Positions 1 through 64,000 of a stretch of DNA of 64,000 nucleotides are shown one piece after another. Positions within the stretch are counted from its first letter, which is position 1. Every line of letters starts with the position of its first letter. Below the pieces are notes generated by a model. It saw only the letters and a program-made list of their open reading frames with translations, was not told the DNA's origin and searched no databases. A program made the translations under genes and the position numbers. Origin of the DNA: an uncultured Coxiellaceae bacterium (GTDB lineage: Bacteria > Myxococcota_A > Polyangia > Polyangiales > Houyiibacteriaceae); NCBI GenBank assembly GCA_964194675.1, contig CAXMND010000064.1, forward strand, positions 33,809-97,808. Reading direction: 5' to 3'.

Positions 1-1
1 G

Positions 2-1024
2 TACCGCTTCGTCTGGGAAGGTCGCCTCTGGCTGCAAGGGTACAACCCCTACCGCCTCGCCCCCGCGGATCCCGCGCTCGAGCCACTGCGAGACGAAGTC
101 TGGGCGGCGATCAACAACAAGTCCCTTGCGAGCGTTTACCCCCCGCTATCTCAGGCTCTGTTCGTCCTGGTCGCGCTGATTGGCGGCGGGATCTGGACGG
201 TGAAGCTCATCGCTCTCACCGCTCACGTCGTCACTACCGTCGTGGTCTCAAGGGTTTCTCCCGATCCGCGCGCTCCTCTTGCTCTCGCGCTCAATCCCCT
301 CCTCTTGAGCGAAGGCGCTCTCAACGGGCACCTCGACCTGCTCATCGGTCTCGCCCTGCTGGTCGCGGCGTGGGCCCTGTCGCGACACCGGATTGTGAGG
401 GCCGCGATCGCCGCCTGCGTTGCCGTGGGCCTCAAAGCGGTGGGTATGGTCATGATGCCTCTCTTCGTTCGTCGTCCGATCGCCCTCTCGGCTGTCGTGG
501 CGGTATCGGCCTTTGTTTTGTCACCGCTGGTGGCCTACCGACCGTTTGCGGATACCGCTTCGGGCCCCCTGCAGTTCGCGGCTCGCTGGCGCGGGAATGA
601 AAGCATCTACGCGGTTATCGAGTGGATGAGCCGTCAGGTCGTCGAGGAAAGCGTCGCGATCACTGTGGCCCGCGCAAGCGTGGTCGGGGTTGTGCTCGCC
701 GTCGGAGCGATCTCGGTCGCAAAGCGCATCCCTCCGCTTCGTGCCACGCGCATCATCCTGTGGACGACCCTGCTCCTTTCACCTCAAGTTCACCCTTGGT
801 ATCTCGCCTGGTTGCTGCCGATCGAGATCGTGGCTGGCGGTCTCGCCGGCTTGGTGTGGAGCGCGAGCATCCTTTGCGCCTATGCTCCGCTCGATCGCTG
901 GCTCGCTGAGGGGGTGTGGGAGATGCCGATCGCGCTTCAGGTCTTCGAGTACTCGGCGGTCGCCCTCGCCCTGGTCGTTGAGGGGCGCCGATCGAGGGCG
1001 CAAGACCCATGGTGGAACAGCTAG
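2..1024 (+). CDS. GT-C-type polytopic membrane glycosyltransferase (DUF2029/GT87-like), 5' end outside window
   Basis: The frame is open from the window edge, with no stop in codons 2-199. The track ORF 200..1024 is only its GTG-initiated tail. Very hydrophobic multi-TM protein. The N-terminal part reads GYNPYRL...SVYPPLSQALF and the C-terminal part reads QVHPWYLAWLLP, motifs I associate with mannosyltransferase-like GT-C enzymes. Family assignment is by eye only. Confidence 0.55.
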   Translation, partial: YRFVWEGRLWLQGYNPYRLAPADPALEPLRDEVWAAINNKSLASVYPPLSQALFVLVALIGGGIWTVKLIALTAHVVTTVVVSRVSPDPRAPLALALNPLLLSEGALNGHLDLLIGLALLVAAWALSRHRIVRAAIAACVAVGLKAVGMVMMPLFVRRPIALSAVVAVSAFVLSPLVAYRPFADTASGPLQFAARWRGNESIYAVIEWMSRQVVEESVAITVARASVVGVVLAVGAISVAKRIPPLRATRIILWTTLLLSPQVHPWYLAWLLPIEIVAGGLAGLVWSASILCAYAPLDRWLAEGVWEMPIALQVFEYSAVALALVVEGRRSRAQDPWWNS

Positions 1025-1157
1025 ATTGATTCATAATTTCAGTATGTTGTCTGTCGCACCGGCCGGTGGTGAGCTCCTCGCTGGGTTTTAGCTTGCAGGG
1101 AGGACACCAGCCCCTAAACTGCGCGGCCCCTGAGTACCAGGGCGTGACGGATTCACC

Positions 1158-1466
1158 ATGTACGCGGTCATTCAAACAGGCGGAAAACAGTATCGCGTCG
1201 CCGAGGGCGACACGATTCGCGTCGAAAAGCTGCTGGGCGACGTGGGCTCCAAAGTGGAGTTCGACGACATCCTGATGGTTGGCGGTGGCAAGGTCGCGGT
1301 GGGCAAGCCCCTTGTCGGTGGCGCCAAGGTCGTAGCCGAAATCACGGCGCAGGACCTTGCCAAGAAAATCATCGTCTTCAAGATGAAGCGCCGAAAGGGC
1401 TATCGTCGTCGACGGGGCCATCGTCAGCCCTACACCGAGCTTCGCATCGACAGCTTGAAAGGGTAG
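1158..1466 (+). CDS. rplU: 50S ribosomal protein L21
   Basis: MYAVIQTGGKQYRVAEGDTIRVEKL... is the canonical L21 N-terminus. 102 aa, immediately upstream of L27. Confidence 0.97.
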   Translation: MYAVIQTGGKQYRVAEGDTIRVEKLLGDVGSKVEFDDILMVGGGKVAVGKPLVGGAKVVAEITAQDLAKKIIVFKMKRRKGYRRRRGHRQPYTELRIDSLKG

Positions 1467-1475
1467 GGAAGCGCC

Positions 1476-1736
1476 ATGGCACACAAAAAGGGTCAGGGTT
1501 CAACCCGCAACGGGCGCGATTCGCAGCCCCAGTACCGGGGAGTCAAGGCATTCGGTGGGCAGACCGTGTCCGCTGGTAGTATCTTGGTTCGTCAGGTCGG
1601 TCAGTCTTTTCACCCCGGCGAGAATGTCGGTGTCGGGAAGGACTACACGTTGTGGGCCAAGGTTGACGGCGTGGTGAAGTTCGAGCGCCGCGGCCGAACG
1701 GGCAAGCGTGTGAGCGTCTATCCCGTCAACGGTTGA
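1476..1736 (+). CDS. rpmA: 50S ribosomal protein L27
   Basis: [29 protein letters not shown]...FHPGENVG is canonical L27. It lies 9 nt after rplU. Confidence 0.97.
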
Positions 1737-1745
1737 GCACTTCCC

Positions 1746-3233
1746 TTGCAGGAGCGGTTCCCGGCGCCGGAATTCCACTCCCCTCGGGGGAGCATCTTTC
1801 CGCCACCCGCGGGACGTCGCGTCTATTGCAATCGCAACTTGAGGCTCGACCAAATCAGCGTGGTCGGCTTCGACATGGACTATACGCTCGCGATCTATCG
1901 CCAAGCGGAAATCGACCGGCTCAGCATCGAAGCAACCCTCGTCAAGCTCGTCGAGCGCGGCTACCCCGAGGAGCTCCTATCGATGAAATACCGGACGGAC
2001 TTTCCCGTTCGAGGCCTGCTGATCGATCGGAAGCTCGGCAATGTGCTCAAGATGGACCGTTACCGTTACGTGAAGACCGCGTACCACGGGTTTCGCAAGC
2101 TCACGCGCGAAGAGCGTCGCCGAGCCTACCACACCCGACGCCTTCGCCCGGGCACGGAGCGCTACCACTGGGTCGACACGCTGTACGCGCTTTCGGAAGT
2201 CGCGGTCTACGCTGCAGTGGTCGATCACTTCGAGAACCGCGGGCGCACCGTCGACTACGGCAAGCTCTTCGCCGATGTCCGAGAGTGTGCGGATATCTCG
2301 CACCAGGACGGATCGATCCTCGACGTGGTTCTCGCGGACCTCCCCAAGTACGTGGAGCCCGATCCTGACATCGGCGTCCTGTTCCACAAGCTCCGCAGTG
2401 CCGGCAAGCGCCTTTTCGTCCTCACCAACTCAGGACCCGAATACACCAGCGCCATGATGTCGCATCTCCTCGATGACGCGCTTGACGAGTACCCCAGCTG
2501 GAGAAACTATTTCGACTACGTCATGACGGCCGCGAAGAAGCCGAGTTTTTTTACGGGCAACGCTCCCTTCGTCGACTTCGAAACCGAGGAAGAGACCACG
2601 AAGCCCAAACGCGGGCGAGTCTACTTGGGGGGCAACATCGCCGCTCTTCGACGCACCCTCGCCGTGCCAGGAGACGAGGTGCTCTACGTCGGTGACCACA
2701 TCTACGGCGACGTTCTTCGCGCCAAGAAGGAATCCGCGTGGCGCACCGCAATGATCATTCAAGAGATGGATGACGAGCTGCGGACTTTGCGCGAGCACGC
2801 GGTCAGCTTCGAACGCCACGATGCTCTCGAGGAGATGCGTATAGCGGTGCAGGACGAGCTCAGAGAGAATCAAGCGCGCTTGAAGGAAGTCGAGCGAGCG
2901 CTCAACAGCGACGCCCCGAACTCTCCCAAGCCGGCGCTCGAGGCCCAGCGATCTCGCCACCGTCGCTCGATCGACCGCCTTCGGGCCCAACTCCGCGATC
3001 TCGACGCGGAGAGCTCCGCCCTGAACGACACCCTCGACGAGGCTTTCCACCCGTTCTGGGGTTCCAGCTTCAAGGCGGGCAACGAGATCTCGAGCTTCGG
3101 CAACCAAGTCGAACAGTACGCGTGCCTCTATACGTCACGCGCCACGAACTTCACGCAATACTCGCCAATGCACTACTTCGAGAGCCCCAGGCACCGGATG
3201 GCGCATGAAGCGGGCACGAGCCCCGGCGCGTAG
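1746..3233 (+). CDS. HAD-IG family 5'-nucleotidase (cytosolic cN-II-like)
   Basis: RVYCNRNLRLDQISVVGFDMDYTLAIY carries HAD motif I (DxDxT). Also present: ...LFVLTNSGPEYT... and ...LYVGDHIYGDVLRAKK... The overall layout matches the 5'-nucleotidase (PF05761-type) family. Only a TTG start is available, 10 nt after the rpmA stop. Confidence 0.8.
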   Translation: MQERFPAPEFHSPRGSIFPPPAGRRVYCNRNLRLDQISVVGFDMDYTLAIYRQAEIDRLSIEATLVKLVERGYPEELLSMKYRTDFPVRGLLIDRKLGNVLKMDRYRYVKTAYHGFRKLTREERRRAYHTRRLRPGTERYHWVDTLYALSEVAVYAAVVDHFENRGRTVDYGKLFADVRECADISHQDGSILDVVLADLPKYVEPDPDIGVLFHKLRSAGKRLFVLTNSGPEYTSAMMSHLLDDALDEYPSWRNYFDYVMTAAKKPSFFTGNAPFVDFETEEETTKPKRGRVYLGGNIAALRRTLAVPGDEVLYVGDHIYGDVLRAKKESAWRTAMIIQEMDDELRTLREHAVSFERHDALEEMRIAVQDELRENQARLKEVERALNSDAPNSPKPALEAQRSRHRRSIDRLRAQLRDLDAESSALNDTLDEAFHPFWGSSFKAGNEISSFGNQVEQYACLYTSRATNFTQYSPMHYFESPRHRMAHEAGTSPGA

Positions 3234-3245
3234 CAGCGGCGGGGA

Positions 3246-3330
3246 CAGACAGCGTCAGCGCCAGTGTCAGCGCCAGCGCCAGTGCCAGCGCCCCCAGTGT
3301 CAGTGCCAGCGCCCGTGTCAGCGTCCATGT
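3246..3330. repeat. Period-6 tandem array, CAGYGY type (array 1)
   Basis: CAGA CAGCGT CAGCGC CAGTGT CAGCGC CAGCGC CAGTGC CAGCGC (CCC) CAGTGT CAGTGC CAGCGC CCGTGT CAGCGT CCATGT. Starts 13 nt after the 5'-nucleotidase stop and is intergenic. Confidence 0.9.
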
Positions 3331-3348
3331 GATCATTCTTGGGTCGCC

Positions 3349-3423
3349 GTGATTTCCTTTCTGAGCGGCTCGGCCCCCCCTCCCGTTTGTGAGGGGACCC
3401 GATCCACTCAGAAAGGAAATCAC
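3349..3423 (+). promoter_or_regulatory. 75-nt rod-like leader hairpin sequestering the SD of the first 4HB gene
   Basis: A perfect 17-bp outer stem pairs GTGATTTCCTTTCTGAG (3349-3365) with CTCAGAAAGGAAATCAC (3407-3423). An inner 7-bp helix with one mismatch pairs GGCTCGG with CCGATCC. The apical stem is CCCCTC(8 nt)GAGGGG (3377-3396). The 3' arm contains the AAAGGAAAT Shine-Dalgarno region and ends 2 nt before the ATG at 3426. Confidence 0.75.
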
Positions 3424-3425
3424 TC

Positions 3426-3752
3426 ATGGGACTCATCGTTCAACAGAAAGCACTTCAGGCAGCGAGGGGGCTTCAGCCTCTTCTGCCCATCATCAGGAAG
3501 CGCGACAAGGACCTCTTCGACCAGGTTCGGAGGGCTATGAATAGCGTCGTTCTCAATATTGCCGAGGCTGATGGAAATGACTCGGGGACGGCGAGAGCTC
3601 GCTTTGCGACTGCGTGTGGCTCAGCCAAGGAAGTCCGTGTGGGGCTCCAGCTTGCCGCAGCCTACGGCTACATCGGCCAAACCCGATTGGCGGAAGTGGA
3701 CATCGCGCTCGATGAGGTCTGCGCGATGTCCTGGAGGCTGTCGGGCCGTTAG
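3426..3752 (+). CDS. Four-helix-bundle protein (23S rRNA intervening-sequence protein / Avd-like family)
   Basis: 108 aa. The core DQVRRAMNSVVLNIAEADGNDSGTARARFATACGSAKEVRVGLQLA matches the pattern I know for the PF05635/TIGR02436-type 4HB family. The SD is inside the upstream hairpin. Confidence 0.8.
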   Translation: MGLIVQQKALQAARGLQPLLPIIRKRDKDLFDQVRRAMNSVVLNIAEADGNDSGTARARFATACGSAKEVRVGLQLAAAYGYIGQTRLAEVDIALDEVCAMSWRLSGR

Positions 3753-4081
3753 CCCCTCCGAGCCAAGCACCACGTAATGGCACACACCTCGTCGAGTTTC
3801 TCGTCGAGGTGGGTCGCCGTCTGTGCCTCGATGTACCCCCAGTCGCTTGCCACATCGAGTGCCGCCCGAACTTCCTTCGCGGACCCACACGCGGTGGCAA
3901 AGCGCGCCCGCGCATTCCCCGCATCACTCCCCCGAGCTTCCGCGATATTGAGGACCACACTCTGCGCAGCCCTCTTGAGCTGGTCTGCAAGCACCCGATC
4001 TCGTCCCTGCACCACCCGGAGGAGCGGAGCGAGCTCCCGCACAACCTTTCGGGCTCGGATGTAAACGTTAGTGGATTGCAT
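3749..4081 (-). CDS. Four-helix-bundle protein, paralog of the adjacent gene
   Basis: 110 aa. The core DQLKRAAQSVVLNIAEARGSDAGNARARFATACGSAKEVRAALDVA is nearly identical to its neighbour. AAGGAG lies 6 nt before the ATG. Its stop codon overlaps the stop of the + strand gene (TTAG at 3749-3752). Confidence 0.8.
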   Translation of the reverse strand: MQSTNVYIRARKVVRELAPLLRVVQGRDRVLADQLKRAAQSVVLNIAEARGSDAGNARARFATACGSAKEVRAALDVASDWGYIEAQTATHLDEKLDEVCAITWCLARRG

Positions 4082-4087
4082 TTTGTA

Positions 4088-4153
4088 CTCCTTGATTTGG
4101 GTTTGGGCCCCGTTGGCCTCACCCCGCTGTGGTCACAAACCCAAATCAAGGAG
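4088..4153 (-). promoter_or_regulatory. 66-nt leader hairpin sequestering the SD of the second 4HB gene
   Basis: A perfect 18-bp stem pairs CTCCTTGATTTGGGTTTG (4088-4105) with CAAACCCAAATCAAGGAG (4136-4153), with a 30-nt loop. On the minus-strand mRNA the 3' arm carries AAGGAG followed by TACAAAATG. Confidence 0.75.
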
Positions 4154-4156
4154 CGC

Positions 4157-4252
4157 CAGCGCCAGCGCCAGCGCCAGCGCCAGCGCCAGTGCCAGCGCCA
4201 GTGCCAGCGCCAGCGCCAGTGCCAGCGCCAGTGCCAGCGCCAGCGCCAGTGC
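4157..4252. repeat. Period-6 tandem array, CAGYGC type, 16 perfect units (array 2)
   Basis: (CAGCGC)x5, then two copies of the 30-nt block CAGTGC CAGCGC CAGTGC CAGCGC CAGCGC (4187-4216 and 4217-4246), then CAGTGC. Verified against the AS- and PA/PV-repeat translations in the ORF track. Confidence 0.95.
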
Positions 4253-4338
4253 CGGGCGCGGGTCCTTCAGGTGTTTTTTTTGTTCCCACGAGCCCGCTCT
4301 TGTCTATACTGCTGTCGCTAACGGAAGAGGAGCGCGAC

Positions 4339-4629
4339 ATGGCCAAAGCAGTAACGAAGAAGCGAACCACCAAGAAGGCCGCGAAGAAGCGAGCCGCGCC
4401 GAAGAAGGCCGCCAAGAAACGCGCGAGTAGCGCCGCTAAGCGCGCGAGAGCTGAAGTGGACGCATTGAGGAAGAGGGCCACCAAAGAGCTCGCCGCTCTC
4501 AGGAAGAAGCTCGACAAGGCAAGGCGGGACGCAAAGAAAGAAACGGCTGCCCTCAAAAAGAAGCTCACCGCCGCAACAAAGACGCTTCAAAAGAAAACAA
4601 AGAAAAAGCGACCCGCCAAGAAGAAGTAG
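4339..4629 (+). CDS. Lys/Ala-rich histone H1-like nucleoid-associated protein
   Basis: MAKAVTKKRTTKKAAKKRAAPKKAAKKRASS...KKTKKKRPAKKK. 96 aa, with KKAA-type basic repeats flanking a coiled-coil-like core (AEVDALRKRATKELAALRKKLDKARRDAKKE). GGAAGAGGAG lies 6-15 nt before the ATG. The upstream part of track ORF 4129..4629 is just the hexamer array read as PAPAPV. Confidence 0.6.
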   Translation: MAKAVTKKRTTKKAAKKRAAPKKAAKKRASSAAKRARAEVDALRKRATKELAALRKKLDKARRDAKKETAALKKKLTAATKTLQKKTKKKRPAKKK

Positions 4630-4719
4630 ACGCGCGGTAACGTCCAGCGACTGCGCCAGCGTGAACTCCAGGGGGGATGCTTGCGAAGCGGCACACAGGT
4701 GCTAAGTCGGGCTCCCCTT

Positions 4720-4792
4720 GGGGCGGTAGCTCAGCTGGGAGAGCACTACACTGGCAGTGTAGGGGTCCGGGGTTCGATCCCCCGTCGCTCCA
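4720..4792 (+). tRNA. tRNA-Ala (anticodon GGC)
   Basis: Hand-folded cloverleaf. The acceptor GGGGCGG/TCGCTCC includes the G3:U70 alanine identity pair. D arm GCTC-AGCTGGGA-GAGC. Anticodon arm CTACA-CTGGCAG-TGTAG, with GGC at 4753-4755. T arm CGGGG-TTCGATC-CCCCG. Discriminator A. CCA is not encoded (the sequence continues CCCC). Confidence 0.93.
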
Positions 4793-4803
4793 CCCCATGA
4801 AAC

Positions 4804-4836
4804 CGACGCTTTGCGTCGTCCGGGGGGCAAACCCCC
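4804..4836 (+). terminator. Two tandem GC hairpins just 3' of the tRNA (possible terminator or processing signal)
   Basis: CGACGC-TTT-GCGTCG (4804-4818) and GGGGGG-CAAA-CCCCC (4822-4836). No U-tract follows. Confidence 0.3.
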
Positions 4837-4840
4837 ACGT

Positions 4841-4943
4841 CCACTGGCACTGGCGCTGACACTGGCGCTGGCACTGACACTGGCATTGGCACTGGCGCTG
4901 GAACTGGCACTGACACTGGCGCTGACGCTGGCGCTGAGCACTG
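4841..4943. repeat. Period-6 tandem array, reverse-complement form RCRCTG, 17 units (array 3)
   Basis: CCACTG GCACTG GCGCTG ACACTG GCGCTG GCACTG ACACTG GCATTG GCACTG GCGCTG GAACTG GCACTG ACACTG GCGCTG ACGCTG GCGCTG AGCACTG. Opposite orientation to arrays 1 and 2. Confidence 0.95.
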
Positions 4944-4987
4944 GGACCGTCATCCCAAATTTTGACGTTTCAGGTTGGGGCAGCGAA

Positions 4988-6490
4988 ATGGAGGCGATGC
5001 GCACCGCTGTCCTATGCGCCCTCCTTCTCTCCTCGGCCTGCAGTGCCTATGACGACCTTCGGCTTCTCGATATCGAAGCGATCGAACCGCCGCAAATCGA
5101 GCCAGGAGGGACGCTCCGCATTCACGGAGAGGGCTTTCCGCTTGGGCGCTCCGCTGTCGTGAGCCTTCACGGAACCCTCCATCGACCGGGTGTCCCTGCG
5201 AGCCCCCTCGATGTACGCCTCCGTGCGGAGGTCCAGACCGAGACGCTCATCGAAGTCCCGATCGATGCCGAGTTCATGCGTTCGATCGGTGGTCGCGCCA
5301 CTTTGGAGGGGAGTCTACGGCTCATCTTTCGAGCCGCGAACGATCGCCGCGACGTGTTCGCTGAGCAGCCCGTTCTCGTTGACTTCCTACCCGACACCTC
5401 TGTTCAGCTTCGCACCGAGCCGAACGTGTACGAGCCGGTTCAATCTATCGACGGGCAGCACTTTGGTGTTGCGCTTTCGCGCGAAGAGTCTGGTACGATC
5501 GGTGTCCGCGTTGAGTCCGTCGATCCGCACAGCTTCGCGGCGACACAAGGAGTGCGTCCGGGCGACACCCTGGTTGGCCTCGATGGAATGCGCCTCTACA
5601 GTTGGCGCGATTTCTTCCCCGACCCGAGCCAAACCGAGTCGAGCGTGTGGGTCGCACGACCCGGCTTAGAGGGAGTGCATATGCTGCGCTGGTGGCACGA
5701 GGCGACCGAGCGTCGGGCCGATCCGCTGACGTTCGGCGTTTTGCTGCTCTTTGGGCTCCTGCTCGGGTGGCTTTCCCCGATGGCGCTCCGGCTCGGAAAG
5801 GCACCATCGGCCTCGATCGAGGTCTGGCTGACTCGACTGAGCCTCGTTCTCGTGTTCGTCGCGGCGCTCTTTTGTGCGTCCGCCCTGCAGTGGACGACGA
5901 TCTGGATCCTGGTCCTCGGATCGCTGGCCGCGCTCTTTTCGCTCGCCGCGCGAGACCGGGTTGCCATCACGAGCTTCGCGTTTGCCGTCCTCTCGACCCT
6001 CACGGTCATGCTCCTGGCTCGTACCGCAAGCATCGCGTCCATCGTAGCGGCCCAAGATGGGACGGTGCTCGATTGGTATCTTTTTCGGACGCCGGCGTCG
6101 ACCCTCGCCTTTGGTAGCTATCTCTACGCGCTCGGTGAGCTCGGCGGTCAGAACCGCCTCTCGGCCTCCCTCTATGCGTCCGCCGCCGCGGTTCTCGGAG
6201 CGGCGCTCTTCCTCGGTGGTTGGGAAACCACAGAGCCCGTTTTGGGCGTTTCACTGTTGGTTGCCAAGGCCGGCGCCATACTTCTAGGTGCGCGCTTCTT
6301 TCGGATGAGCCGCCAAGTCGCCATCTCGGCGTTGGGCCTCGGGCTCTCGCTTGCCCTCCTCGGAGCGTGGGCGGGTACCGACGTGCTGCTCTCCTATTGG
6401 AGCGCGCTCGCCGCGGGCTGCGTCGGGGCGGTGCTAGTCCGAGCAATCGTGCCGGCTTTGCACCGACCGTCGGTTCCTGCGGTCGCCTAG
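4988..6490 (+). CDS. Membrane lipoprotein with extracytoplasmic IPT-like and PDZ-like regions and a polytopic C-terminal domain
   Basis: I take the start at ATG 4988 (MEAMRTAVLCALLLSSAC, lipobox-like LSSAC). The upstream 59 codons of the track ORF are the hexamer array read as LALALT. QIEPGGTLRIHGEGFPLG looks IPT/TIG-like, and QGVRPGDTLVGLDGMRLYSWRDF looks PDZ-like. The last ~270 aa are multi-TM. Function unknown. Confidence 0.5.
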   Translation: MEAMRTAVLCALLLSSACSAYDDLRLLDIEAIEPPQIEPGGTLRIHGEGFPLGRSAVVSLHGTLHRPGVPASPLDVRLRAEVQTETLIEVPIDAEFMRSIGGRATLEGSLRLIFRAANDRRDVFAEQPVLVDFLPDTSVQLRTEPNVYEPVQSIDGQHFGVALSREESGTIGVRVESVDPHSFAATQGVRPGDTLVGLDGMRLYSWRDFFPDPSQTESSVWVARPGLEGVHMLRWWHEATERRADPLTFGVLLLFGLLLGWLSPMALRLGKAPSASIEVWLTRLSLVLVFVAALFCASALQWTTIWILVLGSLAALFSLAARDRVAITSFAFAVLSTLTVMLLARTASIASIVAAQDGTVLDWYLFRTPASTLAFGSYLYALGELGGQNRLSASLYASAAAVLGAALFLGGWETTEPVLGVSLLVAKAGAILLGARFFRMSRQVAISALGLGLSLALLGAWAGTDVLLSYWSALAAGCVGAVLVRAIVPALHRPSVPAVA

Positions 6491-6515
6491 CAGCGGAACC
6501 GTCCTAAGATCTTCC

Positions 6516-6890
6516 CTACGTCTGCGCTAAGAAATCTCGCAAGAGGGTCCGCTGCTGTTCCGATGGCGCCAAGAACTGCAATCCGGCAGTGACCGCGTCC
6601 TGGCCCGCGCGCTTCGTCCATCGCACCGATGCTGCGCATTCGAACGGCGCGCGGTCGGGATCTTCGATCCCATCTTGCGTCAAGAAGAAGCTCACCGTTA
6701 CCACTTCACCGACCGTCAGGGCCCTCGAGAACAACACCGCGGCACCTCCGGTGCTCAGATTCTGGGTCTCCGCGTGGAGGGTTTCGCCCGAGAGCGTGAG
6801 TTCGCAGGAGATCCGGATCGGGTAGCGCTCGTCCTCCCGCTTCTGAGGGTGAGTCTCCATCACTTCCTCATGATGAAGAAGACGGGCCAC
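6516..6890 (-). CDS. PilZ domain protein (c-di-GMP binding type)
   Basis: The RxxxR motif (RYPIR) and N-x-S-x-x-G motif (NLSTGG) sit at the canonical spacing. 124 aa, single domain. Confidence 0.75.
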   Translation of the reverse strand: MARLLHHEEVMETHPQKREDERYPIRISCELTLSGETLHAETQNLSTGGAAVLFSRALTVGEVVTVSFFLTQDGIEDPDRAPFECAASVRWTKRAGQDAVTAGLQFLAPSEQQRTLLRDFLAQT

Positions 6891-6923
6891 GTCGCAAAAT
6901 TGTGTGCACTACTCCGAACCGGT

Positions 6924-7475
6924 TTATTGGACAGATCGCCGTGCTCGACTCTGCGAGCGGACCGTGTTGGCTTCTCCGCGGAGCTCGGGATCGTTGGGCG
7001 TATCGCGCAATAGGTTCGCGTAGATGGCCAGCGAGCGCTTGTAATGGCCCTGGTCCGCCAAGATGCGGGCCATCGTGCGCGTCGGGAACGGCTCTTCGAA
7101 TGTGAAGTACGAGCCCGAAAAGACCCCTGCTGGCGGGCGTGAAGGGGGCGCCGAGCTTGGCGTTTTCGGAGGCGGTGCGGCGCCCGAAGGCGCGTCGGAG
7201 GGGGGCGCGAAGTGCTTCGTGTCGGCCTGCGCGGACTCGCCTTCCGGCTCGGCGTCCGAAAGCTGTTCGTCGGGCGTTGCGGTGGTTTGGAGAGCCCACT
7301 TGGCGAAGCCCAGCACGCGACCGAGGAACCCTTCCGGCGGAGGCCCCCCGACCCGGTCGCGGATCACGTGTATCAGCTGAGCCCGGCTCAATGCGTACGT
7401 GTCGTTCACGCCCAGCCGCTCCGCCTCCGCGCGAAGCTCAGGTGTGGTCAGATTGTAGAGCTTCGTCAGATCCAT
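6924..7475 (-). CDS. Hypothetical protein with Rho_N/SAP-like N-terminus, Pro-rich linker and TPR-like C-terminus
   Basis: MDLTKLYNLTTPELRAEAERLGVNDTYALSRAQLIHVI resembles the Rho N-terminal helix-hairpin motif. The C-terminus reads ARILADQGHYKRSLAIYANLL. It overlaps the ribF stop by 10 nt, so it is probably co-transcribed. Confidence 0.45.
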   Translation of the reverse strand: MDLTKLYNLTTPELRAEAERLGVNDTYALSRAQLIHVIRDRVGGPPPEGFLGRVLGFAKWALQTTATPDEQLSDAEPEGESAQADTKHFAPPSDAPSGAAPPPKTPSSAPPSRPPAGVFSGSYFTFEEPFPTRTMARILADQGHYKRSLAIYANLLRDTPNDPELRGEANTVRSQSRARRSVQ

Positions 7476-8395
7476 CGAGCCAGTTCCAGGTCCATCTCTT
7501 CTAGCGCGTTCTTCGCCTGCTCGCAGTCACGATCGATCTGATCGCGCAATTCCTGCAAACCGCCGAACCTATGCTCACCGCGAATGCGCGAGACGAAACC
7601 GACGCGGAGTCTCCTGCCGTAGAGATTCCCCTCGAAGTTGAAGAAATGTGGCTCGACCGAGCGGCCCGCGTCGAACGTTGGGCGCACGCCGAGGTTCGCG
7701 ACCCCATGGAGTAAGGGGGCATCCGCCTCGTCGAGCACCCGGGCGACGACCGAATAAACCCCATCTTTGGGCAGTTGCAGTGGTTCGACATCGAGATTCG
7801 CGGTGGGGAAGCCGATTTCTCGACCGCGCTGGTCTCCTCGGACGACTGTGCCGGCTACCTCGTGGACGCGGGTCATCATCAAGGCGGCGTCCTCTACGTT
7901 TCCGTCTTCCTTGAGGATCCGGCGGATACGAGTCGAAGAGATGGACTCACCCTCGTGCATGACGGGTTCGACCACCTCGACTGTGAATCCGACGCGCTCC
8001 CCCCATTCGCGCAGGGTGACGATGTTCCCGGATCGTTTGTGCCCAAAGTGAAAATCCGGTCCAATGACGACGCCCTTTGCGCAACACGCGTCCAGTAGCA
8101 CGCGCTCGACGAAGGCGTCTGGGGTGGTTTTCGCGAAGTCTGCATCGAACGGCAAAACAACCACATCATCACACCCCGCCCCCTTCAATAAGTCGACACG
8201 GCGAGGCATACCCGTGAGCAAGACCGGTGAGCGGTCGGGTGCCAGGATCGAGGTCGGATGCGGGTCGAAGCACATCGCTAGGGTTTGCCAACCATGCTCG
8301 TCGGCCGTGCGTTTTGCGGCGTCGATCAGCGCCCTGTGACCAAGGTGTACGCCATCGTGGTTGCCAGGGGTAACGACAGAAGGTGCTCGGCGCAT
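7466..8395 (-). CDS. ribF: Bifunctional riboflavin kinase / FMN adenylyltransferase
   Basis: VVTPGNHDGVHLGHRALI is the nucleotidyltransferase motif. The C-terminal riboflavin kinase region reads GFPTANL...GVANLGVRPTF. 309 aa. Confidence 0.95.
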   Translation of the reverse strand: MRRAPSVVTPGNHDGVHLGHRALIDAAKRTADEHGWQTLAMCFDPHPTSILAPDRSPVLLTGMPRRVDLLKGAGCDDVVVLPFDADFAKTTPDAFVERVLLDACCAKGVVIGPDFHFGHKRSGNIVTLREWGERVGFTVEVVEPVMHEGESISSTRIRRILKEDGNVEDAALMMTRVHEVAGTVVRGDQRGREIGFPTANLDVEPLQLPKDGVYSVVARVLDEADAPLLHGVANLGVRPTFDAGRSVEPHFFNFEGNLYGRRLRVGFVSRIRGEHRFGGLQELRDQIDRDCEQAKNALEEMDLELARWI

Positions 8396-8518
8396 CGGTT
8401 CAGGGGGGCGTGGAGCGGTGAACGTGCTCCGCCTTCAAGCACCTACAGCGCCCTCGGGGGCACTTCAACTCGAATGCGGTCGATACGCACGTTGGTGACG
8501 TTCGCCTTTCGGTGGGGT

Positions 8519-8797
8519 ATGGTTGAAAACATGAGGAATTCGAAGGGGAGGTCGAATCCCAAGGAAGAGGCTCCTTTTGAGGAAGTCATGGAGCGCCTCC
8601 AGACCGTTGTGGAGCAGCTCGAAGAGGGAGATTTGCCTCTCGAGCAGTCTTTGGCGATCTTTGAGGAGGGGGTTCGTTTGTCTCGCGCCGGTGCGAAACG
8701 ACTCGATGAGGCCGAGCGTAGGGTAGAGGAGCTCCTAGCCGCCGGAGACGAATTGCAGACCAACCCTCTGGAAGAAAGCGAAGCGGGGGAAGCATGA
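8519..8797 (+). CDS. xseB: Exodeoxyribonuclease VII small subunit
   Basis: PFEEVMERLQTVVEQLEEGDLPLEQSLAIFEEGVRLSRAGAKRLDEAERRVEEL is a typical XseB. The start is ATG 8519 or 8531. The longer track ORF from 8285 runs antisense over the ribF 5' end and is rejected. Confidence 0.85.
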   Translation: MVENMRNSKGRSNPKEEAPFEEVMERLQTVVEQLEEGDLPLEQSLAIFEEGVRLSRAGAKRLDEAERRVEELLAAGDELQTNPLEESEAGEA

Positions 8798-9960
8798 GCC
8801 AGGTCCTCACAGTACCGACACATTTCAACGATATTGGAGAGCTCTCCGAGGGCTTTCTCGACCGCGTCGAACAAGACACGCTCATTCTCTATGGGCCTGT
8901 TCCCTACGAAGACGGGTCCGACATCGACTTTGTGGTTTTGCTCGCGGATGGCACTACGGCCCTCGAAGGCAGCGGCCGGGTCCGTGCGGCGGTCGATGGT
9001 GGCGCCGAACGTGTTCCCGAGACTCGCTACGACGTGGTCCTAGAGGCGCTCGAGCTGGACGGTCGCTATGAAGTCGTCTTCGAGCGTCTCGTGATGGAGC
9101 GGCAGGCGGTCTCGGATCGTGCACCTGCCGAAGACGACGCGCCCGCCACGGGCGACATGGAGGCGACGCCCCCGGACGAAACAGACGACGGGAACGAAGC
9201 CGAAGAAGCGGCGGCCCCCGAGGTCAAGATCGCCGCCGAGGAAGTCTACTCCATACCCCCCGACGAAATCTTGTCCGTCCCGCCGGGCGACCTTGAAGAC
9301 GTGGAGTCTGCCGAAGAAGCCGAAGTTGCCGAAGAGGACGACGACGAGATGGAAATGAAGATGTCCGTCGAAGAGGCATCGGTCGACGACGCCACCGATT
9401 GGGACAAAGAATCGCCGGTCGAGCTTTCGATGGACGCACAAGCCACGCTCGAGAAGTACGCAGGCTCACACGAGGAGCAGGGTCCCGTCGGAGAGGCCTA
9501 CGACGAGGCCACTGCTTCCGAAGGGACATTCGAAGGAGCGTTGCAGGCTGAGTTCGATGAGGACGGCGAGCCGCTCGTGGCCGCTGAGCCCAATGTCGGC
9601 GCTCCGGTTCCAAAGCCTTCGATGGCCGCGCCGCCGGAGGTGCCCCCAGCACCAGCTGGTCTCGACTTCGTTCCGCCCCCAGACGGGCTCACGCGGCCTT
9701 CGCGAGCCAGCGCAAACGAAGACCTGATCGCCAGCTATGAAACGGCCGGGGAGGAAGAGAACTCGGGTCTTTTCGAGTACGAAGAAGGGCTCCCGATTCC
9801 ATCACGGCCGCCGCTCCCCGACCTAGACCCAGCGCGCCGCGTCGCCGCGGTTGAAGCAAACGATGTCGAAGACGTCGAAGACTCGGAGCCACCCGAGGCC
9901 GATGACGACTACGAGGAAATTCGACTCAGCGACCTTGCTGAAAGCGCCGAAGAGGGGTGA
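8794..9960 (+). CDS. Hyper-acidic low-complexity protein with a ~110-aa structured N-terminal domain
   Basis: Its ATG overlaps the xseB stop (ATGA). 388 aa, with long D/E/P/A-rich tracts after residue ~110. No family recognised. Confidence 0.5.
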   Translation: MSQVLTVPTHFNDIGELSEGFLDRVEQDTLILYGPVPYEDGSDIDFVVLLADGTTALEGSGRVRAAVDGGAERVPETRYDVVLEALELDGRYEVVFERLVMERQAVSDRAPAEDDAPATGDMEATPPDETDDGNEAEEAAAPEVKIAAEEVYSIPPDEILSVPPGDLEDVESAEEAEVAEEDDDEMEMKMSVEEASVDDATDWDKESPVELSMDAQATLEKYAGSHEEQGPVGEAYDEATASEGTFEGALQAEFDEDGEPLVAAEPNVGAPVPKPSMAAPPEVPPAPAGLDFVPPPDGLTRPSRASANEDLIASYETAGEEENSGLFEYEEGLPIPSRPPLPDLDPARRVAAVEANDVEDVEDSEPPEADDDYEEIRLSDLAESAEEG

Positions 9961-9966
9961 CGTCTC

Positions 9967-10281
9967 ATGAGACCCTTCGTTGCCGCCATCCTGTGCGCTT
10001 TGAGCCTACTGGTCACGACACATGCGAGCGCTGATGCGGTGGTCCACGTCATCGTACGCAATATCGACGAGCAGCCGGTCGACGGCCTCGTCAAGCTCAG
10101 GCCACTCGGTGACGGCAAGAGCTTCAACTGCTCAACCGTCAAGGGTGCCTGCACGATGCGCTCGGTCCCGGGCGGCAGCTACATCGTCACCTTCCAGCCC
10201 AGCAAGGGGAGCTCCCCCACCCCCCGCAAGGTCATGATTCCGCCTGACGGCGAAGCAGACCTTCATATCTCGGCGAAATAG
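9967..10281 (+). CDS. Small secreted protein, carboxypeptidase-regulatory-like beta-sandwich
   Basis: Signal peptide MRPFVAAILCALSLLVTTHASA. VVHVIVRNIDEQPVDGLVKL...SVPGGSYIVTF fits the CarboxypepD_reg pattern. Confidence 0.5.
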   Translation: MRPFVAAILCALSLLVTTHASADAVVHVIVRNIDEQPVDGLVKLRPLGDGKSFNCSTVKGACTMRSVPGGSYIVTFQPSKGSSPTPRKVMIPPDGEADLHISAK

Positions 10282-10346
10282 CGCCGGAGTTGGACCCGGG
10301 CGCCCTCAGAATGTAATCATTTCGAGCGGGGAAGCTCGCGAAGGGG

Positions 10347-12359
10347 ATGCGAAGTAGCCGGATACTGTCCTGCCTGGCAGGGATTGTCGTGTTGGGGTGC
10401 GCGGTGTTCGTTCGTGCGGATGGCGATCGACCTGACGCCGGGACGCGCGACGACCAGCTGCTTCTCTCCCAGAACAGTTTTAGCGGGCCTACCGGTGGCA
10501 TCCGCGTCGTCGATGCGTCCTCCGGCCCGAAAGGCACCTTCCGGCTTGCGCTGAACACCGAGTTCTTCCTCATTCGGGACTACTTCGTCCCGAATGACAG
10601 GACGCAGCACTTTGCCGGCAACCTTTCGCTGAGCGTGACTGCGACCGACTACCTCGAAGTGTTCGCATCGGCCGAGGTCACGTCGGCTTGGGACAATTCG
10701 ACCGATCCGATGTTGGTGCAGCGCGTGGCCGACGCCTTGATCGGGCTCAAAGGCTATCACTGGGTCAAGCCCTGGGTCGCGCTCGGCGGCGATGCGAGCA
10801 TTGGGTTCCCAGGCGGCGTAGGCGACATGAAAGCAACGTTTCGAGCCACGAGCGTCGGGCTTCGCGTGAATGCGACCCTCGACTTCCGAACGTATCACCG
10901 TCGCAAGCTGCCGCTGATCACGAGGCTCAATGGGCAATACTGGTTCGACAACTCGGCGAAGCTCACCGGGAGTATCGGTACCGAGGGTCCGCTCACTCCT
11001 TTTGAACGCTTCGCTTACGGGATCAACGAAACCGACACGTTCCGGATCGGTGCGGGGGTCGAGGCGCCGCTCGAAGCCGGCAAAGTGGGCCTCCATCCCC
11101 TGCTCGACTGGCGTTGGGACATTCCCGTCAATCGACAAGATTTCCAGTGTGCCTCGGCGAGCCTCCCCGGTGGCGACAACTGTCTCTCCGACGTCGGGGT
11201 CAAAGCGTATCCGATGACCCTGACGATCGGCCTACGCGTGTATACGCCTCCCAAAGGGCTGACGTTCACGGTCGCTGCAGACGTCGGCCTCACTGGCACA
11301 AGCGATTTCGTGCGCGAGCTCGCTCCGAATGCGCCCTACAACATCCTCTTCGGCATCGCCTACGCTGTGGATCCGCGTCCCCGTCATGTCTCGGAGGAGC
11401 CGGTGACCGTGCCGGCGCCGCGCGTACCAGCCGCCGAGGGCCGCGTTTACGGCTTCGTGGTTGACGCGCACAGCGACCAGGCTGTCGCGAACGCCCGTGT
11501 CACGGTGGTCGGACAGAAGCCGTCCCCCCAGACCAGTGACGACGACGGACGCTTCATCACTTATGCGGTCCCAGTCGGCGAGGTTACCCTCGAGGTCAGT
11601 CATTCCGAGTATGAACCCACGGAGTGCCTCGCATCGTTTGTAGAGCCCGATCCCTTGGAGGAGATCGAGCCAATCGCTGAGGTGATCTGCCGGATGACTC
11701 CGAGCAGCCTGGAAGGCGGTCTCCGGATCACCGTCGTCGGCAAGAAGGGCAGGCCCGTTCCAGCCGTTGCGGTCACCATACGCGGTCCTTCCGACCATAG
11801 GCTGGTGTCCGACGACACCGGACAGGCTTTCGTCGAGCTTCCGGCCGGGCGATACACCGCCTACATCGACGACCCCGCGTATCTCGTCGCGGTGAGTGAC
11901 GTCGCGGTCGCCCCCCGCGAGGAAGCCATGCTGACGCTCAAGATCTTGCCGAAGCCATCCCGCCCGCGGGTCATAGTGCGGGGCCAGCGGATCATTCTCC
12001 GCAGTCAGGTGAGCTTCGCCACCGGAAGCAACGAGATCCTGCCGAACAGCGAGCCCTTGCTCCTCGAGGTCGCCGACGTCTTGCTCCGTGACCCTTCTCT
12101 CGAGCTCATCGAGATTCAGGGCCACACCGACAATCGCGGCGAGCGAGAGCTCAACATGAAGCTATCGCAGAGCCGTGCCGAGGCCGTACGGGAGTGGTTG
12201 GTCGGGCACGGCGTCGAGCCCGCGCGACTGATCGCTAAAGGCTACGGCCCGACCCGTCCGATCGTGCCCAACATCACCGCGCATAACCGCGCCCGCAACC
12301 GCCGGGTTCAGTTCACGATTGTGCGTCGCGCTGGAGCGAGCGCCGCCGCAACACCGTGA
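10347..12359 (+). CDS. OmpA-family outer-membrane protein
   Basis: Signal peptide, then a beta-rich N-terminal half with internal CarboxypepD_reg-like repeats (GRVYGFVVDAHSDQAVANARVTV...). The C-terminal OmpA_C domain reads IEIQGHTDNRGERELNMKLSQSRAEAVREWL...RNRRVQFTIV. Confidence 0.85.
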   Translation: MRSSRILSCLAGIVVLGCAVFVRADGDRPDAGTRDDQLLLSQNSFSGPTGGIRVVDASSGPKGTFRLALNTEFFLIRDYFVPNDRTQHFAGNLSLSVTATDYLEVFASAEVTSAWDNSTDPMLVQRVADALIGLKGYHWVKPWVALGGDASIGFPGGVGDMKATFRATSVGLRVNATLDFRTYHRRKLPLITRLNGQYWFDNSAKLTGSIGTEGPLTPFERFAYGINETDTFRIGAGVEAPLEAGKVGLHPLLDWRWDIPVNRQDFQCASASLPGGDNCLSDVGVKAYPMTLTIGLRVYTPPKGLTFTVAADVGLTGTSDFVRELAPNAPYNILFGIAYAVDPRPRHVSEEPVTVPAPRVPAAEGRVYGFVVDAHSDQAVANARVTVVGQKPSPQTSDDDGRFITYAVPVGEVTLEVSHSEYEPTECLASFVEPDPLEEIEPIAEVICRMTPSSLEGGLRITVVGKKGRPVPAVAVTIRGPSDHRLVSDDTGQAFVELPAGRYTAYIDDPAYLVAVSDVAVAPREEAMLTLKILPKPSRPRVIVRGQRIILRSQVSFATGSNEILPNSEPLLLEVADVLLRDPSLELIEIQGHTDNRGERELNMKLSQSRAEAVREWLVGHGVEPARLIAKGYGPTRPIVPNITAHNRARNRRVQFTIVRRAGASAAATP

Positions 12360-13272
12360 CCGCTAGCAAGGCGAGAAGAAGCGCTCCCCAGGGGGACTCG
12401 CCAGAGCTGACTCTTGCTGCCGAGCAGCCCCCGCTGGAGGGGATCGGAGTCGGATCGGTGCAGTTTGGGGGACCATCGTTTTCGCAGTTGAGATCCAAGC
12501 CACCGACGACATCGGGGTTGCACGAATCATCGAGACTACCCGGCGGATAGATCGCGCACACCGCGCGGATGTCGTCCTGCTCAAGCGTTCGCTTCGACAC
12601 TTCAGTGCGTGCCGAGGACGGAGCCATGGTGGCGCCGTCGACGTTGGAATGGCCGATACCGATGAAGTGTCCGACTTCGTGCGTCACGATGCTCTGCAAG
12701 TCCACCGGGCCCGGGTTGCCGGTCGTGCCGGGCTCGCATCCCGATTCCGAACAGCGCTCATAGGGGCCCAGGAGATCGTTGATCATCATGTCGGCATCGA
12801 AAATCTCACCGGTTGAGGTGTTGTGCCAAACGATGGTGACGGCGAACGCGTTCGGCGAGTACTCGCTGCCGCATTGGTCTTCCCAGGGATCGAGAAATGC
12901 GATCGTGTTGACGTTGCCGCTCTCTCGGAACTCCGCTCGCTGGCACGTCGACGAGTTGAGTGGCTTGAAAATCAAGTCGACGGGTTCTCCGTCGCAGGTC
13001 TCGTTTTGCCACGTGTTGAAGGAGGTATCGACCACCTGCTCGACGTCGCTGAATGGCATCCAGCTGCTGCCGCGTCGATCGATGGCATACGAAAGACATG
13101 CGACGGGCCACTCGAGAAACTCGCCGCGCTCGAGGCAGATCTGGTTGCCAACTTGGGTGCCGCCGTCGGTCGTCATTCGGCAAAATGCCGAGGCGTGGCC
13201 GGCCGTCAGCGCCGCGACCAACATCAGCCCGATCGCGAGCGCGAGAAGAACACGGCTACTCAAGGGTCCCAC
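12313..13272 (-). CDS. Secreted matrixin-type (M10-like) zinc metalloprotease with MYXO-CTERM-like tail
   Basis: HEVGHFIGIGHS is the HExxHxxGxxH motif, followed by a Met-turn (GATMAP). N-terminal signal peptide. The C-terminus GGCSAARVSSGESPWGALLLALLAVTVLRRRS has a Cys, a hydrophobic helix and an Arg cluster. The last 47 nt overlap the convergent OmpA gene. Confidence 0.8.
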   Translation of the reverse strand: MGPLSSRVLLALAIGLMLVAALTAGHASAFCRMTTDGGTQVGNQICLERGEFLEWPVACLSYAIDRRGSSWMPFSDVEQVVDTSFNTWQNETCDGEPVDLIFKPLNSSTCQRAEFRESGNVNTIAFLDPWEDQCGSEYSPNAFAVTIVWHNTSTGEIFDADMMINDLLGPYERCSESGCEPGTTGNPGPVDLQSIVTHEVGHFIGIGHSNVDGATMAPSSARTEVSKRTLEQDDIRAVCAIYPPGSLDDSCNPDVVGGLDLNCENDGPPNCTDPTPIPSSGGCSAARVSSGESPWGALLLALLAVTVLRRRSLQRDAQS

Positions 13273-13855
13273 CCGCTTGCTCTCGCACGATCGTGCTTAC
13301 TCTCTCGAGGAAGGCTTTCAGTCGCTCCTTGCGAGGGAGGGCGCCGGGGCTCCGTTTGAGCAGGCCGTCCGCACCGCGCCGCACTAGAAGCAAACCCTCA
13401 CGGCTCTGGAAGACGGTTTCGTCTCCTGCGTCCATCCGAATGCGCATCACGCCCTGCGCCATTCCAACCGGCCGAAACGCGAGCTGGTTGCCCTCTCGCA
13501 TGAAGATGACTGCGCGCTCGCCGACCGAGAACGTCGGCTCTCCCTCGACGCGCATGCCGAGGTCTCCGATCTGCCCTCCGAGCACCTGGATGATCACCTC
13601 GGGCTCATCGTCCTTGGTCGGGGCGTCACCTCGCAGCTCACGCTCGACCTCGACGCGATACCAAGTGGCGATGGTGCCATCGCCACGCTGAAAGGCCTCG
13701 GCGAGAACCACCCGCCCGACGACGATCCGGTCGGACTGTGCAACGAGCTCCGACAGGTCTAGGGCCTGAACGATGGACCCATTGGCGGGGCTAGCCGTAA
13801 TTAGGGCGGCGAGCAGAACCGCGCACAGTCCCAAGAGCGCTCTGAATCTAAGCAT
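13256..13855 (-). CDS. Secreted hypothetical protein, co-transcribed with the matrixin
   Basis: Signal peptide MLRFRALLGLCAVLLAALITASPANG. 199 aa. Its stop overlaps the matrixin start by 17 nt. No family recognised. Confidence 0.5.
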   Translation of the reverse strand: MLRFRALLGLCAVLLAALITASPANGSIVQALDLSELVAQSDRIVVGRVVLAEAFQRGDGTIATWYRVEVERELRGDAPTKDDEPEVIIQVLGGQIGDLGMRVEGEPTFSVGERAVIFMREGNQLAFRPVGMAQGVMRIRMDAGDETVFQSREGLLLVRRGADGLLKRSPGALPRKERLKAFLERVSTIVREQAGGTLE

Positions 13856-13915
13856 TTTCTAACCCTGCAGTCCTCACCCAGGGTCGTCAAGCGATCGGGA
13901 TCACGACGATCTCAA

Positions 13916-13945
13916 TTGACAATTTCGTCCGAGTCTTCGTACACC
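13916..13945 (+). promoter_or_regulatory. Candidate sigma70-type promoter giving a near-leaderless tatT mRNA
   Basis: Perfect TTGACA (13916-13921), an 18-nt spacer, then TACACC (13940-13945). The tatT ATG at 13953 lies only ~7 nt downstream and has no SD. The -10 element is weak. Confidence 0.25.
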
Positions 13946-13952
13946 TGTTCCC

Positions 13953-14882
13953 ATGTACGAAGATCTGCTGGTAGGCCGCCTCGGGCGGGCGCTCATAGGG
14001 TTTTGTATTGTGATGCTCGGGGCGGGCTGCGACGTCACGAAGCTTACCGCCGAATCGACGGCCGGGCTCTTCGAGCGTGCAGCCCCGGCGTTCGAAGAAT
14101 ACTGGGACTACGATCTCGCGGGGGAGGCTCTCCCAGCCACCATCGTTCAATTCGAGGGCATACTCCGCGTCGCGCCCGATAGCGACGCGTTGCTAGCTCA
14201 GCTCTCGCAGGCGTACTTCGGCTACGCCTACGGCTGGATCGACGTCGATGTCGAGGCGCTCGAGTTCGAGGGAAAGTACGACGAGGCAGACGCACAAAGG
14301 CGGCGGGCGCGCATCATGTACATGCGCTCCAAGGACCTCACCATGCACCGGATCAGTCTTCTGCATCCCGGTGTCTACGACGCGACCAGAGGGAGTGTGG
14401 AAGAGCTCCAGGCATGGCTCGCGGCGTCGTTCGTCAAAAAGGGCGACGCGTCGTTGCTCCTTTGGGCTGGCCAGGCGTGGGGCGCCTACATCAATACAGC
14501 CAAGGATGACATGGTCGCCGTGGCGGACCTTCCGTACGCCAAGGCCCTCGTAGAACGCTCGATCGAGCTCGACCCCGATTACTACCATGCTGCGGGCTAT
14601 CTCTTCATGGGCGTCGTCACCGCGTCAGAAATGGCGGCCGATCTGGACGCCGCGAAGGCCTATTTCGACAAGGCTTTGGACTCAACGGAGCGGCGAGCCT
14701 TGATGACCCAGGTCAGCATGGCCCGGTACTACGCGGTGCAGACAGGCAATCGCGCTTTGTTCGACGAACTGATCGCCGAAGTTCTCGACGCGGGTGATGT
14801 GCTTCCGGAGGCCCGCTTGGCCAATCGCATGGCAAGAGAGCGCGCCGAACTGTACACCACCTACGCAGACCAACTTTTCTAG
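13953..14882 (+). CDS. TRAP-transporter-associated TPR lipoprotein (TatT family)
   Basis: Lipobox LGAGC. The helical repeat protein reads ...FERAAPAFEEYWDYDLAGEALPATIVQFEGILRVAPD...LLAQLSQAYFGYAYGW... It sits directly upstream of dctPQM. The resemblance to TatT is by eye. Confidence 0.65.
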   Translation: MYEDLLVGRLGRALIGFCIVMLGAGCDVTKLTAESTAGLFERAAPAFEEYWDYDLAGEALPATIVQFEGILRVAPDSDALLAQLSQAYFGYAYGWIDVDVEALEFEGKYDEADAQRRRARIMYMRSKDLTMHRISLLHPGVYDATRGSVEELQAWLAASFVKKGDASLLLWAGQAWGAYINTAKDDMVAVADLPYAKALVERSIELDPDYYHAAGYLFMGVVTASEMAADLDAAKAYFDKALDSTERRALMTQVSMARYYAVQTGNRALFDELIAEVLDAGDVLPEARLANRMARERAELYTTYADQLF

Positions 14883-15034
14883 TGATCTCAGGGTATAAAT
14901 GGGGATTGGCGAAAGACCTAACAGTTTTCGTTGACTCAGAGCCTGATCCTGAGTGAATGTTCGGCTTCCTCGAGCCGTATTAATCGATGGGGTCTGACCC
15001 TACGGGCCCCGTCTCCGGCTCGAGCGAGGCAAAG

Positions 15035-16054
15035 ATGAAGCACAGATTTGCACCAACTCTGGTGGTCCTCGGCCTCGCGCTTCTCGCGTCGGCCGTCCCA
15101 GGAGGGGTTGTCAGATCCGCGGATGCGGAGGGCGCCACCGAGCTTCGGATAGCCACCTTGGCGCCGAGCGGTTCCTCTTGGATGAGGATATTCAACGCGT
15201 GGAACTCGACGCTGCAAAAGGAAACCGACAACACCTTGAAGCTCCGTTTCTACACTGGTGGAAGCCAGGGGGATGAGCGCGACTTCGTCCGGAAGATGCG
15301 TGCTGGCCAGATGGATGGCGCTGCGGTGACCACGACGGGTCTGGGCATGGTGGTCCGGTCGATTTTGGTATTGGCGCTGCCCGACGTGATCACCGAGTAC
15401 GATCAACTCGACCGGGTGCGCGATGAGCTCAACAGTCGATTTGCCGAGATGTTCGACAAGGAAGGCTACAAGCTTCTCGGCTGGGGGGATGTCGGCAAGA
15501 CGCGCATCTTTTCGATGCACAAGTTTGAACGACCTTCCGATCTGAAAAAGCTGCGACCTTGGGCCTGGAAAGACGATCTGATCTTCTCGGAGTTCTTGAA
15601 GGTCGTCGGTGCCAACGGGGTTCGTCTCGGCGTTCCCGAGGTGTACCCCGCGCTTCAGACGAAGATGGTCGATACCGTTCCCGCTTCTGCGCTCGCGGCG
15701 GTTTCGCTCCAGTGGTACACGCGGCTCAAGTACGTCACTGCCGACAACAGTGGCATCATCGTTGGCGCTACCATCATTCGAAAAGACAAGTTCGAGGCCC
15801 TGACGGAGGAGCAGCAAAAGGTTCTCGTCGACACCGGTATCCGCGCCCACAAAGCGCTCAACAAATCGATTCGCCGCGACGACGACAAGTCCTACGACAC
15901 CATTCTGAAGCGAGGGATCACCGCGATCGACACCAGCGCCGCCAAGCCTGAATGGGAAAAGGCCGCCAAACAGGTACGCACCAATCTTACCGGTCGTGTT
16001 TACCCAAAGAGCCTACTCGACGCGGTCGAGAGCGCAGCGGGGAGTAGCCAATGA
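15035..16054 (+). CDS. dctP: TRAP transporter substrate-binding protein (DctP family)
   Basis: I take the start at ATG 15035 (MKHRFAPTLVVLGLALLASA, signal peptide). LRIATLAPSGSSW...YTGGSQGDERDFVRKMRAGQMDGA is typical of DctP-type SBPs. Confidence 0.85.
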   Translation: MKHRFAPTLVVLGLALLASAVPGGVVRSADAEGATELRIATLAPSGSSWMRIFNAWNSTLQKETDNTLKLRFYTGGSQGDERDFVRKMRAGQMDGAAVTTTGLGMVVRSILVLALPDVITEYDQLDRVRDELNSRFAEMFDKEGYKLLGWGDVGKTRIFSMHKFERPSDLKKLRPWAWKDDLIFSEFLKVVGANGVRLGVPEVYPALQTKMVDTVPASALAAVSLQWYTRLKYVTADNSGIIVGATIIRKDKFEALTEEQQKVLVDTGIRAHKALNKSIRRDDDKSYDTILKRGITAIDTSAAKPEWEKAAKQVRTNLTGRVYPKSLLDAVESAAGSSQ

Positions 16055-16746
16055 AACGTATTCGGCGCCTGGATAGAGGGATTGCGCGAGGCGAAGCGGC
16101 GGTAGCCGCGACGGTCCTCCTGCTCATGATCGTAGTCGCGGCCGCGCAGGCCGTCCTTCGCAATCTCACCAATCTCGAATTCGAGTTCGCGAACGCCGCG
16201 CTCGAACGGTTGTCGTGGGCGGACTCTTTCCTCCAGAAGGGCACCTTGTGGCTGGCCTTCTTCGGCGCGTCGCTTTCAACTTTTGATGAAAAGCACATCG
16301 CGATCGATATCCTGCCTAGGCTCTCGCCACCACGGATGCAGCAGCTGCTTCGGGGGATCACTTCGCTGTTTGGGTCTGTGGTGTGTTTCTACTTGGGGCG
16401 CGTGTTCTGGCTTTCGGTTCTCAACAACGCGTTAGAGATTCCGCTGGAGTACGCGATCCTCGGGCCTAACGACGAGATGGTGCACGTCTGTATGGCCCCG
16501 GCTCAGATGCTCGCAGACGCAGGGCTCTCGCGGCCGGACATGTTCTGCGGGATTCGCAGCCTGATCGAGGTGTTCGGGGCGAAGATGTCGACCCCGGATG
16601 TTTCCCTGCAACTGATCGTCCCCGCGATGTTCATGTTCATTTCGTTCCGCTTCCTCTCGCGCGCGGCCGCTGCCAGCATCGCCTTCATCACGAAGAACTA
16701 CCCCGAAAGCCAGGGATTCCCGGGCATCGACGAGGGGGAGGCCTGA
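16051..16746 (+). CDS. dctQ: TRAP transporter small permease (DctQ family)
   Basis: 4-nt overlap with dctP. Four-TM protein whose N-terminus AAVAATVLLLMIVVAAAQAVLRNL is typical of DctQ. It is larger than usual (231 aa). Confidence 0.75.
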   Translation: MKRIRRLDRGIARGEAAVAATVLLLMIVVAAAQAVLRNLTNLEFEFANAALERLSWADSFLQKGTLWLAFFGASLSTFDEKHIAIDILPRLSPPRMQQLLRGITSLFGSVVCFYLGRVFWLSVLNNALEIPLEYAILGPNDEMVHVCMAPAQMLADAGLSRPDMFCGIRSLIEVFGAKMSTPDVSLQLIVPAMFMFISFRFLSRAAAASIAFITKNYPESQGFPGIDEGEA

Positions 16747-16747
16747 G

Positions 16748-18325
16748 ATGGACACTATTTGGATAGTCCTGCTCACAGTGATGGCGATCCTCGGCGCGCC
16801 GCTGTTCACTATCTTCGGCGCTGCGGCGATGCTCCTTTTCCTGGCGCTTCCCGACACCAGCATCACCGGCACCGCCAACGACGTCTTCAGCGAGAAATTC
16901 GCCGACTCGCCGCTCCTGGTCACGATTCCGTTGTTCACTTTCGCCGGCTACCTCATGGCCGAGAGCGGGACGCCTCAACGTCTCGTGAAGGTCTCGCGCG
17001 CGTGGCTCGGATGGATGCCTGGTGGTTTGGCGATGGTGTGCTTGGTCGCGTCCGCTTTCTTCACAACCTTCACCGGCGGCAGCGGCATCACGATCGTTGC
17101 GATCGGCGGTCTTCTCTTTCCGGCGCTTCTGTCCGACAAGTACAACGAGAACTTCTCCCTCGGCCTGGTCACGACCGGCGGTTCGCTAGGGCTCCTGTTC
17201 CCGCCAAGCATCCCGATGATCCTCTACGGCGTCGTCGCCGGCGTCATGATCGAGAAGATCTTCTTGGCCGGCATGATCCCAGGCATCATCGTGGTGGCCG
17301 CCCTCGGCGTCTATAGCGCGATCATCGGCGTCAAGCAGAAGATGCCCCGGACGCCCTTCGCGTGGAAAGAGGCGTTTTCCTCTTTTTGGGAGGCGAAATG
17401 GGAGGCGGCGCTTCCCGTGGGTCTCCTTGGCGGGATGTACAGCGGCTTGCTCCGTATTCACGAGGCTGCGGCCTTTACCGCGATCTACGTCCTCATCATC
17501 GAGGTGTGGGTCTACCGCGACGTGAGCTTCAGGAGGGACCTTCCGCGGATCATCCGAGAAGCGATGACTCTCGTCGGCGCGATCCTGATCATTCTGTCGA
17601 CCGCCATCGGATTTACCGCGTTCCTGATTCAGGCGCGGGTGCCTATGCTGATCCTCGAAAGCATGGAGGCCCTCATCAGTACGCAGCTGATGTTCCTCGT
17701 CGCCCTCAACTTCTTCTTGATCGGCGTCGGGATGTTGATGGACATCTTCTCCGCAATCGTGGTCGTGGTTCCGCTGATCGTTCCGATCGCCTTGAGCTTT
17801 GGCGTTGACCCGTACCATCTCGGTATCATCTTTCTGCTCAACCTCGAGATCGGCTACCTGACCCCGCCAGTCGGCCTGAATCTCTTCATCGCGAGCTTCC
17901 GGTTCAACAAGCCGATCACTCAGCTCTACAGATCCGTCTTGCCCTTCATCGGCCTGCTCGTCATCTGCCTCATCCTCGTCACCTACATTCCGGTCCTCTC
18001 GACCTGGCTCCCGAGCCTCATCGAGGACCAAGGAATCAGCCTCGACGCCCCAGGAGGCGACGAGGACGTGGAGGGTTTCGATCTTGACGCTCTCGAAGAA
18101 GGCGGCGATGAGTTCGATCTCGACGACCTCGAAGAAGACGACGACGACTGGGATCCGTCCGAAGACGATGACGAGTGGGCAGGCGACGACGACGACGACG
18201 ATTGGGATCCCGCCGCCGACGACGACGTGTGGGAAGAAAGGACGCCCAAAGATGCGGGCAAAGAGCCGGACTCGGGGGCGGCCGAAGCCGAAGAGAAGCC
18301 GGAGCCGGACGAGGGCAGTCCCTAG
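16748..18325 (+). CDS. dctM: TRAP transporter large permease (DctM family) with ~100-aa hyper-acidic C-terminal tail
   Basis: Typical DctM body (...LVTIPLFTFAGYLMAESG..., ...GGSGITIVAIGGLLFPAL..., ...YLTPPVGLNLF...). It is followed by DEDVEGFDLDALEEGGDEFDLDDLEEDDDDWDPSEDDDEWAGDDDDDDWDPAADDDVWEE... Confidence 0.9.
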   Translation: MDTIWIVLLTVMAILGAPLFTIFGAAAMLLFLALPDTSITGTANDVFSEKFADSPLLVTIPLFTFAGYLMAESGTPQRLVKVSRAWLGWMPGGLAMVCLVASAFFTTFTGGSGITIVAIGGLLFPALLSDKYNENFSLGLVTTGGSLGLLFPPSIPMILYGVVAGVMIEKIFLAGMIPGIIVVAALGVYSAIIGVKQKMPRTPFAWKEAFSSFWEAKWEAALPVGLLGGMYSGLLRIHEAAAFTAIYVLIIEVWVYRDVSFRRDLPRIIREAMTLVGAILIILSTAIGFTAFLIQARVPMLILESMEALISTQLMFLVALNFFLIGVGMLMDIFSAIVVVVPLIVPIALSFGVDPYHLGIIFLLNLEIGYLTPPVGLNLFIASFRFNKPITQLYRSVLPFIGLLVICLILVTYIPVLSTWLPSLIEDQGISLDAPGGDEDVEGFDLDALEEGGDEFDLDDLEEDDDDWDPSEDDDEWAGDDDDDDWDPAADDDVWEERTPKDAGKEPDSGAAEAEEKPEPDEGSP

Positions 18326-18329
18326 CCGG

Positions 18330-18479
18330 CAGCGGCAGTGACAGCGCCAGCGTCAGTGACACTGACAGTGTCAGCGACAGCGCCAGTGACAGCGGCAGTG
18401 TCAGTGTCGGTGCCAGTGTCGGTGCCAGTGTCGGTGTTTGTGATCGAGCACGAGCACGAGTACGACCACGACCACGACT
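18330..18479. repeat. Composite period-6 array, 25 units in one phase (array 4)
   Basis: There are 19 CAGYGN-type units: CAGCGG CAGTGA CAGCGC CAGCGT CAGTGA CACTGA CAGTGT CAGCGA CAGCGC CAGTGA CAGCGG CAGTGT CAGTGT CGGTGC CAGTGT CGGTGC CAGTGT CGGTGT TTGTGA. Six ACGASC-type units follow: TCGAGC ACGAGC ACGAGT ACGACC ACGACC ACGACT. The array starts 5 nt after the dctM stop. Confidence 0.95.
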
Positions 18480-18502
18480 AGGAGTACGGGGTTGGGGGTC
18501 GC

Positions 18503-19108
18503 TTACTCGGTTTTCTTGCTCACCACGAAGCGTAGGTTTTTGAACTCGGTTTGTCCGAGCGTGTAGATGACCTCGGACAGGGTGCGGTAGGGGGTGCGCT
18601 TGTCGGCTATGATTTGGACGTCGCCGACGAATGGCTGGTTTGTGAAGCGTTGTGCCGTGCGTTTCTTGCGGTCGCGGATGTCGCCGAGGCGCTTGTAGAG
18701 GGGGATGATCAGGAACCCGCTGCTGCCGCCTTGTTTGAGGCTCGGGTCGATGATTCCGTTTCGAAGCTCTAGGACTGACTTCCCGTCGACGACCACTTCG
18801 CTCCGCGAAATCTGCAAGGAGAGCGCATCGCTGAGCTCGACTTTGGATGTCGAGTAAGGGATCCGGAGCTCGCTGCTCTCTTGGACGGCGGCCACCGAGG
18901 AGGTGGCGAACATCGCCATCATGTAGACGAGCAAGATCGTCAGCATGTCCATCATCGGATAGATGTTCAGCCCAAAGTGCTCAGGCTCAGGCCTGCGACG
19001 GAGCTTGGCCCTGACGACCCGGTTCACATAGGCCATCGAGACGGGCTTGTCCTCGATCGGTGGCGCCAGCGAGTTTTGCGCAGGTCGATCGCTCTCGTTC
19101 GTCGTCAT
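18503..19108 (-). CDS. ExbD/TolR-family biopolymer transport protein
   Basis: Single N-terminal TM with the conserved Asp (GLNIYPMMDMLTILLVYMM), plus a periplasmic ExbD-like domain. Confidence 0.85.
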   Translation of the reverse strand: MTTNESDRPAQNSLAPPIEDKPVSMAYVNRVVRAKLRRRPEPEHFGLNIYPMMDMLTILLVYMMAMFATSSVAAVQESSELRIPYSTSKVELSDALSLQISRSEVVVDGKSVLELRNGIIDPSLKQGGSSGFLIIPLYKRLGDIRDRKKRTAQRFTNQPFVGDVQIIADKRTPYRTLSEVIYTLGQTEFKNLRFVVSKKTE

Positions 19109-19665
19109 CGAATCCCCGCAGAGAGCAAGACATCGGGGAACAGCGGCTCGCCCTCATCGCCGCGCACAGCGTCCATCGCTGCTACCAGGTGCTCATAGGG
19201 CACCTCCGGGTCAGCGCTGAGGGTGACACGCGTCTCATCCTCGAACTGCTGCTTCACCCGGGATACGCAGTTCGTCAAGCCTATCCAATCGTGCTCACCG
19301 TTCATCCTGGCCGGCACGGTCAGCACCTTGCCGGGCGCAGTGGTTGCGCATCCGCGCGCGAGCTTTCCGCCCGAGCCGGACACGATGACACCGGCGCGAG
19401 TGATTGTGACATTGAGGTTCAAGGCCTCGTTCTGAGCAGCTCGGCTCCCGATGCTGCCCTTGCGGTATTGAGGGAGGGCAGCCTCGACCTGCGAGAAGAA
19501 CGCGACCGTCGCCAAGGTCATCAGCAAGAACATGACGATGTTCACGACGATGTCCAAGAACGGGACGATATTCAGCTCCTCGCTGAGCTCGGACGGATCC
19601 AGGTCAGGGATGTGGACGCGCTTCCGAATGTAGGCTCTTTGGCGTGGCGTGAGTCGTGCGGGCAT
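19105..19665 (-). CDS. ExbD/TolR-family biopolymer transport protein
   Basis: ELNIVPFLDIVVNIVMFLLM contains the conserved TM Asp. 4-nt overlap with the downstream exbD paralog. Confidence 0.85.
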   Translation of the reverse strand: MPARLTPRQRAYIRKRVHIPDLDPSELSEELNIVPFLDIVVNIVMFLLMTLATVAFFSQVEAALPQYRKGSIGSRAAQNEALNLNVTITRAGVIVSGSGGKLARGCATTAPGKVLTVPARMNGEHDWIGLTNCVSRVKQQFEDETRVTLSADPEVPYEHLVAAMDAVRGDEGEPLFPDVLLSAGIR

Positions 19666-19677
19666 CCCGAGCCCCGA

Positions 19678-20310
19678 TCAGCCGCCTTGCCGACGCAGTG
19701 TGAGGAGGTTCTCGAGCTGCATCGTGACCTTTTCCATCTCATGCTTGTGCCGCTTGGTGAGGCCGTGGAGCACGAGGTGAGCGATCATGAAGATCACCGC
19801 GATCAGCAGACCGAGAAAGGTGTTCCACATTGCCTCGGCGATACCTGCGGAGAGCATGGCGGTCTTTTGCGAGGGGTCGTCGATCGTACCTACCGCCTTG
19901 AATGCGCGAATCAAACCGCTGATCGTGCCGAGCAGGCCGATCAGTGTGGCGATATTCGCGAGGGTCCAAAGTGAGCCAGTGCGCTTCTCGAGCGCAGGGA
20001 TCACCTCGGACATTTTTTCTTCCATCGAAGCGATGACAGCTTCTTCACCGCGGTTGACCTGTGTAAGCCCGGACTTGACGACCTCGAGCAACGGTACGGC
20101 TTTGGCGTCGCACTGACGAATCGCGCGGTCAATGTTTCCGGCCTGCACCAGCTTGCGAATTCGATTCATGAATTCGGGTGCATCGACGCTGTAATTCATC
20201 CGGATGTACCAAGCGCGGTCGATGATGACGCCCACGCCAAAAGCCAAAACACCGAGATTGATGAACGAAAACGGAGCACCCTCGCGTAGTGCCTCCCAGA
20301 TTTCATGCAT
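19678..20310 (-). CDS. MotA/TolQ/ExbB proton-channel protein
   Basis: Three-TM layout. ...LANIATLIGLLGTISGLIRAF...LSAGIAEAMWNTFLGLLIAV... is typical of ExbB/TolQ. Confidence 0.88.
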   Translation of the reverse strand: MHEIWEALREGAPFSFINLGVLAFGVGVIIDRAWYIRMNYSVDAPEFMNRIRKLVQAGNIDRAIRQCDAKAVPLLEVVKSGLTQVNRGEEAVIASMEEKMSEVIPALEKRTGSLWTLANIATLIGLLGTISGLIRAFKAVGTIDDPSQKTAMLSAGIAEAMWNTFLGLLIAVIFMIAHLVLHGLTKRHKHEMEKVTMQLENLLTLRRQGG

Positions 20311-20561
20311 TCTTGCGGCTCCCTCCAGCTCGCCCTGATCTCGGCGAGTTACCCCTGTTTTCGCTCCCCTTCAGTCGTGCTGGAACCCGGCCCGGGGGCT
20401 GGAATCCGTTGAAATCATTACGACTGTCGGGGCAAACCCCTTGTCGAGGGGGACGCTACCGCACGCCCCGCGGCGTTGTCAACGCGACTACAGCTTTTTC
20501 CGTTCTTCTCACCCAAGCTCCCGGCTCGAGAGGTTTCTAAGGAGTTGAATCAGGCACGATA

Positions 20562-20589
20562 TTGACTTGCTGGATCCAACCGTTATCAT
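20562..20589 (+). promoter_or_regulatory. Candidate sigma70-type promoter for the + strand exbB cluster
   Basis: TTGACT (20562-20567), a 16-nt spacer, then TATCAT (20584-20589). It lies within the only clearly AT-richer stretch of the 425-nt divergent intergenic region. Confidence 0.35.
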
Positions 20590-20597
20590 CCCTATAT

Positions 20598-20624
20598 AGT
20601 AAGCAAACCGTGGGAATGCTTACT
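20598..20624 (+). promoter_or_regulatory. Perfect 8-bp inverted repeat at the predicted 5' end of the exbB leader (operator or 5' stem-loop)
   Basis: AGTAAGCA (20598-20605), 11 nt, then TGCTTACT (20617-20624). It begins ~9 nt after the candidate -10 element. Confidence 0.4.
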
Positions 20625-20735
20625 GTTCTGGGGGGAACAGCGAGTTTTAATCAGAAGACAGTGGTGGGGATTGCACCGTACTCACTCGGGGTCCGGATAA
20701 CACTGTCAAAGTAAAGTTCGCAGGAAGCAGGAAAA

Positions 20736-21386
20736 ATGGCCAAGTTGGCGTATCACTTTGAAGCAGGCGGATGGGCGATGTGGCTGATCCTCATTTGTCT
20801 CGTGGTTGCGATCGGCTTCACCGTCGAGCGCGCGATGTATCTCTACAAGTCGTCGATCGATAAGGACGAGTTCATCGCCAAGATGCAGAAGTGCATCACC
20901 GCAGGAGACGTGGCGGGTGCGATCAAGGTTTGCTCGGCAGAGCACAACCCGCTCGCTCGCATCGTCAAGCAGGGTTTGCTCAAGGTGAACCGGCCCGACG
21001 AGGAGGTCCAAGCGGCCATGGATGAAGCTGCGCTCAAAGAGCTTCCACAGATCGAGCGTCGCACGCCGTACCTCGGTCTGCTCGCGAACGTCGGCATGCT
21101 CTTTGGTCTCTTCGGGACGGTTGTCGGTCTGATCACCGCGTTCGGCGAGGTGGCCAAGGCCGATGCTGCGAGTAAGGCGACCGGTCTTGCGAAGGGCATC
21201 GAGGAAGCGATGAACTGCACCGCGTTTGGTCTCATCACCGCGGTCTTCGCGCTGCTGATGATGGGCATCTTGAACGGTAAGACGCAGAAGATCATCGATG
21301 ACATCAATGCGGCCACCGTCCAGGTCTTGAACCTGGTCGTCGGAAACCGCTCCAAGGTCGACCTTCAGAACATGCCGGCCGAGTAA
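20736..21386 (+). CDS. MotA/TolQ/ExbB proton-channel protein
   Basis: ...LANVGMLFGLFGTVVGLITAF...LAKGIEEAMNCTAFGLITAV... has the same architecture as the divergent paralog. AGGAA lies 5 nt before the ATG. Confidence 0.88.
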   Translation: MAKLAYHFEAGGWAMWLILICLVVAIGFTVERAMYLYKSSIDKDEFIAKMQKCITAGDVAGAIKVCSAEHNPLARIVKQGLLKVNRPDEEVQAAMDEAALKELPQIERRTPYLGLLANVGMLFGLFGTVVGLITAFGEVAKADAASKATGLAKGIEEAMNCTAFGLITAVFALLMMGILNGKTQKIIDDINAATVQVLNLVVGNRSKVDLQNMPAE

Positions 21387-21404
21387 CGGCGAGAGGGCGT
21401 TCAA

Positions 21405-21896
21405 GTGGCATCGTTCGAAACAGGCGGAAGTAGCCCGGGAAAGAAAGCGGTCAATCAGGAAATCCCCCTGATTCCGTTCATCGACCTACTGCTCTGCTGC
21501 GTGATGTTCTTGTTGGCGACCGCGGTCTGGAACCAACTCGCCGCCGTGAACGCCAATCAGCAAGTTCCGGGGCAGGCCTCGACCGAGGATGCACCACCTG
21601 AAGACGAGAAAGTGAAGCTCATCCTACAGGTTCGGAACTCCGGCTACGTGCTGGGGTCCTCGGCCGGGGAAAGCATCGATATCAAGAAGCGGGTCGTGGC
21701 TGACCAGCGCGAATTCGATGTCGACGAGCTCGAGACCAAGCTTGCTCAGTGGAAGCAGGCTTGGGACAAGCGCGAAGATCTGATCGTCGCGCCCGAGGAC
21801 GGCGTCCGATACGAGGATGTCATCGTTGCAATGGATGTCGCGTCTGCGGCCGGGTTCACGACCCTGTCGATGGCGGACGGAGCTGCGTTCCTGTAG
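21405..21896 (+). CDS. ExbD/TolR-family biopolymer transport protein
   Basis: GTG start. EIPLIPFIDLLLCCVMFLL contains the conserved TM Asp. Confidence 0.85.
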   Translation: MASFETGGSSPGKKAVNQEIPLIPFIDLLLCCVMFLLATAVWNQLAAVNANQQVPGQASTEDAPPEDEKVKLILQVRNSGYVLGSSAGESIDIKKRVVADQREFDVDELETKLAQWKQAWDKREDLIVAPEDGVRYEDVIVAMDVASAAGFTTLSMADGAAFL

Positions 21897-21908
21897 GGGG
21901 AAACACGC

Positions 21909-22448
21909 ATGGCAATCAAACGGCCACAACCGGAGCTGCTGCACCACATTCCTTTGAGGTTCGTTCGCGGCCGCGTTGCCGGGCACGGGCGAAAGGCAGT
22001 CGACCATCAGATTCCGCTGATTCCGTTCATCGACTTCTTGATCGTTCTCGTGATTTTCCTGCTCATGTCGTTCTCGGCGTCCGGTGAGCTGGTTGCGCAG
22101 CAGCCGACCATCTCCATGCCGGAGGCGGCGAACACCACGCGGATCGAGATCTCGCCGATCGTGGCGATCGATAGTCGCGTGATCACACTCGACGGCTCGC
22201 GCGTTGCAGACACGCAGACTCTGGGCGCCATCGCTCAGGTCGATCGCATCGAGCCGCTGATCCAGGGGCTCGAGGCGGAAAAGCGCAAGTGGGAGACCAT
22301 CCATCCTTCGGAGCCTTTCGCCGGGCAGGTCATCGTCCAGGCGGACCGCGACATCGACTTCCGAGTCGTGAAGAAGGTGATGTTCTCAGCTGCTTCTGCG
22401 GGCTACGGCAACGTCAGCTTCGCGGTCAATCAGCGCGAAATGCAGTAG
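21909..22448 (+). CDS. ExbD/TolR-family biopolymer transport protein
   Basis: QIPLIPFIDFLIVLVIFLLM contains the conserved TM Asp. ...VIVQADRDIDFRVVKKVMFSAASAGY is a typical ExbD C-terminal domain. Confidence 0.85.
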   Translation: MAIKRPQPELLHHIPLRFVRGRVAGHGRKAVDHQIPLIPFIDFLIVLVIFLLMSFSASGELVAQQPTISMPEAANTTRIEISPIVAIDSRVITLDGSRVADTQTLGAIAQVDRIEPLIQGLEAEKRKWETIHPSEPFAGQVIVQADRDIDFRVVKKVMFSAASAGYGNVSFAVNQREMQ

Positions 22449-22458
22449 TCTTCCGATC

Positions 22459-23325
22459 ATGGAGCCTGCCGAGCTCACTCCTGCCGAGTTCGAAGGCGGT
22501 CACGAGAACCGATACCGGCCGCGATTGCCGTGGAAGCGTATCGGCTTTTTGCTTGCGCTCGTGGGGCTGATCGTCGGCGGCTACTTCTGGCGCCAAAAGG
22601 TACGCGCCGACGAGCTCCGAGAGCGGATATACGGCCAGCACGCGCAGCAAGTGGCTCCGACGCTCGACGCGTTCGAGGCTACTGGAATCGACTTGAGACA
22701 AAAGGCGCTGTCGGCCAAATCTGGGGCCGCCGATCGACTGGTCGAAGCCGACGTGGTGCTTTCGGCGCTGCACGACGAGAAGATCTTCTACCTGAAGGTG
22801 CTCGCTACCGACCTCGCCTCCGAGGCGGCGCTCCAAATCGCGATCGACGCCGAGGAGGAAGACGCGATTGGTCCTTGCCTCGGCCTCGAGCTGATCGAGC
22901 TCTCCGCGCTTTCGGACGTGCCCGAGGTCCTGACGAAGAAGTGGCTGGCCGGCGCTGAGGAGACCAACGACATGATGCGTCTCAGCGTTCGCGAGGAACA
23001 GCTCACGCGCGCGATCGAACGGGAACTCCCGGCGCTAGCCGAGCTGGTGCCTGCCGAGTATTTCCTTCTGCTGGTCGTTCAAGGTCACAGCCGCTTTCGC
23101 GACCCCGTCGATGTGTTTCTCTGGGACCTTGACGAAGACCGGCTCGTGCTTCGCTCACGGACGGAGAACCGCGGGCGGCTGATCACGGTGCTGAGTCAGA
23201 TCGGGCCCGAGACAGACAGAGCGCGCGCCAAGGGAGACCCGATCGTCACCGCCGATTGCTCGATCGCGGCGCACATCAAGGGACAGCTCGGGGAGCCGAC
23301 GATGGACCTGGCATCGTCGGACTGA
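22459..23325 (+). CDS. Single-pass membrane-anchored hypothetical protein at the end of the exbB-exbD-exbD cluster
   Basis: 10 nt after exbD. One TM (IGFLLALVGLIVGGYFW), then ~240 aa of predicted periplasmic sequence. No TonB/TolA motifs were recognised. Confidence 0.5.
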   Translation: MEPAELTPAEFEGGHENRYRPRLPWKRIGFLLALVGLIVGGYFWRQKVRADELRERIYGQHAQQVAPTLDAFEATGIDLRQKALSAKSGAADRLVEADVVLSALHDEKIFYLKVLATDLASEAALQIAIDAEEEDAIGPCLGLELIELSALSDVPEVLTKKWLAGAEETNDMMRLSVREEQLTRAIERELPALAELVPAEYFLLLVVQGHSRFRDPVDVFLWDLDEDRLVLRSRTENRGRLITVLSQIGPETDRARAKGDPIVTADCSIAAHIKGQLGEPTMDLASSD

Positions 23326-25564
23326 CCTGCCCGGTTTGCGCATACTCGATTCGCTCAATCCAGTGTTGCGCTTCAGCCGATGCCGCGGGGCTGATCGATT
23401 TTCGTCGCTGCCAAACCTCTTGCGATTCGGCGTATGAGCCTTCGGCGAAGTAAACGATCCCCAGCATGTGGCTCAGCTCGCGTTCTAACCGCTCGGTGGG
23501 AAGCCCACGCACCTCGGCTTCCTGCAGCAGCGGCAGCGCCAGGGCGAACCGTTCTTGAAACATCAATTGCCTTGCTTCGAGGTATTGCCCGAGCCCATCG
23601 GTTCTCGCGTTGGCCAGTTCTTGCGCCACGTGGACCGCCACCGGCGACGATGGCGGCTCGATCAGCATTTCGTACACGAGCGCCTGCTCCTCCGGGCTCC
23701 CGGCAAGGGCGAGCTTCTTTACTTCGCTTTGCCTGGCCGGCCCGTCGGTGCGTGGAATCCCGAGAAGCTCGTCGTAGAGCGCCGCTGCCTCTTCGAGATT
23801 GCCCAATGTCCAGCACGCGTCTGCGTACTGCTCGAGGGCCGCCGCGACGATGGGCTTGGGCGCGTTTATAGCTGCACGTAGGGTATCGAGCTCGGCGCGG
23901 GCTTCGGCTTCGTTTCCGGTCCTCGCTAGCGCGCCGACCAGCGACGCATGCGCCTGGGGCTCGTTCTCTTCGATGCTCAGGATCGCACGGCAAGTTTCGA
24001 TCGTCCGCGTGTCATCGCGCGCCGCGGCGTCGCCGGCCAGATCGGCGCGAAGCTTTGCGAGGCGATGCGGGCATACCGAGGTGAAAATGCTCGACTGCGC
24101 AAGGGCCACCTCGGCGATTCCACGCTCGTGATCTGTGATGGGCACCTCGGAAAGGTATGCGCGCCACTCCGTTTCGAGGGCGTCGAGGTCTTCGATCGAA
24201 CCGTTGTGGTAGCCGCGTAGGAATGCGCCGGTACCACGGGTCGCGATCAGAAAACGCGTGAGAGAGCCCGCGGCCATGTACGCGCGCCTGGGCGGGAGAG
24301 TGCTGAACCCAAGGCTCATCAAACCGCTTGCGGGCGGCAACTCGTCACGATCGAGCATGATCCGTGACCACTGATCGGGATCCATGTCGTCGCGTAGGTC
24401 CCAGGCGAGCGCGACTGCCGCTCCTTCGACGATGCCGGGGTTGGGTAGCAGGCCCCCGAAGCTTCCGGCGACCGAGAAAGGCCCTTGGGCCGCGTCCTTG
24501 AGCACCGCATGGGCGATCTCGTGTCCGAGCACGGGGTGCGGCCAGCCACCGGCCTGCAGATAGACCTCGTTCCTCCAGGGCTTGGCGATCAAGGTTCGTC
24601 CCACGCCGATCAGCGTCTTCTTCTCATTCCGATTCCTGAAGAAATAGGCGGTCACCGGTTCGGTAGATTCGAGGCCGAGCAAACTCCGCGTCCTCGTGAC
24701 TTGGAAGTCACAATCTTCGACGAGGCGCCGTGCGACCGCGGGGGGTGTCTCCCGTGGCATGTGGACCATGCAGTGCTTTCCGGCATCGCTCTTCCCGAGC
24801 TGCTCGGAGAGGTAGTCGGCAGTGATCCACTGTCCGAGGTGATCGCCGACTCCATAGGCACCCGCAACGAGCCCCAGCATGGCGAGGCCCACGACGATAG
24901 TGCCGAAACGGTGTCGCCAGCCGCGTCCCGCATCGAGGAGCTCAGAGGCTCGGTCCCAAAGCGCGTCGAAGAGCAGCACCAGTGCGACGATCGCCAGCAA
25001 GGTGACAGCTCGGTAGGTGATGTAGCGCGTCGGGACTGGAACGAGGTCGTCGTAGATCGCGCCAGGGAAGTACCCGGCGAACGCTCCGAAGACATGAACC
25101 GTCGGTGTCGCGTAGAAAGCCCAAAGGCCCCATAAAAGACCGCCGATGGGTACCGCGGCCGCCGCCCACGGAGACCAACGCGAGCCCCGCAAGAGGGCCG
25201 CTGTCCAGACGCCGGTGACCGCTGCCAGTGCGCATCCGATCGCCGGGCCGAGCACCATGAATGCAAGGCCTTCCCAAGGCGCACACTGACGCACCCGAAG
25301 CGAGTTCAGCGCGAGAATCGCGACGGGGATGAGCCAAATGGTGAGGCCACCGCCGATCGCGCGAGACATCACGTCGATGCCACGCACCGAGCCCTCTCGG
25401 CGTTGGTAGTTGGCGGCGGCGGCAGCGACCCAGGGTGGGAGAACGATGCCCAACGCGAGAGCGCTTTCGACGCCGTGCACGCCGAGCAATGGGTTGAAGG
25501 CCAGCGCGGTGCCGGTGACGGCTCCAACCAAAGCGGACAGCCAAGACGTAAGCAGCGTCGTCAC
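23276..25564 (-). CDS. Polytopic membrane protein with HExxH metalloprotease-like core and C-terminal TPR region
   Basis: 762 aa. ~270 aa of TM helices, then ...HPVLGHEIAHAVL... (HExxH), then TPR-like helical repeats (...EEAAALYDELLGI..., ...GSYAESQEVWQR...). It starts 3 nt after the lon stop. Confidence 0.55.
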   Translation of the reverse strand: MTTLLTSWLSALVGAVTGTALAFNPLLGVHGVESALALGIVLPPWVAAAAANYQRREGSVRGIDVMSRAIGGGLTIWLIPVAILALNSLRVRQCAPWEGLAFMVLGPAIGCALAAVTGVWTAALLRGSRWSPWAAAAVPIGGLLWGLWAFYATPTVHVFGAFAGYFPGAIYDDLVPVPTRYITYRAVTLLAIVALVLLFDALWDRASELLDAGRGWRHRFGTIVVGLAMLGLVAGAYGVGDHLGQWITADYLSEQLGKSDAGKHCMVHMPRETPPAVARRLVEDCDFQVTRTRSLLGLESTEPVTAYFFRNRNEKKTLIGVGRTLIAKPWRNEVYLQAGGWPHPVLGHEIAHAVLKDAAQGPFSVAGSFGGLLPNPGIVEGAAVALAWDLRDDMDPDQWSRIMLDRDELPPASGLMSLGFSTLPPRRAYMAAGSLTRFLIATRGTGAFLRGYHNGSIEDLDALETEWRAYLSEVPITDHERGIAEVALAQSSIFTSVCPHRLAKLRADLAGDAAARDDTRTIETCRAILSIEENEPQAHASLVGALARTGNEAEARAELDTLRAAINAPKPIVAAALEQYADACWTLGNLEEAAALYDELLGIPRTDGPARQSEVKKLALAGSPEEQALVYEMLIEPPSSPVAVHVAQELANARTDGLGQYLEARQLMFQERFALALPLLQEAEVRGLPTERLERELSHMLGIVYFAEGSYAESQEVWQRRKSISPAASAEAQHWIERIEYAQTGQVSPTMPGPSSAPRAVP

Positions 25565-25567
25565 GGA

Positions 25568-27928
25568 CTATTCAGCGGCCGCCGGGGTGGTCGTGGGGCC
25601 GGGAGCCGCGACGAGACCGAGTATTTCGTCCACACGGGACACGAGGCAGATCTCGATGCTTTCGCGAATCTCGTCGGGGATTTCCTCGAGGTCCGGCTCG
25701 TTGCGTTTCGGCAAAAGGATCCGCTTCACGCCCGCGCGATGGGCTGCGAGACACTTTTCTTTGATCCCGCCGACCTTGAGGATGTTGCCGCGGAGGGTGA
25801 TCTCACCGCTCATCGCTACGTCAGGCCGCACATTGAGCTCGGTGAGCACCGAAGCCAATGCCACGTAGAGTGGGACTCCTGCCGAGGCGCCGTCTTTCGG
25901 AATTGCCCCTGCCGGCAAGTGGATGTGAATGTCGGTGCGGCTGACGAAATCTTCCGTAAGTCCGAGCTCTTCGGTCCGTGTGCGGACGAAAGTGAACGCC
26001 GCGGCGGCCGATTCCTTCAGGACGTCGCCCATGTTGCCGGTCAGGTGAAGTTTGCCGGTCCCCGGCATTCGGGTGGCCTCGACGAACAGCAGGTCGCCTC
26101 CGGACGGCGTCCACGCCAAGCCGGTTGCGACCCCGGGGCGAGCCGTCCGTTCGGGCTGTTGTCGGTGTGCTTTGGGGGCACCCAAGACCTCCTCGATGAA
26201 GGGCGGATCGGCCATGATCGATACGTCCTCTCCGTTGGCAAGGCGCACGGCCACCGCGCGGCACACCGCCGCGGCCTGTTGCTCGAGCTTTCGAACTCCC
26301 GCTTCATGGGTGTACGAATCGACCATCACGTCGATGGCTTCGTCTGAGAAGTCGAGCCGTTCGATCGACAGGCCGTGCTCATGGAGCTGCCTCGGGATCA
26401 AGAAGTCACGCGCGATCGAGCGCTTTTCGCGAGGCGTGTAGCCAGGAATCTCGATGACCTCCATTCGATCGAGGAGCGGAGCTGGAATCGTGCTCTGCTG
26501 ATTGGCGGTTGCGATGAACATCACCTTACTGAGGTCGAAGACCGCATCGATGTAGTGGTCGATGAACTGATGGTTTTGCTCCGGGTCGAGTACCTCGAGG
26601 AGCGCGCTCGACGGGTCGCCGAGCTGGTCCATGCCGAGCTTGTCGATCTCGTCGAGGACCATCACCGGGTTGTTCGCACCGGCTTTCTTGAGGCCTGAGA
26701 TGATGCGCCCAGGGAACGAGCCCACGTATGTGCGTAGATGTCCCCGAATCTCGGCTTCGTCGTAGACGCCTCCCAGCGATACTCGGATGAACTGCCTGCC
26801 GGAGGCTCGCGCGATCGATCGCCCCAGAGATGTCTTGCCGACTCCAGGGGGGCCGACGAAACACAGAATTGGAGCGCGGCCGTCCCGCCGGAGTTTCCGG
26901 ACAGCGACGTACTCGATGATGCGCTTCTTTGGCTTTTCGAGGCCGTAGTGATCTTCGTCGAGCACAGTCCGAGCCTGCATCACGTCTAGGCGGTCTGGCG
27001 TGGACTTCTTCCAAGGGAGATCTGCAAGCCATTCGACATACGAGTGAGCGACCTGGTATTCGCTGCTCGCTGTGTTCATATCGCTCATCCGGCGCAGCTC
27101 TCGCTTGGCCGACTGTTCGGCGTCGGAAGGGAGACCTGCGAGAGCGATGCGCTCCCTAAGATCTTCAATATCGTCCTCATCGATGGTTTCACCGAGCTCG
27201 CGGCGAATGTCCTTGATCTGCTGCCGGAGCAGATACTCCTTTTGGGAGCTCGACATTTCTTCCTCGACCATCGTCGAGATTTCTTGCTTCACCCGCAGCA
27301 CTTCGTTCTGGCGCTGGACTTGGTCGAGCACTTTTCGGATGCGCTCGCGGACGTCGAGGGTCTCGAGCACCTCCTGCTTGGATTCGTTCGACACCGGGAG
27401 GTTCGACTCGATCAGGTCTGCGAGGGCGCCTGGCTCTCGTACGTTGTCGAGGATGTGAAGCGACTCGCGCGACGCCGTGGGCAGCTCATTGAGGAGCCGA
27501 CGCGCAGACTCACGCAGGTGCGCCGAAAGTGCTTCGATCTCGACGTCGACGACCGGGGCTTCGTGGTACCGCTGCACACGGGCTCGCATCGTCGGGTGGC
27601 GCCCGAGGGGCTCCTCGATGCGCATCCGGCTGACACCTTGGAGCACGACGCTGTACTGCCCGGAGTTCAAGCGGATCACCTTTAGGACTCGTGCGATCGT
27701 GCCCGTCTGATAGACCTGCTCGAACGTGGGGTCCTCGACCTCGGGTTTGTGTTGGGTGACGACCCCAATGGCGGGCCGCTCGCGGCCACAGGCTTCCTCG
27801 ATCAGGCGAACCGAGCGCGCGCGGCCCACGTTGACAGGTACGACCGTGGCCGGAAACAGCACCGAGTTTCGAAGCGGCAGAATCGGTAGTATGGGTTCGG
27901 CGCCCGCGGGAAAGATCGAATCGGACAT
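25568..27928 (-). CDS. lon: ATP-dependent Lon protease
   Basis: The N-domain begins LPILPLRNSVLFP. Walker A is GPPGVGKTS. The protease domain carries the catalytic-Ser motif PKDGASAG. 786 aa. Confidence 0.97.
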   Translation of the reverse strand: MSDSIFPAGAEPILPILPLRNSVLFPATVVPVNVGRARSVRLIEEACGRERPAIGVVTQHKPEVEDPTFEQVYQTGTIARVLKVIRLNSGQYSVVLQGVSRMRIEEPLGRHPTMRARVQRYHEAPVVDVEIEALSAHLRESARRLLNELPTASRESLHILDNVREPGALADLIESNLPVSNESKQEVLETLDVRERIRKVLDQVQRQNEVLRVKQEISTMVEEEMSSSQKEYLLRQQIKDIRRELGETIDEDDIEDLRERIALAGLPSDAEQSAKRELRRMSDMNTASSEYQVAHSYVEWLADLPWKKSTPDRLDVMQARTVLDEDHYGLEKPKKRIIEYVAVRKLRRDGRAPILCFVGPPGVGKTSLGRSIARASGRQFIRVSLGGVYDEAEIRGHLRTYVGSFPGRIISGLKKAGANNPVMVLDEIDKLGMDQLGDPSSALLEVLDPEQNHQFIDHYIDAVFDLSKVMFIATANQQSTIPAPLLDRMEVIEIPGYTPREKRSIARDFLIPRQLHEHGLSIERLDFSDEAIDVMVDSYTHEAGVRKLEQQAAAVCRAVAVRLANGEDVSIMADPPFIEEVLGAPKAHRQQPERTARPGVATGLAWTPSGGDLLFVEATRMPGTGKLHLTGNMGDVLKESAAAAFTFVRTRTEELGLTEDFVSRTDIHIHLPAGAIPKDGASAGVPLYVALASVLTELNVRPDVAMSGEITLRGNILKVGGIKEKCLAAHRAGVKRILLPKRNEPDLEEIPDEIRESIEICLVSRVDEILGLVAAPGPTTTPAAAE

Positions 27929-28178
27929 TAGATTTGCCTAACAATATTCGAGATGTACGATGCCAGCAACGCGCCGCCGCGGTCGGGTAGCGCGGGGAAC
28001 CGGGGGCTGGTATCAATCGGGCGCCCAAGATGCTGAGAAGGAAGCTAGAGAGGGGTGTGGGTGTGCTCGGTTTGGCGGTGCTCGGCGGCTGTCATGGCGG
28101 GATTGCGCTCAACGCAATTGTACTGCTGATTACGCTCGGTATCTTCATGGGCACGATCTTGATGGATCGATCCTAGCC

Positions 28179-29231
28179 GTGGCTGCCCCCGAACTTCGAA
28201 ACCTGAGCGATTTCACCTTGGCCGACCTAGAGGCCATCCGTGTGCTCTTGCGGGGTGGCTCGGTCGTCGACTGGCATCGGCTCAACTTTGGGGACGAGAA
28301 CGAGGCCCGGGACTTCGTTTCCACACATGAGGTCGACCTCAACGACCCTCAGGACCATGCTCGCGTCGAGCAGATCAAAGAATCGGCGATCGAATACCTT
28401 CGACGCCACTTCGACTTTCCCGTGCCTAAGCCGGTCGCCAAGAAGGATTTGGTGGGGCTTTTGATGCTGGCCTCGTCGAAGGGACATCGGCAGATCTGTG
28501 CATGCGCGATTTTGAAGGTGATGCACATCATCTATCATCTCGAAGCGCGGGAGTTGATGTTCCTGTTGCCGGTAGCCGACGAAGAGATTTTCCATCTCGT
28601 CGAGCACAAGGTTTACCAGGTGATGGGGGCCGCGCTCGCAAATGACTTTCCGATCTTGGAATTCATCGGAGGGCGAAAGAACAAGGACTCGCTTTACACG
28701 AAACTTCTCTCGAAGTCCGACGTGAGCGCGGTACAGATCTACGACAAAGTTCGCTTTCGAATCGTTACGCGCTCGGCAGGCGACATCTTTCCAGTGCTCA
28801 ACTACGTTCAGCGCACCGTCGTACCCTTCAACTTCATCATCCCGGGGCAGTCGATCAACACTCTTCTAAGGTTTCACGAGTATTGCTGCTCGGAACCCTC
28901 GCTCGACAAGCTCGTGCCTTTCTTGCAGCTACCGCTCGACATCGAGGACGGGCTGTCGTCCATCGACAACCGATTCACCGCACCGAGTTATCGCGTAGTG
29001 CACTTCGTAGCCGATGTTCCCGTTTGTGTGCCGCAGCGGGTGCTCGACGCGGCGCCGTCAGCAATCGCGAACCTCGGACGGATCATCTTCGTGCAGGCCG
29101 AATTCCAGCTGATCGATCGGGAGACAGATCAAACCAATGAAGCAGGTGATGCGAGCCACGCAAACTACAAAGAGCGGCAGAAGCTTGCGGTTATGCACCG
29201 GCTAAAGGTTGGCGGCTTCTCAAAGCCTTAG
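28179..29231 (+). CDS. Divergent RelA/SpoT-fold (nucleotide pyrophosphokinase-like) protein
   Basis: GGRKNKDSLYTKLLSK resembles G-R-x-K..S...K. IYDKVRFRIVT resembles the D-x-x-R beta strand. AEFQLIDRETDQTNEAGDASHANYKERQ resembles E-x-Q...H..YK. These elements occur in the order seen in RelA_SpoT synthetase domains. The maximal ORF starts at 27960, only 31 nt from the divergent lon start. There is no in-frame ATG, and GTG 28179 just precedes the conserved-looking LSDFTLADLEAIRVLLRGG. The start is uncertain. Confidence 0.5.
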   Translation: MAAPELRNLSDFTLADLEAIRVLLRGGSVVDWHRLNFGDENEARDFVSTHEVDLNDPQDHARVEQIKESAIEYLRRHFDFPVPKPVAKKDLVGLLMLASSKGHRQICACAILKVMHIIYHLEARELMFLLPVADEEIFHLVEHKVYQVMGAALANDFPILEFIGGRKNKDSLYTKLLSKSDVSAVQIYDKVRFRIVTRSAGDIFPVLNYVQRTVVPFNFIIPGQSINTLLRFHEYCCSEPSLDKLVPFLQLPLDIEDGLSSIDNRFTAPSYRVVHFVADVPVCVPQRVLDAAPSAIANLGRIIFVQAEFQLIDRETDQTNEAGDASHANYKERQKLAVMHRLKVGGFSKP

Positions 29232-29373
29232 TGTGCGGATCTTTTCGCTTGTGGTCGGCTTTCCTCCTCGCTGGCGCTACGCGCCGCTGCTACGCAGCCC
29301 TGCGAGGTACAGCAGTACCTCTCAGTCGCTCTCTGCGGGGGCGCTCGACCACAAACGAAAATCTCTCGCACAC
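29231..29373. terminator. Heavily structured convergent spacer (nested inverted repeats; bidirectional-terminator-like or MITE-like)
   Basis: The outer arms 29231-29257 (GTGTGCG GATC TTTTCGCTTGTGGTCG) and 29346-29373 (CGACCACAAACGAAAA TCTCT CGCACAC) pair over ~22 bp. Inside are GCTGC-TAC-GCAGC (29286-29298) and GAGGTAC-AGCA-GTACCTC (29304-29321). The arms abut both stop codons. Confidence 0.45.
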
Positions 29374-29374
29374 T

Positions 29375-31405
29375 CTATTTACGGGTCTTGACGGTGATCT
29401 CTTTGTTGGCTTGGTTGCCGGCTGCATCGAATGCACGGATGGCGACGATGTGACTCTTGCCGGGTAGGTTGCCGAGATCGAGCTCGAACGCCTTGTTCCG
29501 GCTATCGAGCAGCAAGTCCTTCGGGAAGATGTCCCTCCACGGTCCCGCGTCGATCGAGGCCTGAATGCGTGCGATCGGTCCGAGCGAATCGACAACCCGA
29601 CCTTGGACGCGCCCCTTGCGAAACCCAAGCTTCTCGATGCGGGGTGGGTGATTGTCGATGAGAATCGGCTCGGACACCGCTTCGGAGCGAAGCGTCAGGT
29701 TCTCCGGATTCGCCTCTTCGTCCGATACATCCACCTTCACGATGTAGTACCCGTCGGGGATGCTTCCGGTGTTCCAGGCGTACTTCGGTTCGTTTACTAC
29801 GTGATCTTCGAGGAACATCGGCCGCCATACCGGCTGTCCCTCCTGTAGGTACGAAAGGCGAAAGCGCAACGCATCGCGGTCCGGGTTGTCCACCTTCCAA
29901 GTGAGATTCAACGAGGTACTTGGCGCTGGCGTCTTCGGCGCTGGCTTGCCGGGTTTGGGCGGGGGCGGTTTAGCTTCGATCATCGAAATCCGCGCCCTCT
30001 GGTTTTGGGGTAGGTAGTAAAGCTCGACAGCACGCAGTTCCGCGAGCTCGTTCCTCGGAAAGAAGGCGCGCACTTGAGCGAAACGTCCAGGTGGGCTCGC
30101 GACCCGTCCCGGTTTCTTGAGCTTTTTCGACCACGCACTCCACGTATCGTCCGGTTCCTTCGTGTTGCCGGAACGAATCTGAAAGACGAGCTTCCCGCGG
30201 CCCCGCCAGGTCAACCGCCCCCACTGTGATCCGAAACCGGTATCGAGGGAATCGCTGGTCCAAACCGCCTTGCGAGGCGTGCCTGGCTCTACCCAGTAGA
30301 TCGCCGCACCGTCGCCCGTGACGAACACAGGTGTCTTGGCGCGTAGCGCGAGGCCGAGGATTTGCCGCTCCTCGACGTCAGCCCAAATCGTGTAGCTGGC
30401 GTCGGGTTGCACTTGAAAGACCTGGCCTTCGGAGCCGCCCCCCACGAAAATCGTGCCGTTGGCCGCCCACTGGACGGAGGTGAAGTGCGTGTCTTTCCGA
30501 TCGAGCAGTCGTTCGATGCTGCCGTCCTTGGAGACGCGCCACAGCTCGCCCCTACCCTTGAGAGGGCGGCCTGCCCCAGGGCGTGCAGCCGGTGATCCCG
30601 CTTTCGGGGCGGGGGTCCCGAACCGAGCGCCAGGTTTGGTCTTGAACTCGTTTGCCGCGACCGCAAGTTGGCCATCGTAGTAGTCGATCGCGGTCACTTC
30701 GTTTCCTGGGAAGTCGTGTACGACCGTTACCTCGTCGTTCGACGCGATCTTCATCACCAAGGCACTGTCACTTGTGCCCGCATAGATCGTGCCTTTGCCG
30801 TCGCCCGCGAGCGACATCACATGTGCGGCGTCGCCCTTGTGCAGAACCTCAGCCGCGCCCATAGGGTTGATCTCGAAGATCACTCCTTCCGGTCCCGTAC
30901 CGGCGATTAGCCTCCCTCGCTTCCGGTCATAGAGCAGTGCCCAGATGTGCTTCGCGTCTTCGGGTTTGGAGAAACGTTTGATCTTGCCGGTCTTGCGGTC
31001 GATTTTAAAGATTCGGCCGTTGGGCAGCGTGCCCGCGTAGAGTGAACCATCGCTGCCGAACGCCAATGAAGCCACGAGAAGCTCCCCGGTCGCGTACTTC
31101 TTTGCAAGCTTCTTCCCTTCGAAGCGGTAGATCATCCCGTTCGTGCCGGTGCCGACATAAATCACATTCCCCCGCTCGGCCACGCTGTACGCGACGGGCA
31201 CGTTTTCGAGCTCGGTGCGCCTCATCGAAGCGCCGAGCCTCACGGAGCCATTGGAGTGCACCGCAGTCCCTTCGAGCTCGCCAGCAAAGAAGCTCTCGGC
31301 GCTATCGATCGTGAAGTGTTCGGTAGTCACTGCTGCAACGGTGGCGCTCGAAGCGATCGTGAGACCCACGAGCGCGATTAGGATGATCGTTCTTGGAGTT
31401 TTCAT
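29375..31405 (-). CDS. Secreted beta-propeller protein with C-terminal Ig/FlgD-like domains
   Basis: Signal peptide. Repeated blades such as ...VIYVGTGTNGMIYRF..., ...SLYAGTLPNGRIFKI..., ...RLIAGTGPEGVIFEI... and ...TIYAGTSDSALVMKI... 676 aa. Confidence 0.55.
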   Translation of the reverse strand: MKTPRTIILIALVGLTIASSATVAAVTTEHFTIDSAESFFAGELEGTAVHSNGSVRLGASMRRTELENVPVAYSVAERGNVIYVGTGTNGMIYRFEGKKLAKKYATGELLVASLAFGSDGSLYAGTLPNGRIFKIDRKTGKIKRFSKPEDAKHIWALLYDRKRGRLIAGTGPEGVIFEINPMGAAEVLHKGDAAHVMSLAGDGKGTIYAGTSDSALVMKIASNDEVTVVHDFPGNEVTAIDYYDGQLAVAANEFKTKPGARFGTPAPKAGSPAARPGAGRPLKGRGELWRVSKDGSIERLLDRKDTHFTSVQWAANGTIFVGGGSEGQVFQVQPDASYTIWADVEERQILGLALRAKTPVFVTGDGAAIYWVEPGTPRKAVWTSDSLDTGFGSQWGRLTWRGRGKLVFQIRSGNTKEPDDTWSAWSKKLKKPGRVASPPGRFAQVRAFFPRNELAELRAVELYYLPQNQRARISMIEAKPPPPKPGKPAPKTPAPSTSLNLTWKVDNPDRDALRFRLSYLQEGQPVWRPMFLEDHVVNEPKYAWNTGSIPDGYYIVKVDVSDEEANPENLTLRSEAVSEPILIDNHPPRIEKLGFRKGRVQGRVVDSLGPIARIQASIDAGPWRDIFPKDLLLDSRNKAFELDLGNLPGKSHIVAIRAFDAAGNQANKEITVKTRK

Positions 31406-31410
31406 ACGTG

Positions 31411-33285
31411 CTATTTGCCCAGAAACTGGTCCCGCGCGATTTCGCGCACCCGCAGTCGAAGTTTGGCCGTCCCGACCACTACTTGCGGCATCTTCACTTC
31501 CGTGTGCGATCTCGTGACGAATGGTCGGCTGTCTTCGGAAGTGCTCACGAGCTGAAGCGAGTTCAGGGCGGAGGCGGGGAGCGAGTCGACGACGTGGCCC
31601 TCGAACCGGAGTCCTCGGCTTGGCATCTGCAATGACACGACTATCGAAGTCGCGGGGAAGCGTTCGGTGGCTTGCTCGATCAGGTCGTCGAGGGAGGCAG
31701 GGCGAGGCCGTTCGATGGAAACCCTGTTCCCGGCGTCGATCGAGAGGTTGAGCGTCTTGCCGGCGGCTGACTCAGGGATTCGGACTTTGACCGCCCGGGT
31801 GGTGTCCTTGCGTCCCACCTGCCGAAGGCGAACGTAAATGGTCACCTCTTGCCCGGGATCGACTTCGTCGAAGGCGACCGATGCGTCCAAGACCTGGAGT
31901 ACTTCTCGGTTGAACTCGAGGTCGAGGTCGAGCTCGATCGAAGTGATGCGGGAAACCTCGAACGGATTGGCGAACGCAGCCTCCATCAACCAGAACATTT
32001 GCAGTTGGGACAGTGCGATCGGGCTGGCGGCGCCCATCGGCGAGTACCCTTGCTCGTCGAGGCTGACGACTCCGTGGCCTTCGATTCCGATCTTGCTACG
32101 GGCGCGGAAGATCACGTCGTCGACGTCGCCCGCAGTCGACTTGAGGGCATTAAGGATGACTGCGAACGCAATGGCTGGCGTCAAAGCTCGTTGGCTCGCG
32201 ACGTCGACGTTCCATTCGGTCTTGGGCGCTCCTTCGGCCCCGTGAATCCGGACGTGCACCGGGATGCGGGCAGCCTCGACGTCAGGGTCGACGACGATGG
32301 CTGACTGTCGGTCCTGAACGAGGGTCCCAAGATTTCGTGCCGCCTCCGCGATCTTGAAGGAGCGAAGCTCACTCACGAAGATATGAAGCACGCGTGCCGT
32401 GGCTGTCGGGAGACCGCTTGGCCCTGCATCCATCATAGGATGCCCGAACGCCAACACGCGTTCGCCGCTCGCCACGTAGGTGACGGTACCGATGCCGGTC
32501 ACCGAGATGTCGCCGCGGGCGAGTGCAACCGCGATCGCACCGCCGTTTTCAAAACGCCTGGGGCCGCCTCGGGCCGAGCCACTCGAACCTGCTTGGGTCG
32601 CCACGAGTCCGAGTGGCTCCAGCTCATCGCTCAACATCCTGGCCACCGAGTCGGTCAGCCCACCCAACATGACCGGGGTCGTTGCGGCTCTCAGGCCGAC
32701 CGGCCCATCGGTGTTCGCCCCCCGCTTCTCGGCGAGCGCGCGTACCGTCGAAAAGGCGTCGACCTCATGGTCGCCCTCGAACGGAGAGAGACCTGCGAAG
32801 CGTGCGTTTGAAGGCTTGGCCTCGGGGCGACTCGTCCGTGCGCGCTTCGCGGGCAGGGGCCTCGCCCCCGGGAACATCTCGAGCCGAACCGGTCGCCTGA
32901 GCTCGGCCAGCATGTTCGAAATTGGAGTCACTCCGACCACGGGGTCGGTTCCGTACGGCCAGCCATAGGCGTAGGCCCCAGCCAAGCGACCATCGAGATA
33001 GATCGGACTGCCGCTCATCCCACCTACCGCCCGGGCCCGATCGAGCAAGGGATGTGGGGTGCGGAGCAGGATCAGGTCCTGCGAGGGTCTGAAATTGCGG
33101 AGGACGTCGATCACTTCGACGTCGAAGCGCTCGGGCTCGGTGCCCCGCAGGACGGTGAGACCGTAGCCCTTCATGCCCGGGCGGATCTCGTCAACCCCGA
33201 TGAAGCCTTGCGACGACTGTGCGATGGCGGCCCCAACCAGGGACGCGCTCAGCACGAAGCACAATCCAGACAGCAGCCGTTTCAC
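31411..33285 (-). CDS. Secreted peptidase S55 (SpoIVB-type) domain protein
   Basis: Signal peptide. ...GMKGYGLTVLRGTEPERFDVEVIDVL...RARAVGGMSGSPIYLDGRLAGAYAYGW contains the GMSGSP serine motif characteristic of SpoIVB-type peptidases. 624 aa. Assignment is by eye. Confidence 0.6.
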   Translation of the reverse strand: MKRLLSGLCFVLSASLVGAAIAQSSQGFIGVDEIRPGMKGYGLTVLRGTEPERFDVEVIDVLRNFRPSQDLILLRTPHPLLDRARAVGGMSGSPIYLDGRLAGAYAYGWPYGTDPVVGVTPISNMLAELRRPVRLEMFPGARPLPAKRARTSRPEAKPSNARFAGLSPFEGDHEVDAFSTVRALAEKRGANTDGPVGLRAATTPVMLGGLTDSVARMLSDELEPLGLVATQAGSSGSARGGPRRFENGGAIAVALARGDISVTGIGTVTYVASGERVLAFGHPMMDAGPSGLPTATARVLHIFVSELRSFKIAEAARNLGTLVQDRQSAIVVDPDVEAARIPVHVRIHGAEGAPKTEWNVDVASQRALTPAIAFAVILNALKSTAGDVDDVIFRARSKIGIEGHGVVSLDEQGYSPMGAASPIALSQLQMFWLMEAAFANPFEVSRITSIELDLDLEFNREVLQVLDASVAFDEVDPGQEVTIYVRLRQVGRKDTTRAVKVRIPESAAGKTLNLSIDAGNRVSIERPRPASLDDLIEQATERFPATSIVVSLQMPSRGLRFEGHVVDSLPASALNSLQLVSTSEDSRPFVTRSHTEVKMPQVVVGTAKLRLRVREIARDQFLGK

Positions 33286-33304
33286 CGCCGATCAGCCTAG
33301 CAGG

Positions 33305-33745
33305 TTACTCCGCGGGTGCGGGCGTAAGTTGAAGCGACTCGATCAACGCCCGAAGCGCATCGAAGCGGAATGGCTTGGGAAGGTAGGCGGTGATGTCGGT
33401 GGAAGGTGTCTTCTGGACGGGCTCTGTGACCTGGTCACCCATCAGAATGACGACCAGGTCGGGGTTGCGCTCGCGAAGCCTCTTCGCCACTTCGAGGCCG
33501 TTCATGCCGGGCAGGTGTGCCGCGACGAGGGCGAGATCCGCTCGCCATTCAGAGATGACGGTGAGCGCCCCATCACCCGAGCTCGTCCCGACGACTCGGT
33601 TGCCGTCGACCGTCAACATGCGGGCGAGGCGCCACTGCAGGTCCGGATCACTTTCGACGACGAGCACGCTTCGATGCCGCGGACGGTTCTCCGCTATCGA
33701 TTTCGCGGCAGTTTCCAGCATATCTTGTTCTTGTCGGATACCCAT
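33305..33745 (-). CDS. Stand-alone receiver-domain protein (atypical, phospho-acceptor Asp apparently absent)
   Basis: VLVVESDPDLQWRLARML...ADLALVAAHLPGMNGLEVAKRLR...VVILMGD...AYLPKPF has the CheY-like fold pattern with the conserved Lys. The position 4 residues before the LPG Pro, where the phosphorylated Asp normally sits, is Ala. Confidence 0.85.
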   Translation of the reverse strand: MGIRQEQDMLETAAKSIAENRPRHRSVLVVESDPDLQWRLARMLTVDGNRVVGTSSGDGALTVISEWRADLALVAAHLPGMNGLEVAKRLRERNPDLVVILMGDQVTEPVQKTPSTDITAYLPKPFRFDALRALIESLQLTPAPAE

Positions 33746-33890
33746 GCGGCCATGCGACTCGCTTGAAGTGGCGTTCGCATCCGAACGGGAAACGCCAGTC
33801 GTGCGTTCCAGCTTGCCCGTCCGGGGCTCATTCTAGGGACCTTGGCCCGCCGATGCAATGGATCCGGACGGAGCCCTGTGATTTCGGCGG

Positions 33891-36110
33891 TTAAGCGGTC
33901 GCACGCGCGGCGGAACCCCCGTCGTGAGCCCGAGCACTGCCGGGCTCGACGGCATCGGGGCCATGGAAGGTTCGTCCGCTCCGGGTGATCTCTTCGAGAA
34001 CCGGCGCTGGCGAGAAGCGGGGGCCGAGCTGCTGCTCGAACTCTTTCAGGCGGCCGAGAATCTCCTTCGCGCCCACGTGATCGACGAACCGGAACGGCCC
34101 GCCTCGGAACGGAGGAAAGCCGAGGCCGAAGACCGCTCCGACGTCGCCGTCACGCGCGCTCCGAAGAATCCCCTCCCCGAGACAACGGCAGGCCTCGTTC
34201 ACGAACTGAAGGGCGCAACGCCACGCGATGTCTTCTGCCGAGATACTCTTGTTGTTGGGTGTGACGCCGAGGACGTCATAGACGGTCTCGTCGACCCCCT
34301 TCTTCTTGCCGCCGTACAGATAGAATCCGCGGCCGTTCTTGCGCCCGAAGCGTTCGTCTTCGATCAAGTTCTGCATACCGGTGGGCGCGTCCATACGCTC
34401 GCCAAACGCTTCACGCATGATCTTGCCAACCTTGGCGCCGACGTCGATGCCGACTTCATCGGTGAGCTTGATCGGGCCGACTGGGAAGCCCCAATCGAGC
34501 ATCGCGCGATCGATCTTCTCGATGGGTACGCCTTCGGTGACCAAATGCGCAGCCTCGTTCATCATCGGCGCGAGGACGCGGCTCGTGTAGAACCCGACCC
34601 CGTCGTGGACGACGATCACGTGCTTGCCTTGGCGCTTGCCAAGGTCGACGCAGGTTGCGGTCACCCAATCGGCCGTCTTGTCCGTCACGATGATCTCGAG
34701 CAAAGGCATTTTGTGGACCGGTGAGAAGTAGTGCATGCCGATTACGGTTTCCCGGTGCTTGCTGGCTTCGGCGATCTTCGTAATGGGCAGGGACGACGTG
34801 TTGGAAGCGAAAATTACGTCGTTTTTTCCGGCCTCCTCGACGTCTCGAACCATCATCTGCTTTAGCGAGAGGTCCTCGAAGACCGCCTCGATGACCACAT
34901 CGGTGTCCTGGAACCCTTCGTACCCGGTCGTACCCGTAGTCTGCAGCATCATGTGATCGGCTTGCCGTACTGTGAGTCGCTTTCGCTTCACGCGGCCGTC
35001 GATGATGCCACGGACGTAGCGAAGGCCTGCGAGCACGCCATCGCGATCTCGATCCTTGAGGCGGACAGGGATTTTGGCCAATGCAGTCGTCACGTATGCG
35101 ATGCCGGCGCCCATCAATCCAGCGCCGAGCATGCCGACCTTCTTGATCGGGCGTGGCTTCACGCTCGGGTCGTCCACCCCGGAGTCCTTCTTCAGTGCTG
35201 TCGTGGCGAAGAAGATGCTCATCAGGTTTGCGGATTCGGTTGTGGTGAGCAGCTGACCAAACCCACGCGCTTCCGCGTCGAGCCCCGCATCGAAGCCGCC
35301 TTCGAGACCCGCTTTCACCACGTCGATGATGAGATCCTGCGCCGGGTAGTTCCCGCGGGTTTGTTTGTGCAACTGTTTGCGCGCCTGGTCGAAGAGGATC
35401 TTGCGCCCGACCGGATTCTTAGCGAGGGCGAACTCGGTGATCGCGTCCTTGTCCTTGAGCTGGTCAATGAAACTTTCTCTCTTGGGCTGCTTCCCGATGC
35501 GTGCGAGGGCAAGCTCGGCCGCCGTCTCGATCAAGATCGGTGGGGGGACGACGTCATCCACCAAGCCGAGCTTGAGGGCCTTCCTCGCCGGGATTTGCTT
35601 GCCCGTGAGCATCATGTCGAGCGCGGGTTGGACGCCGATGAGGCGCGGCAGTCGCTGTGTTCCTCCGGCCCCGGGGAGCAGTCCGAGCTGCGATTCGGGC
35701 AGTCCGAGCTTCGTCTTCGAACTGTCGGTCGCAATTCGCGCATGGCACGCCAACGCCACCTCGAGGCCGCCGCCGAGGGCGACGCCATGAATCGCCGCGA
35801 CGACCGGCTTCGGGAACTTCTCGATCCGGTCCATCGCCCCGTGGCTCGCTTTCGAGATGCGTTCACCGTCTTGCGCGGTCTTTACCTCTTGAAGCATCGT
35901 GATGTCCGCTCCGGCTATGAAGCTGTCTTTTTTGCCGGAGGTGAAGACGACAGCCTTGACGTCCGCGTCGTTTTCGAGCGCGTTGAATACCTCTTCGAAG
36001 GTGTCCACGAAGTCGCTCTTCAGCGTGTTCATCGGCTCGCCGGGGATATCCATACGAACGACGGCGACTCCATCGTTCCGCTTCTCAATCGTCAATCCTT
36101 CGTACGCCAT
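33891..36110 (-). CDS. fadJ: Fatty-acid oxidation complex alpha subunit (enoyl-CoA hydratase / 3-hydroxyacyl-CoA dehydrogenase)
   Basis: I take the start at ATG 36110 ([21 protein letters not shown]). The crotonase domain is followed by an NAD-binding region, VGMLGAGLMGAGIA. The ATG overlaps the thiolase stop (TAATG). The thiolase-first order matches fadIJ. Confidence 0.88.
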   Translation of the reverse strand: MAYEGLTIEKRNDGVAVVRMDIPGEPMNTLKSDFVDTFEEVFNALENDADVKAVVFTSGKKDSFIAGADITMLQEVKTAQDGERISKASHGAMDRIEKFPKPVVAAIHGVALGGGLEVALACHARIATDSSKTKLGLPESQLGLLPGAGGTQRLPRLIGVQPALDMMLTGKQIPARKALKLGLVDDVVPPPILIETAAELALARIGKQPKRESFIDQLKDKDAITEFALAKNPVGRKILFDQARKQLHKQTRGNYPAQDLIIDVVKAGLEGGFDAGLDAEARGFGQLLTTTESANLMSIFFATTALKKDSGVDDPSVKPRPIKKVGMLGAGLMGAGIAYVTTALAKIPVRLKDRDRDGVLAGLRYVRGIIDGRVKRKRLTVRQADHMMLQTTGTTGYEGFQDTDVVIEAVFEDLSLKQMMVRDVEEAGKNDVIFASNTSSLPITKIAEASKHRETVIGMHYFSPVHKMPLLEIIVTDKTADWVTATCVDLGKRQGKHVIVVHDGVGFYTSRVLAPMMNEAAHLVTEGVPIEKIDRAMLDWGFPVGPIKLTDEVGIDVGAKVGKIMREAFGERMDAPTGMQNLIEDERFGRKNGRGFYLYGGKKKGVDETVYDVLGVTPNNKSISAEDIAWRCALQFVNEACRCLGEGILRSARDGDVGAVFGLGFPPFRGGPFRFVDHVGAKEILGRLKEFEQQLGPRFSPAPVLEEITRSGRTFHGPDAVEPGSARAHDGGSAARATA

Positions 36111-37402
36111 TACTCTGCCTCCAAAACCATAGCTGCGCCTAAGCCACCCGCCGCGCAGGCGGTGCAAAGGGCCAAGTTCCCACCACGTCGCTTCAGCTCG
36201 CGAAGGGTCTGGGTGATCTGACGAGCGCCGGTTGCCGCAAAGGGATGACCGATGGAGAGCGATCCGCCGGTGACGTTGAACTTGTCCCAGTCGATGTCAC
36301 CGATTTTCTCCGAACGCCCCAAGTGCTTCTCGGCCCATTCTTTGGACTCGAAAGCCTGGGTGTTCGAGAGGATCTGGGCCGCAAAAGCCTCGTGCATGTC
36401 GATGAGGTCGAGGTCGGACGCCTTCAACCCGGCGCGATCGAGGGCGATCGGGCTGGCGTAGGACGGACCCATCAAGAGCTGGCCCGCTGGATCGAGCGCG
36501 GCAAACGCGTAACTCCGGATGAAACCGAGCACGTCGAAGCCGTGTGCCTTGGCCTTGTCCTCCCGCATGAGTACCAGTGCGCTCGCGCCGTCGGTGAGCG
36601 GCGAGCTGTTGCCTGCCGTGACGGTGCCGTGCTTGCGGTCGAACGCGGGCTTGAGTTTGGCGTACTTCTCGATCGCCGTGTCTTTACGGATGAGGTTGTC
36701 CTCTCGGATCTCCTCTTTGAAGCGGTTCGGTACGAACACCTCCATCACCTCGTCATTGAACTTGCCTTCGGCCCAGGCCTTTGCGGCTAGGGAGTGGCTG
36801 CGATGCGCGAACTCGTCTTGCGCTTCACGTGTGATGTGGTTTTCCTTCGCCATCTTCTCGGCGCTTTCGCCCATGGTGAGCCCCGTCGAGAATTCCTTGA
36901 TCGCGGGCGGTACCGGTACGAGGTCGCGCGGACGCAGTCCGGCAAAGGCCTGCATCCGCTCCCCAATGCTCCGGGCTTTCGTCGCGGCGACGAGGGCGTC
37001 GGCCAAAGGCTTCGATACGGTGATCGGAACGTTGCTCGCGCTATCCGCGCCGCCCGCGACACCGGTGTCGATGGTGCCAGCCATGATTGCCTCCGCGACG
37101 TTGACCGTCGACTGGTAGCTCGTCGCGCATGCGCGCGAAACGCTGTAGGCCTCGATGTCTTTGGGCATGCCGGTCGCGAGAACGACCTCTCTTGCGATGT
37201 TCGGCGCCTCGACCGAAGGAACGACCTGGCCGTAGACGACCTGCTGAATTTCGTGGGGATCGAGGTCGATCCGTTGCAGCATTTCCGCGACGACGATGTT
37301 GGCGAGGTCGAGTGCGCTGACCTCCCGATAGGCGGACCATTGCTTTGCAAACGGCGTTCGCAGGCCCGCCACGATCGCTATGCGCTTTCCATTTGATGCC
37401 AT
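36110..37402 (-). CDS. fadI: 3-ketoacyl-CoA thiolase
   Basis: I take the start at ATG 37402 ([21 protein letters not shown]) with AGGAG upstream. The active-site region reads ...[13 protein letters not shown]... and the C-terminus reads ...[18 protein letters not shown]. 430 aa. Confidence 0.88.
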
Positions 37403-37522
37403 GCGCTGAGCTCCTGAAATGAATAGGGATTCAGTGGAAGCGTGAGGGTGGGATCCACCCCCAACGATGTCAAGGAGCACAACCCCGTTGACCCGCTCGA
37501 AACCATCTCTAGACTCTGCCTG

Positions 37523-38599
37523 ATGCGCCGCCGACTGCCGCTCGTGGAAAGCCGCTCCGCGGTCTATGATGAATGGCCGCCCCGCCCTGACGATTTCGAA
37601 GCGATTCCGCTCCTGCGTGACTCGCGCGACAGGCGCTACACGTATCTTCGGCTGAGCGTCACCGATCGCTGCGATCTTGCATGCGTGTACTGCATGCCCC
37701 CGAGCGGCGAGGAGGATCACGCGTTTCGGCGCGAGCTTTTGACGTTCGAGGAGGCCGCCCGACTCGTCTCGGTGTTTGCTGCTGCCGGTATCAGGCGCGT
37801 GCGTCTCACCGGCGGTGAGCCTCTCGTGCGAAAGGACATCGTGCGACTGGTCGATCTCATTCATCGGCGCACCGAGGTCGAGCAATTGGTGATGACCACC
37901 AACGCGACCCGGCTGTCAGAGCTCGCCCGGCCACTTCGAGACGCTGGGCTGTTTGGCGTGAACATTTCGATCGATACCCTCGACGCAGACCGCTTCAGGG
38001 AGATCACGCGCGGCGGCGATTTGGGGCGCGTCCTCGCCGGCATCCACGCGGCCCTCGACGTCGGCCTGGATGTCAAGCTCAACACCGTGCCCCTCCGTGG
38101 CAGCAACGACGACGACCTCGCACGGATCGTGGAGTTCGCCTGGTCCCTTGGGGCGACGCCTCGTTTCATCGAGCTGATGCCTCTCGGCGAAGGCGCCAAG
38201 TTGCCGCAGAGCATGCGGATGGACGCCGATGACGTCATCACCGTGCTCGGGGACCGGCTTCATAGGACCACCGCCACAGGGGTCGAGGGGCACGGGCCGG
38301 CCCGCTATCTTTCGGCGAACGACGGATCGGGTCGTCGGGTCGGGTTCATCACGCCGATGAGCAACGAGTTTTGTGATACCTGCAATCGGGTACGCGTCAC
38401 GGCGCGCGGCGACATTCGCGCTTGCCTCGCGTCGAGGAAGGCGATCAACTTGCGGAACATCATGCGTGCTGGGGGCAGCGACATGGATCTCGCCTGGGCG
38501 ATGGTATGGTCGCTCTCTGGCAAGGACCGCGGGCACCACTTCCTCGAAGCTGACGAGCAGGAACACGAGCACGTCGGGATGAGCTTGATCGGCGGATAG
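37523..38599 (+). CDS. moaA: GTP 3',8-cyclase (molybdenum cofactor biosynthesis protein A)
   Basis: Radical-SAM motif [10 protein letters not shown]. ...[13 protein letters not shown]... The C-terminal Cys cluster is [19 protein letters not shown] take the start at ATG 37523. Confidence 0.9.
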
Positions 38600-38613
38600 G
38601 CTACAGGGGGCGG

Positions 38614-39033
38614 GTGTTGAAAAGGTTCCTCCCTACGTGCGCGCTCGTGGCCGCATGCTCCGTGGCCGCATGCTCCAACGGCGAGCGGGAACCGCTTCAG
38701 GTTTGGACTGCAGCGGATCACGCTCATCTGCCCGACAATTTGATCGACCCGACACGCGTACCTCAAAAGGAACGACCCAACCTCACCGTGGGTGAGCTTC
38801 TCTGGCAAGGTCGATGCGCGCGATGCCACGGGCCGACGGGGCAGGGCGGTGCAGAGGCGTCCGTGGACCTCACCAGCGCCGATTGGCAGGCAACATTGGA
38901 CGATCAGGCGGTCGCAAGAAGGATCGCCAACGGAAAACCACCCGGCATGCCGTCCTTCGCCGATTTGCTGAGCGGGAGCCAGATCAAGGAGCTGGTGAAA
39001 CACATCCGCGCCTTCGGCGGAACGCCCGAGTAG
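38614..39033 (+). CDS. c-type cytochrome lipoprotein
   Basis: Lipobox (LVAACS), haem-binding CARCHG (CxxCH), and ...GKPPGMPSF with the distal Met. Confidence 0.75.
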   Translation: MLKRFLPTCALVAACSVAACSNGEREPLQVWTAADHAHLPDNLIDPTRVPQKERPNLTVGELLWQGRCARCHGPTGQGGAEASVDLTSADWQATLDDQAVARRIANGKPPGMPSFADLLSGSQIKELVKHIRAFGGTPE

Positions 39034-39093
39034 CGCGCGGCAGCCGCGTCAAGACTCTGCGTCGACCGGTGTCGGTGGTATGCTGGGTCAGAC

Positions 39094-40482
39094 ATGACCG
39101 CCACCCACTACGACCTCCTCGTCATCGGGAGCGGGCCCGCCGGCCAGAAGGCCGCCATAGCGGCCGCCAAGCTCAAGAAGCGCGTGGCTATCGCGGAGCG
39201 GCGTCGCATGATCGGCGGTGCGTGTCTGCACACGGGGACGATTCCGAGCAAGACCCTGCGCGAGGCGATTCTCTACCTCTCGGGCTTCCGCCAGCGCACC
39301 TTCTACGGCAAGCACTACAGCGTAAAGGAGCACATCACCATCAAGGACCTCAACTTCCGGGTGGTGAGCGTGCTCAATCGCGAGCTCGAGGTGGTGCGCG
39401 CCCAGCTCAAGCGCAACGACGTGACCGTTCTCGAGGGGCCCGCGCGCTTCATCGACCCGCACACGATCGAGGTCCAGGCGGACGACGGCAAGATCACCGC
39501 CACCGCGGACCACTTCCTGATCGCCTGCGGCACGCGCCCCGCCCACCATCCCGAGATCAAGTGCGACGGCTCCCACGTCTTCGACTCGGATCAGCTCCTT
39601 CTGCGGGGCCAGAACATTCCGCGCACCGCCATCGTGGTGGGCGCCGGTGTGATCGGCCTCGAGTACGCCTCCATGTTCAGCGCCCTAAATGTGGAGGTGA
39701 CGGTCATCGACGCGCGCCCGAAGATCCTCGATTTCGTCGACGAGGAGATGATCGAGGCGCTCAGCTATCACATGCGCCGCAACAACGTCACCTTCCGCCT
39801 GGGGGAGAAGGTCGAATCGGTAGACGTGGACGACCGCGATCGCGTGGTCGCGAGCCTCGAGAGCGGCAAGCGCGTGAACGCCGAGACCCTGCTCTACACC
39901 GTGGGTCGCCAGGCGAACACCGACCGGCTGAACGTCGAGGTCGCGGGGGTCACGCCCGGCGAACGGGGCCGTCTCCAGGTGAACGGGAACTTCCAGACCC
40001 AGGTGCCCCACATCTACGCGGCGGGCGACGTGATCGGCTTTCCGTCCCTCGCCTCGGCCTCCATGGAGCAGGGCCGCTTGGCGAGCTGTCACATGTTCGA
40101 CGTGCCCTTCAAGCACACCCCCGAGCTATTCCCCTACGGGATCTACACGATTCCGGAGATCTCGATGGTGGGAAAGTCGGAGCAGGAGCTCACGAATGCC
40201 AAGGTGCCCTACGAGGTGGGTCTCTCGCGCTTCGAGGAGCTGGCCAAGGGCCAGATGCTGGGGGACGAGACGGGGCTGCTGAAGCTCATCTTCGACCCGG
40301 ATTCCCATAAGCTCCTGGGCGTGCACGTGATCGGCGAAGGCGCCTCGGAGCTGGTGCACATCGGACAAGCCGTGCTCTCGCTCGGCGGCAACATGGACTA
40401 CCTGCGGGACACGGTCTTCAACTACCCGACCCTAGCGGAGGCCTACAAGGTCGCCGCCTTGGACGGGCTCAACAAGCTCTAA
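39094..40482 (+). CDS. sthA: Soluble pyridine nucleotide transhydrogenase (Si-specific NAD(P)+ transhydrogenase)
   Basis: YDLLVIGSGPAGQKAAIAAAKL (FAD site), GGACLHTGTIPSKTLREA (SthA-type, no redox disulfide pair), and a second dinucleotide site, IVVGAGVIGLEYAS. 462 aa. Confidence 0.8.
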   Translation: MTATHYDLLVIGSGPAGQKAAIAAAKLKKRVAIAERRRMIGGACLHTGTIPSKTLREAILYLSGFRQRTFYGKHYSVKEHITIKDLNFRVVSVLNRELEVVRAQLKRNDVTVLEGPARFIDPHTIEVQADDGKITATADHFLIACGTRPAHHPEIKCDGSHVFDSDQLLLRGQNIPRTAIVVGAGVIGLEYASMFSALNVEVTVIDARPKILDFVDEEMIEALSYHMRRNNVTFRLGEKVESVDVDDRDRVVASLESGKRVNAETLLYTVGRQANTDRLNVEVAGVTPGERGRLQVNGNFQTQVPHIYAAGDVIGFPSLASASMEQGRLASCHMFDVPFKHTPELFPYGIYTIPEISMVGKSEQELTNAKVPYEVGLSRFEELAKGQMLGDETGLLKLIFDPDSHKLLGVHVIGEGASELVHIGQAVLSLGGNMDYLRDTVFNYPTLAEAYKVAALDGLNKL

Positions 40483-40544
40483 GGTCCGCACCCGGGACCA
40501 GACAGATCCGACCGTCGATAGAGCGCGCCATTTTCCGCGTCCGA

Positions 40545-41192
40545 CTACGGAATCAGTTTCTCTTCTTTGAGCTTCTTCGCGACTGCTGCGGTCATCGAGG
40601 CGCGGGCGTCGGGGATCGACTCTGGGTTGACCGTTTCCGATTGGCCTGACCAGACCAGGCCGCTGTTGGCGACGGAATAGAGGTTGGTTTCCAATCGGAA
40701 CGTCGTGCTGGTTTTGAAGTAGCCCGGCTCGTGCACCTTGGCGTAGGTGGTGCCGTAGAATCCGTAGTACCCGCGTCCGTACCCGGATGCGTAGTACGAC
40801 GTTCTCGGGTTGTAGTAGGTCGATCCGGGCACGTACTCTTGGTCCTTCTCGACGCTCAGCAGGCGGGTGATCAGCACGCCATCGAAGCCCCCGCCTTCGA
40901 TTGCCCGTTGGATCTGTTCTTCGCTCAGCTGAGTGCTCTGCGGCAAGACGCTCCAACTCGCCTGGGCCGCGCCGCCCGCCTCTACGAGCGCCTTGGCAAA
41001 GGCATCCTCGAAGGCCTGCCGGTTCTCCTGGTTCTCAGCGACCCCGATGACCAACACTTTCTTGAAGACCGTCTGTTCGTAGCCTGGGTTACGCCAGCTC
41101 TGTGGGATGTTGGTTTGGGTAGAGCTGCAGGCGGCGAGGGAGGAAACCGCGACGACGGCAATCAGGAATTTGGAGAGGGGAAACGTTTTCAC
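40545..41192 (-). CDS. Hypothetical lipoprotein with Tyr/Gly-rich segment
   Basis: I take the GTG start at 41192 (VKTFPLSKFLIAVVAVSSLAACSS, lipobox). 215 aa. ...YYNPRTSYYASGYGRGYYGFYGTTY... The longer track ORF to 41510 crosses the hexamer array and the divergent GST gene. Confidence 0.5.
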   Translation of the reverse strand: MKTFPLSKFLIAVVAVSSLAACSSTQTNIPQSWRNPGYEQTVFKKVLVIGVAENQENRQAFEDAFAKALVEAGGAAQASWSVLPQSTQLSEEQIQRAIEGGGFDGVLITRLLSVEKDQEYVPGSTYYNPRTSYYASGYGRGYYGFYGTTYAKVHEPGYFKTSTTFRLETNLYSVANSGLVWSGQSETVNPESIPDARASMTAAVAKKLKEEKLIP

Positions 41193-41207
41193 GCGGGAAG
41201 GGTAGGA

Positions 41208-41237
41208 CAGCGACAGCGACAGTGCCAGTGTCATGCT
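41208..41237. repeat. Short period-6 array, CAGYGN type (array 5)
   Basis: CAGCGA CAGCGA CAGTGC CAGTGT CATGCT. It lies in the divergent lipoprotein/GST intergenic region. Confidence 0.7.
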
Positions 41238-41345
41238 GGGATGGAGTGGGCACTGCGAGTTCGCCGACGCCCCACGCACGATCCGTTGTTGTCTACGCCC
41301 GTGTCGGGCGCTAGCGTTCTGATCCCACGTTTGAGGAGGCCCCCG

Positions 41346-42116
41346 ATGCTCACGCTCTACGAAAACGCTTTCAGTCCCTTCGCCCGCAAAGTGAAGCTTG
41401 TGCTCGATTACAAGGGGCTCGAGTTCAACATGGTCGACGGCCTCACCCGCAGAAATAACGAGAAACTCGCGGCGGTGAACAAACGCCTCGAAGTACCGGT
41501 GCTCGATCATGACGGTCTCATCGTCGTGAACTCAGCGGACATCGTGGCGTACCTCGAACGCGTCTTTCCCGACTCGCCCGTCTACCCGGGCGATGACAAA
41601 ACATGGGTGAAGGCTCGCGCCTGGGAGCGGTGCGCGGACACCGTCATCGACCCGATCTTGGTCGACATTAGCTATTGGGTGTGGGCTGACCGAAAGGACA
41701 AGATGCCCGACGGCCTCCTCGACGTGGCGCGGGCCGACTTGGAACCCATCTACGATGTGCTGAACCAAGAGCTCACCAATCGAGACTGGGTCTGTGGGGA
41801 ACTCTCGATCGCTGACATCGCTCTCTTCCCGCACCTCAGCGGCGCCCGAATGCTCGGAGTCCCCTTCGAAAAATCGCGCCACTCAAATCTGCTCGCTTGG
41901 TACAAACGTTGTCGGGAGACGCAGATCTTCGCCAACGACATTGCACGGACCAAGGCGTATCTGGCCGAACCATCAAAGTTGGACATCGAGCGGCAAAGGA
42001 TCTTCTGGCGAGGCGACCGAATCGAATGGATCCTCGCGCGCGGCTACCACGATTGGTTCGTCAAGGAAATCGAGGATGGCAGGGTTTTGTGGCCACGAAT
42101 CGGCGTGCCCATGTAG
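41346..42116 (+). CDS. Glutathione S-transferase family protein
   Basis: MLTLYENAFSPFARKVKLVLDYKGL...LEVPVLDHDGLIVVNSADIVAYLE is the thioredoxin-like GST N-domain, followed by a helical C-domain. GAGGAGG lies 6 nt before the ATG. Confidence 0.8.
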   Translation: MLTLYENAFSPFARKVKLVLDYKGLEFNMVDGLTRRNNEKLAAVNKRLEVPVLDHDGLIVVNSADIVAYLERVFPDSPVYPGDDKTWVKARAWERCADTVIDPILVDISYWVWADRKDKMPDGLLDVARADLEPIYDVLNQELTNRDWVCGELSIADIALFPHLSGARMLGVPFEKSRHSNLLAWYKRCRETQIFANDIARTKAYLAEPSKLDIERQRIFWRGDRIEWILARGYHDWFVKEIEDGRVLWPRIGVPM

Positions 42117-42203
42117 GCAGGAAGTCTGCCCACGGACGTGGCCGATGAGAAAGATCGCCGGCCTTCACCGAGCCAGCCGCTAGGATACGCTTCGCTATGG
42201 CGC

Positions 42204-43673
42204 TTAGGGGAAGGGCGGAGGTTGGAATCCGCCTCTTACTTCGGCGAGGAGTTCCGCGAAACGAATCGTCGTCTTGTCTCCCAAGTACGGGCCGATGATT
42301 TGGATGTTCACCGGGAGGCGATCCGAGGTGATGCCTACCGGTGCGCTGGTTGCTGGCAGATAGGCAGAGGTTGCGAGGGCGATCCACGGGATGTGGTCCA
42401 TATAGGGGCGTTTCTTTCCATCGACGGTGATCGTCCGAGATAGGAGGTTGCCTTCCGTCTGGTGCGGAAATGCCGTTACTGGCGTGATCGGGGTGAGCAG
42501 CACGTCGATCTCTTTGAACAGTTCGTGGCACTGCCAACGCAATCGTGTGCGACCCTCGTCGGCGCGATTCCAGTCCGCGTGGGAGAGCTGCAGGCCGCGC
42601 ACGGCGTTCTTCGTGAGCAGACTCGGGTTCATTCCCATCCGGTCCATCAGCGCGTAGTAGGGCGACAGCGTGCGCGCCAGCACCTTCAGTGGTTTGGGCA
42701 TATCTGTTCCGACAACACCCAGCAGCAACCGGACATAGAGCGGGACGATGCTCTCCAGTCGAAACGGCAGGTCGAGCTCCACGAGCTGCACTTGGGGCCG
42801 GAGCGCTTCGATCGTGGCTTCGAGCTCGGTGCGGACCTTCGAGTCGACGGGGCACAGCGGATCATCGAGCCAGTACGCGACCCGGAACTCCTTCAGCGTT
42901 TGGGCTCGCGGGGGAGGAAGCTCGAGCGACCAACCGCCCCGATCGAGTGTATCGGGGCCCGCGATGACATCGAGCGCAAGCGCCAGATCGCTCGCGGTGC
43001 GGGCCATTGGGCCGAGCACCGCGAGATCCGGCTCACCCTTGGTCCCGGGCGGTCCAGGGATGTGCCCTCGGGGTGGCACGATCCCATGGGTGGTCTTGTG
43101 CCCATAGACACCGCAGGAGCTCGCGGGCGTCCGGATCGACCCGGCGATGTCGCTTCCAATCTCTAGGGGCACGAAACCTGCGGCGAGCGACGCTGCAGAG
43201 CCACCAGAAGAACCACCCACGGTGCGCGTCACGTCCCAGGGATTGTTGGTGCGTCCGTACACCGCATTGAAGCTTTGCCAGTCGCTCGCGTAGAGGGGGA
43301 GGTTGGTTTTTCCAAGAACGATGGCGCCCGCATGGACCACGCGCTGAACCGCCACTGCGTCTTCGGCGGGCACGTGACCGCGAAGCTCGGGTGCGCCGGA
43401 TGTCGTCACCAAGCCCGCCGTCTCCAACGAGTCTTTGATGGTCATCGGTAAACCATGCAGCGCACCGAGATCCGTCCCGCTCGATCGTGCCGAATCCGCC
43501 GCGCGCGCACGCTCCCGCGCTCGTTCGTAGTCCTTCGCGACGACGGCGTTGAGCTTGGGGTTCAAGGCCTCGATGCGCGCGATACAAGAGTCGACAAGCT
43601 CCAAGGAGGTGACCTCACCGCTTTGGAGCAGCGCCAAACACTCCGAAGCGGACCGGTAGCTGAGCTGTTCCAT
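42204..43673 (-). CDS. Amidase-signature family amidase
   Basis: GGSSGGSAASLAAG is the AS motif. The protein also has ...LHGLPMTIKDS... and is 489 aa. Confidence 0.88.
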   Translation of the reverse strand: MEQLSYRSASECLALLQSGEVTSLELVDSCIARIEALNPKLNAVVAKDYERARERARAADSARSSGTDLGALHGLPMTIKDSLETAGLVTTSGAPELRGHVPAEDAVAVQRVVHAGAIVLGKTNLPLYASDWQSFNAVYGRTNNPWDVTRTVGGSSGGSAASLAAGFVPLEIGSDIAGSIRTPASSCGVYGHKTTHGIVPPRGHIPGPPGTKGEPDLAVLGPMARTASDLALALDVIAGPDTLDRGGWSLELPPPRAQTLKEFRVAYWLDDPLCPVDSKVRTELEATIEALRPQVQLVELDLPFRLESIVPLYVRLLLGVVGTDMPKPLKVLARTLSPYYALMDRMGMNPSLLTKNAVRGLQLSHADWNRADEGRTRLRWQCHELFKEIDVLLTPITPVTAFPHQTEGNLLSRTITVDGKKRPYMDHIPWIALATSAYLPATSAPVGITSDRLPVNIQIIGPYLGDKTTIRFAELLAEVRGGFQPPPFP

Positions 43674-43716
43674 GCACGGAGCATACGCGAGCAGCGGTGC
43701 ATCTTGCTAGCGGGAG

Positions 43717-43770
43717 GCACTGGCATCGACACCGGCACGGGCGCTGGCGCTGGGACGGGCGCTGTCGGCG
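43717..43770. repeat. Degenerate period-6 array, reverse form (array 6)
   Basis: GCACTG GCATCG ACACCG GCACGG GCGCTG GCGCTG GGACGG GCGCTG TCGGCG. It lies between the prs stop and the amidase start. Confidence 0.65.
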
Positions 43771-43773
43771 ATC

Positions 43774-44700
43774 CTAGACGCTCTCTTCGAGGAACTGTGC
43801 GATCAGGTCCGCCACCGAATACACCCGTAGAAAATCCCCGTCTGCGAGCCCATGCACGTGGGGCCTCGTGTTTGTGCACGCGATTCCCCTCAAGACCCCG
43901 CTGTCCTGCAGCTTCCCGAGTGATTCCTGGGCGAAGACGCCGTGGGTGCATACCGCGTACACTTCGCTTGCGCCCGCCTCTTTGTAGGACCGTGCAGCAG
44001 AAATGAGTGATCCGCCTGTGCGGATCATGTCGTCGTAGATCACCACCGAGCGACCTTCGACGTCTGCGGCAAGTGCGGTGACCTCGATTTCGGTTTCGGA
44101 CAACCGACGCTTGAAAACGAATGCGGCGTCGACTTGGAGGTCGTTTGCGAGTCTCTCGACCCATTTGGCTCGGCCCGCGTCTGTTGCTCCGAGAACGAAG
44201 TCCTCTTCGCCGAAGTCACGAATCGCTTGAAGGACCACCGACCGTGCCTGAAGGTGCACGGGTCGAATGTCGCCGGTAAAGTATTGCGGGATGCCCTCCG
44301 AGTGGAGGTCGATCAGAACGACACGGTTGCCCGAGCCGGCCATGGGAATCGAAGACAGAAGCCTCGCGCGGTTTTTGGCGGCGACGATCTCACCGCGCTT
44401 CGAGGCACGTTCCATCGTCTGATAGCCAAACCAGGGGAGCACGAGCGTCAACGTATGGGCTCCTTGCTGCACCAGACCCGACGCGAGGTCGTAGATTTCC
44501 AACGTGTCGATGTCGTCGATGGTGCCGCCCACCAGCGTGACGTCGCGCCTGGCCACGTCGGTTTCGATCCGGCGATAGCGCTCTCCGTCGGGGAACACCT
44601 TGCGTTCGACGACTCCCGGGTCGAACCCCCCCGCGCCGGCGATGTCCTCGCCAAGCTCTTGGTAGCGTTCGGTCGCAAATAGGAGCATGGGCTGTTTCAT
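43774..44700 (-). CDS. prs: Ribose-phosphate pyrophosphokinase family protein
   Basis: ...KVFPDGERYRRI..., ...NRVVLIDLHSEGIPQYF... and the PRPP-binding loop VVIYDDMIRTGGSLISA. 308 aa. Confidence 0.75.
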   Translation of the reverse strand: MKQPMLLFATERYQELGEDIAGAGGFDPGVVERKVFPDGERYRRIETDVARRDVTLVGGTIDDIDTLEIYDLASGLVQQGAHTLTLVLPWFGYQTMERASKRGEIVAAKNRARLLSSIPMAGSGNRVVLIDLHSEGIPQYFTGDIRPVHLQARSVVLQAIRDFGEEDFVLGATDAGRAKWVERLANDLQVDAAFVFKRRLSETEIEVTALAADVEGRSVVIYDDMIRTGGSLISAARSYKEAGASEVYAVCTHGVFAQESLGKLQDSGVLRGIACTNTRPHVHGLADGDFLRVYSVADLIAQFLEESV

Positions 44701-44738
44701 CGTCGTAGCCTCATGACAACACAGGATCGATTTGCTGG

Positions 44739-45602
44739 CTAGCGCTTGGCGAGCACCTCGAGAAGAACGTCCGGAACGTCGGTTACGAGCGCATCGACCC
44801 CCAAGTCCAGCAGCTCGCGCATCTCAGGCGGGTCGTCGATCGTCCAGACATGCACTTGAATTCCGTGATGATGCGCGGCCTCGATGAACCGCGGCGTGAC
44901 GATCCGGAGGTGGCGAAAGGTGGCGGGAATCTGCAGTGCATCGAACGCGAAAGTTGCGTGCTTCCACGTACCCGAAAGAACTCGCATCCAAAACCGTAAG
45001 GCTTCGCGACGGCTTGCAGACGTCGCCACCCGGCCTTGGCTGAGCTGGCGAAACGCATTGACGGACTCATCGTGCTCCGACGCGACCAGGACCCGGTCGT
45101 AGATTCCATGGTGCACGATGAAATCCCAGAGGCGCTGCGCCATGGATGGGTCTTGGGGCTTCATATCGAGGTTGTAGCGAAGACCGGGATCGAGTGAGAG
45201 CGCCTCTTCGAGCGTCGGAATGCAAACACCGTTGTGGCGATAGGGGTGGTGGCCTCCCCGAACGAAGCGGTCGGCGGCGTCGAGTTTCTGTACCTCGGCC
45301 AGCGTGTGGTCGAGCACTTTGCCATGCCCATTGGTCGTGCGCTCGACCGTCTCATCGTGGAAACACATGAAGTGCCCATCGGCCGTTTCGCGCAGATCGG
45401 TCTCGATGTGCCAACAGCCGAGGTCGGCGGCCGATCGAAATGCTAACAGGGTGTTTTCCGGCCAGCGTCGCCCCCCGCCACGGTGCGCAAACGGGAATGG
45501 CGAAGTGGGGCCGAAATACGGGCGAGGCATCGAGGCCGACAGCATACCGCCGTTTGCCCCAACACGGGCGTAACACTTGTCACCCGTGGAGTTTCTGTGC
45601 AT
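44739..45602 (-). CDS. Glycerophosphodiester phosphodiesterase family protein
   Basis: FAHRGGGRRWPENTLLAFRSA...IETDLRETADGHFMCFHD are the GDPD catalytic motifs. The true start may be an internal Met (45545 or 45530). Confidence 0.85.
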   Translation of the reverse strand: MHRNSTGDKCYARVGANGGMLSASMPRPYFGPTSPFPFAHRGGGRRWPENTLLAFRSAADLGCWHIETDLRETADGHFMCFHDETVERTTNGHGKVLDHTLAEVQKLDAADRFVRGGHHPYRHNGVCIPTLEEALSLDPGLRYNLDMKPQDPSMAQRLWDFIVHHGIYDRVLVASEHDESVNAFRQLSQGRVATSASRREALRFWMRVLSGTWKHATFAFDALQIPATFRHLRIVTPRFIEAAHHHGIQVHVWTIDDPPEMRELLDLGVDALVTDVPDVLLEVLAKR

Positions 45603-45627
45603 CGTACACGGCCGAAAGGGCTATGAG

Positions 45628-46452
45628 ATGGCGAAGAGCTTGGCTGGAAAAGTTGCGATCATCACCGGGGGCGCTGGGGGAATTGGAAAAGCGATAGCGG
45701 AGGAGATGACCGAGCGTGGATGCTACGTCGTTCTTGCGGATATCAACGAAGAGCTTCTCCAGGCGACGGTGTCGGAACTGCGCGCAACCGGAGCCCAAAT
45801 CGATGCAAAGACGGTGGATGTTCGTGATGCGGGACAGGTGCAGAGCCTCGTCGGGGCGGCCTTTCGAGAGCTCGGTCGGGTCGACTACATGTTCAACAAC
45901 GCGGGGATCAACGTCCTGGCAGAGCTTCGGGATACTTCGCTCGAGGACTGGAACCTGCTGATCGACGTCAACCTACGCGGTGTCGTGCACGGCGTGCACG
46001 CGGCATTCCCCCTCATGTGCGAGCAGGGCTTTGGCCACATCATCAACACCGCTTCGGTTGCGGGAGTGGCACCGATCCCGGCCGAAGGCGCCTACGCTGC
46101 CACCAAGCATGCGGTGGTCGGGCTTTCGACGACGCTTCGAATCGAGGCAGCCGCGTTCGGCGTCAAGGTCAGCGTAGTATGCCCTGGTGCCGTCGACACA
46201 CCGATCCTCTACTCTTCGAAACACGTGAAGTTCGATGCTGACACGATCGTCGAGTTGTTCCCCGAGAAACCCATGCCACCACGGCGCGCCGCACAGTTGA
46301 TTCTACGCGGTATCGAACGCGGTCGCTTTTTCATCGTGATCTCTAAAACGGCAAACCTATTCTGGCGAGCGTACCGGCTCGCTCCCGAGAGCTCGCTCTC
46401 GCTCGGGCAGCTGGCAATGAAACGTATCCGGGCGATCAAGCGGGACGCGTAG
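45628..46452 (+). CDS. SDR-family oxidoreductase
   Basis: I take the start at ATG 45628. Motifs are TGGAGGIGKA (TGxxxGxG), NNAG, and the catalytic YAATKHA (YxxxK). Confidence 0.88.
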   Translation: MAKSLAGKVAIITGGAGGIGKAIAEEMTERGCYVVLADINEELLQATVSELRATGAQIDAKTVDVRDAGQVQSLVGAAFRELGRVDYMFNNAGINVLAELRDTSLEDWNLLIDVNLRGVVHGVHAAFPLMCEQGFGHIINTASVAGVAPIPAEGAYAATKHAVVGLSTTLRIEAAAFGVKVSVVCPGAVDTPILYSSKHVKFDADTIVELFPEKPMPPRRAAQLILRGIERGRFFIVISKTANLFWRAYRLAPESSLSLGQLAMKRIRAIKRDA

Positions 46453-46453
46453 C

Positions 46454-47398
46454 TCAGCGGAACTCCTGCCCAATCCCGATCACGCCAAGTGCACCCTCGT
46501 GCATCCGGAACTCTGCGGGCCCCACGCCCGGGGCCTCGCCATCGATGTCCATGTAAGCGGTGTTTGCGGTCACATCGACCTCGACGTGCTTGCCACGGAA
46601 CGTACTGACCGTGGATGACTCGATGTGGGTCCCCTTGTAGAGGCCTGCCATGACGGGGAGGCCTCGCAGCGTGGAGGTCGCGCGCATCACGATGATATCA
46701 AACTCACCGTCTGCAACTCGCGCATTCGGGGCGAACATCATGCCACCTCCTGCCCAACGTCCGTTGCACACGCACACGACACTCACGTCGTGTTCCCCTC
46801 GGTCTTCTCCGTCGATCCGCAGACGTATGTGGGCGGGCTTGTATTTGAGTTGCGCGCGCATCGTTGCCACCAAGTACTTGGAGGCCCCGCTGCGGCGGGA
46901 CTTGGACGCTGCGACGTAGCGGTCGACCAGTCCGCTCATTCCCATTGAAGTGATGTTGAGAAAGTAGCGACTCGCTCGTCCACCATCATCGTGTGCGTAC
47001 TCGACCCAACCGATGTCGATCGGAACTGGCTCTCCATCGCGAATGACTGCGCATCCGCGTCCGAGCTCGTTCGTCCCGTCGATCATCTTCCGAAAGTCAC
47101 CCCCGGTTCCGGCGTGCAAGATGCCGAGTGCAACGTCGTGGTTGCGCCCCGACTGCATGATGCCATCGACGATCTCGCTGTGTGTTCCATCGCCTCCGAA
47201 CGACACGATGGTTCGCGCGCCCCCGGCAGCTGCGTCGCGTGCAATCTCCGTCCCGTGCCCTACCGATTCAGTCAGCCGCAATGCGACCGGGCCGAGTGCC
47301 TCTTGAATTTGGGCACTGAGTGCCGGCCAATTGTTCCCCACGAAACCGTACCGTGCGGCTGGGTTTGCGATGACAAGGGTTTTTTCGGGCTCGAACAT
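46454..47398 (-). CDS. Diacylglycerol-kinase-family lipid kinase (YegS/BmrU-like)
   Basis: ...VSFGGDGTHSEIVDG... is the GGDGT motif. 314 aa. Confidence 0.85.
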   Translation of the reverse strand: MFEPEKTLVIANPAARYGFVGNNWPALSAQIQEALGPVALRLTESVGHGTEIARDAAAGGARTIVSFGGDGTHSEIVDGIMQSGRNHDVALGILHAGTGGDFRKMIDGTNELGRGCAVIRDGEPVPIDIGWVEYAHDDGGRASRYFLNITSMGMSGLVDRYVAASKSRRSGASKYLVATMRAQLKYKPAHIRLRIDGEDRGEHDVSVVCVCNGRWAGGGMMFAPNARVADGEFDIIVMRATSTLRGLPVMAGLYKGTHIESSTVSTFRGKHVEVDVTANTAYMDIDGEAPGVGPAEFRMHEGALGVIGIGQEFR

Positions 47399-47523
47399 CG
47401 TTGAAGGCCTCGTACCGCATTTCGTCTGTTTCCGGTAGACGCAACAACAGCACCCACGCCACCCCGTAAAGCGACTTCGTCGCCACGGAGCAAGGCGCCA
47501 CCCTGGAATCAGCGAATCCCGTG

Positions 47524-47542
47524 GGCGATGCGAAGCGTCGCC
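47524..47542 (-). terminator. Candidate hairpin terminator downstream of the peroxiredoxin gene
   Basis: GGCGATGC-GAA-GCGTCGCC forms 8 bp with one mismatch, 9 nt after the stop. There is no U-tract, so support is weak. Confidence 0.3.
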
Positions 47543-47551
47543 TTTACGGGG

Positions 47552-48190
47552 CTACTTGTTGGGCTGCGGTGTCATCCGCAGGTAGGGCCTGAGCTCGCGG
47601 TGCCCCTTCGGGAACTTCTGCGCGATCTCGTCTGGGTCGGTGATCGAGGGGACGATCACGACGTCGTCGCCGTCCTGCCAGTTAGCCGGCGTTGCGACCT
47701 GGTGGCTGTCCGTGAGCTGCAGGGCGTCGAGCACGCGCAAGACCTCGTCGAAATTGCGTCCGGTAGCGGGCGGGTACGTGATGGTCGCGCGAACCTTCTT
47801 GTTGGGGTCGATGAAGAACACCGATCGGACGGTCACCTTCGCGTCGGCTTCTGGGTGGATCATGTTGTAGAGCGTCGCGACCTTTTGGTTCGGGTCGGCG
47901 ACGATCGGGAAGTTCATGCGAACGTCTTGGGTGTCTTCGATGTCTTTGATCCATTCCTCGTGCGAGTCGAGCGGATCGACGCTGATGGCGAGTGCCTTGG
48001 CGCCGCGTTGCGCGAGTTTGTCCTTGAGCTTGGAGGCGACACCGAGCTCGGTCGTGCACACGGGGGTGAAATCGGCAGGGTGCGAGAAGAAGATCACCCA
48101 GCCGTCGCCTGCCCAATCGTGAAAGCGAATCGTGCCTTCCGTGGTCTCTGCTTCGAAATCCGGTGCAGTGGTTCCTAACCGTAGGCTCAT
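47552..48190 (-). CDS. 1-Cys peroxiredoxin (Prx6 type)
   Basis: MSLRLGTTAPDFEAETTEGTIRFHDW...FFSHPADFTPVCTTELG. 212 aa. Confidence 0.92.
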   Translation of the reverse strand: MSLRLGTTAPDFEAETTEGTIRFHDWAGDGWVIFFSHPADFTPVCTTELGVASKLKDKLAQRGAKALAISVDPLDSHEEWIKDIEDTQDVRMNFPIVADPNQKVATLYNMIHPEADAKVTVRSVFFIDPNKKVRATITYPPATGRNFDEVLRVLDALQLTDSHQVATPANWQDGDDVVIVPSITDPDEIAQKFPKGHRELRPYLRMTPQPNK

Positions 48191-48267
48191 TGGCTTGCTC
48201 CTTGGAGTTGGTGGGGTCTAGATAGATGGCTCCCTTTCGTGTGCCTCGTCAAGGAGGATTCGAGACA

Positions 48268-49770
48268 ATGGGGCCACTAAGCTGGTATCGAAACTCCGTG
48301 CCCGAGCTCTTCCCACGATTGGTGTCTCCCGGGTCACGTCTCGCGCTCGTCGTTGGTGACGAATCGTGGACCTACACCGAGCTCGCCGGCGCTGCTCGTT
48401 CTCACGCGGGCGCAGTCGAGCGCTTGGGGGTTCGAGCCGGTGACAGGGTTGCGGTCTGGGCCCACCCGAGTCTCAGTACGGCCGCGGCCATCCTAGGCAA
48501 TATGGCCGCAGGCACAGCTACCGTGCTCCTCAGCCCGAAGCTTGGGTCACACGAGCTCGCCCACATCGTGAACGACGCTTCCCCCCAATTGGCGTTCTGC
48601 GATTCCGGCTACCCGACGCCATCCGAGGTGGACGGGATCGTCTGTCTTCGCGAGCGCTACGAAGCTTCCGAAGGGTCGCTTCGGTCTCTGGCGGTCAACG
48701 ACAGCCCAGCCCTGATTCTCTACACGTCCGGGACCACTGGACCTCCAAAAGGGGTCGTCATCACTCGCGGCAACATCGCTGCGAACCTCGATGCGCTGGC
48801 GCAGGCGTGGGAGTGGACCGAGCGCGACACTGTCGTCCACTCGCTTCCGTTGATTCACGTGCACGGGTTGGTCCTCGGCCTGTTCGGGAGCCTCCGCGTT
48901 GGGGGAGCGCTCCACTACCTACCGCGCTTTTCGCTCGATGGGATCGCCGAGGCTTTGACGGATTCGCGGCACGAGCAGACGATCCTGTTCGCGGTGCCAA
49001 CGATGTACCACCGGCTCGCCGAAGCCGCGGAGTCCGACGCTGTGCTTGCCGAAGTGTTGAAGCATCCGAGGCTTCTCATCTCCGGTTCCGCGGGCCTCCC
49101 TTCGCGCGAGCATGAGCGTATCGAGAGGTTGACCGGTCGAGGTGTTCACGAACGCTACGGGCTGACCGAGACCTTGATCAATTGCGGTGTCCCGGCATCG
49201 CACGCCCCGAGGCCCGGATTCGTGGGTCCCCCGCTTCCCGGCGTCGAGCTGGTCTTGGTAGACGATACGCGTCGGCGGATCGATGCTCACGACGACGAAA
49301 CAATAGGCGAGGTCGCGGTGCGAAGTCCCTCGGTGTTTGCGGGGTACCTCAATCGTCCCGATGCAACTGCGGCGGTATTGGACGAGGAGGGTTGGTTCTA
49401 CACGGGCGATCTTGCGACACGGGCGGAAGACGGATCGATTCGGATTCTCGGGCGGCGGAGCACCGACCTGATCAAAACCGGAGGGTACCGCGTGGGAGCC
49501 GGCGAGATCGAAGCGTGTTTGCTCAACCACCCAGCCGTCGCCGAAGTCGCAGTAGTAGGCTCACCCGACGACGATCTGGGGCAACGAATAGTAGCATTCG
49601 TGGTCATTCGTTCCGACAAGGACGTCAAACAGCTGTCGTCTCTCACCGACTTCGTCGCCGAACGCCTCAGCCCCCACAAACGTCCCCGCGACATCCAGTT
49701 CGTCAAAGAGCTTCCCCGAAACGCAATGGGCAAAGTTCAAAAGAAACAGATCCTCGCGCTCATCCCCTAG
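48268..49770 (+). CDS. AMP-dependent acyl-CoA synthetase/ligase
   Basis: LYTSGTTGPPKGV is the AMP-binding motif, with ...YGLTET... and ...TGDLA... also present. I take the start at ATG 48268, preceded by AAGGAGGA. Confidence 0.87.
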   Translation: MGPLSWYRNSVPELFPRLVSPGSRLALVVGDESWTYTELAGAARSHAGAVERLGVRAGDRVAVWAHPSLSTAAAILGNMAAGTATVLLSPKLGSHELAHIVNDASPQLAFCDSGYPTPSEVDGIVCLRERYEASEGSLRSLAVNDSPALILYTSGTTGPPKGVVITRGNIAANLDALAQAWEWTERDTVVHSLPLIHVHGLVLGLFGSLRVGGALHYLPRFSLDGIAEALTDSRHEQTILFAVPTMYHRLAEAAESDAVLAEVLKHPRLLISGSAGLPSREHERIERLTGRGVHERYGLTETLINCGVPASHAPRPGFVGPPLPGVELVLVDDTRRRIDAHDDETIGEVAVRSPSVFAGYLNRPDATAAVLDEEGWFYTGDLATRAEDGSIRILGRRSTDLIKTGGYRVGAGEIEACLLNHPAVAEVAVVGSPDDDLGQRIVAFVVIRSDKDVKQLSSLTDFVAERLSPHKRPRDIQFVKELPRNAMGKVQKKQILALIP

Positions 49771-49775
49771 CCCTA

Positions 49776-49811
49776 GTGTTCGTAGACGTGTTCGCGTTCG
49801 TGGTCGACTCG
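49776..49811. repeat. Short period-6 array of the second (GASCAC) family, reverse form (array 7)
   Basis: GTGTTC GTAGAC GTGTTC GCGTTC GTGGTC GACTCG. Its complement (GAACAC/GACCAC) matches the GAGCAC/GACCAC reading of the tail of array 4. It lies in a convergent intergenic spacer. Confidence 0.6.
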
Positions 49812-49824
49812 GCACGGATCGGCC

Positions 49825-50589
49825 TCAAGCCGTGCGTGCCAGTCCTTCACGCGTAACCCCACAAGCCAAGGCAACGCCATCCCGGTAGCCCCGCCACGCC
49901 TCGACGGCCTGTGCCATGGCGTGGACGACTCCCGCTCGCTCGTCGGCGCGCACGTGACCGAGCATCACCTTCCATGCGGCTTTTCGGTGCTCGCCTTCGA
50001 CGGCCCGGTGGGCTTTGGTGAGCGCCAGGCATCCGAGCGGCAGACCGTAGTGCTTCGCTAGCGGGTGCTCATCGAGTGGCGGCTCAGGCCTTGCGGGAGC
50101 GGAATCATCGAGCTCATGCCGCTCGTACGGCGTGCCTTCGATAAACAGGATCGCGACTGACGCTGCGACGGCCCATCCCCGGTTGGTGGTCGCGTCGTCG
50201 AGGAAGCTTCTGTATCGAAGCGCGCTCGGCAGAAGCTGCACGCGCGAGAAGCGCTCGACGTTCATTCCGAGACCGCGCGGGTACTCGAGGAAGAGCTCTG
50301 GGTGCGGCTTTCCCGCCGCGAGGCCGCCTGTCTCTTCTTCGTAGATGTTTTCCGCCAGCTCCCTTCGAACCTCGGCGATGGGGCACTGCACATATGCGCG
50401 TCCGAGGAGGATGGGAAAGTCACGGACGTAGACCTCCCACTCGTGCTCGAGGTGAATGTGCAGCTTGTCTTTGGGGACTAGGCCTCGGGTGAACGCCGGC
50501 CACGCCCAGTGCGTCTTTCGTTCCATCTGCTGAAGAAGCGCCTCTTGAAACTCGGAACGATCCACTCGTTCCAAGGTAGGCGCTGACAT
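49825..50589 (-). CDS. Haem-oxygenase-like fold protein (PqqC/TenA-like, iron-containing redox enzyme family)
   Basis: ...KTHWAWPAFTRGLVPKDKLHIHLEHEWEVYVRDFP...ENIYEEETGG...HPELFLEY... resembles PqqC-like proteins. No other pqq genes are nearby. Confidence 0.6.
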   Translation of the reverse strand: MSAPTLERVDRSEFQEALLQQMERKTHWAWPAFTRGLVPKDKLHIHLEHEWEVYVRDFPILLGRAYVQCPIAEVRRELAENIYEEETGGLAAGKPHPELFLEYPRGLGMNVERFSRVQLLPSALRYRSFLDDATTNRGWAVAASVAILFIEGTPYERHELDDSAPARPEPPLDEHPLAKHYGLPLGCLALTKAHRAVEGEHRKAAWKVMLGHVRADERAGVVHAMAQAVEAWRGYRDGVALACGVTREGLARTA

Positions 50590-50610
50590 CTCTCGTGTCG
50601 AAAACCACCC

Positions 50611-50627
50611 GAAAACATGGAGTTTTC
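50611..50627 (-). terminator. Candidate weak hairpin after speA
   Basis: GAAAAC-ATGGA-GTTTTC lies 4 nt after the speA stop. On the minus strand it is followed by GGGTGGTTTTCG. Confidence 0.3.
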
Positions 50628-50630
50628 TAG

Positions 50631-52556
50631 CTAGGCATCACCTTTCAAATACGTGTAGCCGCGAAGGCTTTCTTCGTAGTGCCGCATGAATGTGCGGAGC
50701 TGCGGAAGGGTCATGCGGCCCTGATTGAGCGCGCGTTCTGCCTGTTTGCGCACGCGCTCGACCATCTCCTCGGGGTCGTACTGGAGGTAGCGCAGCACTT
50801 CGTCGATAGCGTCGCCCTTGATGACATTGGCCACGCTGTATCCATAGTCTTCGACCCTCACGTGAACGGCATTGGTATCGCCAAAGAGGTTGTGAAGGTC
50901 ACCGAGGATCTCTTGGTACGCTCCGCCTAGAAACATGCCGAGGAGGTACGGCTCACCACTGCGAATAGGATGAAGGTCGATCCCGTGCTGGACTTCTTCG
51001 ACATCGATGAAGTGGTCCACGATACCGTCGGAGTCACAGGTCAAATCTGCGAGCCTCGCGCGGACGGTGGGCTCCTCGTCCAACCGTTGAATCGGCATGA
51101 ACGGGAACAGCTGATCCATCGCCCAGATATCCGGCGCAGATTGGAAGAGCGAGAAGTTGCAGTAGTAGATGGCGCCGAGCAGCTCGTCCACGGCGTTGAG
51201 TTCTTCGGGTACGTATTTCAGGCGTCGCATGCTCTGGCTGATCTTCTCGCAGCAGCTCCAAAACAAGTGCTCGGCCCGTGCGAGGTCCCGCATCCCGAGG
51301 TAGCCAAACTTGAAGAGGCTCCGTGCTTCTTCGAGGGCCTGCTGCGTGTCGTGCCACGATTCCTGCACGTTCTTAGGCTGCACCCCTCTCCATGTCTCGT
51401 AGAACTCATCGAGAATTCGGTGGTCTTCGGGGGCCGGCGGAGTCGGGTCTTCGAAATCGACGGAATCGACCCCGAGCGCGTCGAAGATCAACACCGATTG
51501 ATACGCGGCGATCGAACGGCCGCTTTCACTGACGATGGTAGGGGGCTCGATGGTCGCCTTTTCGCAGGCTTCCTGGATCGCGAACACGACATCGTACGCG
51601 TATTCTTGAAGGTCGTAGTTCATCGAACCTCGGAAGTCCGTCTTCGACCCGTCGTAGTCGACGGCAAGCCCACCACCCACATCAAGGAAACCCATCGTGG
51701 AGCCCATATTCACCAACTCGACGTAGATCTGGGCGGCTTCGCGCATCGCGTTCTTGACAGGGATGATGCTCGAGACCTGGCTTCCGAGGTGGAAGTGCAA
51801 GAGCTTGAGGCAGTCGAGCATGTTTCGCTTCTGGAGCTCGTCGACGACTTGGACGATCTCCGACATGGTCAGACCAAACTTCGCCCGGTCACCTGCCGAC
51901 GCTGCCCAACGTCCGATCCCCTTGCTGCTCAGCTTGGCTCTCACGCCGAGGCATGGGCGGATGCCGAGCTTTTCAGATGCCCGGAACGCGAGATCGAGCT
52001 CCTCAATGCGTTCGAGCACCACGACTACCGTGTTGTCGAAGCGTTGCGCGACGAGTGCGGTCTCCAAATAGGCCAGGTCTTTGTATCCGTTGCAAATGAT
52101 GAAACCGTCCTCGTCTTCCATCGCGGCGAGGGCGATCAAGAGCTCGGGCTTCGACCCCGCTTCCAACCCAAAGCGCCACGGTCGACCCGATTCGACGATC
52201 TCCTCGACGAGGTGTCTTTGCTGGTTGACCTTGATTGGAAAGACGCCTCGATATTCGCCCTTGTACCCATACTCCGAGATCGCGTTCTCGAAACACAAGT
52301 TGAGCAGTCGAATGCGGTCTTGGAGGATGTTCGGGAAGCGGATCAGGAGCGGGAGATCGAGCCCACGTTCACCGAGTTGTCTGGTGAGGTCATACAGATC
52401 GATCGTCCCGTCGAGGGTAGGATCGGGGCACACCGCAACATGGCCTCGCTCGTTGATCCGGAAGTAGGGTTCACCCCAGCCCTTGATCTGGTAGAGCTTC
52501 TCGCTCTTCTTGATGCTCCAATCCCGGTGCTGGCCGTTGCCGTCCATGAGGCACAA
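50631..52556 (-). CDS. speA: Biosynthetic arginine decarboxylase
   Basis: WSIKKSEKLYQIKGWGEPYFRINERGHV is the typical SpeA N-terminus. The PLP-dependent fold-III decarboxylase body is present throughout. 641 aa. Confidence 0.95.
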   Translation of the reverse strand: MCLMDGNGQHRDWSIKKSEKLYQIKGWGEPYFRINERGHVAVCPDPTLDGTIDLYDLTRQLGERGLDLPLLIRFPNILQDRIRLLNLCFENAISEYGYKGEYRGVFPIKVNQQRHLVEEIVESGRPWRFGLEAGSKPELLIALAAMEDEDGFIICNGYKDLAYLETALVAQRFDNTVVVVLERIEELDLAFRASEKLGIRPCLGVRAKLSSKGIGRWAASAGDRAKFGLTMSEIVQVVDELQKRNMLDCLKLLHFHLGSQVSSIIPVKNAMREAAQIYVELVNMGSTMGFLDVGGGLAVDYDGSKTDFRGSMNYDLQEYAYDVVFAIQEACEKATIEPPTIVSESGRSIAAYQSVLIFDALGVDSVDFEDPTPPAPEDHRILDEFYETWRGVQPKNVQESWHDTQQALEEARSLFKFGYLGMRDLARAEHLFWSCCEKISQSMRRLKYVPEELNAVDELLGAIYYCNFSLFQSAPDIWAMDQLFPFMPIQRLDEEPTVRARLADLTCDSDGIVDHFIDVEEVQHGIDLHPIRSGEPYLLGMFLGGAYQEILGDLHNLFGDTNAVHVRVEDYGYSVANVIKGDAIDEVLRYLQYDPEEMVERVRKQAERALNQGRMTLPQLRTFMRHYEESLRGYTYLKGDA

Positions 52557-52647
52557 GACCTAGCACACCGCTGTGACCTTGGGATGGCGCACGCTTCGTT
52601 GCCCCGGCGGCCCTGCCGTGGTAGCCGAACGCATGAGGGGAAAGCCC

Positions 52648-55008
52648 ATGAAGAGCCATTTGGCGCTGATTCTTATCTTTGTTTCGTCAGGATTCGCGTG
52701 CTCGGAGGCCGCCGGAAAGTCGGAGTCCCCGTCAGCGGAGGTGACCGCGGAGGCCGTTCTAGAAGAGGCTCAGGCGGAGGTGCCCTCTTCTGCCGCTGCG
52801 CCACTCGCCGCCGCAGCACCGGGGACGTCCACGTATATGGATCTCCTGGCGCTCCTTCACCTGGCGGATGTCTACGATCCCTCCGGTTTGTTCATCGACT
52901 TCGGAACCGTCGCGCGACTGAAATACACCAACGGCAATTGGAATAGCGGCTGGCAGGGCGACACCAAAGAAGGAGGCAAGACCGTGTCGACCTTTCGAAA
53001 AACAGCTCGGCTCTACCTCCCCGTCGACAACGCGCAGACGATGCAGCTCCGCATTCGGGCAAAAGCATATGCCCCGGGGCCCCTGATCACGTACCTCAAC
53101 GGAACAACCCTCAAGGAGGTGCGCGCATCTCCAGGCGAGGGGTTCGTCGAGCTCGTCGTCCCGATCCCTAGTGAAGACGTCAAGCCCGGTGAAAACGCGA
53201 TCCTGTTCCGCGCCACCAAGACCCGTCAGGTTCGCGGCAAAGCGCGTTCGTTTGCCGTCGACTGGGTTCGCCTCGAAGCCGTCTCCCCAGAAGGGGAAGC
53301 GCTCGTCGCACCCATGCGAGTCGCTGCCGAGCGAGTGGAGGCCAACGGCGTAGGCCGCCGCTCTGTTCGCCTCGCGCCCGGTGCCCAGACCGACTGGTTC
53401 GTCGAGGTGCCGCAGGACGCCTCACTGGTGTTCGGTGCGGCGACAACCTCTGATGGCGCGGGTACGCTCGAGATTGCGACCAAGAGTGACCGAAAGGCCA
53501 TCAGTCAGGACCTGCGCGTTCGGGGTTCATGGTCGGACCATCGAATGTCATTGCGCAGCCTCACCGGTGAAGTCGTCCGCATCCGCTTCCGCAACGTGGG
53601 TTCGGCCGAGCTCGCCCTGAGCAACGTTCGGGTCGTGAAAAAGGCAGTAGAGCCGATCGCGATCGAGAAGCCAGCGCGCAACGTCATCGTCCTTCTCATC
53701 GACACGCTGCGGGCGAGCAAGCTTTCGAGCTACAATCCCAAGACGCGGGTGAGAACGCCTGCGCTCGATGCATTCGCGGCGGAGGGCACCGTCTTCGAGC
53801 GGCCGCAAGCTCCCGAGAATTGGACTAAACCTTCGGTAGCCAGCGTGCTGACCTCGCTGCATCCCGCGACGCACAGCACCAAGCAAGACGCATCGAAGCT
53901 CCCGAAGTCGGCCCTCATGTTGAGCGAGGTTTACCAAAAGGCCGGGTTCGAGACCGGAAGCTTCATCGCCAACGGATACGTGTCGAACGCCTTTGGGTTC
54001 GATCAAGGTTGGGATCACTATACCAACTACATTAGGGAGCGTCGTAACACCAACGCTTCCAACGTGTTCGGCGAGGCGGCCTCGTGGATCGAGAAAAACA
54101 AGGACAAGCGCTTCTTCGCGTATATCCAGACCATCGATCCGCATGTTCCGTACGACCCGCCCGACGCGTTCCTGAAGATGTACGACCCCGCGCCGTACAA
54201 CGGCCAAGTTCGAAATCGCCGGACCCATTTGATGCTCGACGAGGTCAAAAAGAACCCGAAAAAGTACACTTTCACGAAGCGCGACAAGGAGCGTATCGAA
54301 GCGTTACACGACGGAGAGATCAGCTATCACGACGAACATTTTGGGCAGTTTCTCGCGAAGCTGCGAGAGCTTGGCCTGCAAGACGACACGATCATCGTGA
54401 TCACCTCCGACCACGGCGAAGAGTTTCAGGAGCATGGCTCGTGGGGCCACGGGCATTCGGTCTACCAAGAGTTGCTGGGGGTGCCCCTGTTGTTTCGATG
54501 GCCGGGTGTCATTCCCGCTGGTGGGCGGGTTGAGCCTGTGGTCAGCACGATGGACATAGGGCCCACGGTTCTCGAAGCCACCGGCGTTCCGATTCCCAAA
54601 GAGTTCGAAGGTCACAGCTTGATGGGGTTCATCCGGGGCGACTGGCCGATGGGCCCGTACGTCGCGTTCAGCGATTTCCTCGACCATCGCCGTGTGATTC
54701 GCGGCGGCGATTGGAAGCTGATCATCCGCGGCAACCTGTCGCAAGTCATCTTCGATCTGAAGAGCGATCCCGGGGAGCAGAAGGAGCTCGACGGGCGCGC
54801 CAACCCCATCGCGCACCGATACCTTCGAACCCTTCACGGCCAGTTTCTGGGCGCGCAAGACCGAGGAGAATGGCTGGCGGCTACGACGGACGGACCGGGC
54901 GAGAAGCGTTTGAGCCAGGAGAAGCAGGAGATGACCCCCGAGCTCTGCCGACAGCTCGTCGCGCTCGGATATATCAGCGCAGAGTGCGACCAGATGCTCA
55001 ACAACTAG
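52648..55008 (+). CDS. Sulfatase-family (alkaline-phosphatase superfamily) lipoprotein with ~330-aa N-terminal extension
   Basis: I take the start at ATG 52648 (MKSHLALILIFVSSGFAC, lipobox). The catalytic domain starts at NVIVLLIDTLRA. The nucleophile region reads NWTKPSVASVLTS, with the Thr codon at 53824-53826, rather than C/S-x-P-x-R. ...ITSDHGEEFQEHGSWGHGHS... Confidence 0.8.
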   Translation: MKSHLALILIFVSSGFACSEAAGKSESPSAEVTAEAVLEEAQAEVPSSAAAPLAAAAPGTSTYMDLLALLHLADVYDPSGLFIDFGTVARLKYTNGNWNSGWQGDTKEGGKTVSTFRKTARLYLPVDNAQTMQLRIRAKAYAPGPLITYLNGTTLKEVRASPGEGFVELVVPIPSEDVKPGENAILFRATKTRQVRGKARSFAVDWVRLEAVSPEGEALVAPMRVAAERVEANGVGRRSVRLAPGAQTDWFVEVPQDASLVFGAATTSDGAGTLEIATKSDRKAISQDLRVRGSWSDHRMSLRSLTGEVVRIRFRNVGSAELALSNVRVVKKAVEPIAIEKPARNVIVLLIDTLRASKLSSYNPKTRVRTPALDAFAAEGTVFERPQAPENWTKPSVASVLTSLHPATHSTKQDASKLPKSALMLSEVYQKAGFETGSFIANGYVSNAFGFDQGWDHYTNYIRERRNTNASNVFGEAASWIEKNKDKRFFAYIQTIDPHVPYDPPDAFLKMYDPAPYNGQVRNRRTHLMLDEVKKNPKKYTFTKRDKERIEALHDGEISYHDEHFGQFLAKLRELGLQDDTIIVITSDHGEEFQEHGSWGHGHSVYQELLGVPLLFRWPGVIPAGGRVEPVVSTMDIGPTVLEATGVPIPKEFEGHSLMGFIRGDWPMGPYVAFSDFLDHRRVIRGGDWKLIIRGNLSQVIFDLKSDPGEQKELDGRANPIAHRYLRTLHGQFLGAQDRGEWLAATTDGPGEKRLSQEKQEMTPELCRQLVALGYISAECDQMLNN

Positions 55009-56009
55009 TTGCGCCGTCGTTGGAGGGTGGCGCCGCCGATCTTCGCGATGAGGGTCGTGATCAGGTAGCCGAGGCCGATCAGTCCGAGTGCCATCATCAC
55101 ATCCGAGAACGAGGGTGAGTAGAACATGGTGGGGTACTTGTCCTGTGTGAGCTCGGCGAGCCGCTCCGCCGTGAGGGCTTCCCCTTTGAATATTTCGCCG
55201 ACCTGGGGCGCAACGCCTTCCTGAAATGGCCACAGGCCCAGCACCGCGCCGACCAAGAGTCCCATCAGCATGCCGAGGGTGGGTTGTTCGTACCGTTGGA
55301 GCACGAGCTTGATGACGTTGCTAATCAGCAGGATCCCCACGGCGACCCCGACGCCGACGGGCAGAACGACGCCCAGGATGGGCTCGTAGGCGCTGGCCAA
55401 CGCGTTGGCTTTGAGGGCCTGCTTGAGGGCGTCGATCGCGCTCAGCACCGGCACGTACACGCCGAGCACCAACAGCAGGTAGCCTCCACTCACACCGGGG
55501 AGGATCATCGCGCTGGCGCCCGCGACCCCCGCGACGAACATCACCAACGCCCCCTCGCGGTGGGCCCCCTCGCCCGAACTTGCGACTTGCAACCACGCGA
55601 GCGCTGCCATGGCGGTGAGACCCACCGCCGCCCCCGCCCAAAATAGACGGCTCGGAGGTCGCGCCATCTCCCAAAGGACCGGAACTCCGCCTAAGGTGAG
55701 CCCGATGAAGAGGCTGTACATGGCCCAGCGATGCTCGACGACCGCGTCCTTGACCGGTCCGGCGCCGAGGAGGATCGCCAGCGCTGCGGCGGTGCCGATC
55801 AAGCCCAACACCGCCAAAGCGCTCTTTCGAAAGCGGAGGCTGCTCAGGTCGGCCAAAGCCTCGATGAACCGTGGGTAGACCCCGGCCGCGAGCAGCATGG
55901 TGCCACCACTGATACCTGGCACCAGATTCGCCAAGCCCATGAGCACGCCGCCCATGAGACAGCGAGCGCCTGATTTCGGGCTGATCGCAGTGCTCGGTTC
56001 TTCGCTCAT
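55005..56009 (-). CDS. DUF368-family membrane protein (polyprenyl-phosphate transporter-like)
   Basis: ...LMGLANLVPGISGGTMLLAAGVY... and a second ...ILPGVSGGYLLLVLGVY... repeat are typical of DUF368. Confidence 0.8.
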   Translation of the reverse strand: MSEEPSTAISPKSGARCLMGGVLMGLANLVPGISGGTMLLAAGVYPRFIEALADLSSLRFRKSALAVLGLIGTAAALAILLGAGPVKDAVVEHRWAMYSLFIGLTLGGVPVLWEMARPPSRLFWAGAAVGLTAMAALAWLQVASSGEGAHREGALVMFVAGVAGASAMILPGVSGGYLLLVLGVYVPVLSAIDALKQALKANALASAYEPILGVVLPVGVGVAVGILLISNVIKLVLQRYEQPTLGMLMGLLVGAVLGLWPFQEGVAPQVGEIFKGEALTAERLAELTQDKYPTMFYSPSFSDVMMALGLIGLGYLITTLIAKIGGATLQRRRN

Positions 56010-56097
56010 TGCGCGGGTTTACGGCAAATAAGCCCCCTGTCCAAAGAAAACGAGCCGCCCGGTGGCTCGCGGCGGCCGGCGGACTTAGGTTCTTAAA

Positions 56098-56598
56098 ATG
56101 GGCCGCCTCTTTCTCCTGTTCACCGTCGTCCCTCTGGTCGAGCTGTATCTGCTGGTTGCGATCGGTCGAGTCCTTGGACCGGTGCCGACCATCGGGCTGG
56201 TCCTCGTGACCGGCGCGCTCGGTGCCTGGTTTGCGCGGCTTGAGGGCGCGCGGGTGATCCGTCGGTGGCAGGAGGCCATGGCCCGGCAGCAGCTCCCCAA
56301 AGATGGGGTGGTCGACGGGCTTCTCATTTTCGTGGGTGGCCTGATGTTGATCACTCCCGGAATTTTGACCGACGTTGCTGGGCTTTCGATGGTCATGCCC
56401 TCGACACGCCGTGTTATCGCCCGATTCGTGCGGGCCTGGTTTGAGCGGCAAATTGCCGCGGGTCGCGTGCAAGTCTACGCTCCGGGCTCCCCTTCTCCGC
56501 GAGGCCGACCCGGCGGCGTCATCGATGTCGAGGGTGAGGTGATAGACGTGGTCGAGGTGCGGGAAGTGTCCGACATCCCGCCACAGCTTGAGAAGTAG
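56098..56598 (+). CDS. fxsA: FxsA family membrane protein
   Basis: MGRLFLLFTVVPLVELYLLVAIG...GLLIFVGGLMLITPGILTD is canonical FxsA. Confidence 0.85.
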   Translation: MGRLFLLFTVVPLVELYLLVAIGRVLGPVPTIGLVLVTGALGAWFARLEGARVIRRWQEAMARQQLPKDGVVDGLLIFVGGLMLITPGILTDVAGLSMVMPSTRRVIARFVRAWFERQIAAGRVQVYAPGSPSPRGRPGGVIDVEGEVIDVVEVREVSDIPPQLEK

Positions 56599-56631
56599 AC
56601 ACGTCGCGTCTCGTCGGCTAGGACGCCCTTC

Positions 56632-57579
56632 ATGAAATCACCCTGGACCCTCCTGAACTGCGTAGTGCTCGCCGCTGCGCTAACCGCTTGCAAGAGCAGC
56701 GCCCCCGCCCCTGCTGAGGGCGAGTCTGAAAGCGAGGCTACGGCCACGACCGATGAAGGCGCAAAGACCGAAGCTGCGGCCGCGCCTGTCGAGAAGCCGG
56801 CTGCGAAGGAGGACATACCAGCGCCGCCCGATGTCGCTGCGCCGCCCGAGGACGCCAAGCGTAGCGAGTCGGGTCTTGCGTGGACGGTCTTGAAAGAAGG
56901 TGAGGGCGACAAGCACCCCGGAGAGTTCGACATCGCTACCGTGAACTACACGGGATGGACGACCGAGGGCCGGATGTTCGACAGCTCGGTGAAGCGTGGC
57001 AAGCCGGCCAAGTTTCCCGTGAATCGGGTCATCGCCGGTTGGACCGAGACCTTGCAGTTGATGGTGCCCGGCGAGAAGCGCCGCGTCTGGATCCCCGGCA
57101 AGCTCGCCTACGGCGAAGCGAAGGGCAACGACCCGCACGCGCAGTTCGGACCGCCGAAGGGCACGCTCGTCTTCGATGTGGAGCTGATCGGCTTCGAAGA
57201 AGCTCCCAAGCCGCCCGAGACGCCCAAAGACGTCGCCAAGATTCCAAAGAAAGCCAAGAAGACCGACTCCGGCCTTGCGTCGCGCGTGCTCGAGAAGGGC
57301 AGCGGCGACAAACATCCGGCGGCTACCAGCGTCGTTACCGTCAACTACTCGGGCTGGACGACGGATGGCAAAATGTTCGATAGCTCGGTCGTCCGGGGCA
57401 ATCCCGCGACCTTCGGCTTGAACCAGGTGATCCCGGGCTGGACCGAGGGGCTTCAGCTCATGGTCGTCGGTGAGACGCGACGCCTTTGGATCCCCGAGGA
57501 TTTGGCTTACAAGGGCCGATCCGGGAAACCGCAAGGCATGCTGGTCTTCGACGTCGAGCTACTCGAGATCAAGAACTAA
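56632..57579 (+). CDS. Lipoprotein with two FKBP-type peptidyl-prolyl isomerase domains
   Basis: Lipobox LTAC. There are two copies of ...V.Y.GWT..G..FDSS..RG.P..F....VI.GWTE.LQLM..GE.RR.WIP..LAYG... Confidence 0.9.
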   Translation: MKSPWTLLNCVVLAAALTACKSSAPAPAEGESESEATATTDEGAKTEAAAAPVEKPAAKEDIPAPPDVAAPPEDAKRSESGLAWTVLKEGEGDKHPGEFDIATVNYTGWTTEGRMFDSSVKRGKPAKFPVNRVIAGWTETLQLMVPGEKRRVWIPGKLAYGEAKGNDPHAQFGPPKGTLVFDVELIGFEEAPKPPETPKDVAKIPKKAKKTDSGLASRVLEKGSGDKHPAATSVVTVNYSGWTTDGKMFDSSVVRGNPATFGLNQVIPGWTEGLQLMVVGETRRLWIPEDLAYKGRSGKPQGMLVFDVELLEIKN

Positions 57580-57647
57580 AGCCGCCCTTCGAAGGGGTGA
57601 TAGATCCAAAACTCCCCTCGCCCGTCTACGGCAAGTGAGGAGCAAAC

Positions 57648-59258
57648 ATGAAGCAAGTAATCGCTGTTCTGGGTCTGTGTGTGGCCATGGCTTGGCCGAC
57701 GACGTCGCGCGCGTTCTGTGGGTTTTACGTGAGTGGAGCGGATGCGTCGCTCTACAACAACGCGACCATGGTCGTCATGATGCGGGAGGGCACACGAACG
57801 GTGCTCTCGATGCAGAATAACTACCAAGGGCCGCCGGAAGACTTCGCGATGATCGTTCCGGTCCCGGTGGTTTTGCAAGAAGAGAACGTGAAGACGCTGC
57901 CTCGCGAGATCTTCTCCAGAGTGGACAAGCTCGCCGCGCCGCGTCTCGTCGAGTACTGGGAGCAAGACCCTTGCCGTCCGATGGTGGTGGCCGAGATGGC
58001 GATGCCCATGGCGTCCCGCGCGGCGCGCAAATCGAGGGCGGCCGAAGATCGCGACGAGAAATATGGCGTGACGATCGAGGCCGAGTTCAAGGTTGCCGAG
58101 TACGACATCGTCATTTTGAGCGCGAAGGACTCAGGCGGTCTCGAAAAGTGGCTTCGGAAGAACAAGTACAACATTCCCAAAGGTGCCAACAAGGTGCTTC
58201 GGCCGTACGTCGAGCAGAATACCAAGTTCTTTGTCGCCAAGGTGGACGCCGAGAAGGTGAAGTTTCAGGACGGGAAGGCCGTGCTGTCGCCGCTTCGATT
58301 CCACTACGATGCGCCGACCTTCACGCTTCCTGTTCGCCTGGGGCTGCTCAACAGCAGCGGCGAGCAAGACCTGATCGTTCACATCCTCGCCAAGGGTCAA
58401 CGATACGAGGTGGCCAACTACAAGAACGCGTCGATCCCGACCAATATCCGGGTCGAAGACAGCGTTCGAGAGAATTTCGGGGGCTTCTACAATGCGTTGT
58501 TCGAGCGCACGACCGAGAAAAACCCCGGCGCCGTGGTGACCGAGTACACGTGGGACGCGACCAGCTGTGATCCTTGTCCCGAGCCGCCGCTCACGCCCCA
58601 AGAGCTCACCATGCTCGGCGGCGATGTGATCGTCCCCGGCGCGCAGGACCCGTACTCCGACATTCCCGGCGTCGTCCCGCGCAAGACGCGACGTGTGGCC
58701 TGGCAACCCTACGGATTCGTCCTGACGCGCCTTCACTACCGCTACGGGAAGAGTGGACTCGACGAAGACTTGGTGTTCCGAGCGGCGGGCCCAATCGTAG
58801 GCGGACGAGGCATGCCGGACCAAAACGGTGACCTTCACGAGCGCCGCGCGGAGGCGTCGGGAATCAACAATTTCCAGGGGAGGTACGTTATCCTGCATCC
58901 GTGGAAGGGCGCCCTCGCGTGTGACAACCCGCAGCGTGGCATGTGGGGCGGCCCACCCGGACGGCCCGTGCCGAAGCCTTTCGCGGCCCCCAGCCCCATG
59001 TTCGAGGGCGCGACGGCACCCACACTCACGAATCAATTGCCCGGGCTCATCCAAACCGACATCCCTGAGCTCGACTTGAAGGCGCGGCCGTCCGAGCCGG
59101 AGCCCAAAACTCAAGACGGTGCGGGGCCTTCGAGCGGCGGTGCCAGCACCAGTCCATCGGATGGCTGCAGCATCAGTGCGGCGAGAACAGCATCGCTCGG
59201 TTGGATCGCGTTGATCATCGTTGCTATGTGGCTGACGAGGCGAAGAACCGTCTATTAG
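57648..59258 (+). CDS. DUF2330-like secreted protein with MYXO-CTERM-like tail
   Basis: Signal peptide, then AFCGFYVSGADASLYNNATMVVMMREGTRTVLSMQNNYQGP, the pattern I associate with DUF2330. The C-terminus SPSDGCSISAARTASLGWIALIIVAMWLTRRRTVY has a Cys, a TM helix and an Arg cluster. Confidence 0.7.
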   Translation: MKQVIAVLGLCVAMAWPTTSRAFCGFYVSGADASLYNNATMVVMMREGTRTVLSMQNNYQGPPEDFAMIVPVPVVLQEENVKTLPREIFSRVDKLAAPRLVEYWEQDPCRPMVVAEMAMPMASRAARKSRAAEDRDEKYGVTIEAEFKVAEYDIVILSAKDSGGLEKWLRKNKYNIPKGANKVLRPYVEQNTKFFVAKVDAEKVKFQDGKAVLSPLRFHYDAPTFTLPVRLGLLNSSGEQDLIVHILAKGQRYEVANYKNASIPTNIRVEDSVRENFGGFYNALFERTTEKNPGAVVTEYTWDATSCDPCPEPPLTPQELTMLGGDVIVPGAQDPYSDIPGVVPRKTRRVAWQPYGFVLTRLHYRYGKSGLDEDLVFRAAGPIVGGRGMPDQNGDLHERRAEASGINNFQGRYVILHPWKGALACDNPQRGMWGGPPGRPVPKPFAAPSPMFEGATAPTLTNQLPGLIQTDIPELDLKARPSEPEPKTQDGAGPSSGGASTSPSDGCSISAARTASLGWIALIIVAMWLTRRRTVY

Positions 59259-59261
59259 TTC

Positions 59262-60935
59262 ATGGCAGAATTCATCTACACGATGAAGGGGGTTACGAAA
59301 GTTCATCCCCCGGACAAGAAGATCATCGAAGACCTCTATCTCTCGTTTTTTCCGGATGCGAGGATAGGGGTCATCGGCGTTAACGGAACGGGAAAGTCTT
59401 CGTTGCTGCGCATCATGGCGGGCGAGGACGACACTTTCACCGGTGAAGCTTGGATTCGTCCTGGTGCGAAGGTCGGGTATCTCCCCCAAGAGCCGGACCT
59501 CGGCGACGCGAAGACGGTGCTTGAGGCCGTCGAGGCAGGCGTGGCGCCGGTTCGTGCGCTTCTCGACGAGTTCAACGAGCTCAGCATGAAGCTTGGCGAG
59601 CCGATGAGCGATGACGAGATGACCAAGCTTCTCGATAGACAGGGGGCGCTTCAAGACCGAATCGATGCTGTCGATGGCTGGAATCTCGAGAGTACGCTGG
59701 AGATCGCGATGGACGCGCTACGGCTGCCGCCCGCCGACGCCGGCCCCGAGTCGCTATCTGGCGGCGAGAAGCGACGCGTTGCGCTGTGCAAGTTGCTTCT
59801 CGAAAAGCCAGAGCTTCTGTTGCTCGACGAGCCCACCAACCACCTCGATGCCGAGTCGGTAGCGTGGCTCCAGGGGTACCTTCAGAAGTACCCGGGATGC
59901 GTCATCCTCGTGACGCATGACAGGTATTTCCTCGACGAGATCGTGCAATGGATTTTGGAGCTCGACCGCGGCGGGGCGCATCCGTTCGAGGGCAACTATT
60001 CGCAATGGCTCGAGGCGAAGGGTGCGCGCCTCGCCCAGGAAGACAAGAAAGACAGCGCGCGAAGGCGAAAGATCGCTCGCGAGCTCGAGTGGGTGCGATC
60101 GTCGCCGAGGGCGCGTCAGGCCAAGAGCAAAGCGCGTATCACCGCGTTCGAGACTCTGGTGGCCGACGCGGTCAAGACGAGGCGCGACCCCAACGAGATC
60201 CGAATTCCGCCGGGGCCTCGACTGGGAACGCAGGTATTCGAGGTCGAAGGGGTCAGCAAAGGGTACGGCGACAAGCTGCTGTTCGAGGACTTGAGCTTTC
60301 GAGTGCCGCGCGGTGCGATCGTCGGGATCGTCGGCCCGAACGGTGCCGGAAAGACGACGCTCTTTCGAATGCTAGTGGGCAAGGAGACGCCCGATGCGGG
60401 CACCATCACCGTGGGTGAGACGGTCAAGGTCGCGTACGTCGACCAGAGTCGCGACGCGCTCGATGGAGGTAACAACGTCTTCAAGGAGATCGCAGGCGAC
60501 GCGGACGAGATCGACGTTGGCGCGGGCACCGTGAAGTCGCGGGCGTACGTGGGTTGGTTCAATTTCCGGGGGAGCGACCAGCAGAAGCCGGTCAAGAACC
60601 TCTCGGGGGGCGAACGTAACCGCGTGCATCTGGCCAAGCTCCTCAGGAGTGGCGGGAACGTACTCCTCCTCGACGAGCCCACGAACGACATCGACGTCGA
60701 CACCCTCCGTTCCCTCGAGGAAGCGATCCTAGCGTTTCCGGGGTGTGCGATGATCATCAGCCATGATCGCTGGTACCTGGATCGCCTTTGCACCCACATC
60801 CTCGCCTTCGAAGGCGACAGCCGGGTCGTCTGGTTTGAGGGCGCGTACGCCGACTATGCCGCTGACCGCAAAGCCCGTTTGGGCGCGGACGTCGAGATCC
60901 CGCACCGCATCAAATATCGAAAATTCTCCCGCTAA
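59262..60935 (+). CDS. ettA: Energy-dependent translational throttle protein EttA (ABC-F)
   Basis: MAEFIYTMKGVTKVHPPDKKIIEDLYLSFFPDARIGVIGVNGTGKSSLLRIMAG. There are two ABC cassettes and the protein is 557 aa. Confidence 0.95.
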   Translation: MAEFIYTMKGVTKVHPPDKKIIEDLYLSFFPDARIGVIGVNGTGKSSLLRIMAGEDDTFTGEAWIRPGAKVGYLPQEPDLGDAKTVLEAVEAGVAPVRALLDEFNELSMKLGEPMSDDEMTKLLDRQGALQDRIDAVDGWNLESTLEIAMDALRLPPADAGPESLSGGEKRRVALCKLLLEKPELLLLDEPTNHLDAESVAWLQGYLQKYPGCVILVTHDRYFLDEIVQWILELDRGGAHPFEGNYSQWLEAKGARLAQEDKKDSARRRKIARELEWVRSSPRARQAKSKARITAFETLVADAVKTRRDPNEIRIPPGPRLGTQVFEVEGVSKGYGDKLLFEDLSFRVPRGAIVGIVGPNGAGKTTLFRMLVGKETPDAGTITVGETVKVAYVDQSRDALDGGNNVFKEIAGDADEIDVGAGTVKSRAYVGWFNFRGSDQQKPVKNLSGGERNRVHLAKLLRSGGNVLLLDEPTNDIDVDTLRSLEEAILAFPGCAMIISHDRWYLDRLCTHILAFEGDSRVVWFEGAYADYAADRKARLGADVEIPHRIKYRKFSR

Positions 60936-61876
60936 GACGCGAACGACTTCGTCGCAGCCACGAGGCGATCGGCGATACCTCGCTCTAGGGCGGAGTGACC
61001 TGCGTCAGGGACTACATGGAACTGGCTGCCGGGCCACGCGCGGTGCAGCTCATAGGCGCTTTCGGCTGGGCAGACGATGTCATAGCGGCCTTGAATGATG
61101 ATCGCTGGGAGATGCTGGATGCGCGCGATGTTGTCGAGGAGATACCCGTCGTCTTGGAAGAAGCCACCGTTGATGAAGTAGTGACATTCGATGCGTGCGA
61201 AAGCTTCGGCGAATTGGTCCTCGCTGATTCGCTCGATGAGATCGGCGTCGGGAATGAGGCGGCTCGTGCGTCCCTCCCAGGTGCTCCATGCGCGAGCAGC
61301 AAGCATGCGAACGTTGCGATCGTTGCTCGTGAGTCGTTTGTAGTACGACCCGACCATGTCGTCGCGCTCCTCGATCGGAATCGGGGCGAGATACTCCTGC
61401 CATGCCTCAGGAAAGATTCGGCTCGCTCCCTCTTGGTAGTACCAAAGAATTTCTTGCGTCCTCAGAAGGAAGATGCCGCGCAGCACGAGCTCGGTGACGC
61501 GGTCCGGATGCTGCTGTGCATAGGCCAGCGACAAGGTGCTGCCCCACGAGCCGCCGAAGAGTTGCCAACGGTCGATTCCCAGGTGCTCGCGGATTCGCTC
61601 CATGTCGTCGACTAGGTCCCAGGTCGTGTTGTTCCGGAGCTCGGCATGCGGGGTACTCCGTCCGCATCCTCGCTGGTCGAACAGCACGATGCGGTAGCCA
61701 GCCGGGTCCCAGAAGCGCCTGTGTACCGAGTTGCAGCCGCCGCCTGGGCCCCCATGGACGAAAATCGCGGGCTTTCCGCCGGGATTGCCACATTGCTCGT
61801 AGTAGACCGAGTGGACGCCGTCGACATCGAGAAACCCGGAGTCGTATGGCTCGATTTCTGGGAATAGCCCTGACAT
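60932..61876 (-). CDS. pip: Prolyl aminopeptidase (proline iminopeptidase)
   Basis: I take the start at ATG 61876 (MSGLFPEIEPYDSGFLDVDGVHSVYYEQCGNPGGKPAIFVHGGPGGG). The nucleophile elbow is GGSWGSTL. 314 aa. The upstream 85 codons of the track ORF are rejected. Confidence 0.9.
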   Translation of the reverse strand: MSGLFPEIEPYDSGFLDVDGVHSVYYEQCGNPGGKPAIFVHGGPGGGCNSVHRRFWDPAGYRIVLFDQRGCGRSTPHAELRNNTTWDLVDDMERIREHLGIDRWQLFGGSWGSTLSLAYAQQHPDRVTELVLRGIFLLRTQEILWYYQEGASRIFPEAWQEYLAPIPIEERDDMVGSYYKRLTSNDRNVRMLAARAWSTWEGRTSRLIPDADLIERISEDQFAEAFARIECHYFINGGFFQDDGYLLDNIARIQHLPAIIIQGRYDIVCPAESAYELHRAWPGSQFHVVPDAGHSALERGIADRLVAATKSFAS

Positions 61877-61948
61877 TACGGAGCGCGCATCACAGCACGT
61901 TCGCGGACTGGCGCAACTGAGGACAATGACTATCTTGCCGCCCGGGCC

Positions 61949-63541
61949 ATGACCCAAACCGAATTCGAACGACGCCGCACGTTTGCGATCATCTCGCACC
62001 CGGATGCCGGAAAGACGACCTTGACCGAGAAGCTTCTGCTCTACGGTGGAGCTATCCATGCGGCCGGCGCGGTCAAGTCCCGCAAAGCCAAGCGTTCGGC
62101 GGTCAGCGACTGGATGGCTCTCGAGAAGCAACGTGGCATTTCGGTCACGACATCGGTCCTACAGTTCGAGTACGACGACATACGCTGGAATCTCCTCGAC
62201 ACGCCAGGCCACAACGACTTCAGCGAGGACACCTATCGGACCCTGATGGCGGCCGACTGCGGAATCATGATTCTCGATGCGGCCAGGGGCGTCGAGCCCC
62301 AGACACGAAAGCTCTTTCATGTGTGTCGCTTGCGTCAGACACCCGTCGTCACCTTCATCAACAAGATGGACCGTCCGGCGCGCGACGCGTTTGCACTCAT
62401 GAGCCAGGTCGAGGAGGTCCTTGAGGTGAATACGGTCCCGTTCACGTGGCCGATCGGGAGTGGCGATCTGTTTCAAGGCGTTTACGACCGTATCAACAAG
62501 CTGGTGCTCCGGTTTGAGCGCTCCGCGGAAGGTCAGGAGAAGCGAGCGGAGATGCAAGTGACCGGGCTCGACGATCCGGAGCTTGATTCGCTCCTCGGCG
62601 AGGACGCAGCCGCGACGCTTCGCGAAGAAGTAGAGCTCCTGGACGGTGCAGGGGAAGAGTGGGACGAAGAGAGATTCCTGTCCGGCGAGATCACACCGGT
62701 CTTTTTCGGGAGTGCCCTCAACAACTTCGGAGTCGAGCCCTTTCTTCAGTCGTTCAAGGGGCTTTGTCCGCCTCCGGGGCCGCGGCAGGCCGCCGGGGAC
62801 GTTTGCGTCGATCCCGCCGACGACCGTTTCAGCGCGTTTGTCTTCAAAGTGCAGGCCAACATGGACCCTTCACACAGAGACCGCGTCGCTTTCGCACGGA
62901 TCTGTTCCGGGCGTTTCGAGGGTGGGATGCGCGTCCATCACTATCGGCTCGGGAAGGCGATTCGGCTCAACCGAGCCGAACAGTTCTTTGCGCAAGAGCG
63001 CGAGAGAGTCCTCGAGGCATACGCCGGCGACATCGTGGGGCTCTACGACCCCGGCCTCTACCGTATCGGTGACACCCTCTCGACCGAAGGGCCGATGAGC
63101 TTCGATGCCGTACCGCGATTTTCACCGGAGCACTTCGCCCGATTGCAGTTGCTAGATCCACTCAAACGGAAGCAGCTTCAAAAGGGCATCCGGGAGCTCT
63201 CAGAGGAGGGAACGGTCCAGCTATTCACCGAGCCCGGACGAGAGAAGGATCCCGTTTGTGGTGTCGTAGGACGCCTCCAATTCGACGTCCTGATCTTCCG
63301 ACTAGAACACGAGTACGGCGCGAAGGTCACGTTTGACCTCTTACCCTACCAGCATGCTCGCTGGGTGGACGGGGTAGGTGGGTGTGACGAGCTGAAGGCA
63401 CGTCGGGTCCCCATGGCGGTGCTGGATCGAGACGACCGCCCGGTAGCGCTTTTTCGGGACGAATGGGAGATCCAAAGAGTCGAGCGCGACAACGAGAACT
63501 GGACGTTCCACGAGACCGTCCCGATAGTGGCTGCAGCATGA
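61949..63541 (+). CDS. prfC: Peptide chain release factor 3
   Basis: RRRTFAIISHPDAGKTTLTEKLLLYGGAI...LLDTPGHNDF are the GTPase motifs. 530 aa. Confidence 0.97.
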   Translation: MTQTEFERRRTFAIISHPDAGKTTLTEKLLLYGGAIHAAGAVKSRKAKRSAVSDWMALEKQRGISVTTSVLQFEYDDIRWNLLDTPGHNDFSEDTYRTLMAADCGIMILDAARGVEPQTRKLFHVCRLRQTPVVTFINKMDRPARDAFALMSQVEEVLEVNTVPFTWPIGSGDLFQGVYDRINKLVLRFERSAEGQEKRAEMQVTGLDDPELDSLLGEDAAATLREEVELLDGAGEEWDEERFLSGEITPVFFGSALNNFGVEPFLQSFKGLCPPPGPRQAAGDVCVDPADDRFSAFVFKVQANMDPSHRDRVAFARICSGRFEGGMRVHHYRLGKAIRLNRAEQFFAQERERVLEAYAGDIVGLYDPGLYRIGDTLSTEGPMSFDAVPRFSPEHFARLQLLDPLKRKQLQKGIRELSEEGTVQLFTEPGREKDPVCGVVGRLQFDVLIFRLEHEYGAKVTFDLLPYQHARWVDGVGGCDELKARRVPMAVLDRDDRPVALFRDEWEIQRVERDNENWTFHETVPIVAAA

Positions 63542-63605
63542 ATAGCGGAGAAGCAGCCCACGTCCTAGAATGGCGGAGAGGGACCAGAACGAGGAGAAGA
63601 GGGGC

Positions 63606-64000
63606 ATGATTCAGAAGACCAGCAAGGTCGCGTTTATCTTGGCAGTTTGCTTGGCGACTCCAGCGATCTCGCATGCCGACGCCACCAGGTTCCAAGTCCA
63701 TAACGGCAAGGCCACCTTCGTTTCGGACGCACCACTCGAGACGATGACGGGGACCACCGCGAAGGTGACCGGGACTGTGACATTCGATCCGGCCGACCTC
63801 TCCACTACGAAGGGCACGTTCAAGGCGCCCGTGATCTCGATGCGGACCGGTAACGACCTGCGCGACGAGCATCTTCAAAGCGACAGCTGGCTCGACGCAA
63901 AGGAGAACCCGCGCATCGTTTTCCAGATCATCGAAGTGAGCGGCGCGGAGTCGCTCAAGCCCAAGAAGGATACCAAGGTCAAGGTGAAGGGAGAGTTCAC
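63606..64000 (+). CDS. YceI-like periplasmic protein, 3' end outside window
   Basis: Not in the ORF track because there is no stop before the window end. My translation from ATG 63606 (GAGGAG upstream) is MIQKTSKVAFILAVCLATPAISHADATRFQVHNGKATFVSDAPLETMTGTT...MRTGNDLRDEHLQSDSWLDAKENPRIVFQI, which has a signal peptide and a YceI-type motif. Confidence 0.7.
   Translation, partial: MIQKTSKVAFILAVCLATPAISHADATRFQVHNGKATFVSDAPLETMTGTTAKVTGTVTFDPADLSTTKGTFKAPVISMRTGNDLRDEHLQSDSWLDAKENPRIVFQIIEVSGAESLKPKKDTKVKVKGEF

Follow-up and report, generated by a model that had tools for sequence, protein, structure and literature searches.

A convergent four-helix-bundle gene pair between hexamer arrays is one copy of a dispersed cassette in uncultured marine-sediment Polyangiales

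The window, that is, the whole stretch of 64,000 nucleotides analysed here, carries two small convergent genes, HB1 and HB2, together with strong hairpins and arrays of CAGYGY hexamers, and the question raised by this locus is whether these form a unit of their own and how far such a unit extends. The original prediction had drawn a self-contained cassette reaching from a 5'-nucleotidase gene to an inverted array beyond a tRNA-Ala gene. We found its features to be genuine and well beyond chance expectation, though the cassette is smaller than drawn; the segment at ~3237-4265 is a single copy of a cassette that is dispersed within, and specific to, a lineage of uncultured Polyangiales (Myxococcota) from marine sediment. 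A dispersed cassette with a pair of four-helix-bundle (4HB) genes is apparently undescribed. The insert of ~1 kb has the order (CAGYGY)n array, hairpin, rightward HB1, leftward HB2, hairpin and array, and lies between the 5'-nucleotidase gene and an H1-like host gene, which are neighbours in relatives (Table 1). The mirror symmetry that had been proposed holds for the genes and hairpins but not for the flanking arrays, which are direct repeats, both reading CAGYGY on the plus strand. The three predicted arrays, the third in the opposite orientation, gave 46 pattern matches as compared with 0.02 expected, and the tRNA-Ala(GGC) gene and the Lys/Ala-rich reading frame are likewise present.

Table 1. 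Features of the cassette and of the adjoining host segment (positions in the window).
Feature	Position	Strand	Description
Left border array	~3246-3330 (pattern matches 3250-3324)	+	~12-13 imperfect CAGYGY units
Spacer, array to HB1 hairpin	3331-3348	+	Degenerate copy of the GACTTGGTCATCG motif of other cassettes
HB1 leader stem-loop	3349-3423	+	-51.8 kcal/mol, z -5.5; covariance-model match 71.9 bits
HB1	3426-3752	+	108 aa, four-helix-bundle, PF05635/TIGR02436, pI 9.5
HB2	3749-4081	-	110 aa, convergent HB1 paralogue, pI 9.3
HB2 leader stem-loop	4088-4153	-	z -3.95; covariance-model match 70.4 bits
Right border array	4151-4253	+	~16-17 CAGCGC/CAGTGC units, orientation as left array
Lys/Ala-rich H1-like host gene, outside cassette	4339-4629	+	Directly follows 5'-nucleotidase in >40 relatives
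Host segment with tRNA-Ala(GGC), outside cassette	4640-4840; tRNA 4719-4795	+ (tRNA)	Inverted relative to all relatives checked
Solo array, right boundary of inverted tRNA segment	4841-4944	-	~17 degenerate units

None of the related genomes examined has the pair at the junction of the 5'-nucleotidase and H1-like genes, and the segment is therefore accessory; in this synteny comparison, more than 40 related Polyangiales genomes have the two host genes directly adjoining. The insertion boundaries are the outer edges of both arrays. The left array starts ~13 nt past the 5'-nucleotidase stop codon, and the right array, which directly adjoins the HB2 hairpin, stops 30 nt short of the H1-like gene's -35 box. 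This gene has its own promoter-like site (hexamers 4283 to 4310); on the right of the insertion, the promoter region of the gene is conserved. One empty site, in the relative L039, carries two hexamer units. The H1-like gene had been counted as part of the cassette, but it and the PDZ gene follow the 5'-nucleotidase gene in cassette-free relatives; the tRNA-Ala gene falls outside as well, since all seven relatives scanned have it between the H1-like gene and the PDZ gene, and so does the third array, which bounds the inverted tRNA segment. This segment is bracketed by array sequences in opposite orientations, with a degenerate plus-strand array remnant at ~4644-4666 on its left, where positions 4638-4687 are a 60% member of the array repeat family. 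The region had also been described as lower in GC, which was not borne out: its GC is 0.621, the window as a whole averages 0.618, and the region ranks at the 58th percentile among windows of the same size; the insert alone has 0.637. The GC-based argument for an accessory element thus fails on the measured values.

The view of a self-contained cassette was upheld. Of 80 independent contigs from marine sediment, most contain the same module; it occupies dozens of different sites, with three copies on one contig of 736 kb. A full convergent HB1 lies beside 43 of the 61 HB2 genes, with stop codons that overlap or abut, and the 97 flanks, when clustered, give 69 groups of ordinary housekeeping genes. 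Presence differs at orthologous positions: at a site shared by two contigs, one (L141) has the full pair and the other (L095) HB2 only. Downstream of the H1-like gene one relative (L035) has a cassette and another (L023) a 32-unit solo array, a comparison made at the level of the intergenic region. In no pair of orthologous sites did we find a cassette in one and a solo array in the other at exactly the same junction. The cassette copies show a median pairwise nucleotide identity of 82%; copies more than 95% identical were always from the same locus, and none were near-identical at different sites, indicating that cassette movement is rare or ancient. The prediction had called for a survey of 4HB genes for array flanks. 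Among genes with enough flanking sequence, ~90% have an array at a fixed distance and polarity (within 350 nt upstream in 38/41 HB1 and 51/57 HB2 genes), the median distance from array to ATG being 93-107 nt and the polarity the same in 89 of 89 cases, the arrays being direct repeats throughout.

The arrays are not specific to the cassette, since solo copies without 4HB genes also exist, in the window itself at 18330-18436 and 41206-41231. We found that the right array has 16 units here but 35-36 at the same locus in strains 99.2% identical, and that the left array has 12 units here as compared with 17 in the near-identical strain L162, in which the array at 4841-4944 is identical. Unit number thus varies between near-identical genomes (flanks 99.2% identical), as in a hypervariable microsatellite; the arrays are unstable and recombinogenic. 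As RNA, the right array is self-complementary (-71 and -48.6 kcal/mol for the two strands). Variation within the arrays consists of C/T transitions and is not adenine-specific.

Both predicted leader hairpins are present, each pairing a Shine-Dalgarno sequence, and they are the top two non-array inverted repeats in the whole 64 kb. The HB1 hairpin holds AAGGAA in its 3' arm, which ends 2 nt before the ATG, and the HB2 hairpin holds CAAGGAG in its 3' arm. Compensatory changes were found in 12 of 23 pairs of the HB1 hairpin (40 loci) and 10 of 22 pairs of the HB2 hairpin (69 loci), in which the TCCTTG/CAAGGA pairing is invariant (69/69 loci). Across cassettes the Shine-Dalgarno sequence is always buried, the median uninterrupted Watson-Crick stem is 29 pairs for HB1 and 24 for HB2, and such hairpins occurred solely beside 4HB genes in the 534 kb searched. 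The compensatory changes, the long stems and this exclusive association indicate, at the level of sequence, that the leader hairpins are functional. They are not a trait of the whole 4HB family, since one of its genes, carried by a Nostoc plasmid, leaves no space for a comparable hairpin. The hairpin sequences fold about equally well on both strands, and isolated stem mismatches are mostly of the type that would give G.U on the antisense strand. A hairpin may act in sense RNA, in antisense RNA or as DNA. Just outside both hairpins lies a conserved motif of ~13 nt (GACTTGGTCATCG), hence inverted at the inner ends of the cassette; the subgroup to which the window belongs lacks it beside HB2. A consensus scan found no promoter for either gene.

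The assignment of HB1 and HB2 to the 4HB family was confirmed by HMM scores of 51.6 and 62.8 bits, respectively, to PF05635 (curated cut-off 33.8) and of 51.2 and 60.4 bits to TIGR02436 (curated cut-off 24 bits). The two proteins are 55% identical, and the predicted overlap of their stop codons (TTAG, 3749-3752) is present. An AlphaFold2 model of HB2, made for this protein alone as a single chain, has four helices at a pLDDT of 93.9; the modelled fold is an up-down four-helix bundle that superposes on solved family members. In a Foldseek comparison, the model gave TM-scores of 0.90 to BT_0352 (2RLD), 0.81-0.84 to 2GSC, which it also matches in sequence (E-value 0.006), and 0.82-0.85 to Avd, both alone and in the DGR RNA-protein complex, at a sequence identity to Avd of only 14-15%. 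The matched PDB entries (2RLD, 2GSC and Avd) each list five chains, A-E, and a homopentamer is reported for the family member XCC0516, according to a title cited in PMC10053308. An identical HB1 protein occurs at the same locus in three other assemblies. For both genes dN/dS is 0.08-0.10 at a dS of about 0.9, and the three copies that share a contig differ by a dS of 0.30-0.47; these ratios show HB1 and HB2 to be functional proteins under purifying selection. The module's recurrence, this selection and the compensatory hairpin changes support the earlier view that the arrangement is old and has been maintained, and is not the product of a recent inverted duplication. An anti-phage defence or toxin-antitoxin system was rejected, because PADLOC gave only marginal matches covering parts of larger proteins (E-values 0.006 and 0.001) and because HB1 and HB2 are convergent and not co-transcribed as in an operon. 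The GC and GC3 of the cassette genes are like those of their neighbours.

The window had been said to be free of rRNA, reverse transcriptase and integrase genes. This stands for rRNA throughout, as a whole-window Rfam scan at gathering thresholds gave tRNA-Ala only, and for the other two in the reading frames scanned at 200-18325, with no integrase or reverse transcriptase domain in ten flanking ORFs and no reverse transcriptase in the 15 main ORFs (Pfam scans). No template-repeat/variable-repeat pair was found in 1-16000, where the direct repeats of at least 40 nt are hexamer arrays only. A 23S rRNA intervening sequence (IVS), an element found in helix 25 or 45 of a 23S rRNA gene, was rejected, since there is no rRNA in the window and both arms of each stem lie upstream of the ORF instead of enclosing it, and a DGR was rejected for want of an adjacent reverse transcriptase and of the repeat pair in these same ranges. 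The cassette itself encodes no recombinase.

We prefer the hypothesis, to which we give a probability of roughly 55%, that the cassette is a self-contained Avd-like RNA-binding pair with translation gated by dsRNA hairpins, and that it is gained and lost by array recombination; its biochemical function is what we infer. The arrays would serve as recombination-prone microsatellite borders, and homologous recombination between them could explain how the cassette is gained, how it is lost with solo arrays left behind, and how local inversions arise. Stems of -50 to -60 kcal/mol are too stable to open unaided, and translation would thus be gated by a reader of dsRNA, most probably RNase III, as with rRNA intervening sequences, or alternatively the 4HB proteins themselves. 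RNase III excises the Coxiella IVS, which bears a PF05635-family gene (PMC4990558). Since there is no room for a terminator between HB1 and HB2, their transcripts would have to overlap as antisense partners, and each hairpin would be present a second time, at the distal end of the transcript that reads through from the partner gene. The two proteins would form basic Avd-like oligomers, probably pentameric and possibly mixed. Their ligand would be a structured nucleic acid, for which the leaders of the two genes are the most plausible candidates, and such binding would give autoregulation.

An alternative that we consider unlikely is a non-autonomous element moved in trans by a recombinase or transposase encoded elsewhere, which would recognise the inner-end motif GACTTGGTCATCG or the arrays and insert the element in one orientation into a pre-existing (CAGYGY)n array, splitting it into two direct halves. 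The fixed array polarity (89/89) would follow from such site-specific insertion, solo arrays are potential targets, and the dozens of sites, the differences at orthologous positions and the inverted ~13-nt motif are in its favour. However, no transposase or integrase domain was seen in the ORFs tested to ~18 kb, the flanks inspected at two other loci (L124 and L131) hold ordinary genes, and the motif, which the window's subgroup lacks beside HB2, could be the leftover of an ancient inverted duplication of motif, hairpin and gene. The lack of near-identical copies at different sites also argues against it. Set beside a MITE or REP-type repeat, the cassette has the ~13-nt motif inverted at its inner ends, but its copies are only ~82% identical. 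We regard as rather improbable the reading of HB1 and HB2 as an ordinary host paralogue family, with the arrays as generic microsatellites of the lineage and the absence in relatives as repeated loss. Strong purifying selection, old within-genome copies, the resemblance in GC and GC3 to the neighbours, arrays far from any 4HB gene and the lack of recent transposition are consistent with it, but arrays at fixed distance and polarity beside ~90% of the genes are unexpected for incidental microsatellites, and the insertion boundaries coincide with arrays. More than 40 relatives lack the pair here, which one gain explains far more parsimoniously than a long series of losses.

A transposase-free, self-propagating element, in which Avd-like proteins, hairpins and arrays would jointly copy or home the unit into other (CAGYGY)n arrays, is an improbable further reading; it might spread through an RNA intermediate or by recombination that the proteins stimulate. 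If it were true, the purifying selection on HB1 and HB2 would be for propagation of the element and not for service to the host, and the large orphan PF05635 family would gain its first function outside DGRs. A retroelement link, with the Avd-like proteins working with a reverse transcriptase encoded elsewhere, the hairpins or arrays as template or priming structures and the arrays arising by reiterative copying, is very unlikely. Myxobacteria are rich in retrons, and the fold match to Avd in the DGR complex (TM-score 0.81-0.85) counts in its favour, as does PF05635 being the commonest Pfam family beside DGR reverse transcriptases (PMC10053308). On the other hand, the scans described above gave neither a reverse transcriptase domain nor a template/variable repeat pair, identity to Avd is low, the C/T array variation is not adenine-specific, and the copies are old and diverged. 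The cargo or relic of a genomic-island insertion at tRNA-Ala, which the original prediction had offered as an alternative, is next to impossible, for although the tRNA lies ~470 nt from the cassette, it is host backbone in the seven pair-free relatives scanned and on the far side of the H1-like gene, no integrase domain was found in the ORFs scanned at 200-18325 and no direct repeat of the tRNA 3' end, and a nearby tRNA was seen at only one of 45 other loci with the cassette, so that the link is coincidental.

The cassette stands close to several known systems. Like the ORF-bearing 23S IVS of Leptospira and Coxiella ('S23p'), it belongs with the PF05635 family and is a small, selfish-looking unit without a recombinase, tied to a long dsRNA stem of a size cut by RNase III. 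It differs in lying outside rRNA, in a stem wholly upstream of the ORF that buries the Shine-Dalgarno sequence, whereas the IVS stem encloses the ORF, and in having two convergent paralogues with hexamer-array flanks instead of one ORF. The Coxiella IVS ORF is decaying (PMC4990558), in contrast to the strongly selected cassette ORFs. With Avd, the DGR accessory variability determinant, HB1 and HB2 share the four-helix-bundle fold and a small basic protein. Avd forms pentamers, to which a structured RNA and the reverse transcriptase are bound; the cassette, by contrast, has no nearby reverse transcriptase, template or variable repeat, and its genes are paired, convergent, multi-copy and dispersed. 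REP/BIME, Correia elements and MITEs are likewise multi-copy and intergenic with strong palindromic stems, break short-read assemblies and differ in presence between relatives, but the cassette has two selected protein genes, a hairpin that overlaps the ribosome-binding site and diverged copies, and we saw no transposase like those associated with REPs. Solo LTRs, IS26 translocatable units and microsatellite contingency loci resemble it in direct flanking repeats with solo repeats elsewhere, in repeat numbers that vary between near-identical strains and in inversion between oppositely oriented copies; its repeats, however, are imperfect hexamer microsatellites and not insertion sequences or LTRs, and no phase-variable reading frame is involved. 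Excludon-type loci, which are overlapping convergent gene pairs under the control of antisense transcription, resemble it in the lack of intergenic space or terminator between the genes, whose transcripts would have to overlap, but here the partners are paralogues of the same family, in a repeated cassette and not a single regulatory locus.

Proteins of PF05635/TIGR02436 are very common in bacterial genomes. To our knowledge, their sole established role is that of Avd in DGRs, and the rRNA-IVS and orphan copies have no known function. The cassette offers two members of PF05635 in a stereotyped, strongly selected context with testable parts, namely a covarying stem of 24-30 bp that would have to be opened or cut before translation, an antisense overlap of transcripts and microsatellite borders, and it suggests that gene cassettes may be gained, lost and rearranged via simple-sequence arrays alone. 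We found that 52 of the 80 contigs end within 450 nt of the 4HB pair; as the arrays break short-read assemblies, cassette loci are probably under-represented in MAGs of this clade.

Both proteins of the convergent pair, HB1 and HB2, were placed by HMM searches in the four-helix-bundle (4HB) families PF05635 and TIGR02436, confirming the membership proposed in the original prediction, and the arrays, stem-loops, 4HB gene pair and TTAG overlap that it had named were all present in the sequence. The two proteins are 55% identical and basic (pI 9.3-9.5), and the stop codons of their genes overlap by the four common bases TTAG. The AlphaFold2 model of HB2 was a four-helix bundle (pLDDT 93.9), which superposed on BT_0352 (2RLD) with a TM-score of 0.90 and also on XCC0516 (2GSC). 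HB1 and HB2 are thus members of this family by sequence, and HB2 also by predicted fold. An exact look-up of the HB2 sequence matched no record, and three other assemblies carried an exactly identical HB1 at the same locus. No convincing match to defence or phage families was found for the 4HB proteins, and the cassette was not recognisable as a known defence system. Weak partial matches were seen to the PADLOC profiles PDLC03166 and PDLC02005, involving N-terminal or internal segments of type I restriction specificity-subunit and SAVED-PDDEXK profiles, a hint that 4HB modules may be fused to some defence proteins.

Features of the cassette and hexamer arrays in the window
Feature	Position	Strand or orientation	Remarks
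Array 1, CAGYGY	3250-3324	+	
HB1 leader stem-loop	3349-3423		-51.8 kcal/mol, z -5.5
HB1	3426-3752	+	Above PF05635 and TIGR02436 curated cut-offs
HB2	3749-4081	-	Above PF05635 and TIGR02436 curated cut-offs
HB2 leader stem-loop	4088-4153		z -3.95
Array 2, CAGYGY	4151-4253	+	
Array 3, CAGYGY	4841-4944	opposite	
Solo array, CAGYGY	18330-18436		
Solo array, CAGYGY	41206-41231		

At this site the cassette is an accessory element. Searching species-representative genomes with the 5'-nucleotidase protein gave 80 loci, almost all from uncultured Myxococcota/Polyangiales. In about 45 close relatives the gene order was L21, L27, 5'-nucleotidase, H1-like and PDZ; the nucleotidase and H1-like genes had no 4HB gene between them, and in 7/7 relatives scanned tRNA-Ala separated the H1-like gene from PDZ. 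Therefore, the H1-like gene, tRNA-Ala and PDZ gene belong to the host backbone. The H1-like gene and tRNA-Ala are not cassette parts as had been supposed, and the absence of the 4HB pair from this site in the relatives upheld the idea of a self-contained accessory cassette. Alignment with the two closest relatives (protein identity 86-87%) delimited the extra DNA to about 3237-4265, bounded by the outer edges of arrays 1 and 2; the conserved H1-like promoter region (GTTTTTTGTTC...TTGTCTATACTG) lay immediately to its right, and two hexamer units were present at the empty site of one relative (L039). As judged from these alignments, the cassette proper is array, hairpin and HB1, then HB2, hairpin and array, and nothing more. 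A lower GC content had been claimed for the region, which we found to be 0.621 as compared with 0.618 for the window, and the argument from a GC or codon anomaly was dropped. Two related contigs, L141 and L095, had a site in common, occupied in L141 by a full cassette (1658-2696) and in L095 by array, hairpin, HB2 and a stub of some 30 nt from the 3' end of HB1 (865-1690); in L095 an unrelated GC-rich stretch of about 190 nt comes next, and the right-hand array is missing. The window ortholog of their left flanking gene (48226-49770) adjoined no cassette, and its other neighbour differed. Related genomes differ in whether an orthologous site carries the cassette.

The module recurs, as seen when metagenomes were scanned with HB2 and the best 80 of 218 confirmed stretches retained. 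Among the genes with enough flank in these 80, an array was found at most 350 nt upstream of 51/57 HB2 and 38/41 HB1 genes. A complete convergent HB1 with overlapping or abutting stops accompanied 43 of the 61 HB2 genes; HB1 was truncated in 4 and absent in 14. The array, 4 to 45 units long, always read CAGYGY on the HB1 coding strand and its complement on the HB2 coding strand, and thus the two arrays of a cassette are always direct repeats of one fixed polarity. The mirror layout described earlier accordingly holds for the genes and hairpins, and not for the arrays flanking the pair. One 736-kb contig carried three cassette copies within 80 kb, and 52/80 contigs (again of the best 80 of 218) ended within 450 nt of the pair, as a repeat that breaks assemblies would lead one to expect. 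A profile of the pair found no further 4HB gene in 1.18 Mb searched. The 97 cassette flanks sorted into 69 clusters; a gene common to many flanks was considered and rejected, as the one 10-member cluster proved to contain leftover cassette sequence in the two loci inspected.

The copies are diverged and under selection. Comparison across copies gave dN/dS values of 0.10 (HB1) and 0.08 (HB2), with dS near 0.9, and the three copies on one contig showed mutual dS values of 0.30-0.47. The median pairwise nucleotide identity of HB2 genes was 82%, and all pairs above 95% were the same locus sampled twice, so that recent transposition was rejected. Such diverged copies with low dN/dS indicate that the family is old, as the original prediction of an old, maintained arrangement had it, and that selection preserves the function of HB1 and HB2 wherever they occur. 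One rival explanation is mobilisation in trans by an unseen recombinase; by eye, only ordinary ORFs and no obvious mobility gene lay beside the cassettes in two loci (L124 and L131). A second, that this is an ordinary paralogue family with incidental arrays, must be weighed against the regularity with which arrays precede both genes.

The arrays are far from chance sequence: an 18-nt pattern of three units had 46 matches in the window versus 0.02 expected. They are not special to the cassette spot, as had been implied, since two solo arrays lie elsewhere in the window; in relatives solo arrays reached 32 units. Downstream of the H1-like gene, the intergenic region held a cassette in L035, a 32-unit solo array in L023 and array 3 in the window, these loci being matched by intergenic region without junction alignment and the window having the tRNA segment in between. 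We found that tRNA-Ala(GGC) and its upstream region (4640-4944) are inverted in the window as compared with seven related loci (L001, L039, L003, L004, L007, L019 and L023). At its borders the inverted segment has a degenerate + strand remnant of an array (~4644-4666) and a 17-unit array on the - strand, an arrangement that recombination between oppositely oriented arrays would produce, suggesting that the inversion arose in this way. We infer that arrays may serve as recombination substrates for gain, loss (leaving solo arrays) and rearrangement of the cassette.

The two leader stem-loops were the top two non-array inverted repeats in 64 kb, each with the Shine-Dalgarno (SD) sequence in its 3' arm, a few bases from the ATG. 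Compensatory changes were found at 12/23 pairs in 40 HB1 leaders and 10/22 pairs in 69 HB2 leaders, and the TCCTTG/CAAGGA anti-SD/SD pairing was invariant in 69/69 HB2 leaders. In 534 kb of sequence, taken from the window and 39 related genomes, covariance models of both leaders had matches solely beside 4HB genes. Median uninterrupted Watson-Crick runs were 29 bp (HB1) and 24 bp (HB2), and median folding energies -58 and -51 kcal/mol, respectively. Such stems are too long and stable to breathe, and so lie far beyond an ordinary translational attenuator. By their length, they have the size of an RNase III substrate; RNase III excises the Coxiella rRNA intervening sequence, which bears a gene of the same family as HB1 and HB2 (PMC4990558). 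The HB2 leader folded equally well on both strands and the HB1 leader slightly better as antisense; of the isolated mismatches, 53 would be G.U pairs in antisense RNA versus 11, counts uncorrected for shared ancestry. As the genes abut, each hairpin is what the read-through transcript of the partner reaches beyond its far end. Just outside both stems lies a motif of about 13 nt, GACTTGGTCATCG, whose copies at the two inner ends are thus in inverted orientation; on the HB2 side it is missing from the subgroup to which the window belongs.

Known RNA families gave merely sub-threshold microRNA-precursor look-alikes, as any long stem does, and neither hairpin was called an intrinsic terminator by a scan that demands a T-run after the stem, an array merely being flagged as a stem. 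A sigma-70 scan found no promoter for HB1 or HB2, its sole match being the H1-like gene promoter, and the arrays and spacer, compared by eye with the sigma-54 consensus, did not fit it. The hairpin was rejected as a family-wide trait: a distant 4HB gene from a Nostoc plasmid, the only one inspected, has just 46 nt upstream.

The window thus holds one copy of a dispersed cassette that is bounded by arrays and under selection, with two convergent Avd/IVS-family genes and their covarying, SD-burying hairpins. The protein family is known and its genetic context here new and highly stereotyped; in open-access full-text literature we found no description of the arrays, hairpins or architecture. The HB2 model also superposed on Avd, the accessory protein of diversity-generating retroelements, both free and inside the reverse-transcriptase complex (TM-score 0.82-0.85). 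A retroelement link is accordingly a further rival; the locus itself is not a diversity-generating retroelement, as no reverse transcriptase was found in the ORFs scanned between 200 and 18325 and no template/variable repeats in 1-16000. Unlike the rRNA intervening sequence, the cassette lies outside rRNA, and this identity was ruled out by the absence of rRNA from the window. The proposed tRNA-proximal insertion, or tRNA island, is contradicted by the backbone status of tRNA-Ala in relatives and by a tRNA near only 1/45 cassette loci.

For the array-bounded cassette, we prefer a mechanism in which expression would be gated at the leader stems by a factor that reads double-stranded RNA, and antisense overlap of the two transcripts would couple HB1 to HB2. 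The basic proteins may form Avd-like oligomers that bind structured nucleic acid; their own leaders would be the most economical target. The purer arrays were self-complementary as RNA (-71 kcal/mol for the HB2-sense strand). If the arrays are transcribed, the two 5' leaders become complementary to each other through the fixed direct polarity, for which the reason could then lie at the RNA level instead of the DNA level. The cassette offers a concrete handle on the large orphan PF05635/TIGR02436 family.

Array 2 had 16 units in the window versus 35-36 in the three assemblies with identical HB1, and array 1 had 12 versus 17 in one of them; the degenerate array 3 did not differ between the window and the identical-HB1 strain compared. 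Array 2 corresponds to positions 65-280 of L081 and 4732-4941 of L162, in strains otherwise 99.2% identical, and sits 30 nt upstream of the H1-like -35 box. Either this length gap is a genuine polymorphism of the population, with possible effects on H1-like expression, or it reflects an assembly collapse in the window. For the PDZ gene, the longest ORF begins at a TTG and includes 4811-4987, so that array 3 would be translated as (LA/LT)n. An ATG at 4988, followed by a lipoprotein-like signal sequence (…LLLSSAC), is more likely the start, and array 3 is therefore probably untranslated. CAGYGY-like runs were seen past the PDZ gene, at one orthologous position some 700 nt downstream, in eight related loci (L006, L009, L017, L021, L027, L034, L037 and L055). 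The window has there, as matched by position, an ORF with a low-complexity linker (6924-7475, - strand), and these runs may therefore be coding microsatellites, not intergenic arrays. The array region at 18330-18477 starts 6 nt past the stop of a TRAP-transporter DctM gene and includes a second hexamer array, (CGAGCA/CGACCA)n, at 18445-18477, directly after the CAGYGY array. The C-terminal tail of the DctM-family protein (18130-18234) is itself encoded by 27/54-nt tandem repeats, giving an acidic (D/E)nWDP repeat.

Follow-up and report, generated by a model that had tools for sequence, protein, structure and literature searches.

The window, i.e. the whole stretch of 64,000 nucleotides that was analyzed, contains a 5'-nucleotidase-like gene (positions 1746-3233, TAG stop) that is directly followed by a tandem array of hexanucleotides, (CAGYGN)n. 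This array 1 (3234-3330, plus strand) is degenerate from 3234 and possesses approximately 12 clean units at 3250-3324. It forms the left arm of a small cassette with the order array(+), Shine-Dalgarno hairpin, PF05635 gene, convergent second PF05635 gene, Shine-Dalgarno hairpin, array(+). The inner left junction (3325-3425, plus strand) carries the motif TGTGATC..CTTGGGTC.CCGTGATTTCC and a hairpin that pairs the Shine-Dalgarno sequence of PF05635 gene 1 (23S_rRNA_IVP, four-helix bundle; 3426-3752, plus strand; 108 aa; Pfam E = 1.2e-13). PF05635 gene 2 (3749-4081, minus strand; 110 aa; E = 4.1e-17) is convergent to gene 1 with overlapping stops, and for both the Pfam score exceeds the gathering cut-off. 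The inner right hairpin (4082-4150, minus strand) pairs the Shine-Dalgarno sequence of gene 2 and touches array 2 (4151-4252, plus strand), the right arm, which has 17 units in the orientation of array 1 and lies upstream of the promoter-like site of an H1-like gene. No domain other than PF05635 was found in the cassette. The original prediction, which had listed both arrays, missed that they terminate a PF05635 cassette on either side; the window holds a single one, while the cassette is multicopy in related MAGs.

Further arrays lie apart from the cassette. A mini-array of three units (4645-4662, plus strand) marks the left edge of an inverted tRNA segment, and solo array 3 (4841-4943, minus strand; 16 units at 4841-4936) is placed in the spacer between the tRNA-Ala and the next gene. 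Solo array 4 (18330-18479, plus strand) consists of 18 units at 18330-18437 and a GAGCAC/GACCAC run at 18445-18477, which together occupy the whole convergent spacer between a DctM-type permease gene and an ExbD gene. Array 5 (41208-41237, plus strand) is a short solo array of four to five units (41208-41231) in a divergent spacer. The degenerate solo array 6 (43717-43770, minus strand) has approximately six to nine units, about six of them at 43729-43764, and is located between two minus-strand genes. Six of the seven arrays originally proposed were accepted, four of them strong (1-4) and two short or degenerate (5, 6), and they occur in both orientations as had been claimed. The seventh, at 49776-49811, is unconvincing and we reject it as a member of the family: this weak GYGTTC-like period-6 tract without assigned strand is not reported by TRF even at score 30, and it is invariant in metagenomes.

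For the arrays TRF reports a period of 6 and 7-17 copies, i.e. the head-to-tail arrangement of a unit of 1-9 nt that is characteristic of bacterial simple sequence repeats. They are not CRISPR-like, as had already been stated: the 6-nt units are contiguous and without spacers, in place of repeats of 24-40 nt with unique spacers. The consensus derived from 1,606 units is C-A-G-Y-G-N. Position 4 is C in 43%, T in 54% and a purine in less than 4% of these units, and position 6 is C in 44%, T in 34%, A in 11% and G in 11.5%. The hexamer family proposed as CAGYGY is real, with N instead of Y at its last position. The proposed C/T variation was found at position 4, but it is not universal, as some genomes contain CAGCGC/CAGCGT alone. 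Each genome possesses its own "dialect" of the unit that is common to its solo and arm arrays, e.g. CAGCGC/CAGCGT/CAGCGTT in the genomes CAVWBW and JAHEEE. A pattern scan of the window for (CAGYGY)3 with at most one mismatch gave 46 matches compared to 0.02 expected, which bears out the claim of an occurrence far above chance.

The search of relatives for the hexamers, which had been suggested earlier, revealed one dispersed, lineage-specific repeat family. In a comparison set for PF05635 gene 2 of 79 related loci, up to 14 of them from one MAG, the association with the cassette is nearly complete. An array lies within 200 nt upstream of the type-2 gene in 40 out of 41 copies and within 520 nt downstream in 40 out of 51; for the type-1 gene, arrays were found within 200 nt upstream in 12 out of 13 copies and downstream in 11 out of 17. 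As a background, approximately 5% of the sequence of the 79 loci is within 100 nt of an array. The orientation of the array to the cassette is that of the window in every associated case, and the arms are direct in the window and in every relative copy with arrays on both sides. The inner arm flanks are conserved in approximately 50 copies, while the outer flanks are all different and show no visible target duplication. Specifically, the junction motif of 3325-3425 was found again in approximately 45 left arms of other genomes, and the inner flank is likewise conserved across right arms. Copies of the PF05635 gene are 87% alike within a genome compared to 76% between genomes. Gene 1 has 949 homologue clusters, many of them on very short contigs. 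The cassettes of relatives sit between protein genes. The same unit is also present at other loci of other genomes, between unrelated genes (L047) and in two further cases (L040, L118). In spacers the repeat is combined with further small repeat modules, namely a GGGGAC.GTCCCC hairpin and a 95-nt palindrome.

Closely related species differ by gains and losses of arrays. Following the stop of the 5'-nucleotidase gene, the window has the cassette with its arms, L158 an array of three units, and L120 none. At the 3' side of the H1-like gene, L154 carries an array with an inverted cassette; the arrays of L133, L142 and L145, which are oriented alike, are solo. Array 3 replaces a GGGGACAGTCCCC hairpin that is present in the relative L158. 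Array 4 is absent 3' of the permease stop in all 36 relatives examined, and its site is taken by a 20-nt terminator hairpin in the close relatives L202 and L203. The tRNA-Ala segment is bounded by inverted arrays and is itself inverted compared to the five checked relatives with the tRNA. The junctions of solo arrays share no motif that could mark the scar of a cassette, and direct traces of movement, such as an excised circle or an empty-site recombinant, were not seen. The position of the cassette is the same in every conspecific assembly of two species, which indicates that its movement is slow or lies in the past.

The array length in the family ranges from 3 to 41 units. A comparison between assemblies, proposed together with the original prediction, found arrays 1, 2 and 4 to be polymorphic. 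In these short-read assemblies, differences in arrays that exceed the read length may partly represent assembly errors. The conspecific contigs L280-L282 have an array 1 that is extended by 45 nt or differs in the order of its units, array 2 has approximately 36-37 units in L280 and L281 compared to 17 in the window, array 3 is identical in L280, and array 4 is longer by one unit in L284, with a GASCAC run shorter by two units in L286; the flanks of the polymorphic arrays are identical. The short arrays 5 and 6 are invariant in four metagenomes, and the depth of array 5 is not raised. Word depth in the metagenomes is 7-27x for the flanks, 50-1,150x for the cassette and 500-11,000x for the arrays, i.e. 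tens- to several-hundred-fold the depth of the flanks. Metagenome contigs end at the arrays and have many different continuations.

Among the roles first considered, a slippage hotspot or selfish microsatellite represents the best fit, as the unit number varies at identical conspecific flanks. We consider it probable that the arrays are hypervariable terminal repeats of a selfish IVP cassette together with its solo derivatives (or landing pads), and that slippage and homologous recombination reshuffle them. The presence of arrays at both ends of the cassette and alone between genes makes them look like parts of a selfish system and not like gene switches. In such a model, (CAGYGN)n would be one lineage-specific hexanucleotide repeat of uncultured marine Polyangiales-like myxobacteria, which would bound a multicopy cassette with one or two PF05635 genes as its two directly repeated arms and, more often, stand as solo arrays such as arrays 3-6 of the window. 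The number of units may shift via replication slippage and unequal exchange, and arrays of one genome may exchange sequence. Recombination of the two direct arms would delete the cassette and leave a solo array, the reverse reaction could let any solo array gain a cassette, and inverted arrays might flip the DNA between them. The arrays would then be structural components, leftovers or landing pads of a selfish system and neither host promoters nor terminators nor sites of nucleoid proteins. An argument against it is that homologous recombination is unable to make arrays at new sites, for example array 4. The missing traces of movement, the missing junction motif of solo arrays and the genic arrays of relatives far from any cassette also speak against it.

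We further regard it as possible, with a clearly lower probability, that PF05635 cassettes with direct tandem-array ends represent an undescribed kind of cassette, whose protein recognizes or seeds the arrays, so that cassettes hop while solo arrays fill spacers and linkers. The PF05635 four-helix-bundle protein is a relative of the nucleic-acid-binding Avd protein of diversity-generating retroelements. If true, this would give a function to the IVP family, an orphan for 30 years, and would account for a group of puzzling tandem repeats that lie between genes in several phyla.

It is rather unlikely that the arrays are ordinary microsatellites that originated by independent slippage at each site, with PF05635 cassettes preferring to insert into, or being kept within, existing arrays. 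The polymorphism of the unit number is typical of microsatellites, and the stability of the short degenerate arrays would be expected. Arrays also occur without cassettes, even inside genes, and (CAGYGY)5 is sporadically present in Burkholderiales, Streptomyces and other phyla. On the other hand, the motif is not among the frequent hexamers (ranks after masking of the arrays: CAGCGC approximately 420th, CAGTGC 2,158th and CAGTGT 3,165th) and no two-unit seeds were found outside of arrays. The dialect common to solo and arm arrays argues against independent origins as well, and arrays on both sides of nearly every cassette, in one orientation and with conserved inner junctions, are hard to obtain via chance insertion. 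The differences in unit number at identical flanks, the genome dialects and the uncommon motif together point to copying and not to independent slippage.

We also judge it unlikely that the arrays are working cis elements, either for transcription stop or insulation (e.g. via Rho loaded onto the C-rich strand) or as a landing array for proteins such as those of the PF05635 family. Their position would suit such a function: array starts are often located 0-16 nt 3' of stop codons. In the window this holds for three arrays, 4-16 nt after a TAG, where a distance of 3-13 nt from stops had been given originally. Two window arrays lie where close relatives have the GGGGAC.GTCCCC terminator-like hairpin, and the pyrimidine at position 4 with the near-invariant CAG.G in non-coding arrays resembles a motif that is read out. 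The RNAs of arrays 2 and 4 fold better than shuffled sequences, but those of arrays 1 and 3 do not, and there is no U tract. Across the family, arrays abutting gene ends show no preference for a frame or for an orientation (6 sense, 7 antisense), in agreement with the earlier view that the arrays are unlikely to act simply as promoters or terminators. The wide range of lengths, variable even within a species, the gain and loss between close species and the tolerance of arrays within ORFs are further arguments against a cis element.

All six accepted arrays of the window lie outside of the ORFs with coding signal on both sides, and the claim of a strictly intergenic location is upheld to this extent. 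It does not extend to the relatives: among family loci chosen by pattern, 15 out of 20 arrays are non-coding, and in more than 20 related species the same hexamer array is found in frame within two genes, where it encodes Ala/Val-Pro/Ser linkers. Arrays can survive there because a period of 6 equals two codons. Near two sampled orthologous loci of relatives the arrays are mostly genic and far from any cassette. The idea that the arrays are remains of coding dipeptide repeats (cut-off tails or N-terminal extensions) or reflect TAG read-through is very improbable and largely refuted. Arrays 1 and 4 do follow TAG stops and would continue the upstream gene in an Ala/Val-Pro/Ser frame, which is also the frame of the coding arrays of relatives, and arrays 3 and 5 open in frame into downstream genes. 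Yet the 36 permease orthologues possess neither such a tail nor an array after the stop, the frames of post-stop arrays in the family are distributed 3:1:2 as if random, and open frames are uninformative in a repeat that lacks stop codons in five of its six frames. The warning that the arrays create false ORFs in annotation proved justified: public gene calls in conspecific contigs place ORFs of 55 and 76 aa over array 1, and the gene after array 3 is called with 559 aa, matching the window ORF 4811-6490 that reads through this array.

An assembly artefact of low-complexity reads, named in the original prediction as an example of what would refute it, is extremely unlikely: De Bruijn contigs do end at arrays and the length of array 2 differs two-fold between assemblies, but independent assemblies of ENA, JGI, NCBI and Logan contain the same arrays with identical flanks, and dozens of related MAGs carry them, including on contigs of 0.3 to 2 Mb.

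Heptamers known as STRR were reportedly described in cyanobacteria by Mazel et al. in 1990. Dispersed intergenic simple sequence repeats with units of 6-9 nt were found as GGGAATC in Xanthomonas and GGGGAYT in Nostoc, those of Xanthomonas being approximately 90% intergenic with a minority in ORFs and on average 28 nt from the end of the neighboring ORF (Rehm et al. 2015, PMC4692102). The CAGYGN arrays resemble them in the short head-to-tail unit, the many sites in both orientations near ORF ends, and the occurrence of some arrays in ORFs. Unlike them, they form the ends of a protein-coding cassette, to which nothing similar is found in Rehm et al. 2015 (PMC4692102). The CAGYGN unit is a hexamer (two codons) and neither G-rich nor quadruplex-forming, the arrays reach 41 units compared to a preferred number of approximately four, and they are hypervariable in contrast to the Xanthomonas repeats at conserved loci.

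REP/BIME and REPIN-RAYT systems of enterobacteria and pseudomonads consist of palindromic repeats, and RAYT is a single-copy HUH transposase. Common features are a short extragenic repeat of high copy number, a gene with the repeat on either side, the combination with other spacer modules, and copies after stops. In our case the arrays are direct tandem repeats and not palindromic units, no gene for a RAYT (HUH tyrosine transposase) but only PF05635 genes were found between the repeats, the arms are direct and not inverted, and arrays also occur in frame in genes. The flanked protein is a four-helix bundle of 108-110 aa without a known catalytic domain and, unlike RAYT, is itself multicopy. 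MITEs and insertion sequences have terminal inverted repeats, a target-site duplication and a transposase encoded in the genome; the cassette has direct arrays at its ends, and no target-site duplication is visible in its outer flanks.

By protein family, the cassette is related to the intervening sequences (IVS) of 23S rRNA genes in Coxiella and Leptospira, which contain an S23p/IVP ORF and whose ends, a 28-bp inverted repeat, are cleaved by RNase III; an old idea recorded in this literature is that the ORF serves the mobility of the element (Warrier et al. 2016, PMC4990558). Both have a PF05635 ORF with a strong stem 5' of it, in a small element regarded as selfish. The IVS site in helix 25 or 45 of the 23S rRNA gene is not present here, as no rRNA was found in the window and Rfam detects only a tRNA. 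Unlike the IVS with its inverted-repeat ends, the cassette ends in direct hexamer arrays of variable length, possesses two convergent genes and occurs in many copies per genome.

Tandem Repeats Finder together with a pattern scan for period 6 placed array 1 at 3250-3324 (degenerate from 3234) and array 2 at 4151-4252, both on the plus strand, and array 3 at 4841-4936 on the opposite strand. Array 4, found by Tandem Repeats Finder and the pattern scan as well, runs on the plus strand from 18330 to 18437, with a GAGCAC/GACCAC run behind it that extends to 18477. Array 5 (41208-41231, 4-5 units) and array 6 (43729-43764, approximately six degenerate units) are weaker sites. The original prediction had named seven arrays, six of which are real; the seventh site (49776-49811) is a weak GYGTTC-like tract missed by Tandem Repeats Finder, and it was not counted as an array. 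That the arrays are far above chance was confirmed: if up to one mismatch is allowed, (CAGYGY)3 has 46 matches compared to 0.02 expected from shuffles.

Besides the window, the analysis drew on 371 fetched loci and on public assemblies; the relatives of the window's uncultured marine myxobacterium carry the MAG labels Myxococcales, Polyangiales or Sandaracinaceae. For the unit consensus the arrays were re-detected with positions 4 and 6 left free, which gave 1,606 units. Position 4 is a pyrimidine in 96% of them (T in 54%), in agreement with the proposed unit CAGYGY, and position 5 is A in 1%. Position 6 is a pyrimidine in most units with every base found, and the proposed Y has to be replaced by N. 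The unit may be read out by its sequence, as the near-invariant CAG.G and the strictly kept pyrimidine at position 4 suggest.

Arrays 1 and 2 flank two convergent genes, one of 108 aa (gene 1, 3426-3752, plus strand) and one of 110 aa (gene 2, 3749-4081, minus strand), both belonging to PF05635, the four-helix bundle family of the “23S rRNA intervening-sequence protein” (IVP). Upstream of each gene, its Shine-Dalgarno sequence is paired within a long hairpin (3349-3423 and 4082-4153; also L307 1925-1995 and L154 8283-8350 in related MAGs). The arms of these hairpins are themselves short tandem repeats (GATTTGG-GTTTGGG, GGTGTT-GGGTGTT), whose sequence varies by copy with the design being kept. 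The block of genes, hairpins and arrays is found again between unrelated genes in L047, reversed and after an H1-like gene in L154, and also in L040 and L118, and the orientation of the arrays relative to the cassette genes is constant in the window and these four loci.

Relatives of gene 2 occur at 79 loci from the same MAG family, with up to 14 loci in a single MAG. Type 2 genes (69-90% identical) have an array within 200 nt upstream in 40 out of 41 cases and within 520 nt downstream, past the partner gene, in 40 out of 51; for type 1 genes (53-60% identical, like gene 1) these counts are 12 out of 13 and 11 out of 17. All of these arrays are oriented as the window predicts, and the background is given by the approximately 5% of the fetched sequence located no more than 100 nt from an array. 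In about 50 copies the arms, i.e. the arrays at the cassette ends, have kept their inner flanks (...CTTGTGAC..ACTTGGTCATCGTGATCTCCTTTTT on one side, CCAAACCCAAACCAAGGACAAGCGAT... on the other), and the outer flanks differ in every copy; therefore the arrays are the ends of a repeated cassette. The arrays, which are hypervariable tandem repeats, occur both as solo copies and as the direct terminal repeats of the multicopy PF05635 cassette; the latter role had been overlooked in the original list of possible functions. The repeat family being tied almost one to one to multicopy cassette ends provides it with a concrete, testable source and spreading route. To our knowledge nobody has identified the maker and spreader of the dispersed intergenic tandem repeats with units of 6-9 nt that are known from a few bacteria. 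The fixed partnership also points the search for IVP function to putative DNA or RNA binding at the array, and we know of no function assigned to these proteins since they were first found in the intervening sequences of 23S rRNA.

The comparison of array lengths between assemblies, proposed earlier as a check, was made with three independent conspecific assemblies in which the cassette stands at the same locus, and long arrays indeed differ in unit number with identical flanks. In one assembly array 1 is longer by 45 nt, and in two others its unit order differs. Array 2 counts 17 units in the window and approximately 36-37 in two assemblies, and array 3 is identical. At array 4 one assembly has a unit more, and in another the GASCAC run is two units shorter. 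Across four metagenomes no variation is seen in arrays 5 and 6 or in the seventh tract; no Nanopore run containing the stretch was found. The word depth in four marine metagenomes is 7-27x for the unique flanks, 50-1,150x for the cassette and 500-11,000x for the arrays, and metagenome contigs stop in the arrays with many different continuations. Short-read assemblies break at the arrays, and the PF05635 gene family forms 949 clusters in marine sediment data, many of them on contigs shorter than 1.5 kb, as is expected if assembly breaks in the arms.

Orthologous spacers show turnover of arrays and cassettes. The spacer after the stop of the 5'-nucleotidase-like gene (1746-3233) contains arms and cassette in the window, a three-unit array in the close relative L158 and none in L120; the MAGs of L158 and L120 are about 86-87% identical to the window species. 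After the H1-like gene L154 has an array and a cassette, L133, L142 and L145 have solo arrays (i.e. without cassette) of that orientation, and in most species the spacer contains neither. We infer that array length would be altered by slippage and unequal exchange, that recombination between the arms would delete the cassette and leave a solo array behind, and that the reverse reaction could put a cassette into any array. The array would then set the orientation of the cassette, which matches the observed fixed polarity. DNA between inverted arrays would be flipped. The tRNA-Ala(GGC) gene (4719-4795, plus strand), the only known RNA family found in the window with Rfam, is inverted together with approximately 50 nt upstream: in the five checked relatives that carry the tRNA, the gene is on the minus strand. 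This piece (4645-4943) is bordered by a three-unit mini-array (4645-4662, plus strand) and by array 3 on the minus strand, which is the product expected of recombination between them. The arrays appear to be drivers of local rearrangement, the inverted tRNA gene being one example.

Array 4 fills a convergent spacer in which the closest relatives have just a 20-nt hairpin, GGGGAC(A/C)GTCCCC, followed by a T run, and array 3 stands where L158 has this hairpin (L158 8170, L202 4535 and L203 4532 are the copies at sites orthologous to arrays 3 and 4). Only 13 copies of this rare hairpin occur in 1.15 Mb, none of them in the window, and four of the 13 (L070, L295, L330, L361) are 20-32 nt away from an array.

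IVP cassettes with array ends may represent a new kind of mobile element, which we regard as the less likely reading. No direct trace of movement was seen, and the two checked cassettes are fixed in their species: at either locus every conspecific assembly contains the cassette, without presence/absence polymorphism. Joints in Logan contigs that would correspond to circle or deletion junctions (e.g. 4245 to 3251) are indistinguishable from other array loci. Solo arrays could not be recognized as cassette scars by a common junction motif, as no such motif was found.

Among the roles considered originally, a selfish, slippage-prone microsatellite comes nearest to our results, but its independent origin by slippage from common seeds is argued against. 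Each genome has its own set of unit variants, a dialect common to its arm and solo arrays. The predicted alternation of C and T agrees with position 4 in the units overall, but in two genomes the units are CAGCGC/CAGCGT with CAGCGTT heptamers and T at position 4 is nearly absent; another genome prefers CAGTGC/CAGTGT/CAGCGA. The cassette genes are 87% alike within a genome compared to 76% between genomes. In the window, with a G+C content of approximately 62%, CAGCGC ranks about 420th among the hexamers if the arrays are masked, CAGTGC and CAGTGT are rare, and two-unit seeds outside the arrays are absent. Dialects, gene copies, hexamers of low rank without seeds, and the length variation and multiplicity of the arrays together speak against independent slippage, and copying or exchange among arrays is favored. 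An origin from the commonest codon pair GCG-CTG was also rejected, since CAGCGC/GCGCTG rank just around 410-420, the T-variants are rare and seeds are missing.

The arrays had been described as strictly intergenic. This is true in the window, where none of the arrays falls within an ORF that has coding signal to its left and right, but it is false for the family. We took the orthologous neighborhood of the 5'-nucleotidase-like gene from 80 species. The orthologue of window gene 6924-7526 contains, in more than 20 of these species, an array of 4-23 units, read as GYG-YCA (Ala/Val-Pro/Ser), with conserved N- and C-terminal protein parts on its two sides. The window gene itself and its two closest relatives are without array. 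This minus-strand gene encodes a small protein whose N-terminus is Rho-N/SAP-like and whose C-terminus is TPR-like, and the array is its linker in relatives (e.g. L121 10300-10960). Arrays in the Ala/Val-Pro/Ser frame also occur in the orthologue of 8722-9960 in several species. As period 6 equals two codons, genic arrays leave the reading frame intact, and they put variable dipeptide linkers into real proteins. If family loci are chosen solely by a perfect (CAGYGY)5, 15 out of 20 arrays are non-coding; taken together with the genic arrays in relatives, this shows a strong enrichment of the family in spacers and its tolerance in protein linkers. Fake ORFs made by arrays were found as anticipated: public calls on conspecific contigs include ORFs of 76 aa (L280 2681-2911) and 55 aa (L282 2744-2911) from array 1. 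The gene after array 3 is called as a 559-aa product (L280 4500-6179), which is the length of the window ORF 4811-6490 that is open through array 3. In public annotation the arrays thus give rise to ORFs and N-terminal extensions that are false.

Read-through of TAG stops, or lost C-terminal tails, was considered since arrays 1 and 4 come after TAG stops and continue the frame of the gene before them, and arrays 3 and 5 are open into downstream genes. It was rejected: the permease (16748-18325) has 36 orthologues that end in acidic repeats, none with an array after the stop, and the frames of stop-abutting arrays are distributed 3:1:2 across the family. The in-frame position of the window arrays next to genes is a coincidence. 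The C-terminal tail of this DctM-type permease (18000-18325; L200-L272) is an acidic repeat (DLD-A/S-LEGDDEEL and similar) with repeat number and sequence differing widely among species; in the window 27/54-nt tandem repeats are located at 18130-18234. Exact-protein searches with the genes beside arrays 5, 6 and the seventh site gave no match.

A promoter or terminator role had been judged unlikely, and the terminator part of this judgment is backed by our results. The gene-end arrays are found in the two orientations 6 versus 7 times without bias to neighboring genes, which argues against a terminator-like or Rho-loading role. A conserved RNA hairpin or intrinsic terminator was rejected as well, because the purest arrays alone beat shuffles in folding, arrays 1 and 3 fold no better than shuffles, and a U tract is absent. 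Deamination after CpG or GCGC methylation as the source of C/T predicts CAGCAC as well, yet A at position 5 (1%) is rare compared to T at position 4 (54%). The likeness to Chi (GCTGGCGC) is loose, array orientation within the window is independent of GC skew, and one contig has two cassettes of opposite direction at a distance of 75 kb.

Dispersed long-unit simple sequence repeats, among them the heptamers of Calothrix, are the closest known class. The GGGAATC repeats of Xanthomonas are approximately 90% intergenic, lie near the end of the upstream ORF and have no known function, and the heptamer repeats of Nostoc are a second example (PMC4692102); a link to an IVP gene is not mentioned in this paper. 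REP/BIME and REPIN-RAYT systems are similar in that a repeat flanks a gene and spacer modules form a mosaic, but theirs are palindromic repeats with a transposase gene. The 23S rRNA intervening sequences share the ORF family PF05635 and the selfish character, but they are located in rRNA and their ends are inverted repeats cut by RNase III (PMC4990558), whereas the window has no rRNA. A full-text literature search on PF05635 or “four helix bundle protein” gave no description of array-flanked cassettes. The link between IVP genes and arrays was tested within the present lineage.

Contigs with an array-junction piece of a relative in one oddly labeled metatranscriptome could hint at transcription of the junction. 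The module GGGCTTCGCCCT.CGGGCTCGCGCTGCCGC lies directly beside hexamer arrays in L013, L072, L311, L334/L118 and L347, and is absent from the window. A palindromic element of approximately 95 nt is located between two minus-strand genes at 47455-47550 (CCCCGTAAAGCGACTTCGTCGCCACGG ... CCGTGGGCGATGCGAAGCGTCGCCTTTACGGGG). Its relatives adjoin hexamer arrays in L153, L154 (also L322, the same contig) and L305, and its metagenome depth is 40-147x compared to 12-25x on the flanks.

Follow-up and report, generated by a model that had tools for sequence, protein, structure and literature searches.

We found that a small four-helix-bundle (4HB) gene in the 64-kb stretch of DNA analyzed here (the window) is preceded by a long hairpin that takes up its ribosome-binding site. 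This leader hairpin is real and under strong selection, no published description of it was found in the literature that we searched, and it most likely works as a translational lock on 4HB cassette genes. Alignments of related loci indicate that compensating mutations have preserved it in about 100 related gene copies of marine myxobacteria. PF05635 4HB genes are among the most abundant uncharacterized small genes of bacteria; they have been described chiefly as passengers within rRNA intervening sequences (IVSs) and as the Avd proteins of diversity-generating retroelements (DGRs).

The Shine-Dalgarno (SD)-locking hairpin (hairpin 1) lies at positions 3349 to 3423 on the plus strand, as delimited by folding and covariation. 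It is made up of a 5′ arm carrying the anti-SD (3349 to 3373), an apical helix with its loop (3374 to 3398), and a 3′ arm carrying the SD (3399 to 3423). As a first-pass annotation of this DNA had described, the sequence GTGATTTCCTTTCTGAG (3349 to 3365) is fully complementary to CTCAGAAAGGAAATCAC (3407 to 3423), which gives a 17-bp perfect stem. We find that the helix continues inward through GG/CC, TCGG/CCGA, and then the apical CCCCTC/GAGGGG, with one C·A and one C·U mismatch. The total helix length, annotated as about 30 bp, came to ∼29 bp. The 3′ arm is the ribosome-binding region and ends 2 nucleotides (nt) before the ATG at 3426; the SD of 4HB gene 1, AAGGAA (3413 to 3418, plus strand, 7 nt 5′ of the ATG), is fully paired. 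The annotated description of the hairpin as AT-richer than the genome fits the outer 17-bp stem (∼41% GC by direct count) and does not fit the GC-rich inner stem; for the hairpin as a whole, the figures are 58.7% GC versus 61.8% for the window.

Folding energies bore out the structure. The 75-nt hairpin alone folds with −48.0 kcal/mol, and in a 121-nt context the energy is −57.8 kcal/mol (z = −6.3), a value that none of 200 dinucleotide shuffles equaled. The probability that SD 1 is unpaired is 2 × 10−5 to 3 × 10−3, and its forced opening costs 15.7 kcal/mol. No inverted repeat in the 64-kb window is longer than hairpin 1 and the hairpin of a paralogous gene described below (hairpin 2). By our estimate, the chance that 64 kb of sequence contains one inverted repeat of 17 perfectly matched bp within a span of 150 nt is ∼6 × 10−4. 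Hairpin 1 is not due to chance.

The hairpin is part of a module in which a hexamer array, a hairpin, a 4HB gene, a convergent 4HB gene, a second hairpin, and a second hexamer array follow each other. Array 1, (CAGYGN)n (3250 to 3323, plus strand; Tandem Repeats Finder), starts near-immediately 3′ of the stop codon of a 5′-nucleotidase gene and leads into a 26-nt spacer (3323 to 3348, plus strand; conserved consensus cTTGTGACnnnGACTTGGTCATC) that holds a small hairpin, P1 (∼3329 to 3347, plus strand; GUGAUC/GGUCGC, with two G·U pairs). Hairpin 1 is followed by 4HB gene 1 (3426 to 3752, plus strand; 108 amino acids [aa]), assigned to PF05635 (Pfam E = 1.2 × 10−13) and to NCBIfam TIGR02436. 4HB gene 2 (3749 to 4081, minus strand; 110 aa; Pfam E = 4 × 10−17) is a convergent paralog, 55% identical to gene 1 by BLASTP, and the stop codons of the two genes overlap. 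Beyond it lie hairpin 2 (4088 to 4153, minus strand), recognized as an inverted repeat and by its fold, and array 2, (AGCGCC)17 (4152 to 4253, plus strand; Tandem Repeats Finder), which abuts hairpin 2. Both arrays are on the same DNA strand, with one 5′ of each hairpin.

The host site of the module is the 3′ untranslated region (UTR) of a cN-II-type 5′-nucleotidase gene (1746 to 3233), which itself comes after rplU-rpmA. On the downstream side, the neighbor is a gene for a 96-aa Lys/Ala-rich protein (4339 to 4629) with no Pfam or NCBIfam match. DGR Avd loci have an adjacent reverse transcriptase and template and variable repeats; the genes beside the module here are those of the 5′-nucleotidase (recognized by Pfam), the protein without a Pfam match, tRNA-Ala, and a membrane protein. 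An Rfam scan of positions 3100 to 5000 returned tRNA-Ala alone above the threshold and no rRNA. The tRNA-Ala(GGC) gene (4719 to 4795) and its promoter are inverted relative to all relatives that keep the gene order (L081, L124, L092, and L084), and the inverted piece (4640 to 4944) is bounded by a three-unit hexamer mini-array (∼4655 to 4675) and by an array on the opposite strand (4842 to 4944). This arrangement suggests that the piece was flipped between two arrays in inverted orientation. Arrays of this hexamer type also occur without any 4HB gene, both in the window (18330 to 18477) and in a related locus (L118, 4951 to 5147).

The leader of gene 2 follows the same design with another sequence. 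Its SD, AAGGAG (the complement of 4088 to 4093), lies in the 3′ arm of hairpin 2, 6 nt before the ATG; the hairpin folds with −36.0 kcal/mol, and opening the SD costs 12.0 kcal/mol. What the stems of hairpins 1 and 2 have in common is limited to the anti-SD core CTCCTT and a 5′ arm rich in T and G. We found 29 hairpins homologous to hairpin 2 (family 2), with stems of 22 to 37 bp that are 94% Watson-Crick paired and comprise 23 distinct stem sequences; these pairs were counted arm by arm, and the MAFFT alignment A2, in which two clades were misaligned, was not used. The distance from the palindrome to the start codon is fixed at 2 nt in the homologs of hairpin 1 (family 1) and is ∼6 nt in most of family 2. 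As far as the compared leaders tell, the placement of the SD in the 3′ arm is kept across two families whose stems are largely different. An iterated HMM search of the fetched loci gave no third 4HB subfamily, only these two families and antisense-frame artifacts.

A scan of one genome per species yielded 146 relatives of gene 1, from which we retained the best 80 loci. The best 80 of 146 are nearly all labeled Myxococcota, Polyangiales, or Deltaproteobacteria, and a few are labeled “uncultured bacterium,” Gemmatimonadales, or Thermodesulfobacteriota; no cultured carrier of the module was found among the relatives. Three metagenome-assembled genomes (MAGs) hold at least 12, at least 8, and at least 7 copies, respectively, among these best 80. 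The unit that recurs in this set runs array, hairpin, p1, convergent p2, hairpin, array, and most loci have the pair. Same-strand arrays flank the 4HB genes in nearly all of the best 80 loci, and because the arrays around a 4HB pair are always on one strand, base pairing between the two is impossible. There are also units with p1 alone, and loci with a lone 4HB gene keep the hairpin. At nearly every one of the best 80 of 146 loci, a hairpin stands directly before the ATG. The family 1 hairpins (n = 75), which come from loci in Polyangiales MAGs, have a median stem of 29 bp, a median energy of −57.8 kcal/mol, and 65 distinct 5′ arms.

The closest relatives that keep the gene order have an empty site at this position (L081, 86% identical, and L124, 84% identical), with the order 5′-nucleotidase, Lys-rich gene, tRNA-Ala, and membrane protein preserved around it. 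Empty sites measure 60 to 120 nt between the stop codon and the promoter of the next gene; in the window, the module sits between the host stop codon and a T-run. The L124 genome has at least eight modules at other sites, and in a more distant relative (L117) a 4HB pair lies close to this site but points the other way. On this comparison, the module is a multicopy insertion that is gained and lost and that is absent from this site in the closest relatives. The empty site of L124 (4335 to 4350) contains two hexamer units (GGTGCCAGTGCCGG) right 3′ of the stop codon, which may be either the footprint of a lost module or the seed of an array. Insertion into the loop of a terminator was considered and rejected, as folds of the empty site and of the joined flanks gave no clear terminator hairpin split by the module.

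To assess selection on the pairing, we aligned 71 family 1 loci (alignment A1), from which RNAalifold recovered the hairpin with 23 pairs. In this alignment, 97.0% of the cells at paired positions are paired, and 11 of the 23 pairs have changes on both sides. Double-changed cells number 184, compared with 48.5 in shuffles (0 of 500 reached 184) and 8 to 22 when the partner columns were slid. Positions adjacent to the SD covary with the anti-SD arm (C-G, 58; U-A, 10; G-C, 2). The outer SD/anti-SD stem is the best-conserved part of the hairpin, whereas the mid-stem diverges at ∼70% of the rate of third codon positions and retains its complementarity. The apical region of family 1 (for example, in L012 to L041) was seen by inspection of A1 to contain a mini-hairpin, GGGC-(3 to 4 nt)-GCCC, followed by a conserved TTYYGGGGAA; a conserved apical loop over a variable stem hints at a strand-specific recognition element.

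The proteins are under selection as well. All 70 homologs tested have intact open reading frames (ORFs), with a divergence of 0.117 at codon positions 1 and 2 versus 0.452 at position 3, which indicates that the 4HB proteins are under purifying selection; copies with broken ORFs are few among the loci. The outer stem is more conserved than codon positions 1 and 2, implying that the constraint on it is stronger than that on the protein.

The hairpin is also strictly tied to the 4HB start codon. We scanned 185,579 species genomes with the outer-stem pattern GTGATCTCCTTT-N28-58-AAAGGAGATCAC and obtained 59 matches; downstream of 49 of these, tblastn identified a 4HB gene. Nine further matches have the 4HB start TCATGGGACT (or TGATGGGACT), and most of these lie at the ends of contigs or loci, with one being a partly duplicated copy. 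In total, 58 of the 59 matches are at a 4HB start codon, and the sole exception is a palindromic contig end. This excludes a stand-alone REP- or MITE-like palindrome. It also disposes of the suggestion in the first-pass annotation that the hairpin could be a small palindromic insertion, as the unit that is inserted is the ∼1-kb two-gene module.

Other known kinds of elements were considered and set aside. The −48-kcal/mol fold with its 17-bp perfect stem excludes an RNA thermometer (ROSE or fourU), since there is no weak, mismatched SD helix. An intrinsic terminator is excluded because no terminator was called at 3349 to 3423 and the stem is followed by TCATGGG, with no U-tract. The Rfam scan gave no match to the leader hairpin at the gathering score, only subthreshold miRNA-precursor look-alikes that match any long hairpin, and membership in a known RNA family was rejected. 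Integron attC sites are characterized by RYYYAAC/GTTRRRY outer boxes, by extrahelical bases, and by a location 3′ of cassettes in an array beside intI; judged by inspection, the outer boxes here are GTGATYTCC/GGARATCAC and the copies are dispersed singly or in pairs, and attC was rejected. On the opposite strand, the palindrome creates another SD and in many cases an ATG, but the resulting ORFs vary from 3 to >130 codons, run through the array in varying frames, and are missing at many loci, and therefore they do not represent a gene. Translational coupling to an upstream ORF was dismissed because TGATG overlaps are confined to a subset of family 2 plus two or three family 1 members.

Whether the hairpin acts at the level of RNA or of DNA is a question on which the strand evidence from these comparisons is mixed, pointing both ways. 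The constant location of the SD in the 3′ arm, the fixed distance to the start codon, and the occurrence of this design in two families with largely different stems point to RNA. In 63 of 72 loci, the sense strand gives the more stable fold of the spacer hairpin P1 (mean energies of −5.0 kcal/mol for sense, −2.9 for antisense, and −3.4 for shuffled sequences), suggesting that the region upstream of the 5′ arm is transcribed. P1 lies one base 5′ of the SD hairpin and has clade-specific sequences (GUGAC/GUCAU, GUGAUC/GGUCGC, and AGCGUUC/GAGCGCU). A 136-nt contig from an oligo(dT) RNA library, for which carried-over DNA is a possible source, matches L062 (1397 to 1532) with 98.5% identity and covers the spacer, both arms, and 32 nt of the ORF, with transcript ends absent from it. 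The yield of four metatranscriptome runs was limited to a scattering of gene 2 and array relatives.

In the other direction, G·U pairs make up only 6 of the 1,608 cells in A1, which is too few for a typical RNA helix and counts against a lock made of RNA. The mismatches of family 1 are also asymmetric: 59 are wobbles of the antisense type (50 C·A and 9 A·C) versus 15 of the sense type (15 U·G and no G·U), or, by our own count of independent events, ∼27 versus ∼14. The antisense fold of family 1 is the more stable one in 65 of 75 loci, while family 2 has no strand bias in energy (13 loci each way). The asymmetry in family 1 points to a constraint on DNA or on both strands or to homogenization of the palindrome by template switching; it would fit template-switch homogenization of long quasipalindromes, or folding in both sense and convergent antisense transcripts.

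These features could mean that the palindrome serves primarily as DNA, as a cruciform or as a hairpin of single-stranded DNA with a role in recombination, replication, or movement of the cassette, or that it maintains itself by template-switch correction, with the overlap with the SD being secondary. The near-strict Watson-Crick pairing, the fast yet still complementary mid-stem, and the excess of antisense-type wobbles with the more stable antisense fold would all be in keeping with such a role, as would the gain and loss of the module as a unit. We nevertheless regard it as quite unlikely. The SD is covered in every case, in two families and at a fixed 2 nt or ∼6 nt from the start codon; the outer-stem search placed 58 of 59 occurrences at a 4HB gene; and the stretch that is conserved best is exactly the SD/anti-SD stem. 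The strand asymmetry does not extend to family 2. The genes adjacent to the module are those of the 5′-nucleotidase, the protein without a Pfam match, the membrane protein, and tRNA-Ala.

A need to fold on both strands would explain the strict Watson-Crick pairing if the hairpin were a two-way RNA barrier that protects the 3′ end of the upstream host mRNA and, in its antisense form, ends or stabilizes the convergent 4HB transcript. The palindrome does fold on both strands, the module comes directly after host stop codons, and the convergent genes have overlapping stops with no terminator between them. We consider this reading very unlikely, as there is no U-tract after the stem on either strand, the hairpin is kept in loci that have a single 4HB gene and no convergent partner, and the constant location of the SD inside the stem is left unexplained.

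On balance, we lean toward the reading that the hairpin is a conserved cis-acting leader of the 4HB gene, acting in the mRNA as a translational lock. The claim of the first-pass annotation that the helix locks the SD gains support from the thermodynamics, from the covariation in 71 loci, including SD-adjacent positions, and from the design of the paralog. That the hairpin acts as RNA, and how it is opened, we infer. A transcript with both arms would hold the SD in a ∼29-bp helix and block the initiation of translation by ribosomes. By the established relation reported by de Smit and van Duin, each 1.4 kcal/mol changes translation about tenfold, and at opening costs of 12 to 16 kcal/mol spontaneous initiation should be negligible. 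One such locked transcript would be the read-through from the upstream rplU-rpmA-5′-nucleotidase genes. Expression would become possible only after loss of the 5′ arm or cleavage of the helix.

The main rival to the translational lock is insulation by an internal promoter, similar to that of IS10 and IS50, in which a promoter of the element's own, in or after the 5′ arm, gives an unlocked mRNA and read-through RNA with both arms is silenced. The upstream host gene is codirectional with the 4HB gene in 49 of 65 loci, where read-through could arise, and divergent in 16 of 65; at the latter loci, a promoter of the element's own is needed somewhere, possibly inside the element. The location of the module within a host 3′ UTR, between the stop codon and the terminator T-run, is likewise compatible with insulation. 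A box, GACTTGGnnATCG, is common to both paralog leader families directly 5′ of the anti-SD arm (∼3335 to 3348 in the window; L009 to L077) and could be part of a promoter; gene 2 of the window lacks it because array 2 abuts hairpin 2. However, no sigma-70-like promoter was found at 3100 to 4400 on the gene strands, and no sigma-70 or sigma-54 boxes could be fitted by eye to the conserved spacer. The −10 position, placed by eye 17 nt 3′ of the shared box, falls in the hypervariable mid-stem. The sense-strand bias of P1 and the RNA-library contig across both arms, the latter with the possibility of carried-over DNA, suggest that the region of the 5′ arm is itself transcribed. We regard insulation as unlikely.

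For the translational lock, the likeliest opener would be a double-strand-specific RNase (RNase III) cutting the GC-rich mid-stem. It is reasonable to compare the ∼29-bp helix with a classical RNase III substrate, which has this length. The SD is held in an AU-rich outer stem of 12 to 17 bp, and the inner stem is GC-rich; after cleavage, the short AU-rich SD/anti-SD duplex would fall apart and free the SD, and the cut would at the same time separate the 4HB mRNA from the host read-through RNA. By analogy, opening probably proceeds by RNase III-type cleavage, as in the 23S IVSs. A bolder extension of this idea, to which we give little chance, is that the SD hairpin is the functional equivalent of an IVS stem, an RNase III gate that would make a whole class of enzyme-free, gained-and-lost 4HB cassettes translatable only after double-stranded RNA processing, with the mid-stem serving as a duplex barcode private to each copy. 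If this were true, the barcode could prevent cross-pairing between copies or be released as a copy-specific small duplex RNA.

In a large lineage of marine and sediment myxobacteria, nearly every copy of the gene has a selected ∼29-bp hairpin over its ribosome-binding site. This points to a common rule by which 4HB genes would be silent in host transcripts until a double-strand-specific event frees them, and it makes the question of what 4HB genes are for, and whether the protein is ever made, directly testable. The family is also an unusually clean natural case of very fast compensatory evolution in a long helix.

Early mRNAs of phages lambda and T7 and the adhE mRNA of E. coli have leader helices that occlude the ribosome-binding site until RNase III cleavage frees it. 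Those helices are imperfect and belong to single genes, whereas the present ones form a covarying family on ∼100 related copies, and their cleavage is proposed by analogy. In the IS10 and IS50 transposase genes, an upstream segment pairs with the ribosome-binding site and guards against host read-through (fold-back inhibition). The present element resembles them as a mobile-type element with an upstream segment that pairs with its own ribosome-binding site, but it carries 4HB genes in place of a transposase gene, it has a perfect and far longer stem, the search for a promoter-like site found none, and its 5′ arm seems to be cotranscribed with the ORF. REP- and ERIC-type palindromes are likewise multicopy intergenic hairpins with compensatory changes, but they differ from the family 1 hairpin in its fusion to the 4HB start codon.

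Among nine distant PF05635 plasmid genes that we inspected, the ribosome-binding region lies in a long helix in three. In Nostoc (L194) and Picosynechococcus (L196), a purine-rich upstream SD array pairs with an array 3′ of the stop codon, and in Gemmatirosa (L199), the local pairing partners of the SD are CTCCT words upstream of it. The Azospirillum case (L200) is a true 23S IVS, and the other five have flanking arrays or nothing that covers the SD. Like the module, the Nostoc and Picosynechococcus plasmid cassettes have a small 4HB gene between short-period repeat arrays, wedged among host genes; unlike theirs, the hexamer arrays here are on the same strand and unable to pair, and a dedicated local hairpin does the occluding. 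Judging by this small sample, PF05635 genes may repeatedly use long helices to occlude their ribosome-binding sites, and the local 5′ hairpin would be the Polyangiales variant. 4HB genes with word arrays were also seen inside CRISPR-Cas operons, between cas10 and cmr3 on the Picosynechococcus plasmid (L196) and between cas6 and cas4 on a Pseudanabaena plasmid (L197).

The closest parallel in the protein is with the 23S rRNA IVSs of Coxiella burnetii and Leptospira (S23p ORF), which also carry a PF05635/TIGR02436 gene. RNase III cleaves the Coxiella IVS in the middle of its 28-bp stem (PMC4990558). In both systems the stem is near-perfect and of the same size (the median here is 29 bp), and the cassette is carried in a host transcript. 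The present element, in contrast, is not in rRNA but between a 5′-nucleotidase gene and a small Lys-rich gene, and it consists of a convergent gene pair flanked by same-strand hexamer arrays. In the IVS, the two flanks of the ORF pair with each other and leave the ORF in the loop, whereas here both arms are 5′ of the ORF (3349 to 3423 versus 3426 to 3752). Finally, the leader described here has a good SD, while the Coxiella IVS ORF has a poor one and is apparently untranslated.
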